From positions 16,477 to 80,476 of IMG/VR virus record IMGVR_UViG_3300041411_000177: a DNA stretch of 64,000 nucleotides. One strand, given 5' to 3'. The DNA is from a virus (Duplodnaviria; Caudoviricetes). Each line of letters opens with the position of its first letter. Positions within the stretch are counted from its first letter, which is position 1. Position numbers and translations under genes: made by a program. The notes beneath the pieces are model-generated. The model made no database searches. It saw only the letters and a program-made list of their open reading frames with translations, and was not told where the DNA came from. This document shows, one piece after another, positions 1-64,000 of the stretch.

Positions 1-1540
1 ACAGCTTCGTTTTCGTTCGACCGAACAGGCCCATGGCAGGCACGCCGGTTTTCTTCGCCAACAACTTGTTCGCTTTCGCCACGCCTTCCGATTCGTACAG
101 CGCTTTAATTACGCGGTTTTTCTCCCGCACAATATGTGAATCTTTCGACTTGAGTTTGAACAGCCAGTCGATATCGACATACGATCCGTTGTACTCAAGA
201 TTGGAGAGCGTGTGAATCTGATCGCTAAGCTGTTCGGTAACGAGCGATTCGTATTTCTTGTAGCCAATTTTCTTGGCCTGTTTCAGCTGCAATTTCTGGA
301 TGTGTAGCAGCACAATAACGTCGAGGGCCATGTACGTCAGCACAGGCCCTTCTAGATCCATGTCCGCGATGAATGCGCGCTGTTCCTTACCGAAGTCGGA
401 TTCGTAATAAGCACGACAACCATATTGCATGGTGATATTCAGCAGTGAGTAATAGTTCCGCCCGCTGATACCTTGAATCGCTTTGTGGTTTTCATCCTTG
501 GCGAATTCCGCCGAGATAACACACCACAGTTTGCATTTGAAGAAACGAACGCCGAGGTCACGACGCGCAGCGATCAGGTCGAACGCGGCGTTTGCGTAGA
601 GGTTGTATTTGTTCTTCGATTTGTACTCGAAGTAATCACGCAACTTCTCTTTGATATACGCAAGTTCTTTCGGGAGGAACGGCGTGTCTTTATGCAGGAA
701 AGGCAGAATATAAGCCTTCCCCGTTTCAGTCGCGAACTGCCACGTCACCGTGTAGTTCTTCCGCCGTTTAAGACTTCGGGCCTCCGTGTCGATTGCCACG
801 ATTTCCGCGTTGGTAATGTCCTTCAACATCTTGTCGAATTTCTTGATCGTATCAACCATCACGATCTTGTAATCCAACTTCGGAACCTTGTACATCAGTT
901 CGCCGTCATTCAGACAGGTCGTCAGGTTCCGCGCCACGTACCCGGCTGCTGCCATCGAGTCATCGGATTTCTGCAATGAGCGCAACGACAGTGTAGAGAC
1001 GTGTTTGAATTTATGTGTCTCGCCCTTCACCGTAACTTTGGCGTCAATCGGCACACCGTAAAAGTGCTGCCACAAAACACCACGTTCGCTTTTGTGCTGC
1101 GCGATGAAATCACCGCTGATTGCTTTCGTCGGGTCAGACCCAAACGTCACAACGGTATCCGGTTTGTAAACCGAGATAATGTATTCCAAACGCTTCTTGA
1201 ATTCTTGCTGTGCTGTTTCGATGAAACCCGGCGCACCGCCAACGGTTTTGAAACTGTGATAACTCATGCACAGCCAGTTGTAATCGTCCAACTTGTTCGG
1301 CGCTTTGTAATACTCTTCGGCTGCCCAAAAAAGGTTAGCCATAAGATCGCCGGTCGCCCCATCGAGAATACGCCGCTTACGCAACGCCTCGCCCGGCATG
1401 TAGTCCAACACGAACAGAATTTTCCCACGTGCTTTTTTGGTAACGTGCTTTGCCAACTCGACATTATCGAAGCCTGTAATGTCGTACTGCTTCAGCACCT
1501 TGCCATACTTGTGAGAGAATTCTACATAATCATACTTCAT
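1..1540 (-). CDS. polA: Family A DNA polymerase, N-terminal part (UDG-like domain + 3'-5' exonuclease); runs off the window edge
   Basis: Not in the ORF track because it has no stop in the window. Manual translation from ATG 1540 gives MKYDYVEFSHKYGK..., open to position 1. It has the UDG-4-like segment ILFVLDYMPGEALRKRRILDGATGDLM and exonuclease motifs ExoI IVAIDTE, ExoII NAAFDL and ExoIII YMALD, then LEYNGSYVD as at the PolA thumb start. Confidence 0.88.
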   Translation of the reverse strand, partial: MKYDYVEFSHKYGKVLKQYDITGFDNVELAKHVTKKARGKILFVLDYMPGEALRKRRILDGATGDLMANLFWAAEEYYKAPNKLDDYNWLCMSYHSFKTVGGAPGFIETAQQEFKKRLEYIISVYKPDTVVTFGSDPTKAISGDFIAQHKSERGVLWQHFYGVPIDAKVTVKGETHKFKHVSTLSLRSLQKSDDSMAAAGYVARNLTTCLNDGELMYKVPKLDYKIVMVDTIKKFDKMLKDITNAEIVAIDTEARSLKRRKNYTVTWQFATETGKAYILPFLHKDTPFLPKELAYIKEKLRDYFEYKSKNKYNLYANAAFDLIAARRDLGVRFFKCKLWCVISAEFAKDENHKAIQGISGRNYYSLLNITMQYGCRAYYESDFGKEQRAFIADMDLEGPVLTYMALDVIVLLHIQKLQLKQAKKIGYKKYESLVTEQLSDQIHTLSNLEYNGSYVDIDWLFKLKSKDSHIVREKNRVIKALYESEGVAKANKLLAKKTGVPAMGLFGRTKTKL

Positions 1541-1574
1541 AGAATTACCCGTTAGGGGATTAGGCCTACGGTAT

Positions 1575-1584
1575 ATTTACAGTT
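1575..1584 (-). promoter_or_regulatory. AACTGTAAAT motif, putative phage promoter for DNA polymerase
   Basis: 35 nt upstream of ATG 1540, just downstream of a terminator; recurrent window-wide motif. Confidence 0.65.
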
Positions 1585-1597
1585 TTGCCCCACAACG

Positions 1598-1631
1598 AAA
1601 AAGCCCCCGAATCCGTTAGGAAACGAGGGCC
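1598..1631 (-). terminator. Intrinsic terminator
   Basis: On the minus strand GCCCTCG...CGGGGGC stem followed by TTTTT, just after the stop at 1637. Confidence 0.65.
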
Positions 1632-1636
1632 TGCAT

Positions 1637-2122
1637 TCAAAACAGCTTCACCAATCGAAGGATATCCGATAGGCGACTGTCGTATTGCTCGGGCGTTGGG
1701 TAGCAGCACCAGCGGCGGCTAAGCGTGCGTAGCGTGTCGGTTGCCAGCAGCTTGTCACCTAGTTGCGTGTACACTTCCCAATTGATCGGCAGTTCATAAA
1801 CGCTTTTGTCGCCGCCGCTCAAAATAACCATTGGCCGGTGATGCGGTTCCGCGTCAATGAACCCAACGAAGCGCGGAGATTCCCGCCACATCATCAGTGC
1901 CCCTTCGGTGTCTGGAATTTCAACGGTTGAAACGCCGTCTTCCAAACCTTCGATTCGTGGCCCCCAAAATTCACCAGAACCCAAACCGAAGAAACCGAAA
2001 ATATCAGACGTTTCGTGACCAGCGATCAATTCAGGAAAGTTCGTGGTCAAGATCCGGTAGTGCGTGTTATTGCCTTTGATGTAAGCGTAGTGAAACGCTA
2101 CGTCACTCTTGTGCATCGTCAT
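1637..2122 (-). CDS. Hypothetical protein
   Basis: ORF track 1637..2152; start probably MTMHK (2122); co-oriented and followed by a terminator. Confidence 0.65.
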   Translation of the reverse strand: MTMHKSDVAFHYAYIKGNNTHYRILTTNFPELIAGHETSDIFGFFGLGSGEFWGPRIEGLEDGVSTVEIPDTEGALMMWRESPRFVGFIDAEPHHRPMVILSGGDKSVYELPINWEVYTQLGDKLLATDTLRTLSRRWCCYPTPEQYDSRLSDILRLVKLF

Positions 2123-2495
2123 CGGAATTCTCCGATTCTTTCGCCTCGACAACCGGCTGATTTTTCTGGCCGTGCTGTTTCTGCGGATTGGTTGGAGTTT
2201 GAACAGGTGCCGGGGTACGCGTGCGCGTCTTGATAAGCTCCTGCATCTTTTCCGGAGTCAGGTTGCGATGATTCAGCAACTTTTTATCCCAGTAAAGATC
2301 CTTCGGAAGTTTATCGTGCAACGTGAACGGCAAGCCATTCGATGGGATGCCACGTGCGTATGCATCGTCACATTCGAAAGCACGCTTTGCACGAATGCTG
2401 GCGTCACTCCAAATCCCGTCGATTGCCCCGTTGTAAAAACCGAGGAACGCCAGAACAACCTGTTGCGCCATCAGCTCAACTTTACCAGTTTGCAT
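2103..2495 (-). CDS. Peptidoglycan-binding-domain-like protein (PG_binding_1-like N-terminus)
   Basis: QQVVLAFLGFYNGAIDGIWSDASIRAKRAFE resembles the PG_binding_1 consensus (LGY..G.iDG.fG..T..Av..FQ). Confidence 0.6.
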   Translation of the reverse strand: MQTGKVELMAQQVVLAFLGFYNGAIDGIWSDASIRAKRAFECDDAYARGIPSNGLPFTLHDKLPKDLYWDKKLLNHRNLTPEKMQELIKTRTRTPAPVQTPTNPQKQHGQKNQPVVEAKESENSDDDAQE

Positions 2496-2539
2496 TATTT
2501 TCTCCAGTCACTAATTGGGCCTTCCTTGGCCCTTACCCA

Positions 2540-5500
2540 TTAGCGTGTTTTATATTTGAAGGTCAGTTCAGACAATTCCTTCAGCGCCTGATCTTTGTTC
2601 GAAACGGTGATACCGCTTCGCGCCACTTCTGCAACCTTGGCTTTCAGGTCGGTTTTATTCTTCCCGAAATACATCCATTCGCCGTCCGACTTCAACCACT
2701 TGGCACCAGCATTCGGAACAGCTTTGCCGAGGTGCTTAATGATGCCGGGGTTAGTCCGCAAGTCCACGCACAACATCACGTGTTCTTCGGTAAAGATCGG
2801 GAATACACGAATGGCACGACGGTTGCTGCTCATGCGTTTTTGCACGCTGAAGAACGCAGGCAATTCACTTACCGGAGCCAGTTCCAAGCGATACCACAAT
2901 TTGTGGGTGTTCTTCTGGCCTTCGTCGAACGCGTTGTTGATCGACATAAACAAGTCGTTCAATTTGTCATTCACTTCGAAGTTTTCGTAAACCCAGTCGT
3001 AGATCGCGTGGAATTTCTTCTTGTTGGAAACATTGATGTACGCGTAGGCCGGAGTAAATTGGAAGCCCAATTTCTTCAGGTTCACGTCGCCAGCTTCTGG
3101 CGTTGCTTCCAGCGTTGCAAATCCGTGGTAGTAGGCAGGGTACAGAGAAACTTCCGGAGTTTCGATTTCTTCGGGGAAGTCTTCCTGTTCCACAATGACG
3201 CCGACTTTCGGATTGTCGGTGGCTTTGAGTTTCTTGCCGCCGCCGATTTTCACCGTACCGCCAGTGTCGTAAATACCCTCGTTGAGCGGGCGACCTTTCT
3301 TCTCGTTTTCTTCTCGTTTCTCGCCGTCTTTCGCTTCTTTCTTGATAACGCGAATTTTGTCCGTCTCTTGTTTCTTCTTGATCCGGTTTTCGCGTTCCTC
3401 GGCTTCAGCTTGTTTCTTCTGCTGTTCTTCCAAACGCTTTTGGCGAGCGGCGTCACGTTTTTCCTCGGTGTCAGTACCAGCCAGCGACACGTCGAAGAAA
3501 CGTTCTTCCTGTTCAGGCGTTACGTTTTTCTGCGCGATATAAGCCATGTTCACTTGAACGGTTACGCGCCCGGCCATACCAGCTGGCGGGTTTTTCAAGT
3601 TCACAATCAGGCTCGACAATTTACCGCCGCGAGTGTTAAAGCCGACAATACGCCCGGTGCCCCATTCCGTAACAACCGGTTTGGTCAGCAAATGTTCACG
3701 ATAATTCTTGAACATTTCCGGATCGCGCATCAGAACTTCGATGTTCAGCAAGCCCCAATTGTTATGGTCGGGAATTGGCTGGTTCGCAACAAACGGCACC
3801 AGTTCCATACGGGCAGAACCTTCGATGTTTGGAGCGGCTTCAATCGGCAACATATCCGCTTTCATCGTGTTACGCATTTCTGCGAACTCTTTCGATTCAA
3901 CGGCGTTCAACCGACGATAAGCGTCTTCCATTTCATTGAATGGTTCGTCGTCGAGGCCAGCGGTCGATGCAAGCATGTCCACGCTAAGCGCCAAACGCGG
4001 GTCTTCTTTTTCCGTCGGAACAACCACGGAAGCCAACAATTCCTGATACAACGGATTCGATGCTTCAGTGATTCGCGCAACACCGAAAGTCTTGGAAATA
4101 ACGCGTGCCAATTTCGGCACTTCCATAGTGTTGTCAGCGAGTACCCAATCCAGATAAACCACGTCACGGGTCAAACCGCCTTCGCCCTTCGCCGCTGCAA
4201 TTGCGCCCTTAGCATCTGGACGCCATACCCGTGCAGCAGTTTGTGCCAATGCACCCGGCCCCCATGGGGCTTCCGCACGAATCATTCGGCTTGCCAATTG
4301 AAGGTTGTGGCCTTCGGACATGCCTTGTTCGTTCGCGATCAGAATTTGTACGCGATCATCAGTTTTGAAGTCGTTGAAAGCCTTCACGCGATCCGGTTCG
4401 TCACCGGTGAATTTCACGGCCATCGCTTTGAAGTTCGGTGGCAGTGCATCGTAAATTGCGCGTGCGCTTGCGTTGTAACGAGTGATAATGATCAGTTTGC
4501 CTTTCGGCTCAGGCTTCCAGTAATCCGGGGCCTCAACTGGTGTACGACTCAGGATGTTATCGGGAAGTGCAACGCGTGTTTCGCCCGGATTGTATTTCCG
4601 TGCGACGTACAGCTGGCCTTCGAAATCAACGAGGTCGAGTTCGATATAACGGTTGCCGCGTTTCCACTTTTGCGGGTTGAAGTGCAACGCTGTCAGGTTC
4701 GCGATATATTTTGCTTTTCGCGAAACAAAACCTTCACCCATGTCACCGAAAACTTCGCCGTATGCTTCGTCTTCCTGCGGGCAGATAATCAGGCGTTCGA
4801 AACGCGCAATGTTTTTCTCCCACAATTTCTGCGCGATAGCTTCCCCGGAAAAGTCCGAGTCGTTATCCACGGTATCTGCACCGCCACCGCCGCCGTTATC
4901 GTCGTCTTCATCGTCGTCACCGTCTTTATCGGCCAGCGCTTCAGCTTTCGCTTTTTGGCGCAGCAACGGTTCCATTTCTTCCAACGTGCGGTCGAGTACC
5001 AAGCGGTACAATTGTTCGTGCAGTTTTTGCTGTTCGATTTCAACTGCGCTCGTACCATCTGCGCCATCGTAGTCCACCATTGGAACCGGGTGAAAACTTT
5101 CGATAGCGGACGGCAGCATGTAAGCCCAGTCCTTTTTATCTTTCACGATAAACGAAATATAGTGACCGAGTTTATCGACCGCACGTTTACCGTTAAGCGG
5201 GGTGAATGTGGTAATTACACGATCACCGATTTTGACAAGGCCACTGTCTTTTTCAGCTTCCTGATCAGGCTTGATATTCGCGATATCACCAGCACGGAAA
5301 ACGTGCGGAGCTTTCAACGCGATTTGGCCTTCGATATCTTTCGCACGGTCTGGCATGATCGTACCAGTCAACAGGCGCAGCCATTTGACGGTGGTCGAAG
5401 AGGTCAGAATTTTCACAGCACGGTGACGCGCCGATTTGAAAGACTTCAGGTTGTGCGATTCGTCGATTGCCACATAGTTGCAACCGAGGCGACGGATCAA

Positions 5501-8500
5501 CTCAAGGTTTTGCGAGAAGTTAACCTGCGCATTACCGATACAAACGCGAGTGTTCCGGCCCTGAATGAAAGTCATCGAACTGATAAAAATCGTGTTCGGT
5601 GGCGCGGTGGTTGCCAAATCGCTCAGGCGTTTTTCACCAACGGTTTTCATCCAGCGTTGCAGCACATCGGAACTGATCGGGAATGCGTTCCAGTTGGCGC
5701 CTTGGAAATATTTCATTTCCTCACACCAAGTGTTGATCAGACCGTTCGGGCAAATAACCAACGGACGTACAACGGTGCCCGCTTCTTTCATGTCGGCCAT
5801 GAGGCAGGCAATGTCGATAATGCCTTGACCGGTTTTACCACCACCGGGAGCCAGTGCCAGAATTGCGAAGGTCGGCGGATTCTTTTTACGCAGTGAACTT
5901 TGCACGTCTTCTTGGTGCGGGAAAATCGCACGGTCTTCACCGATCATGCCGGGGAATTTAATGTCGTCAGAACTGAACGACGGATCAGGTTTAATCGACT
6001 CAACCTGTTCCTGCGCTTCTGCGAAAATGGTTTCCGCGTTTGGCGCATATTTCCCAAGCATTACCGCGAACGGCAGAACGTCTTTGTACAACGTGGCGTT
6101 CGGTTGCAGCGTCAGGCTGATCGAATATTGCTGACCCGGACGGTCTGGCATTTCACCGAGTTCAACCATTTGCTCGCCAGCGCGGGCGTTTGCAAAGTGT
6201 TCGATTTCAACACTGTTAATCGCGTCCAGAATCTGCTTGAAAACTTGGCCGCCGAAATAACGATACAGGCGAGCAAATTCAGCAGTGGTGCTGATCGTGG
6301 TGTTGAAATAGTCCGGATGGTTTTCCAGTTCGAGCGAGACTTCCGATGCACGCGGAGTTTTATCACCGTTGCGCAAATTCTCGAAAGTTTCATTCCACAG
6401 GTGCGTGCCTTGGGCACCGCTCGCCATGTCCATTGCTGTTTCCAGCAGGCCCAAAATAATCCCACGCACGTTGCCTTTGTGGCGATCAATCAGTGTGCCT
6501 TCAGGCGTCAGATATTTGGTGTAATCCTGACTGAAGTCGAAGCCCTGTTCGGTCGGCAATTTCTGGTAATTCAGGGCACGCATTGCACTGCCCAACAATT
6601 CCGGAAGTTTCGGCACTTTGTTATCGACATAGGCAATCCGCATGTAGAGATTTACCAGATTCGTAACGAGGCCGCTTTTTGCAAACTTCAGATGGTCTTC
6701 AGCTGCGCCGTAAAGTTCTTCAGCACGCTTGTACGCCCATGCGGTGTGTTCGTGGTGACTCAGGGTATACATGGATTGCGCAAAAGAGCGCTTCATTGGT
6801 TTCTCGCCGTCGTTGGCAAGGTTAAAACCAAGCCAGTCAGCGATTGCCAAAGAATCCGGCGTTACCGATCCGACCGAAGTCGAAGTGATGGTGCGGCCCG
6901 GTGTGGAAGTCGCCTGAATATTGATCCCGAAATCCCAATCGAAACCGAGCGAGCAACCGGCGAAGTTATCCAGTTCTTTTACCAGTGCTTGCATGCGCTC
7001 CAAATCTTGCGCATCAACCCACGGCCATTTCTCGGCGCGGTGATCGTCTTGGAATGCAGCCAACGGAATTTCGTTGCGGCTCAACAATTCCAGAAGTTCT
7101 TCGGATGTTTTCTCGAAGTCTTCGGCCAGCGTGGTTTTTTGCAGCGCGTCGATACTCGGGCGAATCGCCATCGTGCCTTGCGGCGTGATGAACATGTTTT
7201 CCGCGTTGCCTTTGGTTTTCTCGACGACGTAGCCGAACTGTTCACGCAGTGCCGGGATTTTCTTCAGCGTGGAAGCACTGGTCGCGTAACGCGGGATGTG
7301 TTCCATTTTGATTGCGGCGGCGTTGGAAACTTTGTAAGCCTTGCCGGTGCCGGAAACTTTCGCACGCAGAACCTGCGCGATGTACAGGGAGAACCACGAA
7401 TTCGCACGGGTCAGCGAAGGGCGTTCGCTTTCCGGAGTTTGCGAAACAAAATGCGCGATATCCGATTCCAGAGTGAAGCGAATCGAGGTACGCAGCGTGA
7501 CGTTCAGCAATTCCGATTCGGGAGTGATCTTCGGATTTTCACCGTTCAACGACTCTTCGATTTTCGCGTTGATCGCAGTCGGGCTCAGTTGCTGTTCACC
7601 GAACGACGGACGCGTATTGCGCAGAGTTTCAGTGAGTTTTTTCACAGCAGCGGACGGCTGTTTGATCACTTCGATTTGCAGAAACTGATCAGCGAAATGG
7701 TTGCTCACTACCATGTCGGTAATGATTTCGCCAGCGGTTGGCAATTTGATGCCGGTATTTTTAATCCAGATGCGTTCGATATCGCTGAACTTGGTATTCA
7801 ACGGAACGCCACGGTGGATCATGCGTTCGCTACTGGCTACGCTGCCCCACAGGAACATGTGGATTTCGCGAGCGGCGGCGAGAATGCGTTCACCGACCGG
7901 CGATTGCCACGTACCACGGCGACGGCCTTCGGTCAGTGGGAAATGATTGTTGGTTTCCAGATATTCGCTGCGACCGAGTTTGAAGTCTTCCACACCGAAA
8001 TACGGCGCTGGCAAACCTTCTTTTTCCGGGTCAGCACCGGCACCCATCAGCACAACGTCGAGGCCTTCGTTGTATCGCTTCGAACGATACACGTTGTGGA
8101 ACGAATGCGCAGTACGACGTGAAGCACGCATGAAATTCACAACGTCCTGTTCAACCGAACCAGTGGTACGTTTCGATTGGAACACTTGAACGAAAATCGA
8201 AGAAACGAGCGCTTCGTTTTGTTCGTCCGAGTTTTGCGACATGATGTTTGCACGCGACATGCACAGGCGCATGAAACGGAAAAACATGTTGATGTTTGCG
8301 GTAACGTCGCTCAGCGATTCCAGAATCGGAACCAAGAAGTTACGTTCTTTCTTCGGATAGAAAAAAGATTCGTATTCCATGTTACGCGCAGGATCGAGCG
8401 AAATGGTGCGGATGGATTTAACGAATTCGGAACTGTCGTCGCCGTCGTCGTCATCGTCGCTGTCTTCACCATTGGCACGGGCATAGGCCGAAAGCTGTTC

Positions 8501-8587
8501 AGCCAATTCGTCCTGTTGCGCGAGTTCCATACGCTTTTTACGCAGAGCGTCAGCGATTGGGTTTACTTCCCATTGTAAACGGTTCAT
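2540..8587 (-). CDS. Giant SNF2-family (SF2) helicase/ATPase, 2015 aa
   Basis: Motif I LAPGGGKT, II IDESH, III LLTGT, V ILIANEQGMSEGHNLQ, VI QTAARVWRP; about 950 aa of uncharacterised N-terminal extension. Confidence 0.88.
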   Translation of the reverse strand: MNRLQWEVNPIADALRKKRMELAQQDELAEQLSAYARANGEDSDDDDDGDDSSEFVKSIRTISLDPARNMEYESFFYPKKERNFLVPILESLSDVTANINMFFRFMRLCMSRANIMSQNSDEQNEALVSSIFVQVFQSKRTTGSVEQDVVNFMRASRRTAHSFHNVYRSKRYNEGLDVVLMGAGADPEKEGLPAPYFGVEDFKLGRSEYLETNNHFPLTEGRRRGTWQSPVGERILAAAREIHMFLWGSVASSERMIHRGVPLNTKFSDIERIWIKNTGIKLPTAGEIITDMVVSNHFADQFLQIEVIKQPSAAVKKLTETLRNTRPSFGEQQLSPTAINAKIEESLNGENPKITPESELLNVTLRTSIRFTLESDIAHFVSQTPESERPSLTRANSWFSLYIAQVLRAKVSGTGKAYKVSNAAAIKMEHIPRYATSASTLKKIPALREQFGYVVEKTKGNAENMFITPQGTMAIRPSIDALQKTTLAEDFEKTSEELLELLSRNEIPLAAFQDDHRAEKWPWVDAQDLERMQALVKELDNFAGCSLGFDWDFGINIQATSTPGRTITSTSVGSVTPDSLAIADWLGFNLANDGEKPMKRSFAQSMYTLSHHEHTAWAYKRAEELYGAAEDHLKFAKSGLVTNLVNLYMRIAYVDNKVPKLPELLGSAMRALNYQKLPTEQGFDFSQDYTKYLTPEGTLIDRHKGNVRGIILGLLETAMDMASGAQGTHLWNETFENLRNGDKTPRASEVSLELENHPDYFNTTISTTAEFARLYRYFGGQVFKQILDAINSVEIEHFANARAGEQMVELGEMPDRPGQQYSISLTLQPNATLYKDVLPFAVMLGKYAPNAETIFAEAQEQVESIKPDPSFSSDDIKFPGMIGEDRAIFPHQEDVQSSLRKKNPPTFAILALAPGGGKTGQGIIDIACLMADMKEAGTVVRPLVICPNGLINTWCEEMKYFQGANWNAFPISSDVLQRWMKTVGEKRLSDLATTAPPNTIFISSMTFIQGRNTRVCIGNAQVNFSQNLELIRRLGCNYVAIDESHNLKSFKSARHRAVKILTSSTTVKWLRLLTGTIMPDRAKDIEGQIALKAPHVFRAGDIANIKPDQEAEKDSGLVKIGDRVITTFTPLNGKRAVDKLGHYISFIVKDKKDWAYMLPSAIESFHPVPMVDYDGADGTSAVEIEQQKLHEQLYRLVLDRTLEEMEPLLRQKAKAEALADKDGDDDEDDDNGGGGGADTVDNDSDFSGEAIAQKLWEKNIARFERLIICPQEDEAYGEVFGDMGEGFVSRKAKYIANLTALHFNPQKWKRGNRYIELDLVDFEGQLYVARKYNPGETRVALPDNILSRTPVEAPDYWKPEPKGKLIIITRYNASARAIYDALPPNFKAMAVKFTGDEPDRVKAFNDFKTDDRVQILIANEQGMSEGHNLQLASRMIRAEAPWGPGALAQTAARVWRPDAKGAIAAAKGEGGLTRDVVYLDWVLADNTMEVPKLARVISKTFGVARITEASNPLYQELLASVVVPTEKEDPRLALSVDMLASTAGLDDEPFNEMEDAYRRLNAVESKEFAEMRNTMKADMLPIEAAPNIEGSARMELVPFVANQPIPDHNNWGLLNIEVLMRDPEMFKNYREHLLTKPVVTEWGTGRIVGFNTRGGKLSSLIVNLKNPPAGMAGRVTVQVNMAYIAQKNVTPEQEERFFDVSLAGTDTEEKRDAARQKRLEEQQKKQAEAEERENRIKKKQETDKIRVIKKEAKDGEKREENEKKGRPLNEGIYDTGGTVKIGGGKKLKATDNPKVGVIVEQEDFPEEIETPEVSLYPAYYHGFATLEATPEAGDVNLKKLGFQFTPAYAYINVSNKKKFHAIYDWVYENFEVNDKLNDLFMSINNAFDEGQKNTHKLWYRLELAPVSELPAFFSVQKRMSSNRRAIRVFPIFTEEHVMLCVDLRTNPGIIKHLGKAVPNAGAKWLKSDGEWMYFGKNKTDLKAKVAEVARSGITVSNKDQALKELSELTFKYKTR

Positions 8588-9000
8588 TCGTCACCCTCGG
8601 AAATCACGCCTTCGTTTTGGATGATTGCGGCCCACGTAGAATTCGGCTCACGCTTTTGTTCCTGCGCGTACTTCATAAGCGCCATTGCAATTGCGGTGCG
8701 AACGTGTGGATCGGGTTCATCACGGAAGGGCTGCAAATCGTAGTAGCTGTAGAGATTGTTGTAGACCTGTTTGCGGAATGCTTCGAGCAAATCCTTAACT
8801 GCCTGATCCATGTCGAATGTAATCGGCGGCAATTCCGGAACGTATTCGGAATAAGATGTGTCCATCAAATCCTGAATATCATTGCGCGCAACTTCAGCCA
8901 CACTCAGAATGGCTTTCAGTTTTTGTTCAGGCGGCGCATCGCCCTTCTTGATAATGGCAAGGATACTTTCGATCCCGTCCAGAGCGGTACTAAGGCTCAT
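8584..9000 (-). CDS. Hypothetical protein
   Basis: 138 aa ORF, 4-nt overlaps with both neighbours. Confidence 0.75.
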   Translation of the reverse strand: MSLSTALDGIESILAIIKKGDAPPEQKLKAILSVAEVARNDIQDLMDTSYSEYVPELPPITFDMDQAVKDLLEAFRKQVYNNLYSYYDLQPFRDEPDPHVRTAIAMALMKYAQEQKREPNSTWAAIIQNEGVISEGDE

Positions 9001-9680
9001 TGCAAGTCTCCAATTGAGGCCCTTCGCCAGACGGCTAAGAGTTCTTTTTCTAATAGCGGGTAATGCGGCATTTCTGTTCGGAAGAAAACCTCATATTTCA
9101 AACAGAGGTGATCACCTTTCAGGCGCGCAATGCTGATTTTCATGTCGCGGTTAATAACCACAACCGTTTCCTGCCAAGGTTTTAGTTGGCGGATTGTACC
9201 GGGGCAACGATCAGTCACCACCGTAACCTTTTCACCGCCGCGCATGGTTGTGCGCCGATCCAATTGCAGAGAGTCCGGCAATTCCTTGAGGACTTTTACC
9301 TGCACCATTCGATTCAACAAATAATCGAGGGTGAATCGTTGGGCTTTCATTTTCACTTGGCCCACGACTTTAAAACCATGAACAACATTGGTCAGGTCGT
9401 CAGAATCGAACACGATTTTAAACGTGTGCTTTACGGGCTTCAGGTGATACAAAAGAAATTTGGCTGTAAGCGCCGAGTTGAATGCGCTATACAGTTTATT
9501 TACAGTAAAGAAATCCTTCAGTGTGTGGAGCGTTTTGACCTTTACCCCGGCCTGACGCAAAAGAATTCGAAAACCCTCTTTCAAAACTTTCGGATCAAGA
9601 TTTTTTGTATCGGGTAATTCTAAAAACGCTTCCCACGAACCGGCAAATTCCGGCTCAATGTCAGGTGGCATCTTTAGCAT
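8997..9680 (-). CDS. Hypothetical protein
   Basis: 227 aa ORF in the operon, overlap-coupled. Confidence 0.7.
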   Translation of the reverse strand: MLKMPPDIEPEFAGSWEAFLELPDTKNLDPKVLKEGFRILLRQAGVKVKTLHTLKDFFTVNKLYSAFNSALTAKFLLYHLKPVKHTFKIVFDSDDLTNVVHGFKVVGQVKMKAQRFTLDYLLNRMVQVKVLKELPDSLQLDRRTTMRGGEKVTVVTDRCPGTIRQLKPWQETVVVINRDMKISIARLKGDHLCLKYEVFFRTEMPHYPLLEKELLAVWRRASIGDLQ

Positions 9681-10014
9681 CTTTTTTCTTCTTCGCTAGG
9701 ATTAGATGTTTGGAATGTCGGCTGCTGTGTTGTGCTGCATGGCAGTCGGCGCAAAGGGTACGCAGGTTGTGCATTACGGTTTGCCCGCCAGCACTTGCGG
9801 GGCGAATGTGATCGACCTGCAAATAAGTTGTGTTCGGGCATTTCGTACATTTGTTTCCGTCACGTGCCAACACCTTTGCACGGATTGCCATCCACGCTGT
9901 GCGGTCGCCATAAACGGCGGTAGAAGTGCGGCGAACTTTAGCCACGACTTTTGCTTTCTTCGGCCCGCTTGCGACACTCTTAACCCGTTTAGGGGCAACA
10001 CGCGTTGGCCTCAT
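9661..10014 (-). CDS. HNH endonuclease
   Basis: CTKC...LQVDHIRPASAGG...NLRTLCADCH: CxxC, DH, N and CxxCH pattern. Confidence 0.92.
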   Translation of the reverse strand: MRPTRVAPKRVKSVASGPKKAKVVAKVRRTSTAVYGDRTAWMAIRAKVLARDGNKCTKCPNTTYLQVDHIRPASAGGQTVMHNLRTLCADCHAAQHSSRHSKHLILAKKKKDAKDAT

Positions 10015-10799
10015 AGCAATACCTTCCTCATGCGATCCAGTGCCTTTGGATATTCTTCAGTCACAGAGGCTGCAACTTCACCCAAAGTGTCTTTCAGTTT
10101 TTTATGCACTTCTGCGCGTTCGTCTTCGTCTTTGATGAACTTGGAAATCGCGCCCATCATGTGGAAGTAAATGTCGGTGAAACCTTGCGCGATCAGTTGC
10201 TGATACGGGCGCATCACAATCGCTTCCAGTTCGGAAACCTGTGCAGAAATATCGCGGGTTGCACGCAGGTCGGCAATCACTTCGCGAATCTGCGAATAGA
10301 TGGTGTTCAACGCATAAACGTCTTTGTTGTAAATGCGATCTTCCATCTGTTCTTCGAGACGTTGAGCAGTCTGAATCAATTGCTCAAAAATACGGCGAGT
10401 TTCCGCATCGTATTCATCGACCGGGGCCGGTAGGTGTACATACTCTTCCACCGCTGCAATCGTGGTGGCCTTGCCTTTGGCTTTCTTCTTCAGCGCTACG
10501 GTGCCCGCAGGCAACGCGAGTTCAGTACGCATGGATTTGGAGCCGGGAAGCAATTCCCCTTCCAACGATTTCTTTTTCTTTTTCTTGATCGGATCTTGGC
10601 CGACTTTGAAAGTGTTGTCTTCGATCACGATTGTTTCGTGTTTTTCGACTTTAACTTTCTTCTTTTTCTTTACGGATGGGCCACGGCCTTCGTCAAGATG
10701 TTTATTGCGGAGCTTACCGCGATCATCAACACTGATTCCGTCGTCATCGCCTCCCCGCACAGTGCGAACTTTCACACCGGAACTTTTCACCTTAGCCAT
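10011..10799 (-). CDS. Hypothetical protein, Lys-rich N-terminus and helical C-terminus
   Basis: 262 aa ORF; poly-Lys runs (K5, K6), then amphipathic helices; SD-like AGGGGG upstream. Confidence 0.8.
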   Translation of the reverse strand: MAKVKSSGVKVRTVRGGDDDGISVDDRGKLRNKHLDEGRGPSVKKKKKVKVEKHETIVIEDNTFKVGQDPIKKKKKKSLEGELLPGSKSMRTELALPAGTVALKKKAKGKATTIAAVEEYVHLPAPVDEYDAETRRIFEQLIQTAQRLEEQMEDRIYNKDVYALNTIYSQIREVIADLRATRDISAQVSELEAIVMRPYQQLIAQGFTDIYFHMMGAISKFIKDEDERAEVHKKLKDTLGEVAASVTEEYPKALDRMRKVLL

Positions 10800-10829
10800 A
10801 CATTCCCCCTAACCGCACCACAAACCGAC

Positions 10830-10852
10830 AAAAGGGGGCGCATGGCCCCCTT
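10830..10852 (-). terminator. Intrinsic terminator
   Basis: AAGGGGGC-CATGC-GCCCCCTTTT on the minus strand, after the stop at 10871. Confidence 0.75.
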
Positions 10853-10870
10853 CTGAATTTCCAGCTTTTG

Positions 10871-11719
10871 TTAGAAGAAAACGTGAGCGCGAACGCGGGT
10901 CATGAATTCTTCGAAGAACGCCGGACGACGGGCATAAACGCGGCTGTAGAAAGCAGCGAAACGGTCAACGTCGGCAGCGGATGCAACGGCGATGGAATCT
11001 TGAATTTCTTCTTCGCCTTCCAGTTCCAGCGCGCCAGCGGTAACAACGATCATTTCACGGTGAACGGTTTCGGTCTGGCCGTTCGGACGCACAACGAAAA
11101 TTTCCGGAGTTGGCGAACCGTCTTCGTGGTCGATGGAAGCGCAGGCAATACCCATCTGCATGTCGCAGGATTGCTGCGAAACGTAGGTGATCAAATCACC
11201 ACCTTCAACCATGGCGCGATCCTGCGAGGATTGCAGGTGCAGGTTTTTGTTGTTGAAGTCGTTCAGGTCGGTTTTTGCAACGGCCAGCAATTGTTGCATT
11301 ACCAGCGTGTCGTCGGCGCAAATGGATTTAACCATTACTTCACCGGTTGCGGTTTTGCGCAGAGTCCACAGATTTTCTTCTGCGTCCATGTACATGTTGG
11401 CCGCGACGGCTTTGTAGTTCGGGCGATTGCCTTCGTTCACAACAACGCGTTCCGAAACGACGCCGACGATACCTTCGAAGTGGTGCAGGGTCGGTTCAGC
11501 AGCGAGCGAAACGAACGAACCGTGAATCGGAGTAACGCCTTTGAATTGCGCTTTGATACCGGCGTAAACTTGTTCAGCAGTTGCGCCAGCAGAAGCAACG
11601 GCGACGATGCGCATGAAACGGTCGTCGATTGGGAATGCTTCGCGAATTTCCACTTTGGTTACTGCGGTCTTGCCGGAAGTAACCAGAGCATCACGGGCTT
11701 TGGTAGCATTGAAAGTCAT
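10871..11719 (-). CDS. Hypothetical protein, possibly an abundant virion/head protein
   Basis: 282 aa; strongly biased codons, GGAG SD, own terminator; two AVASA motifs. Confidence 0.75.
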   Translation of the reverse strand: MTFNATKARDALVTSGKTAVTKVEIREAFPIDDRFMRIVAVASAGATAEQVYAGIKAQFKGVTPIHGSFVSLAAEPTLHHFEGIVGVVSERVVVNEGNRPNYKAVAANMYMDAEENLWTLRKTATGEVMVKSICADDTLVMQQLLAVAKTDLNDFNNKNLHLQSSQDRAMVEGGDLITYVSQQSCDMQMGIACASIDHEDGSPTPEIFVVRPNGQTETVHREMIVVTAGALELEGEEEIQDSIAVASAADVDRFAAFYSRVYARRPAFFEEFMTRVRAHVFF

Positions 11720-11746
11720 GTTGGTGTATCTCCAGAGGATGTATGA

Positions 11747-12184
11747 TTAAATTACGAATTGTTTGAGTTCATCGTTCCAGAACTCTTTGAATGCGTCGTG
11801 AAGCACAAAGATAACTTTACCTTTGGTTTCTTCGCTACTGTCTTTCAAATGCGGCGTCATGAAACCATCGGTAATAAGATCACAACCCAGCGCCTTTCCG
11901 AGTTTGCCATCGAGGGCCAAATCGTAGTTGGTGATTGGATCGAGAATATTGGCCCAAGCAGCGGAACCGATAATCGTCGCCCATGCCGAATTGTGCAGCA
12001 GCATGTATTTGGATTTCGCCAAAAGCTGCATGGAAAGATTCAGATTGTTTTCGAGAATGTTTTCGTCCATGAAAACCCCATGCTCCACTGCCTCGGCAAG
12101 CCGATTGAAGTAGTAAGAAGTTTTCAGGGAGTCGCCATCTTTAATACGCTCCAAATTCGCTTCCAAAATATCTTTAACAGTCAT
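11747..12184 (-). CDS. Hypothetical protein
   Basis: ORF track 11747..12361; likely start MTVKDIL at 12184, which avoids overlap with the upstream gene. Confidence 0.65.
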   Translation of the reverse strand: MTVKDILEANLERIKDGDSLKTSYYFNRLAEAVEHGVFMDENILENNLNLSMQLLAKSKYMLLHNSAWATIIGSAAWANILDPITNYDLALDGKLGKALGCDLITDGFMTPHLKDSSEETKGKVIFVLHDAFKEFWNDELKQFVI

Positions 12185-12203
12185 CTTTATGCCCCACGTC
12201 ACG

Positions 12204-13421
12204 TTAAAAGAAATTGCGGAAGAATCCGCCTGTCGATCCACGCCCCGGATACCCCGGTATGCGCGTAAGCGCTGTATTCGAAACCCCAAGGATACCGAAC
12301 GCACGACTTGAATCAATGAAACCACCGCCCACACTACCATCGCCGCCCAATGCACCGGCACGGCCCAGCAGTTTTTTCAGCGGTTTTACTTGGCTTTCGA
12401 TTTGCGCATCAATACGGCCCAATGCACTTTCGATTGCCGGAGTTCGGTCAACGTTTAAGCTGACAGTTTGTCCACCGAAATCAAACGCCAAACTACCCTC
12501 GGCCAAGTTCTGCGAACCCAGCGCGTAAATACAGGAACAGGTCAACCATGCATCGAGCAAAGGCCCTTGCATGTTGGTGCCTGTGAAGTTTGTGATATTC
12601 GGTTGCAGCCCGTTAAAGAAACTCAATCCACGACTGAGATATTCCATGATATCGGATTGCGTATATTCCAGTTCAGGAATGATGTTCGCAACCCGCGCAC
12701 GGTTGATATAGTCCTCAAGCTGTCGGCTAGCCGTCAGGATTTGCGGAGTAATCGCCCACACTTTGTAAGTCATGGTGGTTTTAGCGATCTTACGGGCTGG
12801 GGTGTGATCCACAAGCATCGTTAGAGGGAACATTTGCGGACTACCCACGATTGCAGGCATGTCGATAACGGTGCGTTGCTTCTGACGTTCGACTTTAATT
12901 GCTTTGTCTTCAACGTCCCAATCTGCAAAAACTGTTTTGTTGTTGTAGTACAAAGAAACAGTCAGCAAATCGCCTTCTTTTCCTTTCTTCGCGGTAATGC
13001 CAGCAGCCAAGTCCGCTTTCTTCGCGGCGACCGGTGGTTTGTACGCAACAGGCACACTCAATTGCATGCGCGTGTCACGTCCGCAAATAATCACTACGTC
13101 AGATTCACGCCCAATGCTCGCCGGTTCAACCGTGATTTTAGAACGTGCCTGATATTGCCCGGTATCGCTTTCGAATGTCCAGCGCGCAACCAGTTCAACC
13201 GATTCGCGCAGGTTCATATTCGGGATTGGTAGATCCGCGATCCAATGGCCGGGCATGCTTTGATACGGCTTTGCATAAACCTCTGCAATTACCGATTTGT
13301 CTACGTCGAATAATCGAACGAGCGGTGCCGGAGTATTTTCCGTGGGAATTACCGGATCGTCAAAGTCATCGAAAAACTCTTCGGTGATTGTGCAGGTTGA
13401 GCCTTCGTGAACGGTACTCAT
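12204..13421 (-). CDS. Probable head-tail adaptor/neck protein
   Basis: C-terminal YTQSDIMEYLSRGLSFFN...AFDFGGQTVSLNVDRT..I resembles myophage neck/adaptor proteins, recognised from memory; N-terminal beta-rich extension. Confidence 0.55.
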   Translation of the reverse strand: MSTVHEGSTCTITEEFFDDFDDPVIPTENTPAPLVRLFDVDKSVIAEVYAKPYQSMPGHWIADLPIPNMNLRESVELVARWTFESDTGQYQARSKITVEPASIGRESDVVIICGRDTRMQLSVPVAYKPPVAAKKADLAAGITAKKGKEGDLLTVSLYYNNKTVFADWDVEDKAIKVERQKQRTVIDMPAIVGSPQMFPLTMLVDHTPARKIAKTTMTYKVWAITPQILTASRQLEDYINRARVANIIPELEYTQSDIMEYLSRGLSFFNGLQPNITNFTGTNMQGPLLDAWLTCSCIYALGSQNLAEGSLAFDFGGQTVSLNVDRTPAIESALGRIDAQIESQVKPLKKLLGRAGALGGDGSVGGGFIDSSRAFGILGVSNTALTRIPGYPGRGSTGGFFRNFF

Positions 13422-14323
13422 TCCACAACCCCTTGAGACAGTTTTACAACCAGCGTCTCAATATCTTGCAATGCGGATTCTTCCAAAGGCAGCAGCGCGG
13501 CTAGGCCAGCTTCCTCGGGTTCGATTTGGTTTTGCACATAACGCAGAATGAATTCGCGGATTTGATCCTGCGCTTCACCTTCGTACTGTGCGTAATACTT
13601 ACTGCGTCGGCGCATTGGCAAATTCGGTGCAATAAAGCGGACGTAATATTCGATGAATTTCGGCGTCCATTCTACGTGCAGCAAATCTGGCATTCGCTTC
13701 CAGAAATCCAGAACGTATTTCCAATCCTCCATCGCCGTATAAAACATGGCGCGAGGAATATTCTGGTACAGGAGTTTTCCAGCAGTTGATTCAACACCAC
13801 CCGTGTAACCGTTCATTTGCCGGATAATCGCTTTCGTGTATCCGCCTGCAATGTCGTACAAAAACCGTTGATCACGTTCCATCATTTGCTGCATGCGCGC
13901 ACGTGTCAGAATATGCAACGGTATCGAAATGCTAATGAAATCTGCGGACTGATTATCAGCGGTTCCCCAAATGGCGGTGTAGCCACGCATCCACGTCGAA
14001 TGCTTGACGGTTTTCACGTCAGCATTATTCCGTAGCGTCCGGGCGAACGTGAACACTAGGCCAGTGCGCCGGACTTCCTGCGGGGGATAATCGACAAGCC
14101 CCACGCTCATGTTGTTGTACATCGACCAGATGTTCACCAACGTAAACGAGGTTTTAAAGATGAACGCCATCGGCGTTTTCTTCAGTGATTCTTCGACATA
14201 ATCGAGAACCATTTTAATGTCGATCAAATAACGGTCGGTGTTGTAGGTGGTGATGTAGTTATCGCCGCCACGGGGCCAAGCCGAAAGACGAAAATCTAAC
14301 GGCTTGGAAATGAAGTAGTGCAA
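13418..14323 (-). CDS. Hypothetical protein
   Basis: 301 aa ORF, TTG start directly after the upstream stop. Confidence 0.75.
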   Translation of the reverse strand: MHYFISKPLDFRLSAWPRGGDNYITTYNTDRYLIDIKMVLDYVEESLKKTPMAFIFKTSFTLVNIWSMYNNMSVGLVDYPPQEVRRTGLVFTFARTLRNNADVKTVKHSTWMRGYTAIWGTADNQSADFISISIPLHILTRARMQQMMERDQRFLYDIAGGYTKAIIRQMNGYTGGVESTAGKLLYQNIPRAMFYTAMEDWKYVLDFWKRMPDLLHVEWTPKFIEYYVRFIAPNLPMRRRSKYYAQYEGEAQDQIREFILRYVQNQIEPEEAGLAALLPLEESALQDIETLVVKLSQGVVE

Positions 14324-15460
14324 TTACTTCAGCGTCAGGCTGTAGGAATGCACGTTCTGATCAATGCTACGCAGCGACCGAACGTAACCCTTTTTCAACA
14401 GCGCTTTAATCCCAGGAATGCTGTCGAAGATTCGGATAACCTGCGCCTGAATCTCACGATCATTGTCAGGGAATTCCAGAATAACTTCGTTGCCTTCCAC
14501 GGTAACGCCGGACACACCTTCGATTGCGGAAAGGCGTGTGGTGACTTCGGTCGCATCGAGGTCGAGGTCTGCTTTTGCAGCAAACATCACAACGTCATGG
14601 CGAGCGATTTCACGGTCGATATCTTTCGCGAAGTTCTTCGCAATTGCCGCCGTGTTTTCGCCTTTGATTTCGGTGCCGAGGTTGTACAGATACGGCAGCG
14701 CCACGCGATCCAGAATGTTCACGTAGGTGCGAATGGCGAATGCGCTTTCGGTTGGTTCGAGTCGTGCAGTAATCACGACGACCAGCGCTTTGTGGAAACC
14801 TTCGCTGAAATTGCGCCAGTGCGTTACGTCGCAGTTCAGTACGAAATCAATCGAGCCATCTTTCGAACCGATGTTGAGGTAGTAGGCAAGTTCGTCTTCC
14901 GCTTCGTCACCTTCAGCACGATTTTCAACGTGGGTTTTTTCCACACCGTCGAAATACTTCTGAATGCGTTTGAACAGGTCGCCCACTTCGTCAGGAATTG
15001 CGCTGTCGGACATTTCGGACATTGCGTGCAGCGCTTCGGCGTAGACTTCAGCCAGCGCGTTACGGTTTTTGATCATGTCTTTTACAAGCGCTTTCATGCC
15101 TGCGTTTTCGGTGGCACTGCACTTGTCGATAATGGCATCGAGTTCGTCAATGGAACCGCGCATTTCCAACGCATCGAGGTTCTTTTGCAGCTGGCGCGGG
15201 CCGGGCACCTTGACCTTTTGAACAGTCAGGCCGAAGCCAGTAGAACCTGCGCCTTTGCCGCCATCAGAACCGCCGCGCACTTCACGGACTTTAACCGATG
15301 ATGCCGTGGCGACGTTCGAGCGAAAAGCCTTGCCGAAGAAAATACGCAACAGGCTGGTGAATTTCGACAGCAGACGGCGGTAGGAACTTTTCCGTTTGTT
15401 GTAGTATTTCGCAGCCTGTTCCGGCGTCATACGCTGGATGAAACTCAGGTCTTGGTTCAT
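14324..15460 (-). CDS. Hypothetical protein (possible virion protein)
   Basis: 378 aa ORF abutting both neighbours; VATAS motif near the N-terminus. Confidence 0.8.
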   Translation of the reverse strand: MNQDLSFIQRMTPEQAAKYYNKRKSSYRRLLSKFTSLLRIFFGKAFRSNVATASSVKVREVRGGSDGGKGAGSTGFGLTVQKVKVPGPRQLQKNLDALEMRGSIDELDAIIDKCSATENAGMKALVKDMIKNRNALAEVYAEALHAMSEMSDSAIPDEVGDLFKRIQKYFDGVEKTHVENRAEGDEAEDELAYYLNIGSKDGSIDFVLNCDVTHWRNFSEGFHKALVVVITARLEPTESAFAIRTYVNILDRVALPYLYNLGTEIKGENTAAIAKNFAKDIDREIARHDVVMFAAKADLDLDATEVTTRLSAIEGVSGVTVEGNEVILEFPDNDREIQAQVIRIFDSIPGIKALLKKGYVRSLRSIDQNVHSYSLTLK

Positions 15461-16459
15461 TTAGGATTCCATGATTGTGTTGAGTTTGTCTTTTTCTGTT
15501 TTGCCGACGTTCAGCAATTTCGTCAGCTTGTTCAGGGATCGCACATCGTAGATTTTCCGCTTACCTACGATAAAGGAAATCATGAAATTGTTTCCGTACT
15601 GCGACACGCGGTGGATGATATCAGTATTCGGCAAATCAACCGCACGCTTGAGGTACGGTAGAACCTGCGTCAGAAACTTATTGATATCTTCCGGCTTCAC
15701 AAATGGTTTCAACACGACGTTTAAGCGGTCGTCGGTTACATCAACGCTTTTCACCAGTTTGGAAGCGAGCAATTTATCGTCTTTCGGCACCGGTTTGTCG
15801 ATGTATTCGAAATCAGAAAGATTGCCCTTGATAAACGTCTGCACATCCTTTGCCGAATCAACGGCGGTTTCTTCGGACAATACAAACGGGGTATCTGGAA
15901 TAGCGATACGGTACTGGCCGCCGTACATTGTGAGCTTGACGGTGATAGGGCCAGAAACAAAACCGTTTTTATCCTGCACGCCATTGTCTGTCCGGAAACA
16001 AATCATTTGATAGCCCGGCAAACGAATATGCAGCTGCGTGGTGTGGCTGATCTTTGAAAGGAAACTATAAACAATTTCCGATAGGTAATTCAGATGCTTG
16101 TCCATTCGCGGGGAACAAACACTATCAATCAAATCCATCAGTGTTTTCTGGAAGGCGCGAATGGTCTGTTGTTGCACGGCAATCATGTGGAAACAGCGAT
16201 CACGTTTCGAATCGCTGAACTCTTGCGCAACCGAACGCGCACAACGGAGTTCCACTAATGAATCGACGCAGAATGTCAGAGCTTCCACACCATCGGATAC
16301 TTTGAGGAATGACAGCTTCTTTTGGTTAAATTTCGAAACCAAAACGCTGGTAGCCGTGTTGATCCGGGTTAATACCGTTACGACTTCGTTAGCGTTTCGG
16401 GCATTTTTCAAATCAATGATATTTGGGTTATCATCAATGTATTTTGATTGTATTTGCAA
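15461..16459 (-). CDS. Hypothetical protein
   Basis: 332 aa ORF abutting the downstream gene. Confidence 0.78.
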   Translation of the reverse strand: MQIQSKYIDDNPNIIDLKNARNANEVVTVLTRINTATSVLVSKFNQKKLSFLKVSDGVEALTFCVDSLVELRCARSVAQEFSDSKRDRCFHMIAVQQQTIRAFQKTLMDLIDSVCSPRMDKHLNYLSEIVYSFLSKISHTTQLHIRLPGYQMICFRTDNGVQDKNGFVSGPITVKLTMYGGQYRIAIPDTPFVLSEETAVDSAKDVQTFIKGNLSDFEYIDKPVPKDDKLLASKLVKSVDVTDDRLNVVLKPFVKPEDINKFLTQVLPYLKRAVDLPNTDIIHRVSQYGNNFMISFIVGKRKIYDVRSLNKLTKLLNVGKTEKDKLNTIMES

Positions 16460-16511
16460 TGCACGTACACCCGAATGTGTGGATATACAATTAAATTATG
16501 GTCTAGATAGC

Positions 16512-16551
16512 AAAAAACCCGCCACTCCTTTTACAGAGAGACGGGTTTTTT
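16512..16551 (-). terminator. Intrinsic (possibly bidirectional) terminator
   Basis: AAAAAACCCG...CGGGTTTTTT inverted repeat, 27 nt after the stop of the histone-like gene. Confidence 0.85.
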
Positions 16552-16577
16552 GTTTGAATCAAACTACGAATCGCTTA

Positions 16578-17978
16578 TTAGGCGAAACGAGCTTTTGGTA
16601 CTGCGCCACCGGTTTTCTTGGCCGGTTTAGCAGCGGCGGCTTTGGCGCTAGGCGCTTTAGCTGCTGGTTTTTTCGCGGCTGCTTTAGCTGCTGGTTTTTT
16701 GGCAGCCGGTTTAGCGGCGGCTTTCTTTTCAGCGGCTTTTGCAGGTGCGGCTTCAGCTTTTGCCTTTGCAGGGCGACCGCGTTTCTTCGGTGCTACTGCT
16801 GGTGCAGCTTCGGCTTTCGCTTTAGCTGGACGACCACGTTTTTTCGGAGCATCAGCGGCTGGTGCGGCTGGTGCTTCTTTTTTCGCGGCGGCTTTTTTGC
16901 TTGGAGCTTTCTTCGCCGGAGCGGCTTCAGCTTTCGGCTTGTTTTTCACGCCAGCCGGACGACCGCGTTTTTTCGCTGGTGCTGCTTCAGCGGCTGCTTC
17001 TTTTGCTTTGGCAGGACGACCGCGCTTTTTCGGAGCGGTTGCAGCCGGTGCAGCTTCAGCAGGTTTTGCTTTTGCAGGACGACCGCGTTTCTTCGGAGCA
17101 GTGGCCGGGGCAGCTTCAGCGGCAGCAGGTTTTGCTTTAGCTGGACGACCACGTTTTTTCGGTGCAGGTGCTTCAGCGGCTGCTTCTTTCACCTTGGCCG
17201 GACGACCACGTTTCTTTGGAGCGGCAGCAGGGGCAGCGGCAGGCGCGGCAGCAGCTGGTGCTTTAGGTGCCTTTTTGGAAACACCACCGGCTGCTTTTTT
17301 GGCTGCTGGTTTTGCATTACCGAAATGCTTGGCTGCGATGCGTGCAACACCTTCTTTTGCCGCTTTCGCGCCGATATCAACCAGACGTTTGCCTTGGGTG
17401 CTGATCGGTTTGGCTTTGAAGTTGCTGATCAGGGACTTCAGGGAGAATTTACCCTTTGGTTTGATTTTCGCCATGGCCTTTTTGTGGTTGGCAGCAGCTT
17501 TGGTACGCTCACCGGCGAGGTTCTTACGCTCGTTGGCGTAGCGGCTTTTTTCTGCTTGACGCATCGCGGCGCGTTTGGCTGGCGGCACTTTTGCAGAACG
17601 AATCTTGCTCAGTGCTTTCTGGTGCGATGCTTGCAGACCCAGCGATTTTTTCCGGATTTGTTCACGGATTTGACGCTGTGCAGCAGTCACTTCGCGCTTC
17701 TGACCAGCAGCGTGCGAACCGGCTTGGCGATGCTTGCGGCGTTTTTTCCACGCCATTACCACTTTCTTCGCTTCGGCTTCAGTTGCACCGTGGCGCATGG
17801 CCTTGGTGAAAATCTGGCGAGCGTGGAACTTCAGCTTTTCAGCCGGAGTCATGGTTTTGTAACGCTGCTTAGCAGCCTTGTTCAGCTTGTGTTTGTTCTT
17901 CCGGCGATAGACCTTGCTTTCTTTCCGAGCTTTCAAAGCCTCGGGGCCTTTCGCCTTCTGGACGGTTTTCATGACCAT
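16578..17978 (-). CDS. Histone H1/AlgP-like DNA-binding protein with 7 AT-hooks
   Basis: Seven KKRGRP motifs in Ala/Pro/Lys linkers; KPAA repeats; basic helical N-terminal half; GAGG SD; terminator follows. Confidence 0.85.
   Translation of the reverse strand: MVMKTVQKAKGPEALKARKESKVYRRKNKHKLNKAAKQRYKTMTPAEKLKFHARQIFTKAMRHGATEAEAKKVVMAWKKRRKHRQAGSHAAGQKREVTAAQRQIREQIRKKSLGLQASHQKALSKIRSAKVPPAKRAAMRQAEKSRYANERKNLAGERTKAAANHKKAMAKIKPKGKFSLKSLISNFKAKPISTQGKRLVDIGAKAAKEGVARIAAKHFGNAKPAAKKAAGGVSKKAPKAPAAAAPAAAPAAAPKKRGRPAKVKEAAAEAPAPKKRGRPAKAKPAAAEAAPATAPKKRGRPAKAKPAEAAPAATAPKKRGRPAKAKEAAAEAAPAKKRGRPAGVKNKPKAEAAPAKKAPSKKAAAKKEAPAAPAADAPKKRGRPAKAKAEAAPAVAPKKRGRPAKAKAEAAPAKAAEKKAAAKPAAKKPAAKAAAKKPAAKAPSAKAAAAKPAKKTGGAVPKARFA
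16765..17225 (-). repeat. Tandem coding repeats, seven copies of (P/A)KKRGRPA
   Basis: Degenerate DNA repeats such as GGACGACCACGTTT / GGGCGACCGCGTTT on the plus strand. Confidence 0.9.
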
Positions 17979-18090
17979 CGTAGGAATCCTCGATTAAGAT
18001 GTGTGTAGTTGGCTTAATCGTAGCGCCACGATGCGTACCAACTAAGAATAAATTAGTATTATCGGAATTAATTAAAAATTCCGGTACACG

Positions 18091-19140
18091 TCAGGAGAAC
18101 CCAAGGGCATTTTTGGCTGCCTTTACCTCTTTCATCGTCCATTTGATTTCTTTTAAATCCAAACCTTCTGCACCGAGAAATGCTTCCAATCCGAATTCAG
18201 GGTCAATATCCGCCCGTTCGATTTTAATTGTTTCTATTTCCGAATTATCAATGGCTTTACCGCCAGTCCAGTGAATGCCCCCGGTAATGTTCGGGTATTG
18301 CAGCATTAGGTCGGCAGGCATTGGCACTTCAGGATCGAAATGCAGCTTATAACGGATATTCGAATCGTGCTTCAGTTTCTTCAGGTCATTGAGGTCATTA
18401 ATTGCGAGATTAATCAGGGTAAATCCCGGTTTATTCTCGACGAATTTATGTTCCACTTCGACCTTATCCCCAACCAATGAGACACGTGCATGCACGAACC
18501 CTTTAGGCAGAGCTTCACCGAAATTCTTTTGAAACGGATTACCGCAATAAACCGCCCGCTTCGCTTTCATGTATTGGTATTGATGTATATGTCCGCTGAT
18601 CGTGAAATCGTTTTTATGCGAAACCAATTCATGCTTTGTTTTCAGCGTGCGCCCGTTGTCACCGATTGCCCCAGTATATTCCACGTGAGCAACGTTCAAC
18701 GCACCCTGTTTCTTCGACAGGGTTTTCAGGCACGGGTAAGGCAGCAGATTGACCGGCACACCTTCGATTTCAATGCGCTCTGCTTTCAATACGATTTTGA
18801 GGTTTTTGAATGCGCGAGTCTTGCTCAGACGATACATGAAATTCATCGACATTTTCTCGACGTTTTCAAAGTCGTGATTGCCCGCCACGTAAATGATGGT
18901 CAGCAGCTTGTCGTATTTGTAGAACAGATTAAATAGTTTGGTGTAGGTATCGAATGGCAGATCCGGATTATCGGTAATGTCGCCCGGAATAATCAGGTAT
19001 TTAATACCGTTATTCAAAGCGTACTGCATGATCTTTTCACCCTCGGCCAGAATGCGATCATCGCCATCCGAGAAATGTTTATTCAGGCCGGTCAGGTGCC
19101 AGTCGCTGGTGAATACCGCATCGAACGAAGGATTTGCCAC
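18091..19140 (-). CDS. sbcD: SbcD/Mre11/gp47-like metallophosphoesterase nuclease
   Basis: SDWHL, PGDITD, AGNHDF, AHVE and SGHIHQ motifs. Confidence 0.9.
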   Translation of the reverse strand: MANPSFDAVFTSDWHLTGLNKHFSDGDDRILAEGEKIMQYALNNGIKYLIIPGDITDNPDLPFDTYTKLFNLFYKYDKLLTIIYVAGNHDFENVEKMSMNFMYRLSKTRAFKNLKIVLKAERIEIEGVPVNLLPYPCLKTLSKKQGALNVAHVEYTGAIGDNGRTLKTKHELVSHKNDFTISGHIHQYQYMKAKRAVYCGNPFQKNFGEALPKGFVHARVSLVGDKVEVEHKFVENKPGFTLINLAINDLNDLKKLKHDSNIRYKLHFDPEVPMPADLMLQYPNITGGIHWTGGKAIDNSEIETIKIERADIDPEFGLEAFLGAEGLDLKEIKWTMKEVKAAKNALGFS

Positions 19141-19149
19141 GGGTTATTC

Positions 19150-19434
19150 CTATTTACGTTTCCACGACAGGTCTAATTCGTATCCGAGTTTGGCAGCAAT
19201 CCCGATTAACACATCGAGGTCAGCCTCTGCCAATTTATCGCATTCATCTTCGGGAACAGAGTCGTGAAAATATGGAGTGAGTTCGCGATTTAATGGGCCG
19301 CCCATACGCAGGTACTGGCCTTGCACAAACAATTTGATTCGTGCGCGTTTTTTGTGGTGCGGAATGCCCTTGAGCATGGGCCGTGCCTGCCGCTCTAATT
19401 CGTTGAGAATAATAGCGCACAGTTCGCGTCTCAT
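19150..19434 (-). CDS. Hypothetical protein, possible degenerate XRE-HTH
   Basis: ORF track start 19455; likely start MRRELC at 19434; C-terminal LDVLIGIAAKLGYELDL resembles HTH_37 tails. Confidence 0.6.
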   Translation of the reverse strand: MRRELCAIILNELERQARPMLKGIPHHKKRARIKLFVQGQYLRMGGPLNRELTPYFHDSVPEDECDKLAEADLDVLIGIAAKLGYELDLSWKRK

Positions 19435-19437
19435 CTT

Positions 19438-19446
19438 ATTTACAGT
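19438..19446 (-). promoter_or_regulatory. ACTGTAAAT motif
   Basis: Exact copy, co-oriented, upstream of 19150..19434 and sbcD. Confidence 0.55.
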
Positions 19447-19461
19447 ATGGTGCATGGCGGC

Positions 19462-19851
19462 TTAATCCAGTTTGACCGTGAATTGAATACGCCGGGCGGG
19501 CATGCTGTACAATTCCAATTCCGTATACAGCACACCGATTTCACGGCGACCGATTTTGTGAGCCTTACGGCGACCGCTGATAATCTTGTCGAAAATGCGA
19601 TTGCCTGTCGCATCGTTGAGGCGCACAACACATTGATTTTTAATATCGTGAATCGTATAGGACGCAACCTGTGCAGTGTGGTGATCATACACGCCGCGAC
19701 TCGATTTGATTTCGTCGAGATATTTATCAAGGCGCATACCCAAATCCTCACTGGTCAGCTTGGAATTCAGATTGTGGCCCACAAGTTCGGTCAGTTGTTC
19801 CTGAATGTGTTTCAGCAGATGGTGGGCATTGATATTGTCGAGGGGAGTCAT
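19462..19851 (-). CDS. Hypothetical protein
   Basis: Start MTPLDN at 19851 gives an ATGA overlap with the LysM gene. Confidence 0.7.
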   Translation of the reverse strand: MTPLDNINAHHLLKHIQEQLTELVGHNLNSKLTSEDLGMRLDKYLDEIKSSRGVYDHHTAQVASYTIHDIKNQCVVRLNDATGNRIFDKIISGRRKAHKIGRREIGVLYTELELYSMPARRIQFTVKLD

Positions 19852-20165
19852 GAGCGCTCCTTGTGGCGCAGACGCAGGCAAGAACCGAAGTAAATGATTT
19901 TCGGATCGGCAATGTTGTTGATGAACGCCAGCCGGTCAACTTCCACACCGAAACGCGGCGCAATTTCTGCTAGCGTGTCGTTGGTTTTGATGTGGTAAAT
20001 ATTGAAGTCGTCACCGAGCTTGCGTTCGTACTGGATATCGTCGAAGCATTCTTGCGGCGGGGTATACACGCAGCGCTTACGGAACATGTGGTGATCCAGC
20101 GGGTTCAGCTGTTCAGCCAGCATTTCGATTAGTTCTTCGCGATCCATTTCAACAACTGCATTCAT
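19848..20165 (-). CDS. LysM-domain protein
   Basis: YHIKTNDTLAEIAPRFGVEVDRLAFINNIADPKIIYFGSCLRL matches the LysM consensus. Confidence 0.88.
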   Translation of the reverse strand: MNAVVEMDREELIEMLAEQLNPLDHHMFRKRCVYTPPQECFDDIQYERKLGDDFNIYHIKTNDTLAEIAPRFGVEVDRLAFINNIADPKIIYFGSCLRLRHKERS

Positions 20166-20515
20166 TCCGAAACCTCTGCGATTTTATGAACGTCTTCCCA
20201 ATCCACACACGGGGGATTTTCCGGATCGAATTCGTACAGGCCTTCGTGTCCTTCGATGCTGGAAATGGTGATCGTGCGATTACCGCCGCGACTGCCGGCT
20301 TCCCAAACTTCGCAAAAGAAAAACGTAGTCAAAACGTCTTCCAAAGTCGGGAAGCGATCTTTGATTTCTTCCCAGCTTTCACCTTCGATCATTTCCGTGA
20401 CAAATACCCACGCTGAATCCTCATCCGCGCGCAGTACGCAATGGATTGGCTCAGAGCCACGGATTCGCACTTCCTCGAACGACAGTTTCAGTTTCAGTGT
20501 TTCGTGCATTGGCAT
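20162..20515 (-). CDS. Hypothetical protein
   Basis: 117 aa acidic ORF, ATGA overlap. Confidence 0.7.
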   Translation of the reverse strand: MPMHETLKLKLSFEEVRIRGSEPIHCVLRADEDSAWVFVTEMIEGESWEEIKDRFPTLEDVLTTFFFCEVWEAGSRGGNRTITISSIEGHEGLYEFDPENPPCVDWEDVHKIAEVSE

Positions 20516-20747
20516 TTGGTTTTTCTCGTTTGATTAATTCCATTCCCTTTTCAGTAATCCAGCCACTGTCAAGGCTTACACCGCATTCGATCAGTCCGTG
20601 ATCGTAAGCACGTTCCATCGCACGCCAACAAACCTTTTCGGGTTCGCCTGTCGTTTGCTTCAGAAAAGCTAGCGGACGTATTCCTAATTCCCGTCCCCAA
20701 TTATAGGCATCTACTACCATACGATCGGTCACGTCTTTGCGGGCCAT
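20451..20747 (-). CDS. Hypothetical protein
   Basis: Likely start MARKDV (20747) with GGGG SD. Confidence 0.6.
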   Translation of the reverse strand: MARKDVTDRMVVDAYNWGRELGIRPLAFLKQTTGEPEKVCWRAMERAYDHGLIECGVSLDSGWITEKGMELIKREKPNANARNTETETVVRGSANPWL

Positions 20748-20748
20748 T

Positions 20749-21090
20749 TTATTCCCCGGTATTTGGTTTCCAAAGTTTCGCATATTTCAAAACATTCGGT
20801 ACGTTGTCGCTGTAAACGGGCATCACCACAAGGCAAGAAGGTTCCCCGTTACAGATTGTGTTTTCGTGGCCTTGGTGGCAGGCCAGAGTCCCACGGATTT
20901 TGTCGAACTCACGACGATTCACGCGCAGGGTTACTTTGCGGAAAGAGTTGTGCAGCCAGTCGTGATAAATGCCGTTCGTTTCAAACTTTTGATGCGCAGT
21001 CAGGATGGAATGCGCGACCAGTGTAGGCACCATGTAATCAGGTGCTTCGTCGAGAACGGCGATGTACATTTTGCTGTAGAGGTCGATCAT
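20749..21090 (-). CDS. Peptidyl-tRNA hydrolase 2 (PTH2)-like protein
   Basis: KMYIAV...TLVAHS...W..NSFRKVTLRV..REF matches the PTH2-fold pattern (K-rich start, AHA/AHS, W...gf.KvV). Confidence 0.6.
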   Translation of the reverse strand: MIDLYSKMYIAVLDEAPDYMVPTLVAHSILTAHQKFETNGIYHDWLHNSFRKVTLRVNRREFDKIRGTLACHQGHENTICNGEPSCLVVMPVYSDNVPNVLKYAKLWKPNTGE

Positions 21091-21485
21091 TTTTCCATCA
21101 CTTCCATCATCAGGCGATCAACGCTCAGGCCGATACGCTTACACATACCGGTCAACTGGTCGCGGCTCAGGCGATCAATGCGGCCCTGCAAAATATCGTC
21201 GAGGCGATTATTGGTAATGTTCAGGTGTTGGCAAATCGTTTCCGGATTTTGACCGAGACGTTTGATTTCACGACCGAGGGCGCGAAGCAGGTACGAACGA
21301 ATACGCATGGCGAGTGATTCTTCCGGGTTGTCGCAAATCGCATCCCACACACTTTCGAAACATTGGCGGCGGGTTTCTTCGGCCACGGGCGACACTACAA
21401 TATCCAGCGCCAGATTGTTTTCTTCGACCATTTGCGGAGGGTTATTCGTTTCGTCGCAAATGGTAATCCATTCGTGCCTTTTCAT
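21087..21485 (-). CDS. XRE-family helix-turn-helix protein
   Basis: IKRLGQNPETICQHLNITNNRLDDILQGRIDRLSRDQLTGMCKRIG is HTH_37/XRE-like. Confidence 0.7.
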   Translation of the reverse strand: MKRHEWITICDETNNPPQMVEENNLALDIVVSPVAEETRRQCFESVWDAICDNPEESLAMRIRSYLLRALGREIKRLGQNPETICQHLNITNNRLDDILQGRIDRLSRDQLTGMCKRIGLSVDRLMMEVMEK

Positions 21486-21973
21486 TTTCTATTTGGCCGG
21501 TAGTAGTGGTGTTCAGGAATGCAGTGCTGCTTCATTGCAACACGTGCGGCGCGAGCGCTTCGGTATTTGTATAGGTGATGCACGTTTGCTACGCCGCGCT
21601 CAAATACATACACCTCAACGCCGCGCTTCGTGTGCTTGGGAATGAAATAGTATTTGGTTTGCAGCATGGGTTCGCGGAATGCATCGGTGTGAATTTCAAT
21701 ATCCCACATCGTGCCGATTTGCCCAGTCAGGACGGGTTTCATATCGACTGGTTGTTTCTCGATCTTTTCTTCCACGCCGTCCGTAACTTTCACACAATCA
21801 CGTTGAGGCAAATCAAATGCGTAGGAAGCTGGAAAAGTCCACAGCGTCCACCGGCCAGCTTTTGGCAAATGCCCACCAAACGGACACGGCTCAACCGGTT
21901 TATGTGGTGTGGAAACCGAAAGGATCTTGTCGGAAAGATCGAGCATTTTCCAACCTTTCGTGTCGATTGTCAT
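21482..21973 (-). CDS. Hypothetical protein
   Basis: 163 aa, ATGA overlaps. Confidence 0.7.
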   Translation of the reverse strand: MTIDTKGWKMLDLSDKILSVSTPHKPVEPCPFGGHLPKAGRWTLWTFPASYAFDLPQRDCVKVTDGVEEKIEKQPVDMKPVLTGQIGTMWDIEIHTDAFREPMLQTKYYFIPKHTKRGVEVYVFERGVANVHHLYKYRSARAARVAMKQHCIPEHHYYRPNRK

Positions 21974-22374
21974 GGCGCCACCGGATCAATCTGAGACTTG
22001 AGGGTTTTGAACTTGGTGCTTTTAATCTGCGCTTTGAAAGCGATGCGGGCCTTACGCAGCGAGCGGAAACGCACACCGAACAGCATTGCGCCGCCGGGCA
22101 CCGCACGACAGAACAAACGTGGCGACATAATGCGTTTGTATGTACGCTCGAACGCCTTGCGCATGGCTTCAGAATGCAGATTCGATACACGCAGGCGATT
22201 GTTCATCGACGCTTCGAAAAATGAAACATCAACATCGCAGCGGCTGGTCAGGAATTCTTCGGAAATCCCCAACGCTTCCATTCGTTGTTTCGTGAGCCAT
22301 TGGATGTTTTCATGGGTAAGGCAACCGCGTTCAGTACCGGCAGGCGGCATCCAGAGTTCTACTTGTTCGGTCAC
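21970..22374 (-). CDS. Hypothetical protein, possible XRE-HTH N-terminus
   Basis: KQRMEALGISEEFLTSRCDVDVSFFEASMNN; overlap-coupled. Confidence 0.65.
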   Translation of the reverse strand: MTEQVELWMPPAGTERGCLTHENIQWLTKQRMEALGISEEFLTSRCDVDVSFFEASMNNRLRVSNLHSEAMRKAFERTYKRIMSPRLFCRAVPGGAMLFGVRFRSLRKARIAFKAQIKSTKFKTLKSQIDPVAP

Positions 22375-22520
22375 GGCGCACTTCCTAAAACGTGAATGAT
22401 TTTATTGCAGCGCTTACACCGCCAGCACGCCCACTTGCAACGGTCGGACGAATTGGCCCAGCGGTGTTTAAAGATGCACAGCAACTTGAATTTTTGTTTC
22501 TCGCCATCAACATTTTTCAC
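22371..22520 (-). CDS. Small Cys/His-rich protein (DUF1660-like), 49 aa
   Basis: Below the ORF-track cutoff. MKNVDGEKQKFKLLCIFKHRW...CWRCKRCNK; GTGA overlaps at both ends fill the gap exactly. Confidence 0.6.
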   Translation of the reverse strand: MKNVDGEKQKFKLLCIFKHRWANSSDRCKWACWRCKRCNKIIHVLGSAP

Positions 22521-23242
22521 GGATCTACCAACGCTTCAGCAGCGCCCCGGTTGATTGCACGGATGTAACGCATTTCGTAGGCACTGATTTTCAGTTTCAT
22601 TGCCACATCGTCTTCGTCGCCTTCCATTTGCAGGCCTTCGCGGTAAATCGCCACCACATCAGAACTAAGCAACGCAATCAGGCGTTCGACTTGTTTGTCA
22701 GTCAGATAAACACCCTTACGCAGCTTGTCGATTCGGTTATTCAGTTGGCGATAAGTTTCGGTAGAGGCCAGCCACTTGCACGCGAGTTGACGCACCGGGA
22801 GTTGGTGCGATTCTTTCGGCATGCTGTAGATAAACGTCATGAAATTTGTGAAGAATGTTTGCTGCGACGACGCGTGTTTCTTTGCAACTGTCACCATGTC
22901 GAATTTGCGACGTGCCCCGGTGACTTGTTTTACGGTTGGTAGGCTTTTGAATTCCGTGAGCGTGTAACCGTCCACGTGAAAGTCTTCGGCGGCCTTGTAA
23001 TCGGCAGGGATAAGGTCGAACGGCGCAAGGGAAATCGGATCATCGCAGACATAGCAAATGCAGTTCGCTTTTTCTGCAAGATCACGACCGGCTTCAAAAC
23101 ATGCAGCATCAATAAAAATCAGGTGCTTGCGTGCTTCGAAATCATGGCCGAGCATCGCGATTTGTGCGCGGGGCACCCCGAGTCCTCGAAGATGCACCAA
23201 AACTTTATCCGGCGCTGTGTGCGCGAAGCCGTAGACGATCAT
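22517..23242 (-). CDS. Hypothetical protein
   Basis: 241 aa, overlap-coupled. Confidence 0.75.
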   Translation of the reverse strand: MIVYGFAHTAPDKVLVHLRGLGVPRAQIAMLGHDFEARKHLIFIDAACFEAGRDLAEKANCICYVCDDPISLAPFDLIPADYKAAEDFHVDGYTLTEFKSLPTVKQVTGARRKFDMVTVAKKHASSQQTFFTNFMTFIYSMPKESHQLPVRQLACKWLASTETYRQLNNRIDKLRKGVYLTDKQVERLIALLSSDVVAIYREGLQMEGDEDDVAMKLKISAYEMRYIRAINRGAAEALVDP

Positions 23243-23376
23243 TTGCCGACTTTTTTCGTCAGCTGTTTTTTCAGCGAAGCTGTCATGCCCATGGCGTCCG
23301 AATGGAACTTGAGGGCGGCACGGTGAAAGCTGTACACGTTCTGGAATTTCAGGGTACGCAAGTCAGCATTGTTCAT
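23239..23376 (-). CDS. Small hypothetical protein, 45 aa
   Basis: Manual translation MNNADLRTLKFQNVYSFHRAALKFHSDAMG...; ATGA overlaps on both sides. Confidence 0.6.
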   Translation of the reverse strand: MNNADLRTLKFQNVYSFHRAALKFHSDAMGMTASLKKQLTKKVGK

Positions 23377-23645
23377 TTCGTTTCTTCCTGTGCAGGTTGA
23401 GTTTCATCGAGTGCGTCTTTGTGATTTTCTTCGATCAGTTGCAGTACGCGTGCCTTTTCTACTTCGATAGCTTCTGCCATCTGACGGATAATGTCAGGCA
23501 GCATCTGCGTCGTGTATTCTTGCTTCGGCAAATCCACTTCACAACGGACGCCGATACCGTGAACCATTTGCAGCGCTTGAATCCACCAGTGTGTCGGATG
23601 CGGTATACACATCCAATGCGCTTGGGTATTTCGTTGGTCGATCAT
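23373..23645 (-). CDS. Hypothetical protein
   Basis: 90 aa, ATGA overlaps. Confidence 0.65.
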   Translation of the reverse strand: MIDQRNTQAHWMCIPHPTHWWIQALQMVHGIGVRCEVDLPKQEYTTQMLPDIIRQMAEAIEVEKARVLQLIEENHKDALDETQPAQEETK

Positions 23646-23965
23646 TTCACATCCCCAAGTTTAGCCCCGCGCAAAACGAGGCCGTAGGTAAGGTCGGAAA
23701 GGTTTTGAATATCGAGGGCGAACAGTACGGACACTTCAGCCACGCCAACCCACCGCACACCCAGCACGCAAGGAAACGTGCGGGGCATGTCTTGAGGATT
23801 CCGAATATTCGGCTGCGAATTGTAGTGGTCGAGTGCGTTGTCGTCTTCGTCGATATAAATCCTGTTCAGAAATTCTTCGACTTCGCGTTGATCGGAAACG
23901 ATACAGGCCATGACGTTTTCAGGAAGCATCGTAGCGAACATTCGAAACTCCTTTGTATTTCTCAA
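23642..23965 (-). CDS. Hypothetical protein
   Basis: 107 aa; exact start uncertain. Confidence 0.6.
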   Translation of the reverse strand: MRNTKEFRMFATMLPENVMACIVSDQREVEEFLNRIYIDEDDNALDHYNSQPNIRNPQDMPRTFPCVLGVRWVGVAEVSVLFALDIQNLSDLTYGLVLRGAKLGDVK

Positions 23966-26225
23966 CCGTCACGTAGGAACATTCCGGGTGCATGTGCTTG
24001 CCTTTCTGCGTGATGATAAACACGTTGGGCACCAGCTTGCGCAGGAATGGCACGTAGCGTTCCACGAACAGGCTTGTGGTGGCCGCGTCCATGTGTGCAT
24101 CGGGTTCGTCGAGGATTGCCAGATTAACCCGGCGATCATCTTTCGCCATGATCACACACGCAAGGAAATGCAGCAGACGGAAACTATCAGATTCGGCACC
24201 GGACAATTCGCGCACGTCACTGACGTTGCCTTGGCCCCGGTCAACGATGATATGCACGCCGTCTTCTTTGGCTTCCACTTTGAACTTGAAATTCTCTGCG
24301 AAAATCAGTTGTGCATATTTGTTGTAGTTCTGTTCGAGGCCGTACACAATTTCGTGCATGGCGTGCAGCTTCAGCCCTTTGTTGCTGTAGGCTTTCACCA
24401 GAACTTTGAAGCGTTTCAGTTTCTTGATCAGAGGTTTGTATTCCTCGACCTTGAGACTGGCTTCTTCGCGCTGCTTCGACAGCAGTTTCCATTCGGCCCG
24501 CAACGAGCTATAACGCACGGTTATTTTATGCGCTTTGGAATACTTTTTCTCGACCTTAGCCAACTTAGTTTCTACTGCGGCCAGACGCTTGAGAATGTTG
24601 TCGTCTTCCGGCACTTCTTCGAACTCGGCCAGTCGCGCTTTCAGGCGGCGGGCTTCGTCGATCATTTCAACCTGCTGTTCGATTTTCTCAACCGAGATAA
24701 TCGGTTCCTGCTTCGGACGCTTCGGCTTTTTCAGTTCCTGCATTTGCCCGGTGATTTCGTCGAAGCGCACAGAGTTTTCCATCTGGTCTTCGAGTTTTTC
24801 CAGCTCCGCACGCAGCGCTTTGATTTTCTTGCGCGCAGCGTAGAACGAGCGTTCATCAAACTTCAGATGCTTGATGATTTCCGTGTTTTCCTGCTTCGTG
24901 ATTCGCAGTTCCAACGCATGGATCATCGAGTGTGCTTTGCCTTTGCGCTTCTTGGCTTGGGCAATGGTTTTTTCCAAATCTTTGAGGTTGATTTTCTGCA
25001 TACACGTCGGGCAATTGCCGTCGTCATGATCGTGCAGCAGGTCAGCCAACTTCATTGTCGTTTTTGCCGTGGTGTACTCTTCTTTGAGAGCTTCCATCGG
25101 ATCGACTTTTTCTTTGTTGCACTGCGTCAGGAATTTACGCAGGTCAGGGTCAACATGGTCGTCCAAGTTTTCCAGTTCACGAACAGCCGCGTCGTGCTTG
25201 TCCCGAACTTTCTCAAGGCGTTTGTCTTCCGCTTCGAGTCCGTCCAGTTCTTTCCGGATTTCCTTGATACGTTTCTTCAGTGTTTTGCTGTCGCCACCGT
25301 CGCCCAATTCGTCGAGCTTTTTCACCAGCTTTTTACAGCGGCGATCATACTCGGCATTATCCTCTTCGAATTTCTCCATCGCTTCGTGTAGCTGGTATTG
25401 CTCTTTCAGCGTTGGTTTATCAAAACGGATTTTGCTTTGTAGTTTCTTCAGCTTGTCGTTGGTGGTCGTGTAGAACTCAACCTGCTTCGACAGGCTTTTC
25501 AGTTCCTGCCGCTGCGACTGCAATTTCGTCACTTTCTTGGATTGGGTTTTGACGATTTCTTTCGCTTCGTCAAGTTCCTTTTCCAGCTTCTTGCTCCAGC
25601 CGTTTTTATTCAGGCCGTCGTTGATGTTCATCAGCTGGTGGCTGAACGCATCGGATTTGTTCTGTGCGACTTTTACTTCGTCGATTTTCTTTTCGAAGAA
25701 CCGACGCAGCACGTCGAACTGATCGAGACGCCACACCTCACTGATATACGTCATCCGTGCGCGTGGCGTGCCGTACAGGAATTCCAGTTTCTTTTGCGAT
25801 TGCAAATGAACATAGGAATACCATTCGTCTTGCGTAATCGGAATGATTTGCTCAATTTGCGCACGCTGATTAGCTTGACCCCGAACTTTCAGGTCTTCCC
25901 CATCGCGCCAGATTTGATAGCCACCGGCTTGCTGGCGGATCGTCCACTTGTGCCCGAGGTTGTTAACGTCGAACTCGATAAACGATCCTTTGGAATGGAT
26001 GCGGTTTTTCTTGCGGGTATCTGCCAACGGCGTCTGTTCAAAACGCACGTTAGGCAGCATAGAAAACAGCAGGGATTTACCGGCACCGTTGTTTTGGTCT
26101 TTGGAGATTTGCGAGTCGCGGTTATGCCCGCTAACCGTGGTCAGTCCACAGTTGTTAGTGAAATCAAATTCACCCTTTTTGTACGAAACGATACCGCCAA
26201 AACGGCTACCGGTAATCTCGATCAT
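23919..26225 (-). CDS. sbcC: SbcC/Rad50/gp46-like SMC-family ATPase
   Basis: Walker A NGAGKS, Q-loop HLQSQ, coiled coils with Zn-hook CPTC, signature LSGAE, Walker B/D-loop ILDEPDAHMD, H-loop IITQ. Confidence 0.92.
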   Translation of the reverse strand: MIEITGSRFGGIVSYKKGEFDFTNNCGLTTVSGHNRDSQISKDQNNGAGKSLLFSMLPNVRFEQTPLADTRKKNRIHSKGSFIEFDVNNLGHKWTIRQQAGGYQIWRDGEDLKVRGQANQRAQIEQIIPITQDEWYSYVHLQSQKKLEFLYGTPRARMTYISEVWRLDQFDVLRRFFEKKIDEVKVAQNKSDAFSHQLMNINDGLNKNGWSKKLEKELDEAKEIVKTQSKKVTKLQSQRQELKSLSKQVEFYTTTNDKLKKLQSKIRFDKPTLKEQYQLHEAMEKFEEDNAEYDRRCKKLVKKLDELGDGGDSKTLKKRIKEIRKELDGLEAEDKRLEKVRDKHDAAVRELENLDDHVDPDLRKFLTQCNKEKVDPMEALKEEYTTAKTTMKLADLLHDHDDGNCPTCMQKINLKDLEKTIAQAKKRKGKAHSMIHALELRITKQENTEIIKHLKFDERSFYAARKKIKALRAELEKLEDQMENSVRFDEITGQMQELKKPKRPKQEPIISVEKIEQQVEMIDEARRLKARLAEFEEVPEDDNILKRLAAVETKLAKVEKKYSKAHKITVRYSSLRAEWKLLSKQREEASLKVEEYKPLIKKLKRFKVLVKAYSNKGLKLHAMHEIVYGLEQNYNKYAQLIFAENFKFKVEAKEDGVHIIVDRGQGNVSDVRELSGAESDSFRLLHFLACVIMAKDDRRVNLAILDEPDAHMDAATTSLFVERYVPFLRKLVPNVFIITQKGKHMHPECSYVTVEKYKGVSNVRYDAS

Positions 26226-28387
26226 TACGGTTCCAGATATTTTCGGATTTCGTGGAGTTGGTCAGCCGTCGTGCCTTGATGTTCAAAGCGCAGACGTTCT
26301 TCCAACATTTTCAGGGTCAGTAACCATTGCGGGTCTGGTGGGAAGCGACCGAACGATTCCATACCTTCATTTACAGATACGCCGGGACTCAACAACCGCT
26401 CACCGTAGTGACCAGTTTTCTCGCTAGGGCCATTCGGGCCTTTGACGCTTTCCGGGCCATCGGCAGGATCGCGCAGCAAGTCGTTTTCTATTTCAGAAAG
26501 CGGACAATCATCAGCGTGTTGAGCAACACCGAAAACTTTGCAGAAATCGCACGTGCATTCCGTGATTGGAACCTGCAATTCGTCAGCCAGTTCATGACTC
26601 ATGAATACAGTGGACGGCGACATACCGGCTTCGAGAATTGCATCACGCAATACACCGATTTTTTCCAGCTTGTCTTCTTCAGAATCAACGATAAGATCCA
26701 GCGCGTCTTTCATCAGTAAAGACACGTCACCGGAATGGCCGCGTGCTTTCTGCTGCAAAGCAGATTCGCTTGGTACGGTTTCAGGCAATGATGGATCGAG
26801 GTCGAGCAAGGTGGTTACACGACCTTCCTGCGCTGGCGTATCGTTACAGCCTTTCAGGAATACCCATTCCACACCGGCCACATCGGTAAGCTCTGCAACG
26901 CCGGTCAGCGTCAGAACTTCAACGATATGTTTTTTGTCGTCCGGATGCAGATTGAATTTGCGAATGAAAACGTCGAGCTTCACACCACCGTCGAGGAAAT
27001 CAGAAATATCCTTCGGGTTGAGGTTTTCAATCAGCGCGTAACTGATCAGCGGAGTATCGCGATCCGCTTTCGGTTTGAACGGTTTGTATTCCTTACCCTG
27101 ATACCCGGATTTCACAGGGTAGGTTCCAGCTTTCGGTGGGAAGGTTCCGGCCTTTGGACTGGCGCTAACGGCAGTCTTTTGCGAGTAGGCCACATCGGTG
27201 GTGTGTGGGCCTTTCACGATGCAATTCAGGTCGGTCAGGTCGTAGTCGAAATCAACCAGATACCGCGCCACATCTGCGTGGTGAATGTGCGTCGTTTCCA
27301 CGATATCGAAAAGTTTGTAAGGCGCTCGAATGTTTTCGCAATATTCGTCCATGATTGCGATTGCGTCAGTTGGTTCGGTTTTACGCAACACAATGTACTG
27401 ACTGCCCGGAACGTATTCCAATTCCGGGTCGAGGAATTCGCCATTGTCCCAGCACATCAGGTCGCCGCTGCATGCCACGTCTTCAAAGATTTCCATAAAA
27501 CGATCTTTGTCGATGTAGTGGGATTCTGCGAAATCCAGCATGATTTCGGTGGCGGTGAATGCGCTACGCTTTTTCAGAATGTGATTCTGAAGTTCACCGG
27601 AGAAAAGCGTAGGCAGATTGCCGCGTGGTTTTTCTTCGTGTGCTTCGGCTGCGAATTCCACCAGCGGCTGCGGCACATCTTTTTCCAAAACCGCAATCAG
27701 GCGTGCTGCCAAATCGTCGTCGGCTTCAGATTCTTCGGCCACTGCCACAACAGGCTCTTCGGTTTCCTGCGCAACTTCTTCGACGGGCTTACGGATAATT
27801 TCCGCCAACGCAGTCTGTTGCTCCACAACCTTTTCCACGGTGATAGGTTCAGCTTTGGGCAGGGCTGCTTCCTTTTTGCTCAGCGTGTAAAACAGACCAT
27901 CTTTCAGAACGGCACCATCAGCCATGAGCATACGCATTTGCTGACCAATCACAGTTCCTTTCGAGTGTCCGTAATGCTGCGCGATATTACCAGCAGAGCG
28001 TGCCACACCATCCGCCAGCAATTCGACAATCATTTCCCGCGTAATTTTCATACCGGCCTCATAAACGGGTGCCGGTTCAGTTTTCAAAACCGGTTGGGCT
28101 TCTGGTACGTCAACGACTGGCGCAAGTTCCACAACCTCAACAACGGTTTCAGGTTCCGGATCAGGTTCGGGTGCAGCCTGTTGACGTTGTTGGAAAGCAT
28201 CGGAAATGTACAGGCGATTGTTTTCGCTCGCCTGTACATAACCGGCGAGTTTCAGACGTTCGAGCGTCCGCGTCAGTTGGGTGTAATGCTTGCGTAGCTC
28301 ATCCCCGTAAAAGGTCAGGGTGCGTCCTTGGTCATTCTTGATTGCGTACAGCAGTTCTACCTCATTCGCGGACAGGTCTGTCATCAC
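26225..28387 (-). CDS. Hypothetical acidic multidomain protein (possible winged-helix modules)
   Basis: 720 aa; segments such as REMIVELLADGVARSAGNIAQHYG...QMRMLMADGAVLKDG are wHTH-like; lies between sbcC and the clamp loader. Confidence 0.75.
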   Translation of the reverse strand: MMTDLSANEVELLYAIKNDQGRTLTFYGDELRKHYTQLTRTLERLKLAGYVQASENNRLYISDAFQQRQQAAPEPDPEPETVVEVVELAPVVDVPEAQPVLKTEPAPVYEAGMKITREMIVELLADGVARSAGNIAQHYGHSKGTVIGQQMRMLMADGAVLKDGLFYTLSKKEAALPKAEPITVEKVVEQQTALAEIIRKPVEEVAQETEEPVVAVAEESEADDDLAARLIAVLEKDVPQPLVEFAAEAHEEKPRGNLPTLFSGELQNHILKKRSAFTATEIMLDFAESHYIDKDRFMEIFEDVACSGDLMCWDNGEFLDPELEYVPGSQYIVLRKTEPTDAIAIMDEYCENIRAPYKLFDIVETTHIHHADVARYLVDFDYDLTDLNCIVKGPHTTDVAYSQKTAVSASPKAGTFPPKAGTYPVKSGYQGKEYKPFKPKADRDTPLISYALIENLNPKDISDFLDGGVKLDVFIRKFNLHPDDKKHIVEVLTLTGVAELTDVAGVEWVFLKGCNDTPAQEGRVTTLLDLDPSLPETVPSESALQQKARGHSGDVSLLMKDALDLIVDSEEDKLEKIGVLRDAILEAGMSPSTVFMSHELADELQVPITECTCDFCKVFGVAQHADDCPLSEIENDLLRDPADGPESVKGPNGPSEKTGHYGERLLSPGVSVNEGMESFGRFPPDPQWLLTLKMLEERLRFEHQGTTADQLHEIRKYLEP

Positions 28388-29520
28388 TCATTCTCGGATA
28401 AAAACGCACCAACACTGGAATAGAACACAACCGTTTCATCAAGGGTCGCGGTATTCAATTTGAGTTCAATTTCACACAGCAGATTTTGCAGTTGCACCAG
28501 ACCTTTAATTCCGGTCTTGATTTTGTGCTGCTTTGCCAAAGCGTCGAACAGCTTGCCGTTATACGGGGCATATTTGTTCATGCCGGTGTGAATGCCGATT
28601 CGGTATTCGATCAGCCAGCGGGTTTTGTTCAACAGGCCACGCACACCGCCGCACACCTTGGCAGCTTGCACCATCTTGACGTAATCGCGCTGGAATACAG
28701 CAGCCAAGAAATGTGCAGAAGTTTCGTCCAAATCCGCTTCGATATCGACAAACGAACTGAGGTCGTTCGGATCGTATTTCTTGCCCGTAGCGAGGATAGA
28801 AAGAAAAATATCCAGCTTCGACACTGCTTCACGCATAGAGCCGTTACTGGATTCTGCAATCGTGGTCAACGCTTTCACCGCGTCTTTTTTGATCTTGTGG
28901 CCTTCCGCTTCAGCGATCACTTTCATGCGATCAACCAGCGTGCCGATTTCAATCTGCTTGAGTCGGAAATGCGTACAACGGCTGACCAAAGTTTTATGAA
29001 CAGCTTCCGGATTCGTGGTACACAAAATCCAGATTGTATTCGGTGCCGGGTTTTCAGTTGCGGTCAGTAGCGCCTTTTCAGACGGGCCACGCAGGGCGTG
29101 TACTTCGTCGAGGATAAATACGCGCTTACGGGTAGCCGGGGCGTTTTGTGCAGCAGCAATCAGATTTCGAATGCTGGCAATCGAACCATCAACCGCGCAG
29201 TCGTAGTAGGAAACGTCCGGGTGTTTCTTGAACTGGCAGCTGAAGCATTTGCCGCACAGGTTCAGTTTTTCGCAGTTTACTTGCCGACTGAAAATCAGCG
29301 CGAACGTGGTTTTACCACAACCGTATTGGCCGCTGAACATCAATGCAGCCGGAACCTTTTGACGTTTGAACATGCCTTCGATTGCGGTCAACGTGTGGTC
29401 TTGTCCAACCACGTCTTCCAGTTTGTGCGGGCGATATTCGTTCGCCAGTTGCGAAGTTTCCAGCGTCAGTTTCTCGCCTGAACTTTTCTTAACTTTTTTC
29501 ACTTTCTTTTCGGTTGCCAT
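28384..29520 (-). CDS. dnaX: DNA polymerase III gamma/tau-like clamp-loader AAA+ ATPase
   Basis: YRPHKLEDVVGQ, Walker A GQYGCGKTT, Zn module CEKLNLCGKCFSC, DEVH, CTTNP..SRC, GSMREA. Confidence 0.9.
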   Translation of the reverse strand: MATEKKVKKVKKSSGEKLTLETSQLANEYRPHKLEDVVGQDHTLTAIEGMFKRQKVPAALMFSGQYGCGKTTFALIFSRQVNCEKLNLCGKCFSCQFKKHPDVSYYDCAVDGSIASIRNLIAAAQNAPATRKRVFILDEVHALRGPSEKALLTATENPAPNTIWILCTTNPEAVHKTLVSRCTHFRLKQIEIGTLVDRMKVIAEAEGHKIKKDAVKALTTIAESSNGSMREAVSKLDIFLSILATGKKYDPNDLSSFVDIEADLDETSAHFLAAVFQRDYVKMVQAAKVCGGVRGLLNKTRWLIEYRIGIHTGMNKYAPYNGKLFDALAKQHKIKTGIKGLVQLQNLLCEIELKLNTATLDETVVFYSSVGAFLSENE

Positions 29521-29552
29521 GTCACGGCCTTCAGTCTGAGGGTATGGGTTAT

Positions 29553-29561
29553 ATTTACAGT
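29553..29561 (-). promoter_or_regulatory. ACTGTAAAT motif, putative promoter for the clamp-loader operon
   Basis: 33 nt upstream of ATG 29520. Confidence 0.65.
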
Positions 29562-29809
29562 ATCGTGGGCCGACGTGCTACATAGGTGCTAACGGCTTTC
29601 CGTGCTTCGTGTTCCGATGCCCCCGCATCAATTGCACGACGGAAAATCTCACGTTCCATTTTACGCTGACGCCGACTCTTCTTTTTCTTGGCTTTCTTCG
29701 TCTGCGTTGGCTTCGGCAAAGGCCGGTAGATAACCAACGTAAACACGCAGAACAAAACTACAGCGGCCACCGGCTGGAAAAGAATTTCAAACCATTGGTA
29801 GGCCGTCAT
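29555..29809 (-). CDS. Small membrane-anchored protein
   Basis: Hydrophobic segment ILFQPVAAVVLFCVFTLVIY followed by a basic tract. Confidence 0.65.
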   Translation of the reverse strand: MTAYQWFEILFQPVAAVVLFCVFTLVIYRPLPKPTQTKKAKKKKSRRQRKMEREIFRRAIDAGASEHEARKAVSTYVARRPTIL

Positions 29810-30060
29810 TCGTTTTTACCCACGGGATAATTCTTGAGCAACAACATAATGGGATCGGTTGCGCCCGTGTAATAGATCGGATAATCCCGACCGTTCGGCC
29901 CTTTCAAAACGTGGCGTTTGTAGACCCATGCGTTAACGGCGAGTGGATCGGGATCAGCAGTGAATTCATTGCGCACCAATACCTGCGGCGCATCCTCCAA
30001 CACTTCCCGCCACTCGCCATCCGCTGGCCCACCGAAGAACATCGCGTTTTCGGTATCCAT
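29806..30060 (-). CDS. Hypothetical protein
   Basis: 84 aa; FFGGPADGEW, a common small-phage-protein motif. Confidence 0.7.
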   Translation of the reverse strand: MDTENAMFFGGPADGEWREVLEDAPQVLVRNEFTADPDPLAVNAWVYKRHVLKGPNGRDYPIYYTGATDPIMLLLKNYPVGKNE

Positions 30061-30070
30061 TTATACAACC

Positions 30071-31318
30071 TTATTCGGCCATGGCCGCCTTGAGGGTTTT
30101 ATCCAGAAGTTTCTTCACAGTCTTCGGAATAGTTTTGCCAGTGAGGTCGAGTGCGAAGGCTTCAGCGAACATTTCCTGTACGTTGGTGCCTGCGTATTCG
30201 CCCATCAACGCCGTCACGGAATCCGTGTTGGAGAACGAAGCGGAAGTCGGCCAGATTTCAGCCAGCACTTTGCTGTTTTGGTTCAACAATACGTTCGCGT
30301 CTTCAGGCGACATTTTGTGAACTTTCTTCAGATACGAAAGTGCTTCTTTGAACAGGGCCAGTTCGTCTTCTTCGAGGTCGCGTTGGAATTCGCGAATGCT
30401 CATTTGAGAATTGACCAGCGACTGACACAGCGATTCCAAATCGGATTTCTTGGCCTTGGAAACTTTGGTCATTTGGTTGTACTGTTCCAGCCACAACGCA
30501 CGAATCTTTTCAGGCACGAAGCGATACCAGATGCCGTGGCCGATTTCGTGAACGAAAATGTATTGGTTGTAGATTTGGTCTTCCAGAATTTTCGGGAAGA
30601 GTTTAATCAGGTCAACCGCTTCGCCGGTTTTGAAGTTGACGCTGTAGGTGCCCGCCCACTTGCCTTTCGGATTGTGGACTTCGATACGGCTGATCGGGAA
30701 CACGTTGTCCAGACCGATATCAACGATTTTCTTGTGGGCTTTTTTCACACCGATACGGATTGCTTCTTTCTCGGCGTCGGATACTTTGCGGTAGAAGTGC
30801 ATCGGGCCGATTGGCGTGTCGATTTCACCAAGGTGCGGCATGATTTCCACACCGAAAACTTTACCCGGCTTTGGATCTTTGCCGAGGTTGGCGATCAGGG
30901 TATTGGCGTCGTACTCAATGGCGACAGGCTCATTGGTATTCAGCGTTTCTTCCAGATAGCCTGTGTTGCGTTTCGGGCTGTGCGCGAACACCAGTTTATT
31001 TTTCTTGCCGATTTGGACAATGATGTAATCGTCCTGCTCGACCGGCAGTTGCACACGGGTGATTTCCGTGGCCGCCACTTCGGTTTTCTTTTTCTTCTTC
31101 GGCTTGTCGTCGCCTGCGAGGGTGCCGGTAACGTCACGCCCCAAGTTTTTCATTTTCTTCGGCTTGAGGTCGAGGCCTGTGCTGGCGACCAGACCTTTCT
31201 TTTTCTTCTTTTTCTTGACCGGTGCATCGTCCTCAACAACGACTTTCTTTTTCTTCTTAACCGGTGCATCTTCTGCACTGGATTTCTTTTTCTTCTTTTT
31301 CTTCAGGTCATCACTCAT
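30071..31318 (-). CDS. Putative zinc metallopeptidase with poly-Lys N-terminal tail
   Basis: IFVHEIGHGIWY (HExxH) plus distal EYAGTNVQEMFAEAFA third-ligand motif (lethal-factor/zincin-like). Confidence 0.72.
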   Translation of the reverse strand: MSDDLKKKKKKKSSAEDAPVKKKKKVVVEDDAPVKKKKKKKGLVASTGLDLKPKKMKNLGRDVTGTLAGDDKPKKKKKTEVAATEITRVQLPVEQDDYIIVQIGKKNKLVFAHSPKRNTGYLEETLNTNEPVAIEYDANTLIANLGKDPKPGKVFGVEIMPHLGEIDTPIGPMHFYRKVSDAEKEAIRIGVKKAHKKIVDIGLDNVFPISRIEVHNPKGKWAGTYSVNFKTGEAVDLIKLFPKILEDQIYNQYIFVHEIGHGIWYRFVPEKIRALWLEQYNQMTKVSKAKKSDLESLCQSLVNSQMSIREFQRDLEEDELALFKEALSYLKKVHKMSPEDANVLLNQNSKVLAEIWPTSASFSNTDSVTALMGEYAGTNVQEMFAEAFALDLTGKTIPKTVKKLLDKTLKAAMAE

Positions 31319-31602
31319 GGGGTTTCTCCAGTAATTACAGGGTCGTAAGGCAGACCCGTTTTAGCGTGAAAGAATTTCGCGTTTGGATCGGGGTTATTCA
31401 GCAGTGGGTGACTGTAGAAAACATCACCGTCTTGAATAGGCCGGGAAACAATACCGCTCTCGAATTCCAGTGTGCGGGTTTCGATAATGGCGTGTGGATT
31501 ATTTTTCCACTCGGTTGTTTTCCAGCGTTCGCCTACGATCCAACCGCCTGCGAATTTTACAGGTTCGTTTTTCGCGTGATACGAATTCCGCCACACTTTC
31601 AT
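31315..31602 (-). CDS. Hypothetical protein, paralog of 31888..32211
   Basis: Shared KVWRNS, GGWI.G..WK, I.E.RT, AKFF.A.T..PYD. Confidence 0.75.
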   Translation of the reverse strand: MKVWRNSYHAKNEPVKFAGGWIVGERWKTTEWKNNPHAIIETRTLEFESGIVSRPIQDGDVFYSHPLLNNPDPNAKFFHAKTGLPYDPVITGETP

Positions 31603-31898
31603 GGCATAAGCCAGTGTTTAGGTTGGTGGATAGAGAACCATTTTTCGTCCCGCTCTTCACTCACGGAAAACAGCTGTGAGCCGTCTTCCATGTCCGTGAT
31701 GTTGATACGGTGGCCGAATAGATCGCTACTCAAAACTTCGTTGTGAGTTGGCACCACATCGAAAGGCTGCATGTTTTTATGCTTGAACATAAATTCAATG
31801 TCTTTCGAATCGGTATAGACCGCGACGGACTTGAAACCGTACTGCGTCAGGACGCCCGAATCAGCGTCAAGCAGTTTGATCAGAGGCTTAGTCGTCAT
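31599..31898 (-). CDS. Hypothetical protein
   Basis: Likely start MTTKPLIK (31898) with GAGG SD. Confidence 0.65.
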   Translation of the reverse strand: MTTKPLIKLLDADSGVLTQYGFKSVAVYTDSKDIEFMFKHKNMQPFDVVPTHNEVLSSDLFGHRINITDMEDGSQLFSVSEERDEKWFSIHQPKHWLMP

Positions 31899-32211
31899 CG
31901 CGTGCTTCCTCGGTGTAATTGACAGGGCCGTCGTAAGGTTCCTGCGTCGTCGCGTAAAAGAATTTCGCGCTTTCGTAGGATTTACGCAAAGACAATCGGT
32001 GCGCCTCGATATACACATTGCCATTTGCAAACGAGGCGCTGTGAAAAGCAGTACCCGGAATCGTGCGGCACTCTACAATCGTATCGCGTGAGGCCCACTG
32101 CTGTTTCTTCCAGCCGTCGCCCATAATCCAGCCACCGCTGAATGTAGGCTCTTTGCCGGGAGCCTGAAACGAATTGCGCCAGACCTTCACGCCGTTGAAT
32201 GGTTTGCTCAT
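31888..32211 (-). CDS. Hypothetical protein, paralog of 31315..31602
   Basis: See paralog. Confidence 0.75.
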   Translation of the reverse strand: MSKPFNGVKVWRNSFQAPGKEPTFSGGWIMGDGWKKQQWASRDTIVECRTIPGTAFHSASFANGNVYIEAHRLSLRKSYESAKFFYATTQEPYDGPVNYTEEARDDD

Positions 32212-32759
32212 GATTTCGGTTCCATGCTTGCGAAATCAGGATGGAATTCAAAAGCGAATTGCGTTGTACCGTTGTACTGGTATTCGCTGATCGTGCCGTA
32301 ATGCGCTTGGGCTGCGTGCGACGTGATCACATTCACATCGGGGTACGTGCGGAATTGAATTGCTTCGAATTCCTTGCACGTGATCATCAACCACGGACTA
32401 ACGCCGCCATCAGGTTCTGGACGCTTAACCAGATAAATCGTTTTGCGTTCTTTACCTTTCAGATGTTTGCGGTCACGATCCTGATCGGCGTGCTGCTTTG
32501 CAATCCAATGGCGCGGGTCGAATGCAGTGTCTTCCTGAATTTCGCACTGAATGCGCTGTGCCTGATAATGAGACGGATGCGAACCCGAAATGTAGGTCAG
32601 GATTTCGTTGTATTTCTTTTCGTCGATGGTTTCCCACGCGCCCCATCCGCTTTGGATTTGGACGTTGGAGAATTCCCGGCTACCGTTGCCGTAATAGACA
32701 TTGCTGTCCCATGTCCGGTAGCGGTACGAATAGAAAATTTCAGTCTTCTGTTTGGTCAT
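32208..32759 (-). CDS. Hypothetical protein
   Basis: 183 aa, overlap-coupled. Confidence 0.7.
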   Translation of the reverse strand: MTKQKTEIFYSYRYRTWDSNVYYGNGSREFSNVQIQSGWGAWETIDEKKYNEILTYISGSHPSHYQAQRIQCEIQEDTAFDPRHWIAKQHADQDRDRKHLKGKERKTIYLVKRPEPDGGVSPWLMITCKEFEAIQFRTYPDVNVITSHAAQAHYGTISEYQYNGTTQFAFEFHPDFASMEPKS

Positions 32760-33480
32760 TGTCCGAATCCGTGACAGGTGCGGTGGCGGTTGCCATCAAC
32801 AGGCCGAGGTCTTTCGTCAGCCAGCCATTTACGATTTGGTCATTTTCTACAATGCCCAAATATTTGAAACCGGCGTCGGCGTTGAATTGGAATTTGCCGC
32901 CAGCGATCATGGTTTCGTTAAAGCGTTTTACGGTCTTGCTCCACGTCTTGCCGTTCTGGCCGACATAATGCACCAGCAACGGATATTCATCGCGCTTGTC
33001 GTCGCGGGAACTTTCGTTGGTGAAACCATAAACGAGATACGAAATGTTATTTGTGTGGTGCGTGTAAATCCCGCACAACGCAGGCAGAGTTTCTTCGCCG
33101 GTCAACGACAGGTCAACGTAGCGGCGCAGGGTATCAGACAGTGCCGGATACATGTCCGTACCTTGTCTACCGATCAAATCTGGAAGTTCGATTGGCGTAT
33201 CAGTGACCGGAGGCTTATCAATGATCGACAGACTGCCCAATTCATGCGGATAAAACAGTTTGGTTTCGCCGGTTGCTACATGCACACCAACCATTACCGT
33301 ATCGTCGGCGGCAGTCACATTAAAGACTTCGCCACGATCCACGATTTGGTGCTGGTGTGGAATACACGAACGATAGCGCAATTGCCCGTTCTTCACGTGC
33401 GGTCGGTATACCGGGCCACTACTTCGCAGGGCCAGCAGCTGTTCGAGAAAATCGTTTACTTGGGATTCGGAATAATTCAC
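32740..33480 (-). CDS. Hypothetical protein with DUF1653-like (SH3-like) module
   Basis: GIYTHHTNNISYLV...LVHY..QNGKTWSKTVKRF resembles G.Y.H.KG..Y.V...VVY...G..W.RP..EF. Confidence 0.6.
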   Translation of the reverse strand: MNYSESQVNDFLEQLLALRSSGPVYRPHVKNGQLRYRSCIPHQHQIVDRGEVFNVTAADDTVMVGVHVATGETKLFYPHELGSLSIIDKPPVTDTPIELPDLIGRQGTDMYPALSDTLRRYVDLSLTGEETLPALCGIYTHHTNNISYLVYGFTNESSRDDKRDEYPLLVHYVGQNGKTWSKTVKRFNETMIAGGKFQFNADAGFKYLGIVENDQIVNGWLTKDLGLLMATATAPVTDSDNDQTED

Positions 33481-33483
33481 TTT

Positions 33484-34110
33484 TTACATACCTTGAATTT
33501 TGTTTTGCAGTAGAAGAACCATCGCGTATCCATGGGCCGCTACGTGCTGGCCGGAATCGCAGGTTCCACGATACGCGTTACTGATTACCACCACAGGGTC
33601 AAAGTCGAGCGGCAATTCTGCTGCTTCACAAATTCCCAAAAGTTTTTCGATTAATTCTGGCATTACCGTAATCGGCATGGGCCGCATCGGCGTTTGCAGC
33701 CGAAGTGTTGGGTCTTTCAAACTGATACGACCGCGCACGTCCGAGAATTGAACGTAAACGCGATCATTGGCAACCAGCACCCGGACTTTTTTCCAGATAT
33801 CGCTGGTGTCGCCGCTGATCATTACGGACTCGACGAAGTTATCGAAATTATTCCGCACGTAATTAATCAGCGTACTTTCGGTGTTTACCCGTTCCAGTTC
33901 TGCCACAAGTTCGGCACTGCATTTCGATTTGGTGCCACTTGGACGCCAGTATCCCAAACCGTTTGGAATCGTGTACGGGCGCTTTTCTTTAAAGCCGACG
34001 GCGGTGCCATTTTCGAAATAGTAGAGACTGTTATCGTGAAGGCAGAACCCATCGGCAATAGCGCGGCACGAATTTACAAACGGTCTATCAAAGATACTGA
34101 CCTCAAGCAT
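33484..34110 (-). CDS. Hypothetical protein
   Basis: 208 aa, AGGA SD. Confidence 0.7.
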   Translation of the reverse strand: MLEVSIFDRPFVNSCRAIADGFCLHDNSLYYFENGTAVGFKEKRPYTIPNGLGYWRPSGTKSKCSAELVAELERVNTESTLINYVRNNFDNFVESVMISGDTSDIWKKVRVLVANDRVYVQFSDVRGRISLKDPTLRLQTPMRPMPITVMPELIEKLLGICEAAELPLDFDPVVVISNAYRGTCDSGQHVAAHGYAMVLLLQNKIQGM

Positions 34111-34130
34111 ATGTTGTTCCTAGAAATGGT

Positions 34131-35126
34131 TTACTTCTTATTAGATTTTACAGTATTTGCCCCGGTCGATTTGGCAGGATCTTTCTTTAAAGCGGGTTTC
34201 CGTGTTTTCTTTTCGGGCGTGTAATAGAACGCAGTCAGCACGGCTGCGATTTCAGCACCAACCTTTTTGGTTGTGCATTTCTCGGCCAGCCCGTTGATCA
34301 TCACAGAATCCAACGCAGGCCGTACAGCGGCTTCCCGGTGACGCATTTGCATTACGCCCACTTCGATATAATGCAAAAGTTCAGGTACGCCATTGCGCTG
34401 GTGAAATTGAATATCACCGGGCGTGCAGGGGTTTTGGTAAACGATTTGGCGAGCCAGTTGCAGAGCTTCAACCGCTGCCAACACCACAGCCTGCGAACGC
34501 TCGGCCTTATTGAACAGGTCGAATTTGTTATAGATTTTCAGCAGGTTTATTTTGGATTCAACCCGATCTTGTTCTGTGTAGGCCCGCATGTTTTTAGCAT
34601 ATTCCATTTTCATGCGGTTGGTATTGCGCTGCATGACCGTGCCGTATTTAAGTGCCTTGAATTCGGTGCCACCACCGGCAATCGCTAGGCCGGAATCGCC
34701 TTTGGTATTATCGAGATAAAGCAGGATACCGAAATCATGTTTTGGCTCTTTGATTTTATGCTTAACCCACGTCCGGCTGTACCAGCGATCACCGTTCAAC
34801 ACGTACTCGGTGCCGTTGATGAAAGCCACTTGTGAATACAGGCCCCGCATAATATGGCGAATGGCGAGAAAATCCGGATACGATTTGATGGTGAATCGCT
34901 CAATGATTTCCTTTGCGATTTCAAAGCAGGGTTCAATATATTTATCGGGAATGTTCTTGGTGGTTTCTGGCAGCAGGTCATGCATTTTCCCTTTGCCGTC
35001 GGTGATCACCAGTAATTCCAGACACTGCATAATGAGCATGGAATGCAGGCCCATTAATTGGACGGCATCGCACAGCCCGCGTCTCGAATCGGACAGGCCG
35101 AATTCGGGTAGGTAAACGGTAGGCAT
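34131..35126 (-). CDS. Hypothetical protein
   Basis: 331 aa, AAGGA SD, basic C-terminal tail. Confidence 0.78.
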   Translation of the reverse strand: MPTVYLPEFGLSDSRRGLCDAVQLMGLHSMLIMQCLELLVITDGKGKMHDLLPETTKNIPDKYIEPCFEIAKEIIERFTIKSYPDFLAIRHIMRGLYSQVAFINGTEYVLNGDRWYSRTWVKHKIKEPKHDFGILLYLDNTKGDSGLAIAGGGTEFKALKYGTVMQRNTNRMKMEYAKNMRAYTEQDRVESKINLLKIYNKFDLFNKAERSQAVVLAAVEALQLARQIVYQNPCTPGDIQFHQRNGVPELLHYIEVGVMQMRHREAAVRPALDSVMINGLAEKCTTKKVGAEIAAVLTAFYYTPEKKTRKPALKKDPAKSTGANTVKSNKK

Positions 35127-35692
35127 TGGTATTCCTTTTAATCGAATGTTTCGGTTGGGTGGCCGGGCGGCTGGCCGGTGGGAAGGGGGGCTGCGGAATG
35201 GGGGATGGGCGCCTTCGGCGCAGTTATGGTTCCCATAACGAGCATTAGACCGAAGGCCTATTGTATTGTCGCAAGATCAATACAACGCAGGCAGAACTAT
35301 CCTTAAAAGTTCAATCATTCATGCAACGCTTCCTGCTCTGCTTTCGCTCGGGATGCTGGGTGAGGGGATTTGCCGGACGCTTTCTCATTCCGGGGAACCT
35401 TCGGTTCCCGCTCCTCACGCTTCGCGTTCGTCGCTATCGTTCGCTTCGCTCCCTGTTTGTCTTTCTCGCACGTTCAGTGCGATGCGACGTTCTGGTACTC
35501 AAGCAATTCCTTTCTCAGGCTCACTCTGTTCGCAATCGTTCCAAACGATAAATCGTTCTGTCTCTCAATTATTCCGCAACCACACTCATCCACCATTTAC
35601 AGTTTTGGGGTTGGTGATTTTTTGATCAATTCCCTGTACCCATTGGGCCAAACGCCGGGATACCATTCGAATCATTTGAATAAAAAGGCAAT
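35127..35692. other. Structured non-coding region (candidate replication origin or ncRNA leader)
   Basis: Longest gap in the window; at least 8 inverted repeats, a G-rich tract and TTCG/CGAA repeats; overlapping ORFs are unconvincing. Confidence 0.6.
35595..35604 (-). promoter_or_regulatory. AACTGTAAAT motif
   Basis: Exact copy with the CAAAACTGTAAAT extension, at the upstream end of the structured region. Confidence 0.6.
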
Positions 35693-35720
35693 AAAAAAGG
35701 GGAACCTTTCGGCTCCCCTT
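35693..35720 (-). terminator. Intrinsic terminator
   Basis: AAGGGGAGCC-GAAA-GGTTCCCCTT-TTTT on the minus strand, after the stop at 35740. Confidence 0.85.
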
Positions 35721-35739
35721 TGGGTGTAAATACGGCTAT

Positions 35740-36597
35740 TTAGAGGCTGGATGCGGTCAATTTGTCGTAAAGTTCAAGGATGTTTGCGTTGAAATCAAAC
35801 CCTTTCAAACCATGCAAACAAACTTTGCAATCAGGCCAATCATGTTCGGCACAATTGGTGGGCATTGCCATCATGCGCGGTGGAAGTGGGCACGGGTCAG
35901 CGCCCATTAGCAGACGTTCGCAAACCAGCTTTACAACCTTGACCATTTGTTCGCCGGTCAGCATGTAGTTTTCACCGGTTTGACCAGTGCTGATTTGCAC
36001 CGTTGCTTGTGGTTCTTCAACCACACCACAATCGACCACTGGGTTTGCAATGGGAGTTTCACACGGTTGAGCCAGCAATTCTGGTGGCGGTGGATTTGGA
36101 ATAACTTGTTGGAATGTGCCATTTTCTGGCACGCCTTCCATCATGGTATTTCCATTAACAGAAATGCGAATTTTCCGTGGGCCGTAAGTCTGAATGCAAA
36201 CCGATGTACCACCGTCACGCTGAAATGTGGTCACGTCTGCATAAGTCGGTTCCATGTTGGCGGGTGTGGATTCCGCTTCACCCGTGCCGTGCATGGCGTT
36301 CCACTCGCTACGGGTAATGTCGCCCATGGATGCAGTCGCCATGTGCATTTCGTTTGGAATAAAATCCGGGGCCGCTCGTTTCTTTTCCAGCGTGGCCGCC
36401 AGTTCGGGTTTCATCTGCTGCCACAAATTGCTGAATTCACGCGAGTTATGATTCTCGATGCAGTCCGCCAATTTATCCGCCGACGCTTTGGAAAACAGCG
36501 GCATGATCATTCGCAGCATCAGGCTACGCTTTTGCTTCAGCGTCTGCGCGTTGCGTGCCATCGTGATCATGTTGGAAGCAATGGTTAATTCTTTCAT
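35740..36597 (-). CDS. Hypothetical protein
   Basis: Start MKELTI (36597) with GGAGG SD; MATAS motif; C-terminal HDWPDCKVC. Confidence 0.78.
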   Translation of the reverse strand: MKELTIASNMITMARNAQTLKQKRSLMLRMIMPLFSKASADKLADCIENHNSREFSNLWQQMKPELAATLEKKRAAPDFIPNEMHMATASMGDITRSEWNAMHGTGEAESTPANMEPTYADVTTFQRDGGTSVCIQTYGPRKIRISVNGNTMMEGVPENGTFQQVIPNPPPPELLAQPCETPIANPVVDCGVVEEPQATVQISTGQTGENYMLTGEQMVKVVKLVCERLLMGADPCPLPPRMMAMPTNCAEHDWPDCKVCLHGLKGFDFNANILELYDKLTASSL

Positions 36598-37406
36598 TTG
36601 TCCTCCCACACAATAGGGCCGTGCAAGCCTTCATAAGTCCGGGTCGAATTCTCCAACGCAGTTTTCAAATCCGGGTGCAGTTCTTCACGGGTAACGCCCG
36701 ACAAACGAATAGAGCGAACCGACCGCCCACGAACCGAATACGCAGATTCTTTCACGTTGTTAATCCACAGCGTGCGGCCATCATGGCCTTCCGGGCCTTC
36801 GTTGAAATCAGCAGCACGCACAACCACATCGAACCAATTTGGTTCTGCATCTTTGGCCGTCTTTTTCTGTTTCACGGTACGCACCACAACAATTTCGTTT
36901 TCGTCAGTGTGCAGCACCTTTTCGACCGTGGAATCAATCCATTTGTTGGTCACGACGACGGCACCAACAGGATCTTTGTTTGCATCCATGAACATGTCGA
37001 GAATTGCCTGCATGTCTTCGATGGTTGGCGTCCAGTTATTGGAACCTGCTTTGACATGCAGAATGCGTTTCAGCGTGTTCAGCGTGTAACCGTCTTCGAA
37101 AACGTCTTGAGGGCTGAACGATTCGTGGCCGTTGGAATAGCGTACAAAATAACCGCCAGTGTGAACCGCGTTGCGTTCCATGTAATCGTCGCCAACCACC
37201 GCAACGAATTCGCCAGTCTTATCGACCAAAACATATTCGGTTTTGCATGCGGTCGGCATCGATTCCATCGTTCCACCTTCGCGGGGAATCATCATGTATT
37301 GCTGGGCCGGAATCGTGTCGCTGTGTGTGCCTTCCTGCTGCGCGGTGATGTGCGCGATTTGAAACGCTTCGACTTGTTTGTGGCAATTGTAGATTGGGAA
37401 ATTCAT
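36594..37406 (-). CDS. Modular hypothetical protein
   Basis: N-terminal YNCHKQVEA...GGYFVRYSNGHESFSPQDVFEDGY is a widespread phage module, followed by unrelated segments. Confidence 0.75.
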   Translation of the reverse strand: MNFPIYNCHKQVEAFQIAHITAQQEGTHSDTIPAQQYMMIPREGGTMESMPTACKTEYVLVDKTGEFVAVVGDDYMERNAVHTGGYFVRYSNGHESFSPQDVFEDGYTLNTLKRILHVKAGSNNWTPTIEDMQAILDMFMDANKDPVGAVVVTNKWIDSTVEKVLHTDENEIVVVRTVKQKKTAKDAEPNWFDVVVRAADFNEGPEGHDGRTLWINNVKESAYSVRGRSVRSIRLSGVTREELHPDLKTALENSTRTYEGLHGPIVWEDK

Positions 37407-37570
37407 TCGTAAACCTCGACCTTTGGAGTTCCGCGACAGCCCAAGTGTGGGCGTTGACCATTAGTGGAATCGTGATGATACCAATCGGAATATTGGGGTT
37501 CATGCATCCAGTATTCCCACCGGCCACCGATCAGGCGACGATACCATTTAAAATTCTTGAAAATATTCAT
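37403..37570 (-). CDS. Small hypothetical protein
   Basis: Likely start MNIFKNFKWYRRL; ATGA overlap downstream. Confidence 0.55.
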   Translation of the reverse strand: MNIFKNFKWYRRLIGGRWEYWMHEPQYSDWYHHDSTNGQRPHLGCRGTPKVEVYE

Positions 37571-37607
37571 GTGATCCCAGCTGGTCAGGATATGGGGACG
37601 GCTTGAA

Positions 37608-38081
37608 TTACTTGAGTTTAAAACCGTAGTGAATAGAACCACCGTTAGGCTCGCCACGACTCACGTAGCCACCACGCAATTCGAATACGTCCTGTGCATT
37701 GTTGATAATCCGCGACCACTCTTCTTCGATTTGGGTCTGGTTGAATGACAGGCGTGCGCAATTGTCCGGACGATCAAAGATCAGGAACACGGACTCGGAA
37801 GCCATGGCGACTTTCAACAGTTCCGGGTAAACAGTCCACGGTTTCCACGCACTCAACGACAGGAATTGTTTGTGGATTTCTGCACGGATACTGGCAGTCG
37901 CCACGATAAGCGCATCCTGCAATTCCGCTTCGATGAAATTGTTCGAGTTGTTGGTGATTTGCCCCACCGATTGCCCGCGTACTGCGTGGTGTGCATCGTC
38001 GTCGTTTTTGACGATTAGCTGGCCGTCGATAGGTGCCACGTTGGTGTTGTCGTCAGTGAGGATAAGGTGAACGTATTTCAT
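37608..38081 (-). CDS. Hypothetical protein (possible virion protein)
   Basis: Start MKYVHL (38081) gives an ATGA overlap; VATAS motif. Confidence 0.72.
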   Translation of the reverse strand: MKYVHLILTDDNTNVAPIDGQLIVKNDDDAHHAVRGQSVGQITNNSNNFIEAELQDALIVATASIRAEIHKQFLSLSAWKPWTVYPELLKVAMASESVFLIFDRPDNCARLSFNQTQIEEEWSRIINNAQDVFELRGGYVSRGEPNGGSIHYGFKLK

Positions 38082-39163
38082 TGGAGTTTGTACCCTTTTG
38101 CAATTGTCCGGAGGGGTTCGGTAGGTTGCAGCACACGCGCAGAACATACCCATTCGAGACGGGCCTGATCCTGCATGATTTTGCGTTCTTTATCGCGGAT
38201 TTTCAGAAACAGATTTCGCGCCGGGATACACACGATATCGCCTTCGTTTACGTCGCTGACTTCTGGCCCCAAGACAATTGGAATATCGCCCATGGTTTGC
38301 AGACGGTCGTAATCGAGTACGGTAGTTTCGCCACCGATGTTCGCGTTAATCTTTTCGATACCCATGTCGAATTCGAAAGCCATGTGCGTGAAGCGCTCAA
38401 CCCGCACATAAATCTCGATGGTCTGGCCTTCGTACCGACGCAAATCTGCGACCGTGATTGCTTTGCCATCTTTGCGTTGTGGACGCTCCCGCAAAACATA
38501 CGTGTCTTCGCGAATGCTGTAGATTACCGATTTAAAATACTTCGGCACCAGAACTTCGAACATGACGTAACCGTCTTGCGATTCCCGCTGGAACGCATGC
38601 GGCGCACTGGTCGAATCCATATGCACGCCATCAATCCCGGCGTAATCGTAGTGCGTATAAATCTTGCGCTGCATGCCGTAGGCTTTGTAACCGGGCTGGC
38701 GCATGGCGCGATAACAGATACCACAATTCACCGAACCCTGACCCATGGAATCCTCGAAGTTTTCCGTTTCGATTCCCTTGAGTCCCTGACTAGATTCTTC
38801 TGGCTGCATGCCGGACACGTCGCGGACTTCTACGTCGTTGAACATCCGATCCATTTCCGTACCGAAAATATCGTCGTCTTGGAATTCAATCCCGATATTA
38901 TCCGAAGAGCGATCACGTTGTGGAATGGTAGGCGTCACGTTGGAACTGGTGGGGGCTTCGACATTGGTTTTGCAGCATGAACATGGCCGCCCAACCTGCC
39001 GGTCGATTTGGTAAAGAACAATTTGCACCGCGTTAACGGCCAAGCTGTTCGAAACCTGATGATTGTAAGCTGTAACCGTTTCATCCATTCGGGCTTGCGC
39101 CTGTTTCTGAATGAAATTGCGTGCGTGGTTACGTCGCACATTAGATGGCCCGCGTTTGATCAT
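38078..39163 (-). CDS. Probable neck/head-completion protein
   Basis: GRPCSCC...CGICY...PGY Cys pattern and C-terminal DIVCIP.RNL...RIL typical of large-myophage neck proteins, recognised from memory. Confidence 0.5.
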   Translation of the reverse strand: MIKRGPSNVRRNHARNFIQKQAQARMDETVTAYNHQVSNSLAVNAVQIVLYQIDRQVGRPCSCCKTNVEAPTSSNVTPTIPQRDRSSDNIGIEFQDDDIFGTEMDRMFNDVEVRDVSGMQPEESSQGLKGIETENFEDSMGQGSVNCGICYRAMRQPGYKAYGMQRKIYTHYDYAGIDGVHMDSTSAPHAFQRESQDGYVMFEVLVPKYFKSVIYSIREDTYVLRERPQRKDGKAITVADLRRYEGQTIEIYVRVERFTHMAFEFDMGIEKINANIGGETTVLDYDRLQTMGDIPIVLGPEVSDVNEGDIVCIPARNLFLKIRDKERKIMQDQARLEWVCSARVLQPTEPLRTIAKGYKLQ

Positions 39164-39247
39164 GATTGATCCTCCATTCCCTTTAAATTACTGGCCCAAA
39201 ACCGACGACATGAATTGTAATTCAGTAGTATGAGGAAGGAGCATCCC

Positions 39248-39883
39248 ATGGCCCGTAAGCGTAAGGCGAAAGCCAAACCAATAAAAATTGAATTGCCTGT
39301 GCCGACCAAGAAGCGTATTCGCGTAATGGGCGAAGACATGGGCACAAAAAACTACGCTGTTACGCAGATTGAAGCGTGGGTAAAGGAAGAAGCTGGAAAC
39401 CGTCGCATGTGTTTTAAAATCATCGGTACAAAGATGATGGAACACATGATCCACGACGTAAAGATTGCACAACTTGAATGCGGTGCGTTCGTTGAAGAAT
39501 ACAAGCAATTGCCGCCAGTTGATTACATTGCAGCGGAACGCTTCCAAGCCCGGCCCGGACGTGGTGCGGGAACCACTGTTGAAGCCATTTCGATGATGCT
39601 TGGCGTAATGATGATCCTGCGCCCGGACGTTCCAACGGAATTCTTGACCGCTGCAACGTGGAAGAACGAATTCAATCGAACCCCAGCCGATTTGAAAGAA
39701 ATGTACGAAGACCTGAAGGTCAAATACAAAGGCCAAGGGATCGTGATTCACCAACTGGATTCGTTCCTTATCGCGCTTTACCACGCGGCGAAATTGCTTC
39801 GTGTAAAACCCTATGATTTCATTCATTCCCACACCGACGAAAGCCGACTTTTCAATGTGTTGGCAAAGGCCCCATCCCTTTAA
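39248..39883 (+). CDS. RuvC-like Holliday junction resolvase
   Basis: VMGEDMGTKNYAV (catalytic D), AAERFQ (E), HQLDSFLIA (D); start 39248 after GAGGAAGGAG SD. Confidence 0.75.
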   Translation: MARKRKAKAKPIKIELPVPTKKRIRVMGEDMGTKNYAVTQIEAWVKEEAGNRRMCFKIIGTKMMEHMIHDVKIAQLECGAFVEEYKQLPPVDYIAAERFQARPGRGAGTTVEAISMMLGVMMILRPDVPTEFLTAATWKNEFNRTPADLKEMYEDLKVKYKGQGIVIHQLDSFLIALYHAAKLLRVKPYDFIHSHTDESRLFNVLAKAPSL

Positions 39884-39885
39884 AT

Positions 39886-39896
39886 AATGTAAATAC
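39886..39896 (+). promoter_or_regulatory. Variant promoter motif AATGTAAATAC
   Basis: One mismatch to consensus, about 38 nt upstream of ATG 39934. Confidence 0.5.
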
Positions 39897-39933
39897 AGGG
39901 TATGATTTCGAATACCAAAAAAGGGAATGGGGA

Positions 39934-40385
39934 ATGAAAACTGAAATGAACAACGCCGTTAGTGCAACCGTAGATTTCCAGCTTTTTCGGGCTGGTTTTT
40001 CCATCGGATCGTATCCGGATAAAGACGCTTTTCCGCAAAACTTTATCGAGAATGTGAAGTACGCACACCTCGATGTTGATCGTTTGCAGGAAGACGACCG
40101 GACGCGCCCGCATCAAATCGCAATTGGTGTTGCGGAACGTGGTCAGAATGTTCAGTACATTTACGACCTCGTTTTGGGCAAGATCGAACCGCCAAAAGAA
40201 ATCTGGCTGTACAGCGAATTGAAATCTGAGCGTGTGATTGCAAAGCGCATCCTGACCGAAATCAAATGCGCAGCAGCAATACCAGCTACTCGAATTTGCC
40301 GGGTGGCGAGCGGGAACTGTTGGTGCATCGTCTGGTGTTCAATTGCTTCCTGTTCGACGCGGAATATCCAAAGATCAATGTCTAA
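39934..40385 (+). CDS. Hypothetical protein, apparently interrupted by two single-base frameshifts
   Basis: Removing one A (40264-66) and one G (40301-03) gives ...RILTEINAQQQYQLLEFAGGERELLVHRLVFNCFLFDAEYPKINV* with typical codons. Confidence 0.55.
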
Positions 40386-40917
40386 CGAATGCCCACTGAG
40401 CCACTATGCGTTTAAAACGAAATGCCGTGTGACCACTTGCAAATACTACACGGAACAAACGCACCGTCGCTGTATGGCTCTCGATGCTGTGTTCGCCTCA
40501 ACGAAAGGCGATCAAGAACAAGGTAAGAAAAAGAAAAAGAAAGACCAGCCAAAAGGTCTGTCGGATGTGGAATTGCGATTGCTGAAATTGCCGCATCTGA
40601 CAAAGCGTGACGTGTTGATTCACCGCAAGGCCTCATGCGAACGTGTGTGGGCCGTTGTCGCCCTGTATCACGCGGCACAAGAAGCAGCCAGCTACCACAG
40701 TGACGACTTCGCGGAAGAAACACCGGTCACGAAAAAGATTGCGGAACATCCATTGTTTCAAGATCCAGATTTGAAACTGGAACCGTGGATGATTCCGATG
40801 CTGCTGGACAAAGAGCATATGTCGAAATATGGCAGTCCAAAAATTCACCTGTTGTTCGACGTTACCGACAAGGAACTAGAACAAACCTACCCTAGCGACG
40901 GAGTTACAAACCAATGA
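40378..40917 (+). CDS. Hypothetical Cys-containing protein with poly-Lys insert
   Basis: MSNECPL...CRVTTCKYY...RCM; start overlaps the corrected upstream stop. The ORF track fuses it into 39934..40917. Confidence 0.6.
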   Translation: MSNECPLSHYAFKTKCRVTTCKYYTEQTHRRCMALDAVFASTKGDQEQGKKKKKKDQPKGLSDVELRLLKLPHLTKRDVLIHRKASCERVWAVVALYHAAQEAASYHSDDFAEETPVTKKIAEHPLFQDPDLKLEPWMIPMLLDKEHMSKYGSPKIHLLFDVTDKELEQTYPSDGVTNQ

Positions 40918-41555
40918 GCGTTAAGCCACAATCGAAAGCCCTGATGCGTCCTCTGACCGTGACCCAAGCACTGGTCGAGCGCAAAGACGACCTCGCCCTG
41001 TACGTGATGAACCGCACCAAACCAGCAGGCAATATTAACCTGACTGTGTTGGGTGAAGACGGTACTTCGCAATCCATCGTGATTCCGAAAACCTTCGTGC
41101 CTATCGACATGACGCTTTTCGCACCGCGTGACAATCTGCTGAAAAACAAACATTTCCGTCAGCTGTGCCAACTGGGCGAAATCGCAATCGCACACCCGGA
41201 CGACGCGGAAACCGCAATCCAGAACAGCCCGAAAGCGAAGCAAGAAATCCAGCGCGTTCTGACCATGAACGCCGGTTCCGATTCCGCAGCCATGCCTGAA
41301 TATCTGGAAATGCGTACCGACGTTGCGGCCCCGGTTCAGCAACAGGCCCCGATCCACAACGAAGAAACCTACAGCCCGACGCCGTTCGTTGCTGGTATCG
41401 TCAACCGTGCGTTGAACGAAGGCGAAGACATGGCCGACCTGATGGACGACATTTCGATGCGTCAGGACGAACTGTCTTTCGAAGACATGACGTACATTGC
41501 CAACAACGTCGAAGATCAGACCCTGAAGCAATTCATCGCTGATCTGCTTCCGTAA
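40914..41555 (+). CDS. Hypothetical protein
   Basis: 213 aa, strong codon bias, ATGA overlap, terminator follows. Confidence 0.8.
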   Translation: MSVKPQSKALMRPLTVTQALVERKDDLALYVMNRTKPAGNINLTVLGEDGTSQSIVIPKTFVPIDMTLFAPRDNLLKNKHFRQLCQLGEIAIAHPDDAETAIQNSPKAKQEIQRVLTMNAGSDSAAMPEYLEMRTDVAAPVQQQAPIHNEETYSPTPFVAGIVNRALNEGEDMADLMDDISMRQDELSFEDMTYIANNVEDQTLKQFIADLLP

Positions 41556-41575
41556 TTTTACGGATTTCAGGCAAT

Positions 41576-41616
41576 AAAAAAGGCCGCTCTCCATTTCGGG
41601 ATTGCGGCCTTTTTTT
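41576..41616. terminator. Bidirectional terminator between convergent genes
   Basis: AAAAAAGGCCGC...GCGGCCTTTTTTT. Confidence 0.88.
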
Positions 41617-41631
41617 GGTTCTGTTGCAGGT

Positions 41632-41934
41632 TTATTCGGGCACTTCAATGTCACGGATTTGTTGGCAGATATCCAACACGGTATTCGTGATGGAATTATT
41701 ACGTAGTGCTTTCAGCAGGCCGACGTTACGCACCAGCCCTTCGTGAATCGACTTGATCATGTCGAGTGCGAAAGTTTCGGTTACGTCTTCGAGAAAACCT
41801 ACGAACTGTGCAGGCTTGTGACCGTACCCAAATTCTTCGTACAGTTTGCGACTTACCAGCGCATGTTTTTCCATGGCAGCCGTGAGTTCGAGGCGTGTTG
41901 CTTCACTGACGATTCGTTGTTGTGGTTCAGCCAT
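41632..41934 (-). CDS. Hypothetical protein
   Basis: 100 aa, TAATG overlap. Confidence 0.7.
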   Translation of the reverse strand: MAEPQQRIVSEATRLELTAAMEKHALVSRKLYEEFGYGHKPAQFVGFLEDVTETFALDMIKSIHEGLVRNVGLLKALRNNSITNTVLDICQQIRDIEVPE

Positions 41935-42248
41935 TACAAGTTCCCCGCCGTTGCGGCCTTCACACGGGCCACGATTGTCAGTGTGCGATTTTTCAATTCG
42001 CCTTGACGCAACGATTCAAGATGTTCAAGTTTCTTGTTGATGCTTTTCTCACATGCTTTGGCCCACAAGAAAACATTGGACAGCAGAAGAGGCCCGCCGG
42101 GCAACCCGCTGGCACCAGCGCCCCACTTACCTACGCCGAATTCAGAATACAACGCCTTGTCGATTTTGTCTTCAAGGGAGTACAGGCTTTGCAGAGCGTC
42201 CATCGTTTCTTTATCAGCGTGATACTTTTCGTTTGGTTGGTTCGACAT
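41934..42248 (-). CDS. Hypothetical protein
   Basis: 104 aa in the primase operon. Confidence 0.68.
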   Translation of the reverse strand: MSNQPNEKYHADKETMDALQSLYSLEDKIDKALYSEFGVGKWGAGASGLPGGPLLLSNVFLWAKACEKSINKKLEHLESLRQGELKNRTLTIVARVKAATAGNL

Positions 42249-43356
42249 TTTTCGTCAGCCTCTTAGGTTTCTTTTCCATGGATAGCTTCGGGAATTCCTG
42301 TGTGGTTTTCTCGATAGCCTTTTTCTTTTTCGGCACTTCGACAGCCTTCACCTTTTTCTTCGGCTTGGGCTTATCATCTTGCCCGTATGCGTAGACGATT
42401 TCTTTTACCTTTTCGATCAGCTTCTGAGGGGCAGCGTCCGGATCGAGTTTGATCAGATTACCTTCGTCGTCATATTTGCATGGCAATTTCAGTTCTTCGA
42501 AATCCAAATGACCTTCGCAATATCCCTCGACCAATCGCGCCATCTGCTTACCGGCTTTGTCATTATCCGTCAGCGTGTAAACCTTCGTAATGCCGAGGCC
42601 TTGCAGCAGCATCAATTTACGTGGGCCGAACATTTTCGAACCGAGGATTGCACAGGCCGGGATTTTATTCAGCACCAGACGCAGCCAGTCACGCGGGCCT
42701 TCACATAGCACCACTGCATGACAACCGAACAAATCGTGCTTGCGAATAAAATCGTAACCGAGCAAACCGTAGTCCATTACCCAATCACCTTTGGTGTTGA
42801 TATAGGACAATCCGGTTTCCTGTTTTTCCATCAACGCCTTCACGCCGCCCTTATACCGACCATTAATGTAAATAGGTAAGGCAAGCATCACATCGTCCCG
42901 CGTATCCTCACTGAACATGTGACCGTTAACGCGTTCAATCATTGTGCCGGGATATCCACGCCATTCCTTTTCCTTGGGCCACGGAATTACTGAGCCGCCC
43001 AATTCTTCGTAGAGTCGTCCAATGGAACGGTTATTCGTATTTTCTCTTTCTTTCTTTTTCCGGTTGAATCTTGCACGGTCGCCAGCAGTCGTTCCCTCGA
43101 AGAACTGCCATTGCTTGATTTGTTGTAGGCCCAATTTCTCCGCAAGTTTATTCCACGGCCCGGACGTTTGACATGACCAGCAGTTGAACGTCCCGACAGG
43201 CACCCGCGCTTCTAGGCTTATGTTAATGCCAAGCGATGGGTTGCTGTCTTCGTGGAACGGACAAACGATTTCGAACGTGGTTGCTTTGAATCGCGTTGGC
43301 CCTTGTATTTTTTCTAGTTCAGCCATGATGACCGTATAGGCATCATCGAGTTTCAT
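42214..43356 (-). CDS. dnaG: DnaG-like DNA primase
   Basis: Zn finger CPFHEDSNPS...CWSC; TOPRIM VLCEGPRDW and DNDKAG; Lys-rich C-terminal tail; GAGGT SD. Confidence 0.88.
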   Translation of the reverse strand: MKLDDAYTVIMAELEKIQGPTRFKATTFEIVCPFHEDSNPSLGINISLEARVPVGTFNCWSCQTSGPWNKLAEKLGLQQIKQWQFFEGTTAGDRARFNRKKKERENTNNRSIGRLYEELGGSVIPWPKEKEWRGYPGTMIERVNGHMFSEDTRDDVMLALPIYINGRYKGGVKALMEKQETGLSYINTKGDWVMDYGLLGYDFIRKHDLFGCHAVVLCEGPRDWLRLVLNKIPACAILGSKMFGPRKLMLLQGLGITKVYTLTDNDKAGKQMARLVEGYCEGHLDFEELKLPCKYDDEGNLIKLDPDAAPQKLIEKVKEIVYAYGQDDKPKPKKKVKAVEVPKKKKAIEKTTQEFPKLSMEKKPKRLTKNVEPTKRKVSR

Positions 43357-43391
43357 GGAATCGACCTCATGAATACCAATTTAATAGTATC

Positions 43392-43401
43392 ATTTACAGT
43401 T
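43392..43401 (-). promoter_or_regulatory. AACTGTAAAT motif, putative primase promoter
   Basis: 36 nt upstream of ATG 43356. Confidence 0.65.
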
Positions 43402-43408
43402 ACTGGAT

Positions 43409-44569
43409 GTGCCCGTGTTTAAGGACATTGCAAGCCGTATCAAGAAAGATCGGCGGTTGGTGCATATCGAATCGCACTTAGGTGAAGTCTATGCGCAGAT
43501 AATGGATAGCTCTATTATCACGCCGAATGGACGTGGCCCTGAATACCGACCGTCTTCCTTTCCAATCTGCCCAATTCTGGTTCACATGCAATTTTTGCAA
43601 GCGGCAGAAAAAGGTTTTTATCAATCGAACATGGCAGCAGGCGGTGGTTATTTCACATCCGTAGGAACTGCCGCTCACGAAAACATTCAGTATTACATGG
43701 GGCAGACACGAAAAGTTTTCGGTGATTGGAAATGCCGAAACAACAAGTGTCAGAAGCATCACGACGCCCGCGATCTTTACGACGAAAAAGGCGTGATGTA
43801 TCGCAAAGGTAAACTGACGACAAAAAACACCACGAACAACCTGTGCCCGGATTGCGGCATTGCTTGTGAGTACGTGGAAAAATGCATCGACTATTTTGGT
43901 CTGAAAGGCCACATCGACTGCATTTATGAAATGCCCGATGGCACTTACTGGGTTCTCGATTACAAGACGACCACGAAAGGCCTGATGAACGGAAACAAAT
44001 TGCCGAAGCGCGAACACCTGATGCAGGTTCCGACTTACTGCTACGTGTTGGAAAAGAAATACAAAATGAAAATCTCCGGATTCTCGTTGCTGTACCTGAG
44101 CCGCGACAACCCGTATGAATTCAAAGAGAAAGCCGAACGCTGGGGCGAGCGCCGCCGCAATGAAACGAAAGCTCTGATTATCCAGCAGAAGAAAATCTAC
44201 CGTTCTGCTGTGAACAGCTTTATCCAGAACAAACCGGAACTCGCGATCAAGTGCAAACCCTGCAAAGCACCTGATGATTATGAACGCCTCATGCCCGCGT
44301 ATGAGCCGTGTCCGATGGAAAAAGTTTGCTTCAGTAAACGCGACCTGAAAGACAACATGCTGCATGCGCTGAAGCCTGAGCAACTGATCAAGGTACTCAA
44401 TATCACGAACAACATGGAAAACTATGTTGAAGAAGACGTGATGGAACCACTCAAGAAAATCCGCGACAAGCAAAAGAAATTGAAAGCGTCTTCCTCCGAC
44501 CTCAAACTGCCGTCGGCCAAGGCGAAAAAGAAAAAGACTTCTAAACCTTTGAGGCTGACCAAGAAATGA
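43409..44569 (+). CDS. Cas4/RecB-like PD-(D/E)xK exonuclease
   Basis: PSSFPICP, GTAAHE, GHID, LDYKTT, QVPTY; C-terminal CKPC...CP...C; extra CxxxxC/CPDC insertion. Confidence 0.82.
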   Translation: MPVFKDIASRIKKDRRLVHIESHLGEVYAQIMDSSIITPNGRGPEYRPSSFPICPILVHMQFLQAAEKGFYQSNMAAGGGYFTSVGTAAHENIQYYMGQTRKVFGDWKCRNNKCQKHHDARDLYDEKGVMYRKGKLTTKNTTNNLCPDCGIACEYVEKCIDYFGLKGHIDCIYEMPDGTYWVLDYKTTTKGLMNGNKLPKREHLMQVPTYCYVLEKKYKMKISGFSLLYLSRDNPYEFKEKAERWGERRRNETKALIIQQKKIYRSAVNSFIQNKPELAIKCKPCKAPDDYERLMPAYEPCPMEKVCFSKRDLKDNMLHALKPEQLIKVLNITNNMENYVEEDVMEPLKKIRDKQKKLKASSSDLKLPSAKAKKKKTSKPLRLTKK

Positions 44570-45249
44570 AAATCTCCATTCGCTTGAAACCGCAACAGGT
44601 TGCAACTGCTGCCGGTGCATACAGCGCGCCGGATATGGGTGCAGCCGAACAGCTGCAATACTCTGACGACGAACTGGCCGAACGCGACAAGGAAGAAAAA
44701 GCCCGTCAGGAAGTAGCGGATGCAGAAGAGCGCAAGAAGGCCGCCGAGAAACAGAAAAAGGACGCGGCAAAAGCTCCGCAAACTCCGAAGGAAAGCGGCG
44801 AAGATGCTGGCGATAAATCTGACGACGACGAAGAGGGCGACGAATCTGAAGAGGATGAAGAATCCGACGAATCGGGCGATGACTCTGAAGAATCCGACGA
44901 TGATTCCGACGATGATTCCGACGACAGCGACGACATGGATGATGAAGGCGACGAAGAGGCAACCGCCGCTTCGAAACTCCCGTATCCAGAAGCGCAATCG
45001 AAACGTAAAGCATCGGATTTGATTCCAGCCGAAACCATGGAAAAGGTTGTCGATCCTGAAGTCCAAAAGGAAGAGGACGAAAAGAAAGAAACTGAAGCGG
45101 CGCAGGCCCGGCCATTGAGCAAAGAAGATCCGAACAACAAAAACTCGCAAGGTAAAAAGCTGGATAAAGAAAACGGGAATACTTTGGTGGCGACCGCTGC
45201 CTCTGTTTCCGGGCTTCCTTATCCTGATGTGAAACTCCGCAATCGTTAA
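44566..45249 (+). CDS. Acidic low-complexity protein (possible internal head/scaffold-like protein)
   Basis: D/E/S-rich core, three ATAA motifs, two LPYP(E/D) motifs. Confidence 0.8.
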   Translation: MKISIRLKPQQVATAAGAYSAPDMGAAEQLQYSDDELAERDKEEKARQEVADAEERKKAAEKQKKDAAKAPQTPKESGEDAGDKSDDDEEGDESEEDEESDESGDDSEESDDDSDDDSDDSDDMDDEGDEEATAASKLPYPEAQSKRKASDLIPAETMEKVVDPEVQKEEDEKKETEAAQARPLSKEDPNNKNSQGKKLDKENGNTLVATAASVSGLPYPDVKLRNR

Positions 45250-45255
45250 ACGAAT

Positions 45256-45290
45256 GGCCGTGATTAGGGATTCCCTTTTCGCGGCTTTTT
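45256..45290 (+). terminator. Intrinsic terminator
   Basis: GCCG(T)GA...TCGCGGC stem followed by TTTTT. Confidence 0.65.
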
Positions 45291-45303
45291 CGTTTGTGGG
45301 CAA

Positions 45304-45313
45304 AACTGTAAAT
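45304..45313 (+). promoter_or_regulatory. AACTGTAAAT motif, putative promoter of the topoisomerase operon
   Basis: GGGCAAAACTGTAAATA right after a terminator, 33 nt before ATG 45346. Confidence 0.7.
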
Positions 45314-45345
45314 ACAGAGCATACCAGTACACGTATGGTGCCTGC

Positions 45346-45864
45346 ATGGCTTACTTCACCGAATACCATTTGATTAAAGATCATTACGGCGACCGCGTAG
45401 CCGAACGCAGTGGCGTGCCTCTGATGCAACACATCGACGAAGGCCTTTTGATTCTGAATTGGCTGGATGCAGCGGACTACATTAAAGGCGCGTTCTGCCT
45501 GCACCCGCTGATTCAAAACGACAACGACTATCGCGAAAACATTAATGCCCTTATGTCTAACGAACGTATGGGCATTTCTGCGTTTCAGCTGGCTTTGGCC
45601 TACCGCAAACAGGCGAACGCCTATCTGTGCAAACCGTCAACCGATGATTGGGGCCAGTGCGAAATTGCGGAAGCGGTTGGCCCACTTTTCGAAGACATGC
45701 GCTTTATGCTGATCGCGGACAAAGTGCAGAACAAAAAAGATTTCATGCTTTACCACCACGGTTCCCATGCGCGCTCTGATCAGTTGTTGCGCTATTTTGA
45801 TCAGTGGATGGAATATTTGGATTTCAATTACGAAGTGGGCAGGGGGATTCTCAATGCTGGCTGA
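45346..45864 (+). CDS. HD-domain-like (Mesh1/SpoT-hydrolase-like) protein, degenerate
   Basis: RSGVPLMQHIDEG, CLHP and LIADKVQN resemble HD-hydrolase motifs (R..G.PY..H, LHD, K.ADR..N). Confidence 0.5.
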   Translation: MAYFTEYHLIKDHYGDRVAERSGVPLMQHIDEGLLILNWLDAADYIKGAFCLHPLIQNDNDYRENINALMSNERMGISAFQLALAYRKQANAYLCKPSTDDWGQCEIAEAVGPLFEDMRFMLIADKVQNKKDFMLYHHGSHARSDQLLRYFDQWMEYLDFNYEVGRGILNAG

Positions 45865-46228
45865 TTTGATTAGCGGTGACGATTTGCTGGGTAACAATCA
45901 CACCCGCCGTAAATTCCAAAACACGGTGGCCGAATTCAAGCGTGACACACGCAAGGCCACCACATCTGGTTTTTATTACCAGCACCACTACGTCGTCGAA
46001 CTGCACGCCGGGCGCTGGCTGATTTGTGTCAAAACCGAAAGCGGTGACGCTCTGCTTTTCGAGGCAGACGCGGACGGCACAAATCAGGTTGTGGTTGCCG
46101 ATGGTAATTACAAAGAATATCAAGGCATGTTGAACGAAGCGCGGGCGCACCTGCGTTGCCACATTTCGGCAAAGGCCACACGCAGCCGACAAGCCGCCGA
46201 GCGCAAAAAGAAAAAGGCGAAAGCGTGA
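45854..46228 (+). CDS. Hypothetical protein
   Basis: Likely start MLADLIS (45854); basic C-terminal tail. Confidence 0.65.
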   Translation: MLADLISGDDLLGNNHTRRKFQNTVAEFKRDTRKATTSGFYYQHHYVVELHAGRWLICVKTESGDALLFEADADGTNQVVVADGNYKEYQGMLNEARAHLRCHISAKATRSRQAAERKKKKAKA

Positions 46229-46485
46229 TGAGGGTCATTCTGAAATCCCCATGTGGCCGGGAATTCAAAATTGCGCCGCTGACCCGTGAAGAATTCGAAA
46301 AGCTGGGCAGTGATGCACCTTACACCGCGCCTAACCGCGCCTGCCTGCACAGCACCATGCCGCGCTCTGCTTACGACCACTACAAATTTTCACGCGGTTA
46401 TCACGAATGGAAAGATTTCAGCATCGAGTGGCTGAATGAAATGCAAATCGTGATAACCGCAACAGAAGAAGAATTCCTCAATTAG
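46228..46485 (+). CDS. Hypothetical protein
   Basis: Start MRVILKS, TGATG overlap. Confidence 0.6.
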   Translation: MRVILKSPCGREFKIAPLTREEFEKLGSDAPYTAPNRACLHSTMPRSAYDHYKFSRGYHEWKDFSIEWLNEMQIVITATEEEFLN

Positions 46486-46498
46486 GTAGCAACCGACA

Positions 46499-48607
46499 AT
46501 GGCTGAAAAGAAAGTGAAACCCAAGGCGAAGGCTGATCCAGCCATCGAAGGGAAAAAGCTCAAGAAAACGAAAGTTGCTGAAGGTGTGGAAAAAACCACC
46601 AAGAAAAAGAAATCAGCATCGCAGGAAGACTTCACGATTCACGAAGGTCTGGCCGGTATCCGTGCAAAACCTTCCATGTACCTTGGCGAGCAAGGCGCAC
46701 CGATGGCGTACCGCTGCCTGAAAGAAGGCGTGGATAACTGCTACGACGAACACATTGCCGGTCGCAACAAAGTAATCGAAGTTATTCTGGATTACGACAC
46801 CGGTTGCTACATCGTGGCCGACCAAGCTGGCGGCATTCCCACCGATTTCATGAAACTGAAATCTGGCGAGAAAATTTCGATCATGACTGCCGCGTACACC
46901 AAAACGCACGCAGGCGCAAAATTCAACGACAAGGCCTACAAAACTTCGGCGGGTACTCACGGTATCGGTATGTCCGCAGTTAACGCCGTGTCCGAGCGCA
47001 TGCGTGTGTGGACAACGTATAACGGCAAGCTGGCGACACAAACATACAGCAAAGGCGAAATCGTTCCGGGGCCGAAGAAAGACCTGCACCCGTACATCGT
47101 GAAAGCGGTGGACAAGGATGTAATGGGCCACCTGAAAGACAAGCTGAAAAAATACGGTACGATTGTCGCAATCGAACTGGATCAGACCGTCGTTTCTGAA
47201 GACGCGAAAGCCGGTAAACTTCCGAAGAGTTTCAAAGTCGCAGAACCGAACTCGGCTGAAGTCGGAATGTGGCTGAATAATGTTGCGATGTTGAACCCCG
47301 GTCTGGAAATTCGGTTCTCGACAATTCGCAAGGGCAAGCGCAAAGACGAACTCTATCTGAACAAAAAGGATTTGGCGTTCGTTCCGAAAAACATGTGCGA
47401 CCTGCGCGACCTCACACCGCAAGGCAAGACGTTCATTTTCAAAAGCGACAACATCACGTGTGCGCTGGTCTGGTCTGATCACACCGACGCCGATAACTTC
47501 CTGACATTCGTAAACACTTCGCCAACCGTAGACGGTGGCTGGCACGTAACGGGTTTCACCGCTGCACTTTCCAAGGCCGTGAAAAAACATGTGCCTGAAA
47601 AGAAACCAGCGAAAGGAAAAGGCAAGTCGCAAGGTTATACCGGTTCCGACCTGCTGATCGGCCTGACGGGCATGTTCGACTGGCGTATGCACGGCGCGGC
47701 GTACACGTCGCAGGTAAAAGATAAACTCAGTTCGAAAGTAGACAAAGAAGTCGAAGACATTATGTTCCCGGCTTTCGACAAATACTTCACTGATAACCCG
47801 AAGGTCGCGAAAGACATTATCAAGCGCGCCATGATCATGAACAAAGGCCGTGAAGAACTGGCCGCTGTCGTGCGTTCCATGGCTGACGTGAAAAAGCAGG
47901 GCAAGGGAACACTGCCGATCAAGCTCGCACAAAGCCCGCACTGCAAACCGTGGGAACGTGAATTGTTTGTGGTGGAAGGTGACTCTGCAAAAGGCCCGTC
48001 TGTTGACGCTCGCGAAGTTTATTATCAGGAAGTTTTGGCAGCCGGTGGTAAACCACTCAACGCGCTGAAAGCTCCGATTGCGAAAATCATCACGCACAAA
48101 GATATTTCGGCATTCCTGATTGCGATGGGTGCCGATATCAAAACCCTCGATCCGAAAGACGAACGCCCGAAACTCAGCACCGAAAAACTTCGTGTGAAAT
48201 CCATCCTGTTGCTGGTTGACCCTGACCCGGATGGCGGGCACATCGCAGTTCTTTATCTCGCAGTTATTTATCGACTGCTTCCGGATCTTTTCCGTGAAGG
48301 TCGTGTGTTCTGCGTACAGGCTCCACTTTACGCTGCGCTGGATTCGAAAGGCGCACTCTATGGCGGTATGACTTTCGACGAATGCCGGAAGGCCACACCG
48401 AAAACCGTAAAGGATCAGGACATTGTGCGTATCAAAGGTTGGGGGGAAGTTGGCCCGGAATATATCGGCCCGATTGCCTTCGATCCAAAATATCGCAAGC
48501 TGATTCAAATCAACCCGTTTGCCAGCGCCGCCGATGAACAGTGGTTCCGTGCCGTGGTTTCGGAAGACGCTGTGAACCGTCGCAAATTGTTGGGGCTTGA
48601 AGACTAA
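46499..48607 (+). CDS. gyrB: Type IIA topoisomerase ATPase/TOPRIM subunit (GyrB/ParE-like)
   Basis: IRAKPSMYLG, EGVDNCYDE, GGIP, THAGAKF, GTHGIG, VEGDSA, DPDPDGGHI, RIKGWGE. Confidence 0.93.
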   Translation: MAEKKVKPKAKADPAIEGKKLKKTKVAEGVEKTTKKKKSASQEDFTIHEGLAGIRAKPSMYLGEQGAPMAYRCLKEGVDNCYDEHIAGRNKVIEVILDYDTGCYIVADQAGGIPTDFMKLKSGEKISIMTAAYTKTHAGAKFNDKAYKTSAGTHGIGMSAVNAVSERMRVWTTYNGKLATQTYSKGEIVPGPKKDLHPYIVKAVDKDVMGHLKDKLKKYGTIVAIELDQTVVSEDAKAGKLPKSFKVAEPNSAEVGMWLNNVAMLNPGLEIRFSTIRKGKRKDELYLNKKDLAFVPKNMCDLRDLTPQGKTFIFKSDNITCALVWSDHTDADNFLTFVNTSPTVDGGWHVTGFTAALSKAVKKHVPEKKPAKGKGKSQGYTGSDLLIGLTGMFDWRMHGAAYTSQVKDKLSSKVDKEVEDIMFPAFDKYFTDNPKVAKDIIKRAMIMNKGREELAAVVRSMADVKKQGKGTLPIKLAQSPHCKPWERELFVVEGDSAKGPSVDAREVYYQEVLAAGGKPLNALKAPIAKIITHKDISAFLIAMGADIKTLDPKDERPKLSTEKLRVKSILLLVDPDPDGGHIAVLYLAVIYRLLPDLFREGRVFCVQAPLYAALDSKGALYGGMTFDECRKATPKTVKDQDIVRIKGWGEVGPEYIGPIAFDPKYRKLIQINPFASAADEQWFRAVVSEDAVNRRKLLGLED

Positions 48608-48924
48608 TGGTTAATATTTCTGATCTGAATTTGCAGCAACTGAAAAAAGCTGTCGTGGTGGCCCGTTCGATTATCGAAACCGAACTGCTTCCGTCTGTGC
48701 GTGAATTGCGTGGCGATCCGGTTGGCCCTCTGCCCAATTTCCCGAACGGCACCGCAAGTGCCTGCCTGCACTCTCTTGAGCAGCTTGCGGGCATCCACAA
48801 AAAATACACCGATCAAATTGCAGCACACTCGATTGAGTACAGCAACGAAGATTGGCAACGAGTGGCCGCCGCATTGAAAACCCTCGGCATTTCCGCCGCT
48901 GACTTGTCGGGGGAATTCGACTGA
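48607..48924 (+). CDS. Hypothetical protein between the topoisomerase subunits
   Basis: 105 aa; TAATG/TGATG couplings on both sides. Confidence 0.72.
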   Translation: MVNISDLNLQQLKKAVVVARSIIETELLPSVRELRGDPVGPLPNFPNGTASACLHSLEQLAGIHKKYTDQIAAHSIEYSNEDWQRVAAALKTLGISAADLSGEFD

Positions 48925-50522
48925 TGGCAAAGGTTAAAACCAAAACGAAAGAATTGGCGAAGGTGAAGAAATCTTCGTCGCTCACGAAAATGAGCAAAGC
49001 CGTCGCGAAGACTCCGCTTCTGAAATTCATCACGTTGGCTCGCGAAACCAAACAACAAACGATCAACGAATTTTCCGATAAAGCCCTGCACATCTACGGT
49101 TCCTACGTGGTGGAAGACCGGGCCGTTCCGGACTTCCGCGATGGTTTGAAACCAGTTCACCGCGCCGTGTTGTGGGCACTGCAAGGTTTGAAACTGCACC
49201 ACTCGGGCGGGTTTAAAAAAGCTGCGCGTACTGTCGGTGATGCAATCGGTAAATATCACCCGCACGGTGACAGCGCCTGTTACGGCGCAATGGTGACAAT
49301 TGCGAACAGCAACCCGCCGCTGGTATGGGGCCAAGGTGGTTGGGGTAAACCAGACGGCACGCAGGCATCCGCGTATCGTTATACCGAAGCGAAGAAATCG
49401 AAATTCGCAGATACCTTTTTGCTCGATGCGCAGTATCTGAAAGTCGTGCCGATGGGAACGAACTTTTCCAACGACGAAGAACTGCCGCTGTATCTGCCTG
49501 CACTGCTGCCAACTTTGCTTTTCCTCACATCGACGCCGCCCCCGGCCTACGGCGTGAAAGTCGGCAACCCTGCGTTTTCTGTCGGCACCGTTTCGAAAGT
49601 CATAATCGACATGTTGAACGGTAAATCGTACACGGCGAAGAAATTGTCGGATACGTTGAAAATCGTACACCCGTATGGCTGTATCGACGTTTCGTCTGAC
49701 GCCGCAATCGAAGAATTGATGGCGACCGGCAAAGGCTCTGTGCAGTACATGCCGCTCATGGAATACGACATTCCAAATCGCATAATCCGTATTCGTTCTT
49801 TCTGTCCGGGCACGCTGTCCGGTGAAGAAGGTCTGGACAAGGCGCTACAAAAACTGGCGAATATCGAAGGCGTGAAAAACGCATCGAACACGTCCGGTAA
49901 AAAGAACAAACATGCTGGCCCATACGGCGCATCGTTGGAAGTTGCTTGTCCGAAAAACATGGACGAAGAAACATTCGACGAAGTGTGTGCGAAAGTAGAC
50001 AGGATGGTTAAAAGTTCTGTCAGCTACCGTCTCGGTATCACGATCCGTCGTCTCGGTGACGAAACCAACAAATTCAAATACGTGAACTATGTCGATTATT
50101 TCGGCGCGTGGATCAAGTATCGCATCAAGCTCGAAGAACGGCTGATCGCTTTCCTGCTGGCGAAGGCTGCGCGTGAACTGCACTTGAACGAAGTGTATTT
50201 GTACGCGGTGAAGAATCGTGAAAAACTGCTGAAAGCTCTGCCGAAAGTTCTGGCGTCGAAAACCCCTGCTGCCGTTCTGGCGAAGGCGTTGAGCATGCCT
50301 GTCGAAGACGCAGAAATCATCCTTGAGCGGAAAGTGAAACAACTGGCCGCGCTGGAAGCTGACGAACTTGAAAAGAAAATCAAGGGCATCAAAGCAGAAA
50401 TCAAGGTTCTGAAGCTCGACGCAAAAGAACCGGGCAAGCGGGCTGCGCTGGATACTGCCGAGCGCGTGAAAAACTACCTGAAGAAACCTGACCCGACTGT
50501 TTCGGGCATCAAGGTTGAGTGA
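48924..50522 (+). CDS. gyrA: Type IIA topoisomerase cleavage subunit (GyrA/ParC-like, no beta-pinwheel CTD)
   Basis: RAVPDFRDGLKPVHR, VGDAIGKYHPHGDSA, active site SAYRYTE; ends at 532 aa. Confidence 0.93.
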   Translation: MAKVKTKTKELAKVKKSSSLTKMSKAVAKTPLLKFITLARETKQQTINEFSDKALHIYGSYVVEDRAVPDFRDGLKPVHRAVLWALQGLKLHHSGGFKKAARTVGDAIGKYHPHGDSACYGAMVTIANSNPPLVWGQGGWGKPDGTQASAYRYTEAKKSKFADTFLLDAQYLKVVPMGTNFSNDEELPLYLPALLPTLLFLTSTPPPAYGVKVGNPAFSVGTVSKVIIDMLNGKSYTAKKLSDTLKIVHPYGCIDVSSDAAIEELMATGKGSVQYMPLMEYDIPNRIIRIRSFCPGTLSGEEGLDKALQKLANIEGVKNASNTSGKKNKHAGPYGASLEVACPKNMDEETFDEVCAKVDRMVKSSVSYRLGITIRRLGDETNKFKYVNYVDYFGAWIKYRIKLEERLIAFLLAKAARELHLNEVYLYAVKNREKLLKALPKVLASKTPAAVLAKALSMPVEDAEIILERKVKQLAALEADELEKKIKGIKAEIKVLKLDAKEPGKRAALDTAERVKNYLKKPDPTVSGIKVE

Positions 50523-51054
50523 GGTTGTAATGGAAGTTAAAGAAGCCGAAAAAATCTACGTGCATGGTTCGGACATTGCTTTCAACACGATCATTTATTG
50601 TTTCATGCGTGCGTATCACCTGCCGACCCTCGAAGGACAGGAAATGCCGCTGAAAGATACGTGGTTTGCAATTCCTGCCGTGAAGCACGGGCCGATTATC
50701 CATCTGGTGAATCCGAATATCGAGTTCACCGCCCTGATGATGATCGACCGGGAAGGCCGCGTGGTGAAAGCTGCGCGGGTCAACCCAAATACTGCGCCGA
50801 CGTTGAGCGAATTCGAGCTGGGCGAAATCCAGAAAGAAATGTTCGACGTTCCTATGTGGGAAAAAACGCAGCAAAAAGCATTTCCTTACGATTCGATGTT
50901 CGACAAAGCGAAGGTCGCAGAACGGTTCCGTGAATCCGGGGCCACCACTGCAACCGCGATGAATATCGAATCCAGCAACATCACTTACCAAGAAATCCGC
51001 AAGAAGGTGCAGCCTCGGCCTTGCACCACTTGTGGCGGGAATCGCAAACGATGA
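50515..51054 (+). CDS. Hypothetical protein
   Basis: 179 aa, C-terminal CTTCGG. Confidence 0.72.
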   Translation: MSEVVMEVKEAEKIYVHGSDIAFNTIIYCFMRAYHLPTLEGQEMPLKDTWFAIPAVKHGPIIHLVNPNIEFTALMMIDREGRVVKAARVNPNTAPTLSEFELGEIQKEMFDVPMWEKTQQKAFPYDSMFDKAKVAERFRESGATTATAMNIESSNITYQEIRKKVQPRPCTTCGGNRKR

Positions 51055-51530
51055 GCTACCAACCAGACTTCCAATATCTTTACGATGAATTGCGTGAGGC
51101 GTTGGGGGTTTCACCAGACCAGATGGTTACGGTCGAAGCAGTTCGTGAAAACTTCGACAAAAATTGCACGCCGAAAATGGTTGTGGCTTACATTGCACTC
51201 GCATTCCAGTCGTACACGAACTGCTACAAGGAAGGGAAGCTGACTCCCGAACAGGCCGTCGCTTTGTTCAAAGATGGTCAAGCGATTTCGAATTACATCG
51301 ACCGTGTTCTGTCACAGGAACATCCGATGGACAAACGGTTTCTGCTTCGCTACATGGAACAGGCGGCAATGCGCTACGGGCATCCGGAAATGACCAATGT
51401 CGGGTATGGTCACGTGGTGGTTTATAGCCGCGTGCCATTCGTTGGTGATGAATACAAAACCTTCGACAATTCCCTTTACGTTCCGCCATTGACTGGCTAT
51501 TGGGCCATCGTGAAACGGAACGGGCGCTAA
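51051..51530 (+). CDS. Hypothetical protein
   Basis: Start MSYQPDF (51051), ATGA overlap. Confidence 0.72.
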   Translation: MSYQPDFQYLYDELREALGVSPDQMVTVEAVRENFDKNCTPKMVVAYIALAFQSYTNCYKEGKLTPEQAVALFKDGQAISNYIDRVLSQEHPMDKRFLLRYMEQAAMRYGHPEMTNVGYGHVVVYSRVPFVGDEYKTFDNSLYVPPLTGYWAIVKRNGR

Positions 51531-51539
51531 ACTGTAAAT
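51530..51539 (+). promoter_or_regulatory. AACTGTAAAT motif followed by a 9-bp hairpin
   Basis: TATGGCAGG...CCTGCCATA at 51541..51572. Confidence 0.65.
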
Positions 51540-51577
51540 ATATGGCAGGACAACAGATTATTGCCTGCCATATTTCC

Positions 51578-51826
51578 ATGAGGTGTGCAGTGGACGAACC
51601 AAGTTTGCATCGCTTGTTGGATCAGGTTGAAATCGCTTACGAAATGTCAATTCAATTCAATGAACCCGCAGAAACCGCGCACCATAAAATGCGCAGCGCA
51701 GCGAAGGCCACGATTGTGAATGGGCACATTCCCCGTGAAACTTTTCTTTATGCGGAAATGTTTATGTCGGCTGCTGACCCGCACGCTTGCCTAATCAGCG
51801 CCCGCCGCCTATTCCCTCAGTTGTAG
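51578..51826 (+). CDS. Hypothetical protein
   Basis: Start uncertain (51543 or 51578). Confidence 0.5.
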   Translation: MRCAVDEPSLHRLLDQVEIAYEMSIQFNEPAETAHHKMRSAAKATIVNGHIPRETFLYAEMFMSAADPHACLISARRLFPQL

Positions 51827-51833
51827 GTGCTGC

Positions 51834-52244
51834 ATGAAAATCATTCTGGCGACGACGAATCGAGTTCACAAAGGCGAAACCTTTTTGGAATCGGTGAACA
51901 TGGAAGGCCCCGGCGCACAACCCCTGCTGATCCAGTTGTTTATGGATCGTGGCCGTCTGATGATCACGCATCACAAAGACCGTTCTGTTTTTCATAATTC
52001 AGAACTACTGGATTCGATCCCCTCAATATGCGAACGCGTGCCGAAAGGGAAAGCAGCGGTCGGAACCGATGGCACCCATGCGTTTGTTGTGGTGCCTTAC
52101 GGAAAGGAACGACTGACCAACGCTTTAATTCGCAGCGCCCGTGCTTTTCGCATGGTGCGTAAACCCGTGCGGATAATCGACACCGTGGCCGACTTGCTAA
52201 ATACGCATACGGAACTGCCCGACGATCCCCGCTTCAAGGATTAA
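51834..52244 (+). CDS. Hypothetical protein
   Basis: 136 aa, AGGT SD. Confidence 0.7.
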   Translation: MKIILATTNRVHKGETFLESVNMEGPGAQPLLIQLFMDRGRLMITHHKDRSVFHNSELLDSIPSICERVPKGKAAVGTDGTHAFVVVPYGKERLTNALIRSARAFRMVRKPVRIIDTVADLLNTHTELPDDPRFKD

Positions 52245-52246
52245 CC

Positions 52247-53083
52247 ATGACGCTTTTATCAGTGGACGGCACGAACACGATGCACCGTGCGTATCACGCA
52301 GTACGGCCCTTGAGTTACCGGGGATTCCCGACGAACGTAATCAGCGGATATTTTTCGATTCTGCGTTCGAATCTCAAGATTTCAGGCGCGACCCATTGCC
52401 TGAACTGTTTTGACCGGCCCGGCGAAAACTTCCGGCATCGCCTGCACCCCGAGTACAAAGGCAAACGCATTAAAGATCCTGCAAAAAGCGAAGCACTGGC
52501 AAAACAAATGCCTGTCATTGTGGAATTGCTAGATGCGATGGGTTTCGCCGTGTTCGGAAAATTCGGCGTTGAGGCTGACGACGTAATTGGTTCGACCGCA
52601 CGCCGTTACAAGGGCGGTCTGGCCTATATCCTTTCCGGGGATAAAGATTTTGCACAGGAATTGATTGATCCACACGTGCGATTGATTAACCCGAATAAGA
52701 AACTGACCGTTAGTCGCAAAAACTGTAAAGAAATATACGGGGTTGAAGCAAAAAGGATGATTGATTTCCTTATGCTCGACGGCGACAGCATTGATAACAT
52801 TCCGGGCGTGCCCGGTGTGGGCGGAAAGACCGCAATCAAACTGATCGAAGAGTTCGGAAAGGCTGAAAAGATTCCATTCGACCGCTTTCCAAAGAAGGCG
52901 CGAGAAACTGTAAATATAAAAGAGATTCTGAAACTCAATCGACAGCTTGTAACCATACGGCAAGACCTGTACGATGCGAATGCGGAATTGGACTTATCAA
53001 TTTCTAAAGTGAACGTGAAAGCATTCACGCGCATTTGTGACAAATACGGATTGGATGCATTGAAAAAGTCCTTCCTGAAGTAA
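52247..53083 (+). CDS. 5'-3' exonuclease / flap endonuclease (PolA N-terminal domain-like)
   Basis: LSVDG, FD, EADDVIG, SGDKDF, DGDSIDNIPGVPGVGGKTA. Confidence 0.93.
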   Translation: MTLLSVDGTNTMHRAYHAVRPLSYRGFPTNVISGYFSILRSNLKISGATHCLNCFDRPGENFRHRLHPEYKGKRIKDPAKSEALAKQMPVIVELLDAMGFAVFGKFGVEADDVIGSTARRYKGGLAYILSGDKDFAQELIDPHVRLINPNKKLTVSRKNCKEIYGVEAKRMIDFLMLDGDSIDNIPGVPGVGGKTAIKLIEEFGKAEKIPFDRFPKKARETVNIKEILKLNRQLVTIRQDLYDANAELDLSISKVNVKAFTRICDKYGLDALKKSFLK

Positions 53084-53152
53084 ACGCGGGAACCATACCT
53101 GCAAATCACCGGCAATAACGCCGACCACGCTGGAACGTAAAGAGAGAAAATC

Positions 53153-53746
53153 ATGACCGAAGTAGCCGTAGTAAAACTGTCGAAGAACGAAACCGCCGCT
53201 GTCAAAGCTGTTGCCAACGCCGCCAAAACCCTCGACGGTCTGAAAGCTGACCTGAAAGTTGCACAGGGCGTTGTTCGCACCAACTCGAAACTGGCTCTGA
53301 CCACCGCGCCGAAAGTCGTCGCCAATCTGCAAAAGAACGCCGGTTCCGTTGTCGAAACCCTGCAACAAGCTGTGCTGGCCGCAACCGCCGAACTGACCGA
53401 CGCGAAAAACGCGCTGACCTCCGTTCGCACTACCGAAAAAGCAGAAGCTGTGCAGAAAGCAAAAGACGCCAAAGCCAAACAGCGCGAAGCTGACAAAGCA
53501 GCCGCTGTAAAAGCCAAAGCCGCAACCGCACCTGTCGTCGCCGCTGCCCCGGCCAAAGCTGCCAAAGCTCCGAAAGCTGCCGCCGTTGTTGCACCTGCTG
53601 CCAAAGTTGCCAAGGCTCCGAAAGCCAAAGCTGCCACCGTTGCTGTTGCCCCGGCCAAAGCCGTGAAAGCCAAAGCGCCGAAAGCTGCTGCCGTTGCTGC
53701 GCCGAAAGCCAAAGCTGCAAAACCTGCCGCTAAAGCCAAAGCCTAA
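53153..53746 (+). CDS. Histone H1/AlgP/PhaF-like Ala-Lys-Pro protein
   Basis: Helical N-terminal 110 aa, then AKAPKA(AAV) repeats; extreme codon bias; own terminator. Confidence 0.8.
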   Translation: MTEVAVVKLSKNETAAVKAVANAAKTLDGLKADLKVAQGVVRTNSKLALTTAPKVVANLQKNAGSVVETLQQAVLAATAELTDAKNALTSVRTTEKAEAVQKAKDAKAKQREADKAAAVKAKAATAPVVAAAPAKAAKAPKAAAVVAPAAKVAKAPKAKAATVAVAPAKAVKAKAPKAAAVAAPKAKAAKPAAKAKA

Positions 53747-53776
53747 GATCCATCGCGGGTCTGTTGTAGCAAAACC

Positions 53777-53806
53777 AAAAGCGGCCTAGAAATAGGTCGC
53801 TTTTTT
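53777..53806 (+). terminator. Intrinsic terminator
   Basis: AAAAGCGGCCTA-GAAA-TAGGTCGCTTTTTT. Confidence 0.88.
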
Positions 53807-53826
53807 ACTTTCTGCGGGAGAAAAAC

Positions 53827-54627
53827 ATGTTCAACGCTAGCGGAATTGTTCAAAACATTCTGAGTGGCAGCCTCACCTATTCTGAATTGCTGCGCGATAT
53901 CGCCACTGTGCAGCAAATGAGTTCGAATGCCATCGGTGCAGATTACATTGTCAATATGCTGGCCGCTCTCGGTTGCCGTCTTTCTCTCGACGGTGAAAAA
54001 CTTGTCACCGTTCCTTTTGACGCCAGCGTTACCGTTACCACACCAAATCATATGCGTGCGGCTGGGAATGACCTCCCGTTCATTAAATCCGAGCCGTTCG
54101 TTTTGCTGCCTAACTGGCAGGATCTTTATGCACGCGTCGAAGTTATGCTGCCCGGCAAAACGGAATCGCTGCTGGTGATCGCGTTCCGTGAAACCCTGAA
54201 CATGCAAAACGCATTTGCTAATCAGGGCCGCCGCGTTCCATCGCAAATGGTTTGCTTCCCTGTCATGAGTTTGAATGACGGCAAGGTCAAACTGGCGCGC
54301 ATGTCGTTCTTCAGTTTCGTTAAGAGTTCGGCGGCCTTCTTGAATGGTGGAGCCTGCACCATCGTCGGCCACCACGCCCGCAAACGCATTCAAGCCTGCA
54401 CCGCGCAACTGAATCACAGCCATGACCCTGTTAAGGCATTGGCCGAAGCTGAAAGCGCGTTGCAATCGTTGCGCGCTGATTACCAGCAACCTAATACCCT
54501 TACCTATGAACAGGGCTGCATGCTGCGTACCTTGCTGGATACCCGCAAGCGCAATGCAAAGGCCATTCAGGCAGGTATGGGCACCGTACACAATGAACCA
54601 AAGGGCCAAGGCGCTAATCCCGCTTGA
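53827..54627 (+). CDS. Hypothetical protein
   Basis: 266 aa, GGAG SD. Confidence 0.75.
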   Translation: MFNASGIVQNILSGSLTYSELLRDIATVQQMSSNAIGADYIVNMLAALGCRLSLDGEKLVTVPFDASVTVTTPNHMRAAGNDLPFIKSEPFVLLPNWQDLYARVEVMLPGKTESLLVIAFRETLNMQNAFANQGRRVPSQMVCFPVMSLNDGKVKLARMSFFSFVKSSAAFLNGGACTIVGHHARKRIQACTAQLNHSHDPVKALAEAESALQSLRADYQQPNTLTYEQGCMLRTLLDTRKRNAKAIQAGMGTVHNEPKGQGANPA

Positions 54628-54847
54628 CCCAATGAAGGCCCTTTGATACCGTGGGGGCCTTCCGTAACGTTTTGTGCCTGATGCATTAGCGCTCACGGAA
54701 TAAGGGAAGTTTGTAGTTGCTGCCTTATATAGGCATGCGCCGCCGCCTGTTCTGCGATGAGCGTTTGCCGTTGGTAGTTCGCCGCCCTCGGCAAATGCAC
54801 AGTCGATAAACGACACTAACGAAATTTGGAAAGTTGGAGATTTGGAA

Positions 54848-56785
54848 ATGACTATTATCGCTAAAGGCCAGACCGTAAACGTAAACCACGGCAAAAAAGG
54901 CATCATCAAAGAAGTGGTGAAAATCGTCCTGAAGAACGGCACCGTCCGTACCGAGGAAGGTTCCGAGTTCAACACTGCCGACATGTACAACAAAGGCAAA
55001 GGCAAGTTCGTTGACCTGAAAGGCGGCGTTTCTAAAAAGGCCCCTGCTGCAAAAGCTGCTGCTGAACCTGCTGCAAAAGCAGAACGTCCGGCCCCGGCTT
55101 CCGTCACGTTCAAAGAACTGGACGAAAAAGCGCGCAAGATCAACGGCATCGAAATCGAAAGCCTGAAACGTAAAGAAGGCATTGTCGTTCTGGTCGATGG
55201 TTCCACCGTTGCCATCGCTGACATTTCCCGTAAGGGTAAAGGTTACGGCGCTGACGTTGTGACCCCTGCACCGAAAGCTGGCAAAGCTCCAAAAACCGCC
55301 GCCGCAAAACCTGCTGCTGAAAAAGCACCGGTTAAAGCCTCGGTCAAGCCATCCGCAAAAGCAGCCCCTGTAAAAGGTGGCGCTGTGAAGAAAACCAAAG
55401 CAGCCGACACCGATATGGCGTTTGACGAAGGCGCTCTGTATGGCCCGGCAGGTCAATACGAAACTTCCGACGTTCGCGGTAAAGTGATCGACTTCAACGG
55501 CGACGATTTGAAAGTCGTGAAAACCTTTTCGTCCGGTCGTTGTGTTCTGGAAGACGGCGAAGAATTCCAAGTTGACGAAGTGCGCAAAACCGTCAGCGGC
55601 AAATTCTGCGTGTACTCCGACGAATACATTGCAGAACTGAAAGAACTGCACGAACAAGCCAACACCCGTGCGAAAGCAATTCAACAGGCCAAAGACACAC
55701 CGAAGCCTGTAACTTCGCGCAGCTTCAAGAAAAACGTAACGCAGGTTCTGGTCGGCAAGAAATTGCAAACCGTTACCAACGTTTACACCAGCGGCACCGT
55801 TCAACTGGATTCCGGCGTGCGTATCGCAATCGCTGACATTCAGCAAGTCGGTGGCAAACTGGTTTACAACGGTTCGACTGCTGCAAATCAGAAATCGGGT
55901 GGCGCACTTCCGAAAACCCGTGAAGTTCCACCGTTCGAGAAAAAGATCATTCGCGTTGCCGAATTCGACGACGATACCGCTACCGATATTTGCGACCTGC
56001 TGGAAGAGCAAGTGCGCAAAATCATGGCCGCCGAATACGACGTGAATCTGGTTTCTGCGTTCGCCGGTCGCGGTACTGATATGTGTACGATTGCATTCAG
56101 TTTCGCAGTTGCCGACGCCGATCCTGCGCGCATTGCAGAAATGGTTAAACGTCAGCACAGTGAAAACTTTGTGGATGACGAAGGCACCGACCTCGATGCC
56201 CACCAGCTGACCCCTAACGGTTCTGACATTCCTGAAGAGGAAGAGGAACAAGAAGAGGAAGAGCAGGAAGAAGAGGAACAGGAGGAAGAAGAGGAACAGG
56301 AAGAGGAAGAGCAGGAGGAAGAAGAGGAACAGGAAGAGGAAGAACAGGAAGAGGAAGAACAGGAAGAAGAGGAAGAATTGGAAGAAGAGGAAGAATTGGA
56401 AGAAGAGGAATCGTCTGATTTCCCTGACGACCAAACTTTCGCACAAGACGTGGAAACTTCTTTCCCCCTCGATCCTTCGCAGCTGATCGACGACGCATCG
56501 GAACGTATGTCGCGCATTATTTCGACTCCGAAATATCAGGGCGCAATGCGTAAAGCCGCTGCTGCGTGGTACGAATCGCAAGATGCGTACACCAACTTCG
56601 GTTATTCCATCGAACCGGGCTTCACTGTTGACGACGCGGGCAATAGCTACCTGTTCATCGGCCTGCGCGCCGACGCACAAGGTCAACAAGCTGTCGGCCT
56701 GATCAACGTGGCGACTCAAACCGTTCGTTCGGTGCCGTTCGAGAAATTCGTTGAGATTTGCGAAGCCAACGATATCGAAATCTAA
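54848..56785 (+). CDS. Multidomain protein: four ~45-aa beta repeats, Lys/Ala linkers, poly-Glu tract
   Basis: ATG 54848 after GGAG; repeated G.V.L.DG....aDi...G.K modules; EEEEQ array; strong codon bias. Confidence 0.82.
   Translation: MTIIAKGQTVNVNHGKKGIIKEVVKIVLKNGTVRTEEGSEFNTADMYNKGKGKFVDLKGGVSKKAPAAKAAAEPAAKAERPAPASVTFKELDEKARKINGIEIESLKRKEGIVVLVDGSTVAIADISRKGKGYGADVVTPAPKAGKAPKTAAAKPAAEKAPVKASVKPSAKAAPVKGGAVKKTKAADTDMAFDEGALYGPAGQYETSDVRGKVIDFNGDDLKVVKTFSSGRCVLEDGEEFQVDEVRKTVSGKFCVYSDEYIAELKELHEQANTRAKAIQQAKDTPKPVTSRSFKKNVTQVLVGKKLQTVTNVYTSGTVQLDSGVRIAIADIQQVGGKLVYNGSTAANQKSGGALPKTREVPPFEKKIIRVAEFDDDTATDICDLLEEQVRKIMAAEYDVNLVSAFAGRGTDMCTIAFSFAVADADPARIAEMVKRQHSENFVDDEGTDLDAHQLTPNGSDIPEEEEEQEEEEQEEEEQEEEEEQEEEEQEEEEEQEEEEQEEEEQEEEEELEEEEELEEEESSDFPDDQTFAQDVETSFPLDPSQLIDDASERMSRIISTPKYQGAMRKAAAAWYESQDAYTNFGYSIEPGFTVDDAGNSYLFIGLRADAQGQQAVGLINVATQTVRSVPFEKFVEICEANDIEI
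56234..56410 (+). repeat. (E4-5 Q/L) coding array, 59 codons with 49 Glu
   Basis: GAAGAGGAAGAGGAACAG-type repeats. Confidence 0.92.
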
Positions 56786-56801
56786 TCGTTCCTGTTCCCA
56801 C

Positions 56802-56827
56802 GCGGGGGAGCAACTAGAATCCCCCGC
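56802..56827 (+). terminator. Intergenic hairpin (weak terminator or mRNA stabiliser)
   Basis: GCGGGGGA...TCCCCCGC with no U tract. Confidence 0.5.
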
Positions 56828-56851
56828 AAATTTAATTCCGAGGTAAATGTC

Positions 56852-58006
56852 ATGAGCGTATTTTTCCAAAATCTGGCAGCTGCTGCGCACAACGCAATCC
56901 ACGCCTACTACATGAGCCTGTTTTCGCTGGCACTGGGCACCAACGCCGACGAACTGGCCGACTGGTACAAACTCGATCCGACCGAACTGGAACTCGACGA
57001 CGGCGTGGAAGTTTACGCCAAACGTATCACGTTGCCGATTTGGGATTTGGTAAGTCCCGATCATGCGGCTGAAGTCGCCAGCGATTTGATGCTGGAATTC
57101 GAAGCGAAACATAATCTGTTTGTTTGCAGTTACACGGGCGATTCTGAATTCGTGGTTTACATCACGAACGTCGAATGCGAACTGGATAACCTGCGTATCG
57201 CTTTCGAAGACGTGGAAGAAATCGAAGAGGAAGAAGAGGAACTGGAAGAGGACGTGCGTACATCCGAAAGCGGTCGCGTTCTTTCCATCGTTCCACAAAT
57301 CGGCAATCAACAACCAGCGGCCCCGGTTTCGGCTTCTGTTGTAGTTGACGCGGATTTTCCGCCTGAAGAAGACTTCCCCGAAGAACCAGAACAAGCGGCC
57401 CCGGTGACTGCGCAAACGCCTGCTGTGGAACTGGCCGACGCCGATCTGGTAGAGGAAGAGCCATTGCCCGAGGAAGAGCCTGTAAACGAAGCACAGGCAG
57501 CGCCAGTGGCAACCGAAACCGAAGCACAAGGCAATGCCGTTGCCGACGCGTTGAATGGTCAACCCCTGTACGCACAGGAACCGCTGACCACTGACGAAAC
57601 ACTGGCAGTCATTGCAGACCGTCGCGACCAGCAACCTGAAGCCGAACCAGCAACCGACAATGCACAGGCTGAAGCCATTGCAGAAGCCGACCAAGGCCCG
57701 GTGAAAGAATCGGCGGAAATCATCGCGGTGATTCACGCAGAAAAAATGCAGCAGATTATCGGCATGTTGCCTTCGGACACCATGCACGAAATCGACGACC
57801 AGACCGGCGTCCTGACTCTGATGTACAGCCGCGAAGTGAATGGCGAAAACGTGGATTACGTGCGCACCATTCGCATCGAAAACGAAAACTTCCAAAACAT
57901 TCGTTACGTGGATGTTTTCTATGTCGAGGACGAAGCGGGCGTAGTGCTGAATCGCACGTCTAACGCGACCATCGTTGTCCGTCAGTTGGATAACCTGATC
58001 GTTTGA
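56852..58006 (+). CDS. Acidic hypothetical protein with Glu/Pro/Ala-rich disordered centre
   Basis: 384 aa, GAGGT SD, strong codon bias. Confidence 0.8.
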   Translation: MSVFFQNLAAAAHNAIHAYYMSLFSLALGTNADELADWYKLDPTELELDDGVEVYAKRITLPIWDLVSPDHAAEVASDLMLEFEAKHNLFVCSYTGDSEFVVYITNVECELDNLRIAFEDVEEIEEEEEELEEDVRTSESGRVLSIVPQIGNQQPAAPVSASVVVDADFPPEEDFPEEPEQAAPVTAQTPAVELADADLVEEEPLPEEEPVNEAQAAPVATETEAQGNAVADALNGQPLYAQEPLTTDETLAVIADRRDQQPEAEPATDNAQAEAIAEADQGPVKESAEIIAVIHAEKMQQIIGMLPSDTMHEIDDQTGVLTLMYSREVNGENVDYVRTIRIENENFQNIRYVDVFYVEDEAGVVLNRTSNATIVVRQLDNLIV

Positions 58007-58012
58007 CTGTGA

Positions 58013-58022
58013 AACTGTAAAT
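58013..58022 (+). promoter_or_regulatory. AACTGTAAAT motif
   Basis: Exact copy 6 nt before a terminator hairpin. Confidence 0.55.
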
Positions 58023-58028
58023 CAGAAT

Positions 58029-58060
58029 GGAAGGGTTACTTCGGTGGCCCTTCCTTTTTT
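58029..58060 (+). terminator. Intrinsic terminator
   Basis: GGAAGGG-TTAC-TTCG-GTGG-CCCTTCC-TTTTTT. Confidence 0.85.
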
Positions 58061-58080
58061 CATTTCTGGAGCCTGCACAC

Positions 58081-58530
58081 ATGACCCACCGCACACGCAG
58101 CGATAAAATCGAAAATATTTTCATGGCGCTCGGTCTGTTGGAAAACAGCAAAGAGTTCGAACGTGAAATGGTTTTGACCTCTTTGATCGGCCCACACATT
58201 CTGGTTTCGATTCCGAATCAATACGACGCCGTTATCACGGTTCCGTTCGAAGGCCCGGTTGTCATTTGCGAAATCAACGGGAGCGTCCAGCGCTTTGCAG
58301 AAACCGGCGCGTTCCTCGAATTCTTCCGTCGCACTTTGGAGCCTGCGCGCCCTGCCACACTGGCCCTTGCTGCTGTAGTTCCTGACAGCACCCGCGTAGG
58401 CAATTCCGTTGTGTTCGAGCGCCGTGGTGTTGTGTACACCTGCGTCGAAGACAAAGGGATTTTCGAAGTACGTTACAACAACCAAAAAATGAGCATGGCC
58501 CACGACGACATTGCAATGGCGTTGGCTTGA
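58081..58530 (+). CDS. Hypothetical protein
   Basis: Likely start MTHRTRS (58081) after GGAG. Confidence 0.72.
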   Translation: MTHRTRSDKIENIFMALGLLENSKEFEREMVLTSLIGPHILVSIPNQYDAVITVPFEGPVVICEINGSVQRFAETGAFLEFFRRTLEPARPATLALAAVVPDSTRVGNSVVFERRGVVYTCVEDKGIFEVRYNNQKMSMAHDDIAMALA

Positions 58531-58548
58531 TTGACTGAGGGATAAAAG

Positions 58549-58851
58549 ATGGAACCGGCAGAATTTGCTTTGCACGTTTTGAACTTTGCAGAGCATGACC
58601 CGATTGCGATCACGAACCATCCCCTTGATATGCATCCCTTCGAGGCTGCTATCGCCCTCAACAACGCACTGGCCCACGTGCCCGGTGGTGATGCCGTAAA
58701 AGTTTTCGGCACCACTGGCGACACGATTATTATTGTGCGCGTGTCCGTTATTCCTGCCTATCGTGAAACCATTGAATTCGGTTGCGATAAACGACACGCC
58801 GAAGAAATTAAACAAATCTGCGAGCGCCTGAACAATGCAGCTACTGACTAG
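58549..58851 (+). CDS. Hypothetical protein
   Basis: 100 aa, GAGG SD. Confidence 0.7.
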   Translation: MEPAEFALHVLNFAEHDPIAITNHPLDMHPFEAAIALNNALAHVPGGDAVKVFGTTGDTIIIVRVSVIPAYRETIEFGCDKRHAEEIKQICERLNNAATD

Positions 58852-60121
58852 CACAATCCATCACCTGTACGAAAAAGGGATTCTCAAAACGTGCGACCCT
58901 TCGCATGACTTCGAGTCATATTCGTATGAGTACATGGGCCGACTGGTTAAACAGCCTGTTACGGTAAGTACGCGTATGAAAAAATCAGACCTGATTAACA
59001 TTGTGCGCAGCGCGTGCGATGGCAACTTAGCAGACATGGCGACGGTCGCTATGCTGTTTAATGTTGGCTATGGCATGCCGTTTGATCGTGAACGTTCCGT
59101 GGCATGGATGAAATATTCGCTGGTCGAGCCTTCGAGTCAGTTCGACGCTGAATGTGAATACGCAATTAAGTGCGCCGAGGAAGCACCGGACGTTTGCTAT
59201 CCGGACTCGCTGATTTATCCATGCCTCGATATCGTTCGAAAGATCCACGATCACAAAAACACCGGCACCCTTCACGTGGGTTGTTCGGTTCTGCCACGAT
59301 TAAAAGGCGTGCGCGTGTATTTGATTTATCGCACGCAGCCCGGCGTCACTCCGCATTTGTATGCGGGCTTTTATCGCGATAAGGAAAACTATTTCCTGTC
59401 GTTGGATAAGCTCGTTGCGTTGGGAGCGCCCCGTTACTTTGGCGAGATTCGCGGTCGCGTAACAATGACCGAATACACGCCGTTCGGACACAATGCAATG
59501 TACGTCGTGGCCGGTACTGTCTACATTCCAGAATCAAAACGGAATGGTGATCGAATCGGCCAAGTGTTTAAACAATTCCTCACGGATGAAACGCCAGCGC
59601 TCACACCGCAGCACTTCAACCCCGAGGACGACATTGCGTTGCAACAGGAAGCGCAAAAAACTGTAAATACTCTTACACGGTCACAGAGTCGTTTGGCGGA
59701 ACAAGGGAAGCCTATTCCATTGGATTCGCTACAACACTTGCAGAAGGCCAAGAAGCGTTTGGATGAGCTAACGGAACGGGTTAAGAACTCCAACCCCGAA
59801 GCCGAATACGCTGCATACCTTCAAACGCGGCCAGAAGCGCGCCTACGCTTCGTTGCCACTGAACTGTACCGGTGGAACCGCGACGGGCTTAAAACCGTTC
59901 CAATGGGACGACAGCCGTTTTTGCTTATGTCGTCGATGGGCTTCCGTAGCCTTACGCATCCTGCACTCGAAATAGTGGGCCACATCGCTGACACGACAGA
60001 CGTGCGCGAAACTGTAAATAAATTCGAGAAAGCATTAGATGCGAAGGTATCCGCTTTAATCATTCAACCCGGCCCCGAATCGACGGTGCGGTTTGTAGAC
60101 GTTACGAGGATTGACCTGTGA
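58835..60121 (+). CDS. Degenerate NAD-dependent DNA ligase adenylation-domain-like protein with SEL1-like repeat
   Basis: LPRLKGVRVYLIY aligns to LigA motif I (EPKxDGlavsLlY); VVAGTVYIP to motif III (EVRGEVyMP); RLRFVA to IIIa; AMLFNVGYGMPFDRERSVAW resembles SEL1. Confidence 0.55.
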   Translation: MQLLTSTIHHLYEKGILKTCDPSHDFESYSYEYMGRLVKQPVTVSTRMKKSDLINIVRSACDGNLADMATVAMLFNVGYGMPFDRERSVAWMKYSLVEPSSQFDAECEYAIKCAEEAPDVCYPDSLIYPCLDIVRKIHDHKNTGTLHVGCSVLPRLKGVRVYLIYRTQPGVTPHLYAGFYRDKENYFLSLDKLVALGAPRYFGEIRGRVTMTEYTPFGHNAMYVVAGTVYIPESKRNGDRIGQVFKQFLTDETPALTPQHFNPEDDIALQQEAQKTVNTLTRSQSRLAEQGKPIPLDSLQHLQKAKKRLDELTERVKNSNPEAEYAAYLQTRPEARLRFVATELYRWNRDGLKTVPMGRQPFLLMSSMGFRSLTHPALEIVGHIADTTDVRETVNKFEKALDAKVSALIIQPGPESTVRFVDVTRIDL

Positions 60122-61062
60122 ATAACGATATTTCCTATCAGGAACAACACAAGCAGCAATTGCAATCGAGCGAGCGCCAATTGGGCACCGCCGCTGAACC
60201 CGAGAATGTAACTCGCGGCAAAGCAAACATTCCGGTTGAAACAGCCGGTGAATTTCCGGTGCGGATCGTACCGCGTGTGGAAGTGGTGTTCGGCGCTGTG
60301 CTGAATACTGTAAATGAAGTGGTAGAAGCACATAAGACGTTCACACCTGTGATCGCTTATGACGCCGGAACCTTCGAAGAGGGCGAAGACGAAATTTCGT
60401 TGTACCGTCCGCTCACTCGCAAAGTAAACGGCGTTGCAATTCAACCACTCACTTCGCTTTATGAATTCCTTCAGGGCCTTGAGCTTGAACAGTACCTGAT
60501 CGTTTGCGAAGACGCGGTATTGCAACAACGCACCCAAGGCCTGATCGACACACTGCATGCGCAATTGCAGGATGCGTTCGGCGGCGTGGCTTTCGAACAG
60601 CACGGCGTTGATTTCTCCATTGCACGCGGTGATTATTTCTCTACCAGCGTCACGCAGTACACCGCAGAGAAATCGAAAACTGTAAATATCATTCATCTGG
60701 TAATTCGCGTACATATCCACGCTGCCAGCTTGACCAATACGTCTGCCGATCCTGCCGAAGCGATGACCACCTTTGATTTGGGGTATCGGCAAGTGATCAA
60801 AAACTTTGCAGCTGCTACCAAGATTCAGACGCAGATTGCAGTTGCATTTGATGTTTCTAATTTCACTGTACGGCCTAACCTTCTGTCACTGTTCTCCGCG
60901 CTCTGTGCGGAACCGGGAGCCGAAGCCGACGCTGTAAACAAAGACGATCATATCGACGCGAACGTAATTGTTTCCGTCGCACTGACAAACCCAAACGCAA
61001 AACTTCGCACCGCACCGAAGAAAAAGGTCGGGCAAGTTAAGCCCAAGCAAAAAGGTAGTTAA
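60118..61062 (+). CDS. Hypothetical protein
   Basis: 314 aa, GTGA overlap, basic C-terminal tail. Confidence 0.75.
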   Translation: MNNDISYQEQHKQQLQSSERQLGTAAEPENVTRGKANIPVETAGEFPVRIVPRVEVVFGAVLNTVNEVVEAHKTFTPVIAYDAGTFEEGEDEISLYRPLTRKVNGVAIQPLTSLYEFLQGLELEQYLIVCEDAVLQQRTQGLIDTLHAQLQDAFGGVAFEQHGVDFSIARGDYFSTSVTQYTAEKSKTVNIIHLVIRVHIHAASLTNTSADPAEAMTTFDLGYRQVIKNFAAATKIQTQIAVAFDVSNFTVRPNLLSLFSALCAEPGAEADAVNKDDHIDANVIVSVALTNPNAKLRTAPKKKVGQVKPKQKGS

Positions 61063-61067
61063 TCCTC

Positions 61068-61628
61068 ATGGCTAAGCCAGAAAAGAAAGTAGCAACAAAA
61101 GCACGTACCAAAGTTTCGCGTTTGGACAAAGCCCTTCGCAAGCTGACCGGCACCACTGCCAAAACACCATTCAGCATGAAGACCGGCCTGTTCACCGTGA
61201 CCGGCTACAGCGTCGTACCGAACGAAGTACCGGGCTACCTGATCGACCGCACCGCGACCCACACCATCTATCGCCACAAGGCCACCAGCGCCTCGAAGAA
61301 AATGGTTGTGTCCGTGTTCGCAAACTCCGACGTTCTGCAACTGCTGGGCGGCAAAGAAGGCGGTAGCGTTACCGTTCGCCGCCGTTCCGCTTTCACCAGC
61401 GCAACCGGCACCCTGAAATTCGACGGCACTTCGGTAATCGTTACCGACGACAACGGCGGCGTGGCCGTGTTCGATCTGGCCGCTGGCGATTACGAAATCA
61501 AAGCATTCGACACCGAAGGTTCGCAGGCTTCGGGCCGTGGCGTGAAATCGGCTTCCGACGATGGCAAGAAAAAGAAAGCCAAAGTCACCGATATCAAGGA
61601 AGGCGGCAAAAAGAAAGTAAAAAAGTAA
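61068..61628 (+). CDS. Hypothetical beta-rich protein with basic N- and C-terminal tails
   Basis: 186 aa; MAKPEKK... and ...GKKKKAK..GGKKKVKK; strong codon bias. Confidence 0.8.
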   Translation: MAKPEKKVATKARTKVSRLDKALRKLTGTTAKTPFSMKTGLFTVTGYSVVPNEVPGYLIDRTATHTIYRHKATSASKKMVVSVFANSDVLQLLGGKEGGSVTVRRRSAFTSATGTLKFDGTSVIVTDDNGGVAVFDLAAGDYEIKAFDTEGSQASGRGVKSASDDGKKKKAKVTDIKEGGKKKVKK

Positions 61629-61685
61629 CTGACACCCGGTACATGGGCGACCTCGACTGAGAGCGCCCGTGACCCACTCGCAGTA

Positions 61686-61732
61686 AACTGTAAATACACT
61701 GTACAAGATGTGCAGTGCAGAAAACTGTAAAT
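61686..61732 (+). promoter_or_regulatory. Tandem AACTGTAAAT motifs flanking a 9-bp hairpin
   Basis: Motifs at 61686 and 61723; CACTGTACA-AGA-TGTGCAGTG at 61697..61717; 39 nt to ATG 61771. Confidence 0.68.
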
Positions 61733-61770
61733 CTCTTTTAGCAACATCAATCAATAGATCGGAGTTATTC

Positions 61771-62295
<525 letters not shown>

Positions 62296-62360
62296 TTACA
62301 GTCTGATCTTCTGATCTGATCCAAAGAAATTCTCCGACTTCTTTCGTCCTGAGATTTCTA

Positions 62361-62390
62361 GGAACCCGGTGTAACAGCCGGGTTTCTTTT
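62361..62390 (+). terminator. Intrinsic terminator
   Basis: GGAACCCGG...CCGGGTTTC-TTTT. Confidence 0.8.
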
Positions 62391-62434
62391 CGCCAAAAAA
62401 CGACTTTTTCAAAAATATAGGGAACACCAAGATC

Positions 62435-63019
62435 ATGGCTAAGAATGACCTGACCATTAACGGCAAATCCGAAATCGGTCGTCTGCGTAAGCAGCAGCGC
62501 GCTCTGGAACAATCCAGCAAAGCGCAAGAAAAAGCGCTGGAAGTAACCAACGGCCAAGCGACCGAAGTTGCCGAACAAATCGCTACCCTCGAAGCACAAC
62601 TGAGCGGCGAGCCGGTCAAAGCTGCCAAGGGCGGCAAGAAAGCTGCCAAGGCCGACGCCAAGCCAGCCAAGGGCAAGAAAGCTGCCAAAGCTGACGACGA
62701 AAAGCCAGCCAAGAAATCCAAGAAAGCCGACAAGGAAGACGACGCCAAACCGGCCAAGAAATCCAAGAAAGCCGACAAGGACGAAGCTCCTGCCAAGAAG
62801 TCCAAAAAGGCTTCGAAGGAAGTAGAAGCACCGGCCAAAAAGAAAAAGGCCAAAGCTGAAGCCGAAGCTCCGGCCAAGAAAAAGAAAAAAGCAAAGGACG
62901 TTGAAGCCGACGCTCCGAAGAAAAAGAAAAAGTCGAAAGACTCCGACACCAGCAGCAAGAAAGTGAAAAAAGGCGACAAGAAAAAAGCCAAGAAAGAATA
63001 CGACGAATTCGAAGACTAA
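62435..63019 (+). CDS. Histone H1/HC2-like protein: N-terminal coiled coil plus KKxKKA repeats
   Basis: 194 aa; PAKKSKKA(D/S)K repeated; acidic end EYDEFED; terminator follows. Confidence 0.82.
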   Translation: MAKNDLTINGKSEIGRLRKQQRALEQSSKAQEKALEVTNGQATEVAEQIATLEAQLSGEPVKAAKGGKKAAKADAKPAKGKKAAKADDEKPAKKSKKADKEDDAKPAKKSKKADKDEAPAKKSKKASKEVEAPAKKKKAKAEAEAPAKKKKKAKDVEADAPKKKKKSKDSDTSSKKVKKGDKKKAKKEYDEFED

Positions 63020-63047
63020 TTCGGATCGCCGTCTAGGCTAACAGAAC

Positions 63048-63066
63048 GGGGGCCATTGGCCCCTTT
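63048..63066 (+). terminator. Intrinsic terminator
   Basis: GGGGCCA-TT-GGCCC-TTTT type short stem. Confidence 0.6.
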
Positions 63067-63072
63067 TCTCGT

Positions 63073-64000
63073 ATGCACTGGCTGCACTCGTTAGATCAAC
63101 TCGTTTATCGCTTAGGGGCCGCATGCTTTACCCATACGGAATTCGCACGCGTATTATACGAACTTCGCGAAGACCGTAAGCATGCCATGGCAATCGCCTT
63201 TGCAGAATCCCATCGCAGCGCCTATCGTCAAACAGCGGCTCAAGTGTCGTTGGATGACAAAGAAGAATCCAAGGCGAACAGGCTGCGCGCACAAGCCACG
63301 ATAGTCGAAGACGGTGCCCGTGTATTAATCACGCGTCCCGCATTCGTCGCCGCTCAAATCGAACTCGCTGCAATCGAATATATCCTGAGTCTCGTTGAGC
63401 CGGACGTGCAAAACATTCCCTACGATTTCATCGCCGTACAGCGCACAGAAAACACCCTCGCGCTCTACTGGAAAGCCTTCGTCGAAGTGCGATCCTACAA
63501 CGGCCAAATCAATTTCGATACCCGCTCGGAAATTCTCGGACGTGGCCTCACTCTGCCCAAATTCGACGGAATTGAAACCCGCGACGATTTCCTGCATGAG
63601 TTCAACCGGGGCGATTACAAATCCCTGACTCTGCATGAACTCGAAGGGTTCTACATTGGGGCATTGCAACAAATCGAAAAATCGCCGCTGGTTAAATCCT
63701 ACATGGACGCGCTGACCGATGCCAACAACAGCCCCGCTTTTCTCGGAAGTATTCCAGAAATCAGTCAACCTCTTGAGCCAATTGCAACTGGTAAAAGACT
63801 CGGTGTTGACGTACCACACCGTCGAGCATGACGAACAGTTTTTCGCATTCGTTGCCAGCCTCGATACCTCCGATAATTCACCGCGTCTTATTTACGACGT
63901 GACCGTGAACAACGAACCCGTCCGCATGTTGGCCGACTTGCCGCCCTCGGTGATTGTGGACTACGGACTTTTTATTAGCCGTGTGCAGCATTGGGAAAAC
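63073..64000 (+). CDS. Hypothetical protein, apparent frameshift at about 63732-63741; runs off the window edge
   Basis: ORF track ends at 63831, but the +1 frame from 63736 reads LFSEVFQKSVNLLSQLQLVKDSVLTYHTVEHDEQFFAFVASLD..., open to 64000. Confidence 0.6.

What the first reader, a model, noticed from the sequence alone, without database searches (positions are those of the whole stretch)
16578..63019. Candidate phage chromatin/condensate system: histone-like polycations, poly-Glu partners and a SNF2 remodeler
Seen, basic proteins: 16578..17978 (7 AT-hooks + KPAA), 53153..53746 (AKAPKA), 62435..63019 (KKSKKA), 61068..61628 (basic tails). Seen, acidic or bipolar proteins: 61771..62295 (basic tail + E104), 54848..56785 (basic linkers + 49-Glu array), 56852..58006, 44566..45249. 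Most have strong codon bias, an SD and their own terminator, which implies abundance. Six cluster within 53-63 kb, and promoter-motif density peaks just upstream of the last three. The window also encodes a giant SNF2 ATPase and a type II topoisomerase. Known: H1/HMGA-type tails compact DNA; acidic tracts (nucleoplasmin, prothymosin-alpha) chaperone H1; polyK/polyE/DNA mixtures coacervate. Inference: the phage coats or compartmentalises its DNA in a shell-less, charge-driven nucleoprotein body with its own chaperones and remodeler, for protection from host nucleases/CRISPR or for host nucleoid takeover. I know of no described phage system of this design.
Basis: partly seen in the sequence, partly recalled or inferred. 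Interest (0 to 1): 0.85.

Follow-up and report, generated by a model that had tools for sequence, protein, structure and literature searches.

The report
Conserved poly-charged protein set, jumbo phage
A giant soil Pseudomonas phage and its relatives all keep a set of proteins with extreme positive or negative charge, one with about 100 glutamates in a row. In a relative, the largest positive one and a giant SNF2 motor are carried inside the virus particle, so part of this "phage chromatin" is probably packaged with the DNA rather than forming a compartment in the cell.

Summary
All eight charged proteins sit at the stated coordinates (net +111, +25, +26, +18; −103, −55, −66, −37). The window is a Lu11/HRDY3-like Pseudomonas jumbo phage.

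All eight have syntenic orthologs in Lu11 and HRDY3. The 11-gene cassette at 53–63 kb recurs in seven metagenomic contigs with near-constant net charges. Its final trio (basic-tailed beta protein, ~−100 poly-acid, K-repeat protein) and the big polycation also occur in PaBG and an Erwinia phage.

New here: the PaBG ortholog of the AT-hook polycation is gp191, and the ortholog of the SNF2 giant is gp202. Both are published virion proteins, matched by coordinates, locus tags and molecular weight. The other charged PaBG counterparts checked are not among PaBG's 14 virion bands.

Best reading (0.4): a packaged, AT-hook/H1-like genome-coating protein delivered with a virion-borne SNF2 motor, plus an intracellular, strongly expressed cassette. 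In that cassette the charge-matched poly-acid acts as chaperone or counter-ion. A shell-less condensate is neither shown nor excluded.

No Pfam or NCBIfam family fits except AT_hook and SNF2, and no paper found describes the set. This scan found the same cassette earlier on another genome (e1-5370537). I class it as a new variant of a known kind, with interest 0.7.

The parts
16578..17978 (-). H1/HMGA-like polycation (466 aa, net +111): basic helical N-domain, 7 AT-hooks, K/A/P tail, conserved GGAxPKxxF C-terminus. Probable packaged virion protein.
   Evidence: Translation. Pfam AT_hook. Orthologs in HRDY3 and Lu11. Thirteen metagenomic homologs with variable hook number. PaBG syntenic ortholog (BLASTP E=1e-5) is virion protein gp191. 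Erwinia phage counterpart (net +63) in the same slot.
2540..8587 (-). Giant SNF2-family ATPase (2015 aa); its ortholog is virion-associated in PaBG.
   Evidence: Pfam SNF2-rel_dom plus Helicase_C. PHROG 21391. 90 phage records hold a match. The PaBG ortholog PaBG_00202 (221,159 Da) is Table 1 band 1.
12204..13421 (-). Head-tail connector family gene lying between the polycation and the SNF2 gene (context: virion-type module).
   Evidence: phrog_17327 connector, E=8.8e-176. The same order is seen in PaBG, Lu11 and the Erwinia phage.
53153..53746 (+). First cassette gene: coiled-coil N-domain plus AKAPKA basic tail (net +25), followed by a terminator at 53777-53804.
53827..54627 (+). Near-neutral conserved cassette member (266 aa).
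   Evidence: Conserved in position and length in L009-L015. No family found.
54848..56785 (+). Bipolar 645-aa protein (net -55): four SH3/Tudor-like small beta-barrels joined by basic linkers, an alpha/beta domain, an E-rich array and a C-terminal domain.
   Evidence: AF2 model. Only about 9 true relatives among 1.8 billion representatives. Orthologs.
56852..58006 (+). Acidic protein (net -66) with structured ends and an acidic, P/E/A-rich middle; terminator at 58029-58054.
58027..61062 (+). Four conserved near-neutral cassette genes (167, 100, 428 and 314 aa), carrying four internal copies of the promoter 9-mer.
   Evidence: (PHROG 35683, unknown function).
61068..61628 (+). Trio member 1: small beta-barrel core (residues 40-147) with Lys-rich disordered tails at both ends (net +18).
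   Evidence: PHROG 22271. 34 homologs. AF2 core pLDDT about 90. Only weak Sm/Hfq/SH3-like similarity, Z 5.7. Viral library relatives in Lu11, PaBG and Erwinia phage Alexandra.
61687..61732 (+). Tandem copies of the phage promoter motif ACTGTAAAT upstream of the poly-E gene.
   Evidence: Lu11 annotates two 'middle/late promoters' at the same place upstream of gp164.
61771..62295 (+). Trio member 2: Lys-rich N-tail, ~45-aa helical domain and 104 Glu (net -103).
   Evidence: Orthologs have net -107, -99, -93, -84, -96, -109 and -100, with either E-only or mixed D/E tails.
62435..63019 (+). Trio member 3: N-terminal coiled coil, K-rich mixed-charge repeats and a conserved acidic-aromatic C-terminal tip (EYDEFED); net +26; terminator at 63048-63064.
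   Evidence: PHROG 36478..
44566..45249 (+). Separate acidic protein (net -37) next to the Cas4-like nuclease and the primase.

Best explanation
This is a lineage-conserved set of extreme polyelectrolyte proteins in Lu11/PaBG-type ('Lupandier' group) jumbo myoviruses. It has two separable parts.

(1) Packaged part. The large AT-hook/H1-like polycation (16578-17978) is a packaged virion protein. It is made late, loaded into the head, coats and charge-neutralises the roughly 300-kb genome, and enters the cell with it. Its AT-hooks favour the phage DNA (about 50% GC) over the GC-rich Pseudomonas chromosome. The giant SNF2-family ATPase (2540-8587) is also carried in the particle and most likely acts on this coated DNA at entry, by stripping, remodelling or translocating it.

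(2) Intracellular part. The 11-gene cassette at 53-63 kb is expressed in the cell from the phage's own promoter motif. Its ~-100 poly-acid protein acts as a charge-matched chaperone or counter-ion for the polycation, in the way prothymosin-alpha and nucleoplasmin serve H1 and other histones. It may do the same for the Lys-tailed replication enzymes. The smaller basic members (AKP-tail, basic-tailed beta-barrel, K-repeat) bind replicating DNA.

Shown here: the sequences, their conservation, constant net charges, promoter motifs, codon bias, and virion association of the two PaBG orthologs.
Inferred: DNA binding, chaperoning, the timing and order of events, and any phase separation.
For: - Reality and charges.
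- Conservation of all eight in HRDY3 and Lu11, with the charged tracts kept.
- Cassette order and near-constant net charge in seven metagenomic contigs (basic-tailed protein +18 to +20, poly-acid -96 to -109, K-repeat +21 to +26, AKP-tail +17 to +30).
- The trio in the same order in PaBG and in Erwinia phage pEa_SNUABM_7.
- The poly-acid tail is E-only in some phages and mixed D/E in others but has the same total charge, so selection acts on charge.
- PaBG_00191 is CDS 139631-140629: 332 aa, net +88, directly after SbcD as in the window, computed mass 35,272.47 Da. This is the published virion band gp191 (35,272.92 Da), seen in several bands. Its N-domain matches the window protein at BLASTP E=1e-5.
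- PaBG_00202, the SNF2 giant, is virion band 1.
- A connector-family gene lies between the two genes.
- The PaBG masses of the five charged counterparts checked (trio, AKP-tail protein and the acidic-array protein gp131) are absent from the 14 virion bands.
- Polycation and poly-acid charges co-vary in five phages: +111/-103, +97/-107, +97/-99, +88/-93, +63/-84.
- Tandem promoter motifs and codon bias point to high expression.
- RNA-library contigs 95-99% identical to the window lie on the trio genes only (weak).
- Window GC is about 0.50.
- Lys-rich tails on topoisomerase II, clamp loader, primase, nuclease and peptidase are conserved in relatives.
Against: - Virion association is shown only for the PaBG orthologs, in a 14-band Coomassie/MALDI proteome. 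A +88 polycation and a DNA motor could co-purify with DNA or stick to capsids.
- Similarity between the window protein and gp191 is weak outside synteny.
- The polycation gene has no ACTGTAAAT motif of its own, and its timing is unknown.
- Absence of the other charged proteins from the PaBG bands is weak evidence: poly-acidic proteins stain poorly, and Lys-rich ones give very short tryptic peptides.
- The charge co-variation rests on five related genomes that are not phylogenetically independent.
- No fold or family assignment links any member to DNA binding or chaperoning, apart from the AT-hooks.
- No experiment on any member was found in the literature held here.
Confidence: 0.4

Rival explanations
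1. All these proteins act together inside the infected cell to build a shell-less, charge-driven nucleoprotein condensate around replicating phage DNA. The condensate excludes host nucleases and CRISPR. The SNF2 ATPase serves as remodeler, and the Lys-rich tails on enzymes serve as client tags.
For: The cassette sits among replication genes and is driven by the same promoter motif as they are. Mixed polycation and polyanion sets with constant charge are conserved. Lys-rich tails on topoisomerase II, clamp loader, primase, nuclease and peptidase are conserved in relatives. This clade is not described as nucleus-forming; the review assigns all known nucleus-forming phages to Chimalliviridae.
Against: The largest polycation and the SNF2 ATPase are virion proteins in PaBG. 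No evidence of any kind was obtained for phase separation, exclusion or defence evasion. Basic tails on DNA enzymes may simply raise their affinity for DNA.
Confidence: 0.17
2. Host take-over. The poly-acidic proteins are DNA mimics that soak up host nucleoid proteins and DNA-targeting defences such as MvaT/MvaU, HU and restriction enzymes. The basic proteins condense and silence the host chromosome.
For: Long acidic tracts are the hallmark of phage DNA mimics such as Ocr and Arn (my own knowledge). Expression signals are strong. Relatives carry Tad2-like and Tad3 anti-defence genes a few kb downstream of the cassette.
Against: Known DNA mimics are folded proteins with patterned charge, not 100-residue homopolymers. 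The trio is conserved in phages of Pseudomonas and Erwinia, whose nucleoid proteins differ. AT-hooks should prefer the AT-richer phage DNA over the GC-rich host (plus general knowledge of host GC). The polycation is in virions.
Confidence: 0.18
3. All members are head-assembly or internal-core components. The acidic ones act as scaffold or ejection proteins, as in the T4 prohead core or the phiKZ inner body, and their intracellular role is nil.
For: gp191 and gp202 are in PaBG virions, and gp191 appears proteolytically processed. Inner-body-like structures have been reported for other jumbo phages, in a citation group that includes an OBP/Lu11 comparison (PMC13282480).
Against: The PaBG masses of the trio, the AKP-tail protein and gp131 are not among the virion bands, although Lys-rich proteins stain well with Coomassie. 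The cassette lies between the 5'-3' exonuclease and the sigma, SSB and RecA genes, not in a structural module.
Confidence: 0.13
4. There is no common function. These are unrelated fast-evolving low-complexity proteins, and the shared charge extremes reflect lineage-wide compositional drift or replication slippage.
For: No family or fold assignment was obtained. Repeat number varies a great deal in the polycation family.
Against: Net charge is held within a few units across 40-65% sequence divergence, and across the switch between E-only and D/E tails. Gene order is conserved from Pseudomonas to Erwinia phages. GAA and GAG are mixed irregularly. Codon bias and dedicated promoters are present.
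Confidence: 0.1

Closest known systems
Linker histone H1 (or HMGA) with its acidic chaperones prothymosin-alpha and nucleoplasmin/Nap1
   Same: A K/A/P-rich disordered polycation with AT-hooks, paired with a disordered poly-acid of nearly equal and opposite charge (about +100 and -100). Acidic IDRs act as DNA-charge mimics for basic DNA-binding proteins (PMC10987829, listed).
   Different: There is no homology: no Linker_histone, Hc1 or nucleoplasmin domain. The poly-acid here is a near-perfect homopolymer about 100 residues long carrying its own basic N-tail. The setting is a phage. Binding between the two was not shown.
Packaged viral genome-condensing proteins: adenovirus protein VII, baculovirus P6.9, T4 internal proteins IPI-III, phiKZ inner-body proteins, giant-virus virion histones
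   Same: A basic protein present in purified virions that appears proteolytically processed (PaBG gp191). It is presumably co-delivered with the DNA. phiKZ also packages a predicted helicase (PMC13282480).
   Different: No sequence or fold relation. AT-hook and H1-like tail chemistry is not described for any phage internal protein that I know of. A 221-kDa SNF2-family ATPase as virion cargo is unusual.
Bacterial H1-like repeat proteins: Pseudomonas AlgP (KPAA repeats), PhaF, Chlamydia Hc1/Hc2; also Myxococcus CarD (HMGA-like AT-hooks)
   Same: K/P/A repeat tails, a coiled-coil plus basic-tail architecture (53153-53746), and AT-hooks in a prokaryotic setting. An Hc1-type gene in 'moraphages' was speculated to compact phage DNA (PMC12619734).
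   Different: No Pfam or NCBIfam hit to any of these families. The resemblance is compositional and recalled from memory, so it is a lead and not a test.
Phage DNA-mimic proteins (T7 Ocr, T4 Arn)
   Same: Strongly acidic phage proteins made early or in the middle of infection.
   Different: Those are folded mimics of B-DNA. This one is a homopolymeric tail with a small helical domain, and no target is known.

Membership tests
AT-hook proteins (Pfam PF02178; HMGA-like) | Repeated R-G-R-P cores flanked by basic residues | tested here: met
   Seven KKRGRPA cores. Pfam AT_hook E=6.3e-9, 35.1 bits against a cut-off of 17.4. Hooks (RGRP or PGRP) are kept, in variable number, in 13 homologs.
AT-hook proteins (Pfam PF02178; HMGA-like) | Binding to the minor groove of AT-rich DNA | not testable with these tools
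   Needs EMSA or footprinting.
Linker histone H1 / bacterial Hc1 | Winged-helix globular domain (PF00538) or Hc1 domain (PF07432) | tested here: not met
   No such Pfam or NCBIfam hit for P0001 or P0002, even at E up to 0.1-10. Only the K/A/P tail composition is H1-like.
SNF2-family ATPases | SNF2-related N-lobe plus Helicase_C lobe | tested here: met
   PF00176 at residues 908-1099 (E=1.4e-9) and PF00271 at residues 1360-1457 (E=1.8e-6), both above their cut-offs.
SNF2-family ATPases | Chromatin or protein-DNA remodelling activity | not testable with these tools
   Inference only. Its ortholog is a virion protein in PaBG.
Virion internal (head) proteins | Detected in purified particles | tested here: met
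   Met for the PaBG orthologs only. PaBG_00191 (35,272 Da) and PaBG_00202 (221,159 Da) match Table 1 of PMC7412058 by locus tag, coordinates and mass. This was not measured for the window's own phage.
Virion internal (head) proteins | Location inside the capsid, and a defined copy number | not testable with these tools
   Needs protease or DNase protection, cryo-EM bubblegrams, or quantitative MS.
Sm/Hfq-like or SH3-like small beta-barrels (P0004 core, P0006 repeats) | Five-stranded small barrel with significant structural match | tested here: inconclusive
   The P0004 core gives Z 5.7 to Hfq (rmsd 3.4-3.5 over 59-60 residues), within the background range. Foldseek finds nothing at E<=0.001. 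The P0006 barrels are seen only in the secondary-structure pattern of the AF2 model.
Histone chaperones (nucleoplasmin, Nap1, prothymosin-alpha) | Homologous core domain | tested here: not met
   No Pfam or NCBIfam hit for the poly-acid protein or its N-domain. The comparison is functional analogy only.

The most novel reading that the evidence does not exclude
The phage organises its DNA purely by charge in two phases. Inside the capsid, the genome is a protamine-like complex with an AT-hook polycation. After entry, a virion-delivered SNF2 motor and a ~-100 poly-glutamate chaperone convert it into a membraneless, shell-less replication condensate. Replication enzymes are recruited to it by NLS-like Lys-rich tails. 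This would be a second, condensate-based route to a 'phage nucleus', independent of chimallin.
Probability: 0.12. Interest if true: 0.92.

Novelty: new variant of a known kind. Interest (0 to 1): 0.7.

Why it matters
If the main reading holds, tailed phages would join adenoviruses, baculoviruses and giant viruses in packaging their DNA with a dedicated histone-like polycation. They would also carry a matched acidic chaperone and a remodeler as particle cargo. That would give a tractable bacterial model for H1/prothymosin-type polyelectrolyte complexes.

It would also help explain how 300-kb genomes are condensed, and how incoming DNA might be shielded from defences or from host xenogeneic silencers.

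The near-constant net charges across deep divergence are a clean natural example of selection on charge rather than on sequence. The conserved Lys-rich tails on replication enzymes suggest a charge-based targeting code that could be tested directly.

Tried and rejected
- Pfam, PHROGs and NCBIfam on whole proteins and on excised globular sub-domains: only AT_hook and SNF2/Helicase_C hit; PHROGs 36478, 22271 and 35683 have unknown function.
- Fold searches of the P0004 model: Foldseek PDB found nothing at E<=0.001. VIA-wide gave a best Z of 5.7 (Hfq/Sm/SH3-like), within background.
- Fold searches of the 645-residue P0006 model: Foldseek found nothing significant. The VIA list was filled by the long helix predicted for the acidic array, so it is uninformative.
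- ESM Atlas for P0004 and the polycation N-domain: no usable feature hits; structure rows had TM<=0.51 to generic helices or barrels.
- Complex prediction of the polycation N-domain with the poly-acid N-domain: no verdict (score 0.00). This counts neither for nor against binding.
- Deep word-index search with the 72-residue poly-acid N-domain: nothing at E<=0.01. The domain is too short for a database of that size, so orthologs were found by position instead.
- Whole-genome charge statistics: no genome is held for this window, and the metagenomic records cannot be searched by handle.
- Sequencing runs: apart from the probable source run, all holders have small word shares. X2 laid nothing and X14 laid only a 33-base piece. 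No habitat or expression level is claimed from these.
- tRNA genes that might support poly-Glu or Lys translation: none in the window.
- Virion proteomes for HRDY3 or the Dickeya relatives: none found in the library.
- I considered that the poly-E tract might be an assembly artefact and rejected it. The isolate genomes HRDY3, Lu11 and PaBG carry equivalent tracts.

Full report
What the window is. The window matches two Pseudomonas jumbo phages at about 75-78% nucleotide identity: HRDY3 (313 kb) and Lu11 (280 kb). Gene order is collinear with the replication, recombination and middle-gene region of both. GC is close to 0.50 throughout. The published 'Lupandier' group contains Lu11, PaBG, NCTB and Dickeya and Erwinia phages (PMC7412058).

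The observation. Net charges are +111 for the AT-hook protein, which has seven KKRGRPA cores and passes Pfam AT_hook above its cut-off. The others are +25, +26 and +18 for the basic proteins, and -103 (104 consecutive Glu), -55, -66 and -37 for the acidic ones. Among about 73 genes these are the clear outliers.

The phage 9-mer ACTGTAAAT occurs 17 times exactly, and every copy is co-oriented with transcription. Six copies lie at 59660-61732, with a tandem pair directly upstream of the poly-E start. This mirrors the two 'middle/late promoters' annotated upstream of Lu11 gp164. Codon usage in the basic proteins and in the 645-aa bipolar protein avoids GCG, ACG/ACA and GGA/GGG relative to ordinary genes.

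Clean terminators follow three of the six clustered genes and probably the AT-hook gene. The giant ORF has a true SNF2 plus Helicase_C core. The exact Glu count depends on the assembly, because short-read contigs of the probable source run break at 61968-62298.

Conservation. All eight proteins have syntenic orthologs in HRDY3 and Lu11 that keep the charged tracts. The poly-acid protein has net -107 in HRDY3, where it is nearly pure Glu. In Lu11 it has net -99 and the tail is mixed D/E.

Using homologs of the basic-tailed beta protein (34 proteins, several on 280-320-kb contigs), I fetched seven metagenomic loci. The cassette recurs in the same order: 5'-3' exonuclease, AKP-tail, ~265 aa, bipolar protein, acidic protein, two small genes, 428 aa, ~300 aa, basic-tailed protein, poly-acid, K-repeat. 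Net charges are almost constant:
- basic-tailed protein: +18 to +20
- poly-acid: -96 to -109 where complete
- K-repeat: +21 to +26
- AKP-tail: +17 to +30
- bipolar protein: -38 to -56
- acidic protein: -65 to -93
Four contigs end inside the poly-acid gene, which is the expected assembly break.

The final trio also occurs in the same order in PaBG, with net +14, -93 and +31. It occurs again in Erwinia phage pEa_SNUABM_7, with net +11, -84 and +27. The viral structure library finds the beta-protein family in Lu11, PaBG and Erwinia phage Alexandra. The K-repeat proteins all end in an acidic-aromatic tip (EYDEFED, DFDDFE, DDFEFEME).

The key new result. In PaBG, the gene directly after SbcD occupies the slot that the AT-hook gene holds in the window. 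It encodes a 332-aa K/A/P-rich polycation with net +88 and a computed mass of 35,272.47 Da. The PaBG paper's supplementary annotation names CDS 139631..140629 PaBG_00191. Its Table 1 lists gp191 (35,272.92 Da, 'Unknown') among 14 proteins of CsCl-purified virions, and the text says gp191 appeared in several bands, implying proteolysis. The N-domain aligns to the window protein at BLASTP E=1e-5.

The window's SNF2 giant likewise has the PaBG ortholog PaBG_00202, CDS 148541..154450, at 221,159 Da. This is virion band 1, labelled 'RuvB helicase-like'. A connector-family gene (phrog_17327) lies between the two genes in the window and in the relatives.

The Erwinia phage has a polycation of net +63 in the same slot. 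The PaBG masses of the trio, the AKP-tail protein and the bipolar protein (21,331; 17,383; 21,761; 14,452; 48,572 Da) are not among the 14 bands. That is weak evidence, given the method, that the cassette is not a major virion component.

Structure and families. The basic-tailed protein has a confident all-beta core at residues 40-147, with pLDDT about 90, and disordered Lys-rich tails. Its best structural matches are Hfq, Sm and SH3-like barrels at Z 5.7, which is within background.

The bipolar protein is modelled as follows:
- four small five-stranded barrels, at residues 8-56, 100-135, 212-255 and 298-340, joined by disordered basic linkers
- an alpha/beta domain
- the acidic array
- a confident C-terminal domain
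It has no significant match in solved structures and only about nine true relatives among 1.8 billion representative proteins. No globular sub-domain hits Pfam or NCBIfam. The polycation family has 13 homologs with widely varying hook number and type. They share a conserved helical N-domain and a GGAxPKxxF C-terminus.

Additional context. Lys-rich disordered extensions sit on both topoisomerase II subunits, the clamp loader, the primase, a Cas4-like nuclease and a metallopeptidase. They are conserved in Lu11 and HRDY3 and are shorter in PaBG and the Erwinia phage. Polycation and poly-acid charges co-vary across five phages: +111/-103, +97/-107, +97/-99, +88/-93 and +63/-84. This is suggestive only, because the genomes are related. 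A soil RNA-seq library holds contigs 95-99% identical to the window that lie on the three trio genes but not on the 2.9 kb upstream. This is a weak hint of abundant transcripts.

Interpretation.

The first part is the big polycation and the SNF2 motor, which are most simply read as particle cargo. The polycation would be a packaged, genome-coating, charge-neutralising protein. Its AT-hooks should prefer the AT-richer phage DNA, an inference and the known high GC of Pseudomonas. The ATPase would be delivered with it.

The second part is the 53-63-kb cassette, which looks intracellular and highly expressed. Its ~-100 poly-acid protein has a constant charge of similar magnitude to the polycation's, and is best explained as a chaperone or counter-ion in the manner of prothymosin-alpha or nucleoplasmin. 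The smaller basic proteins are probably DNA-associated.

A condensate is compatible with the Lys-tail observation but is not demonstrated. Alternatives that remain open are DNA mimicry against host proteins, an all-assembly role, and no common function.

Literature. Full-text searches found no description of this set, and the 2026 jumbo-phage review does not mention histones or condensates. A 2026 paper on SPO1 says that whether phase separation contributes to phage development had remained unclear. A 2025 paper notes Hc1-type H1-like genes in a different lineage of large phages and speculates about packaging. This scan had already described the same cassette on another genome (e1-5370537).

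Verdict. I class the finding as a new variant of a known kind: viral genome-condensing polycations with acidic chaperones, not previously described in tailed phages. Interest is 0.7.

Noticed in passing
window 30071-31318(-), 46499-48607(+), 48924-50522(+), 28384-29520(-), 42214-43356(-), 43409-44569(+): Lys-rich disordered N- or C-terminal extensions sit on a metallopeptidase, both topoisomerase II subunits, the clamp loader, the primase and a Cas4-like nuclease. They are conserved in Lu11 and HRDY3 and are shorter in PaBG and the Erwinia phage. They could be a charge-based targeting or DNA-affinity tag.
   Followed up: partly
window 26225-28387(-): A 720-aa protein with net charge -57 lies next to the SbcC-like gene. 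Its acidic, P/E/V-rich linkers separate apparently folded domains.
   Followed up: no
window 59660-60687(+): Four exact copies of the promoter 9-mer ACTGTAAAT lie inside the coding sequences of the 428-aa and 314-aa cassette genes, upstream of the trio. This is an unusual density of internal promoters.
   Followed up: partly
window 62990-63019; L005 10330-10938; L006 8526-9038: The K-repeat proteins of all relatives end in a conserved acidic-aromatic tip (EYDEFED, DFDDFE, DDFEDFDDLD, DDFEFEME). It resembles the protein-recruiting C-terminal tips of SSB and T7 gp2.5.
   Followed up: no
L011 17873-18382 and 19825-20427; L012 16153-16713: Relatives carry Tad2-like and Tad3 (anti-Thoeris) Pfam hits a few kb downstream of the cassette, near the sigma-factor gene.
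   Followed up: no
L006 2880-5891; L016 26357-28490: Erwinia phage pEa_SNUABM_7 has a 1003-aa protein with net charge -185 just upstream of its trio. It also has two paralogous basic proteins (+50 and +41) near its polycation.
   Followed up: no
window 17979-18090(-): The palindrome CGGAATT-N7-AATTCCG lies between SbcD and the AT-hook gene, and that gene has no ACTGTAAAT motif of its own. The polycation may therefore be regulated differently, perhaps as a late gene.
   Followed up: partly
window 61968-62298: Logan contigs of the probable source run (X1, rhizosphere metagenome) are cut at the poly-E tract, and four relatives' contigs end inside this gene. Poly-acid genes of this kind will be systematically broken or missed in short-read viromes.
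   Followed up: yes
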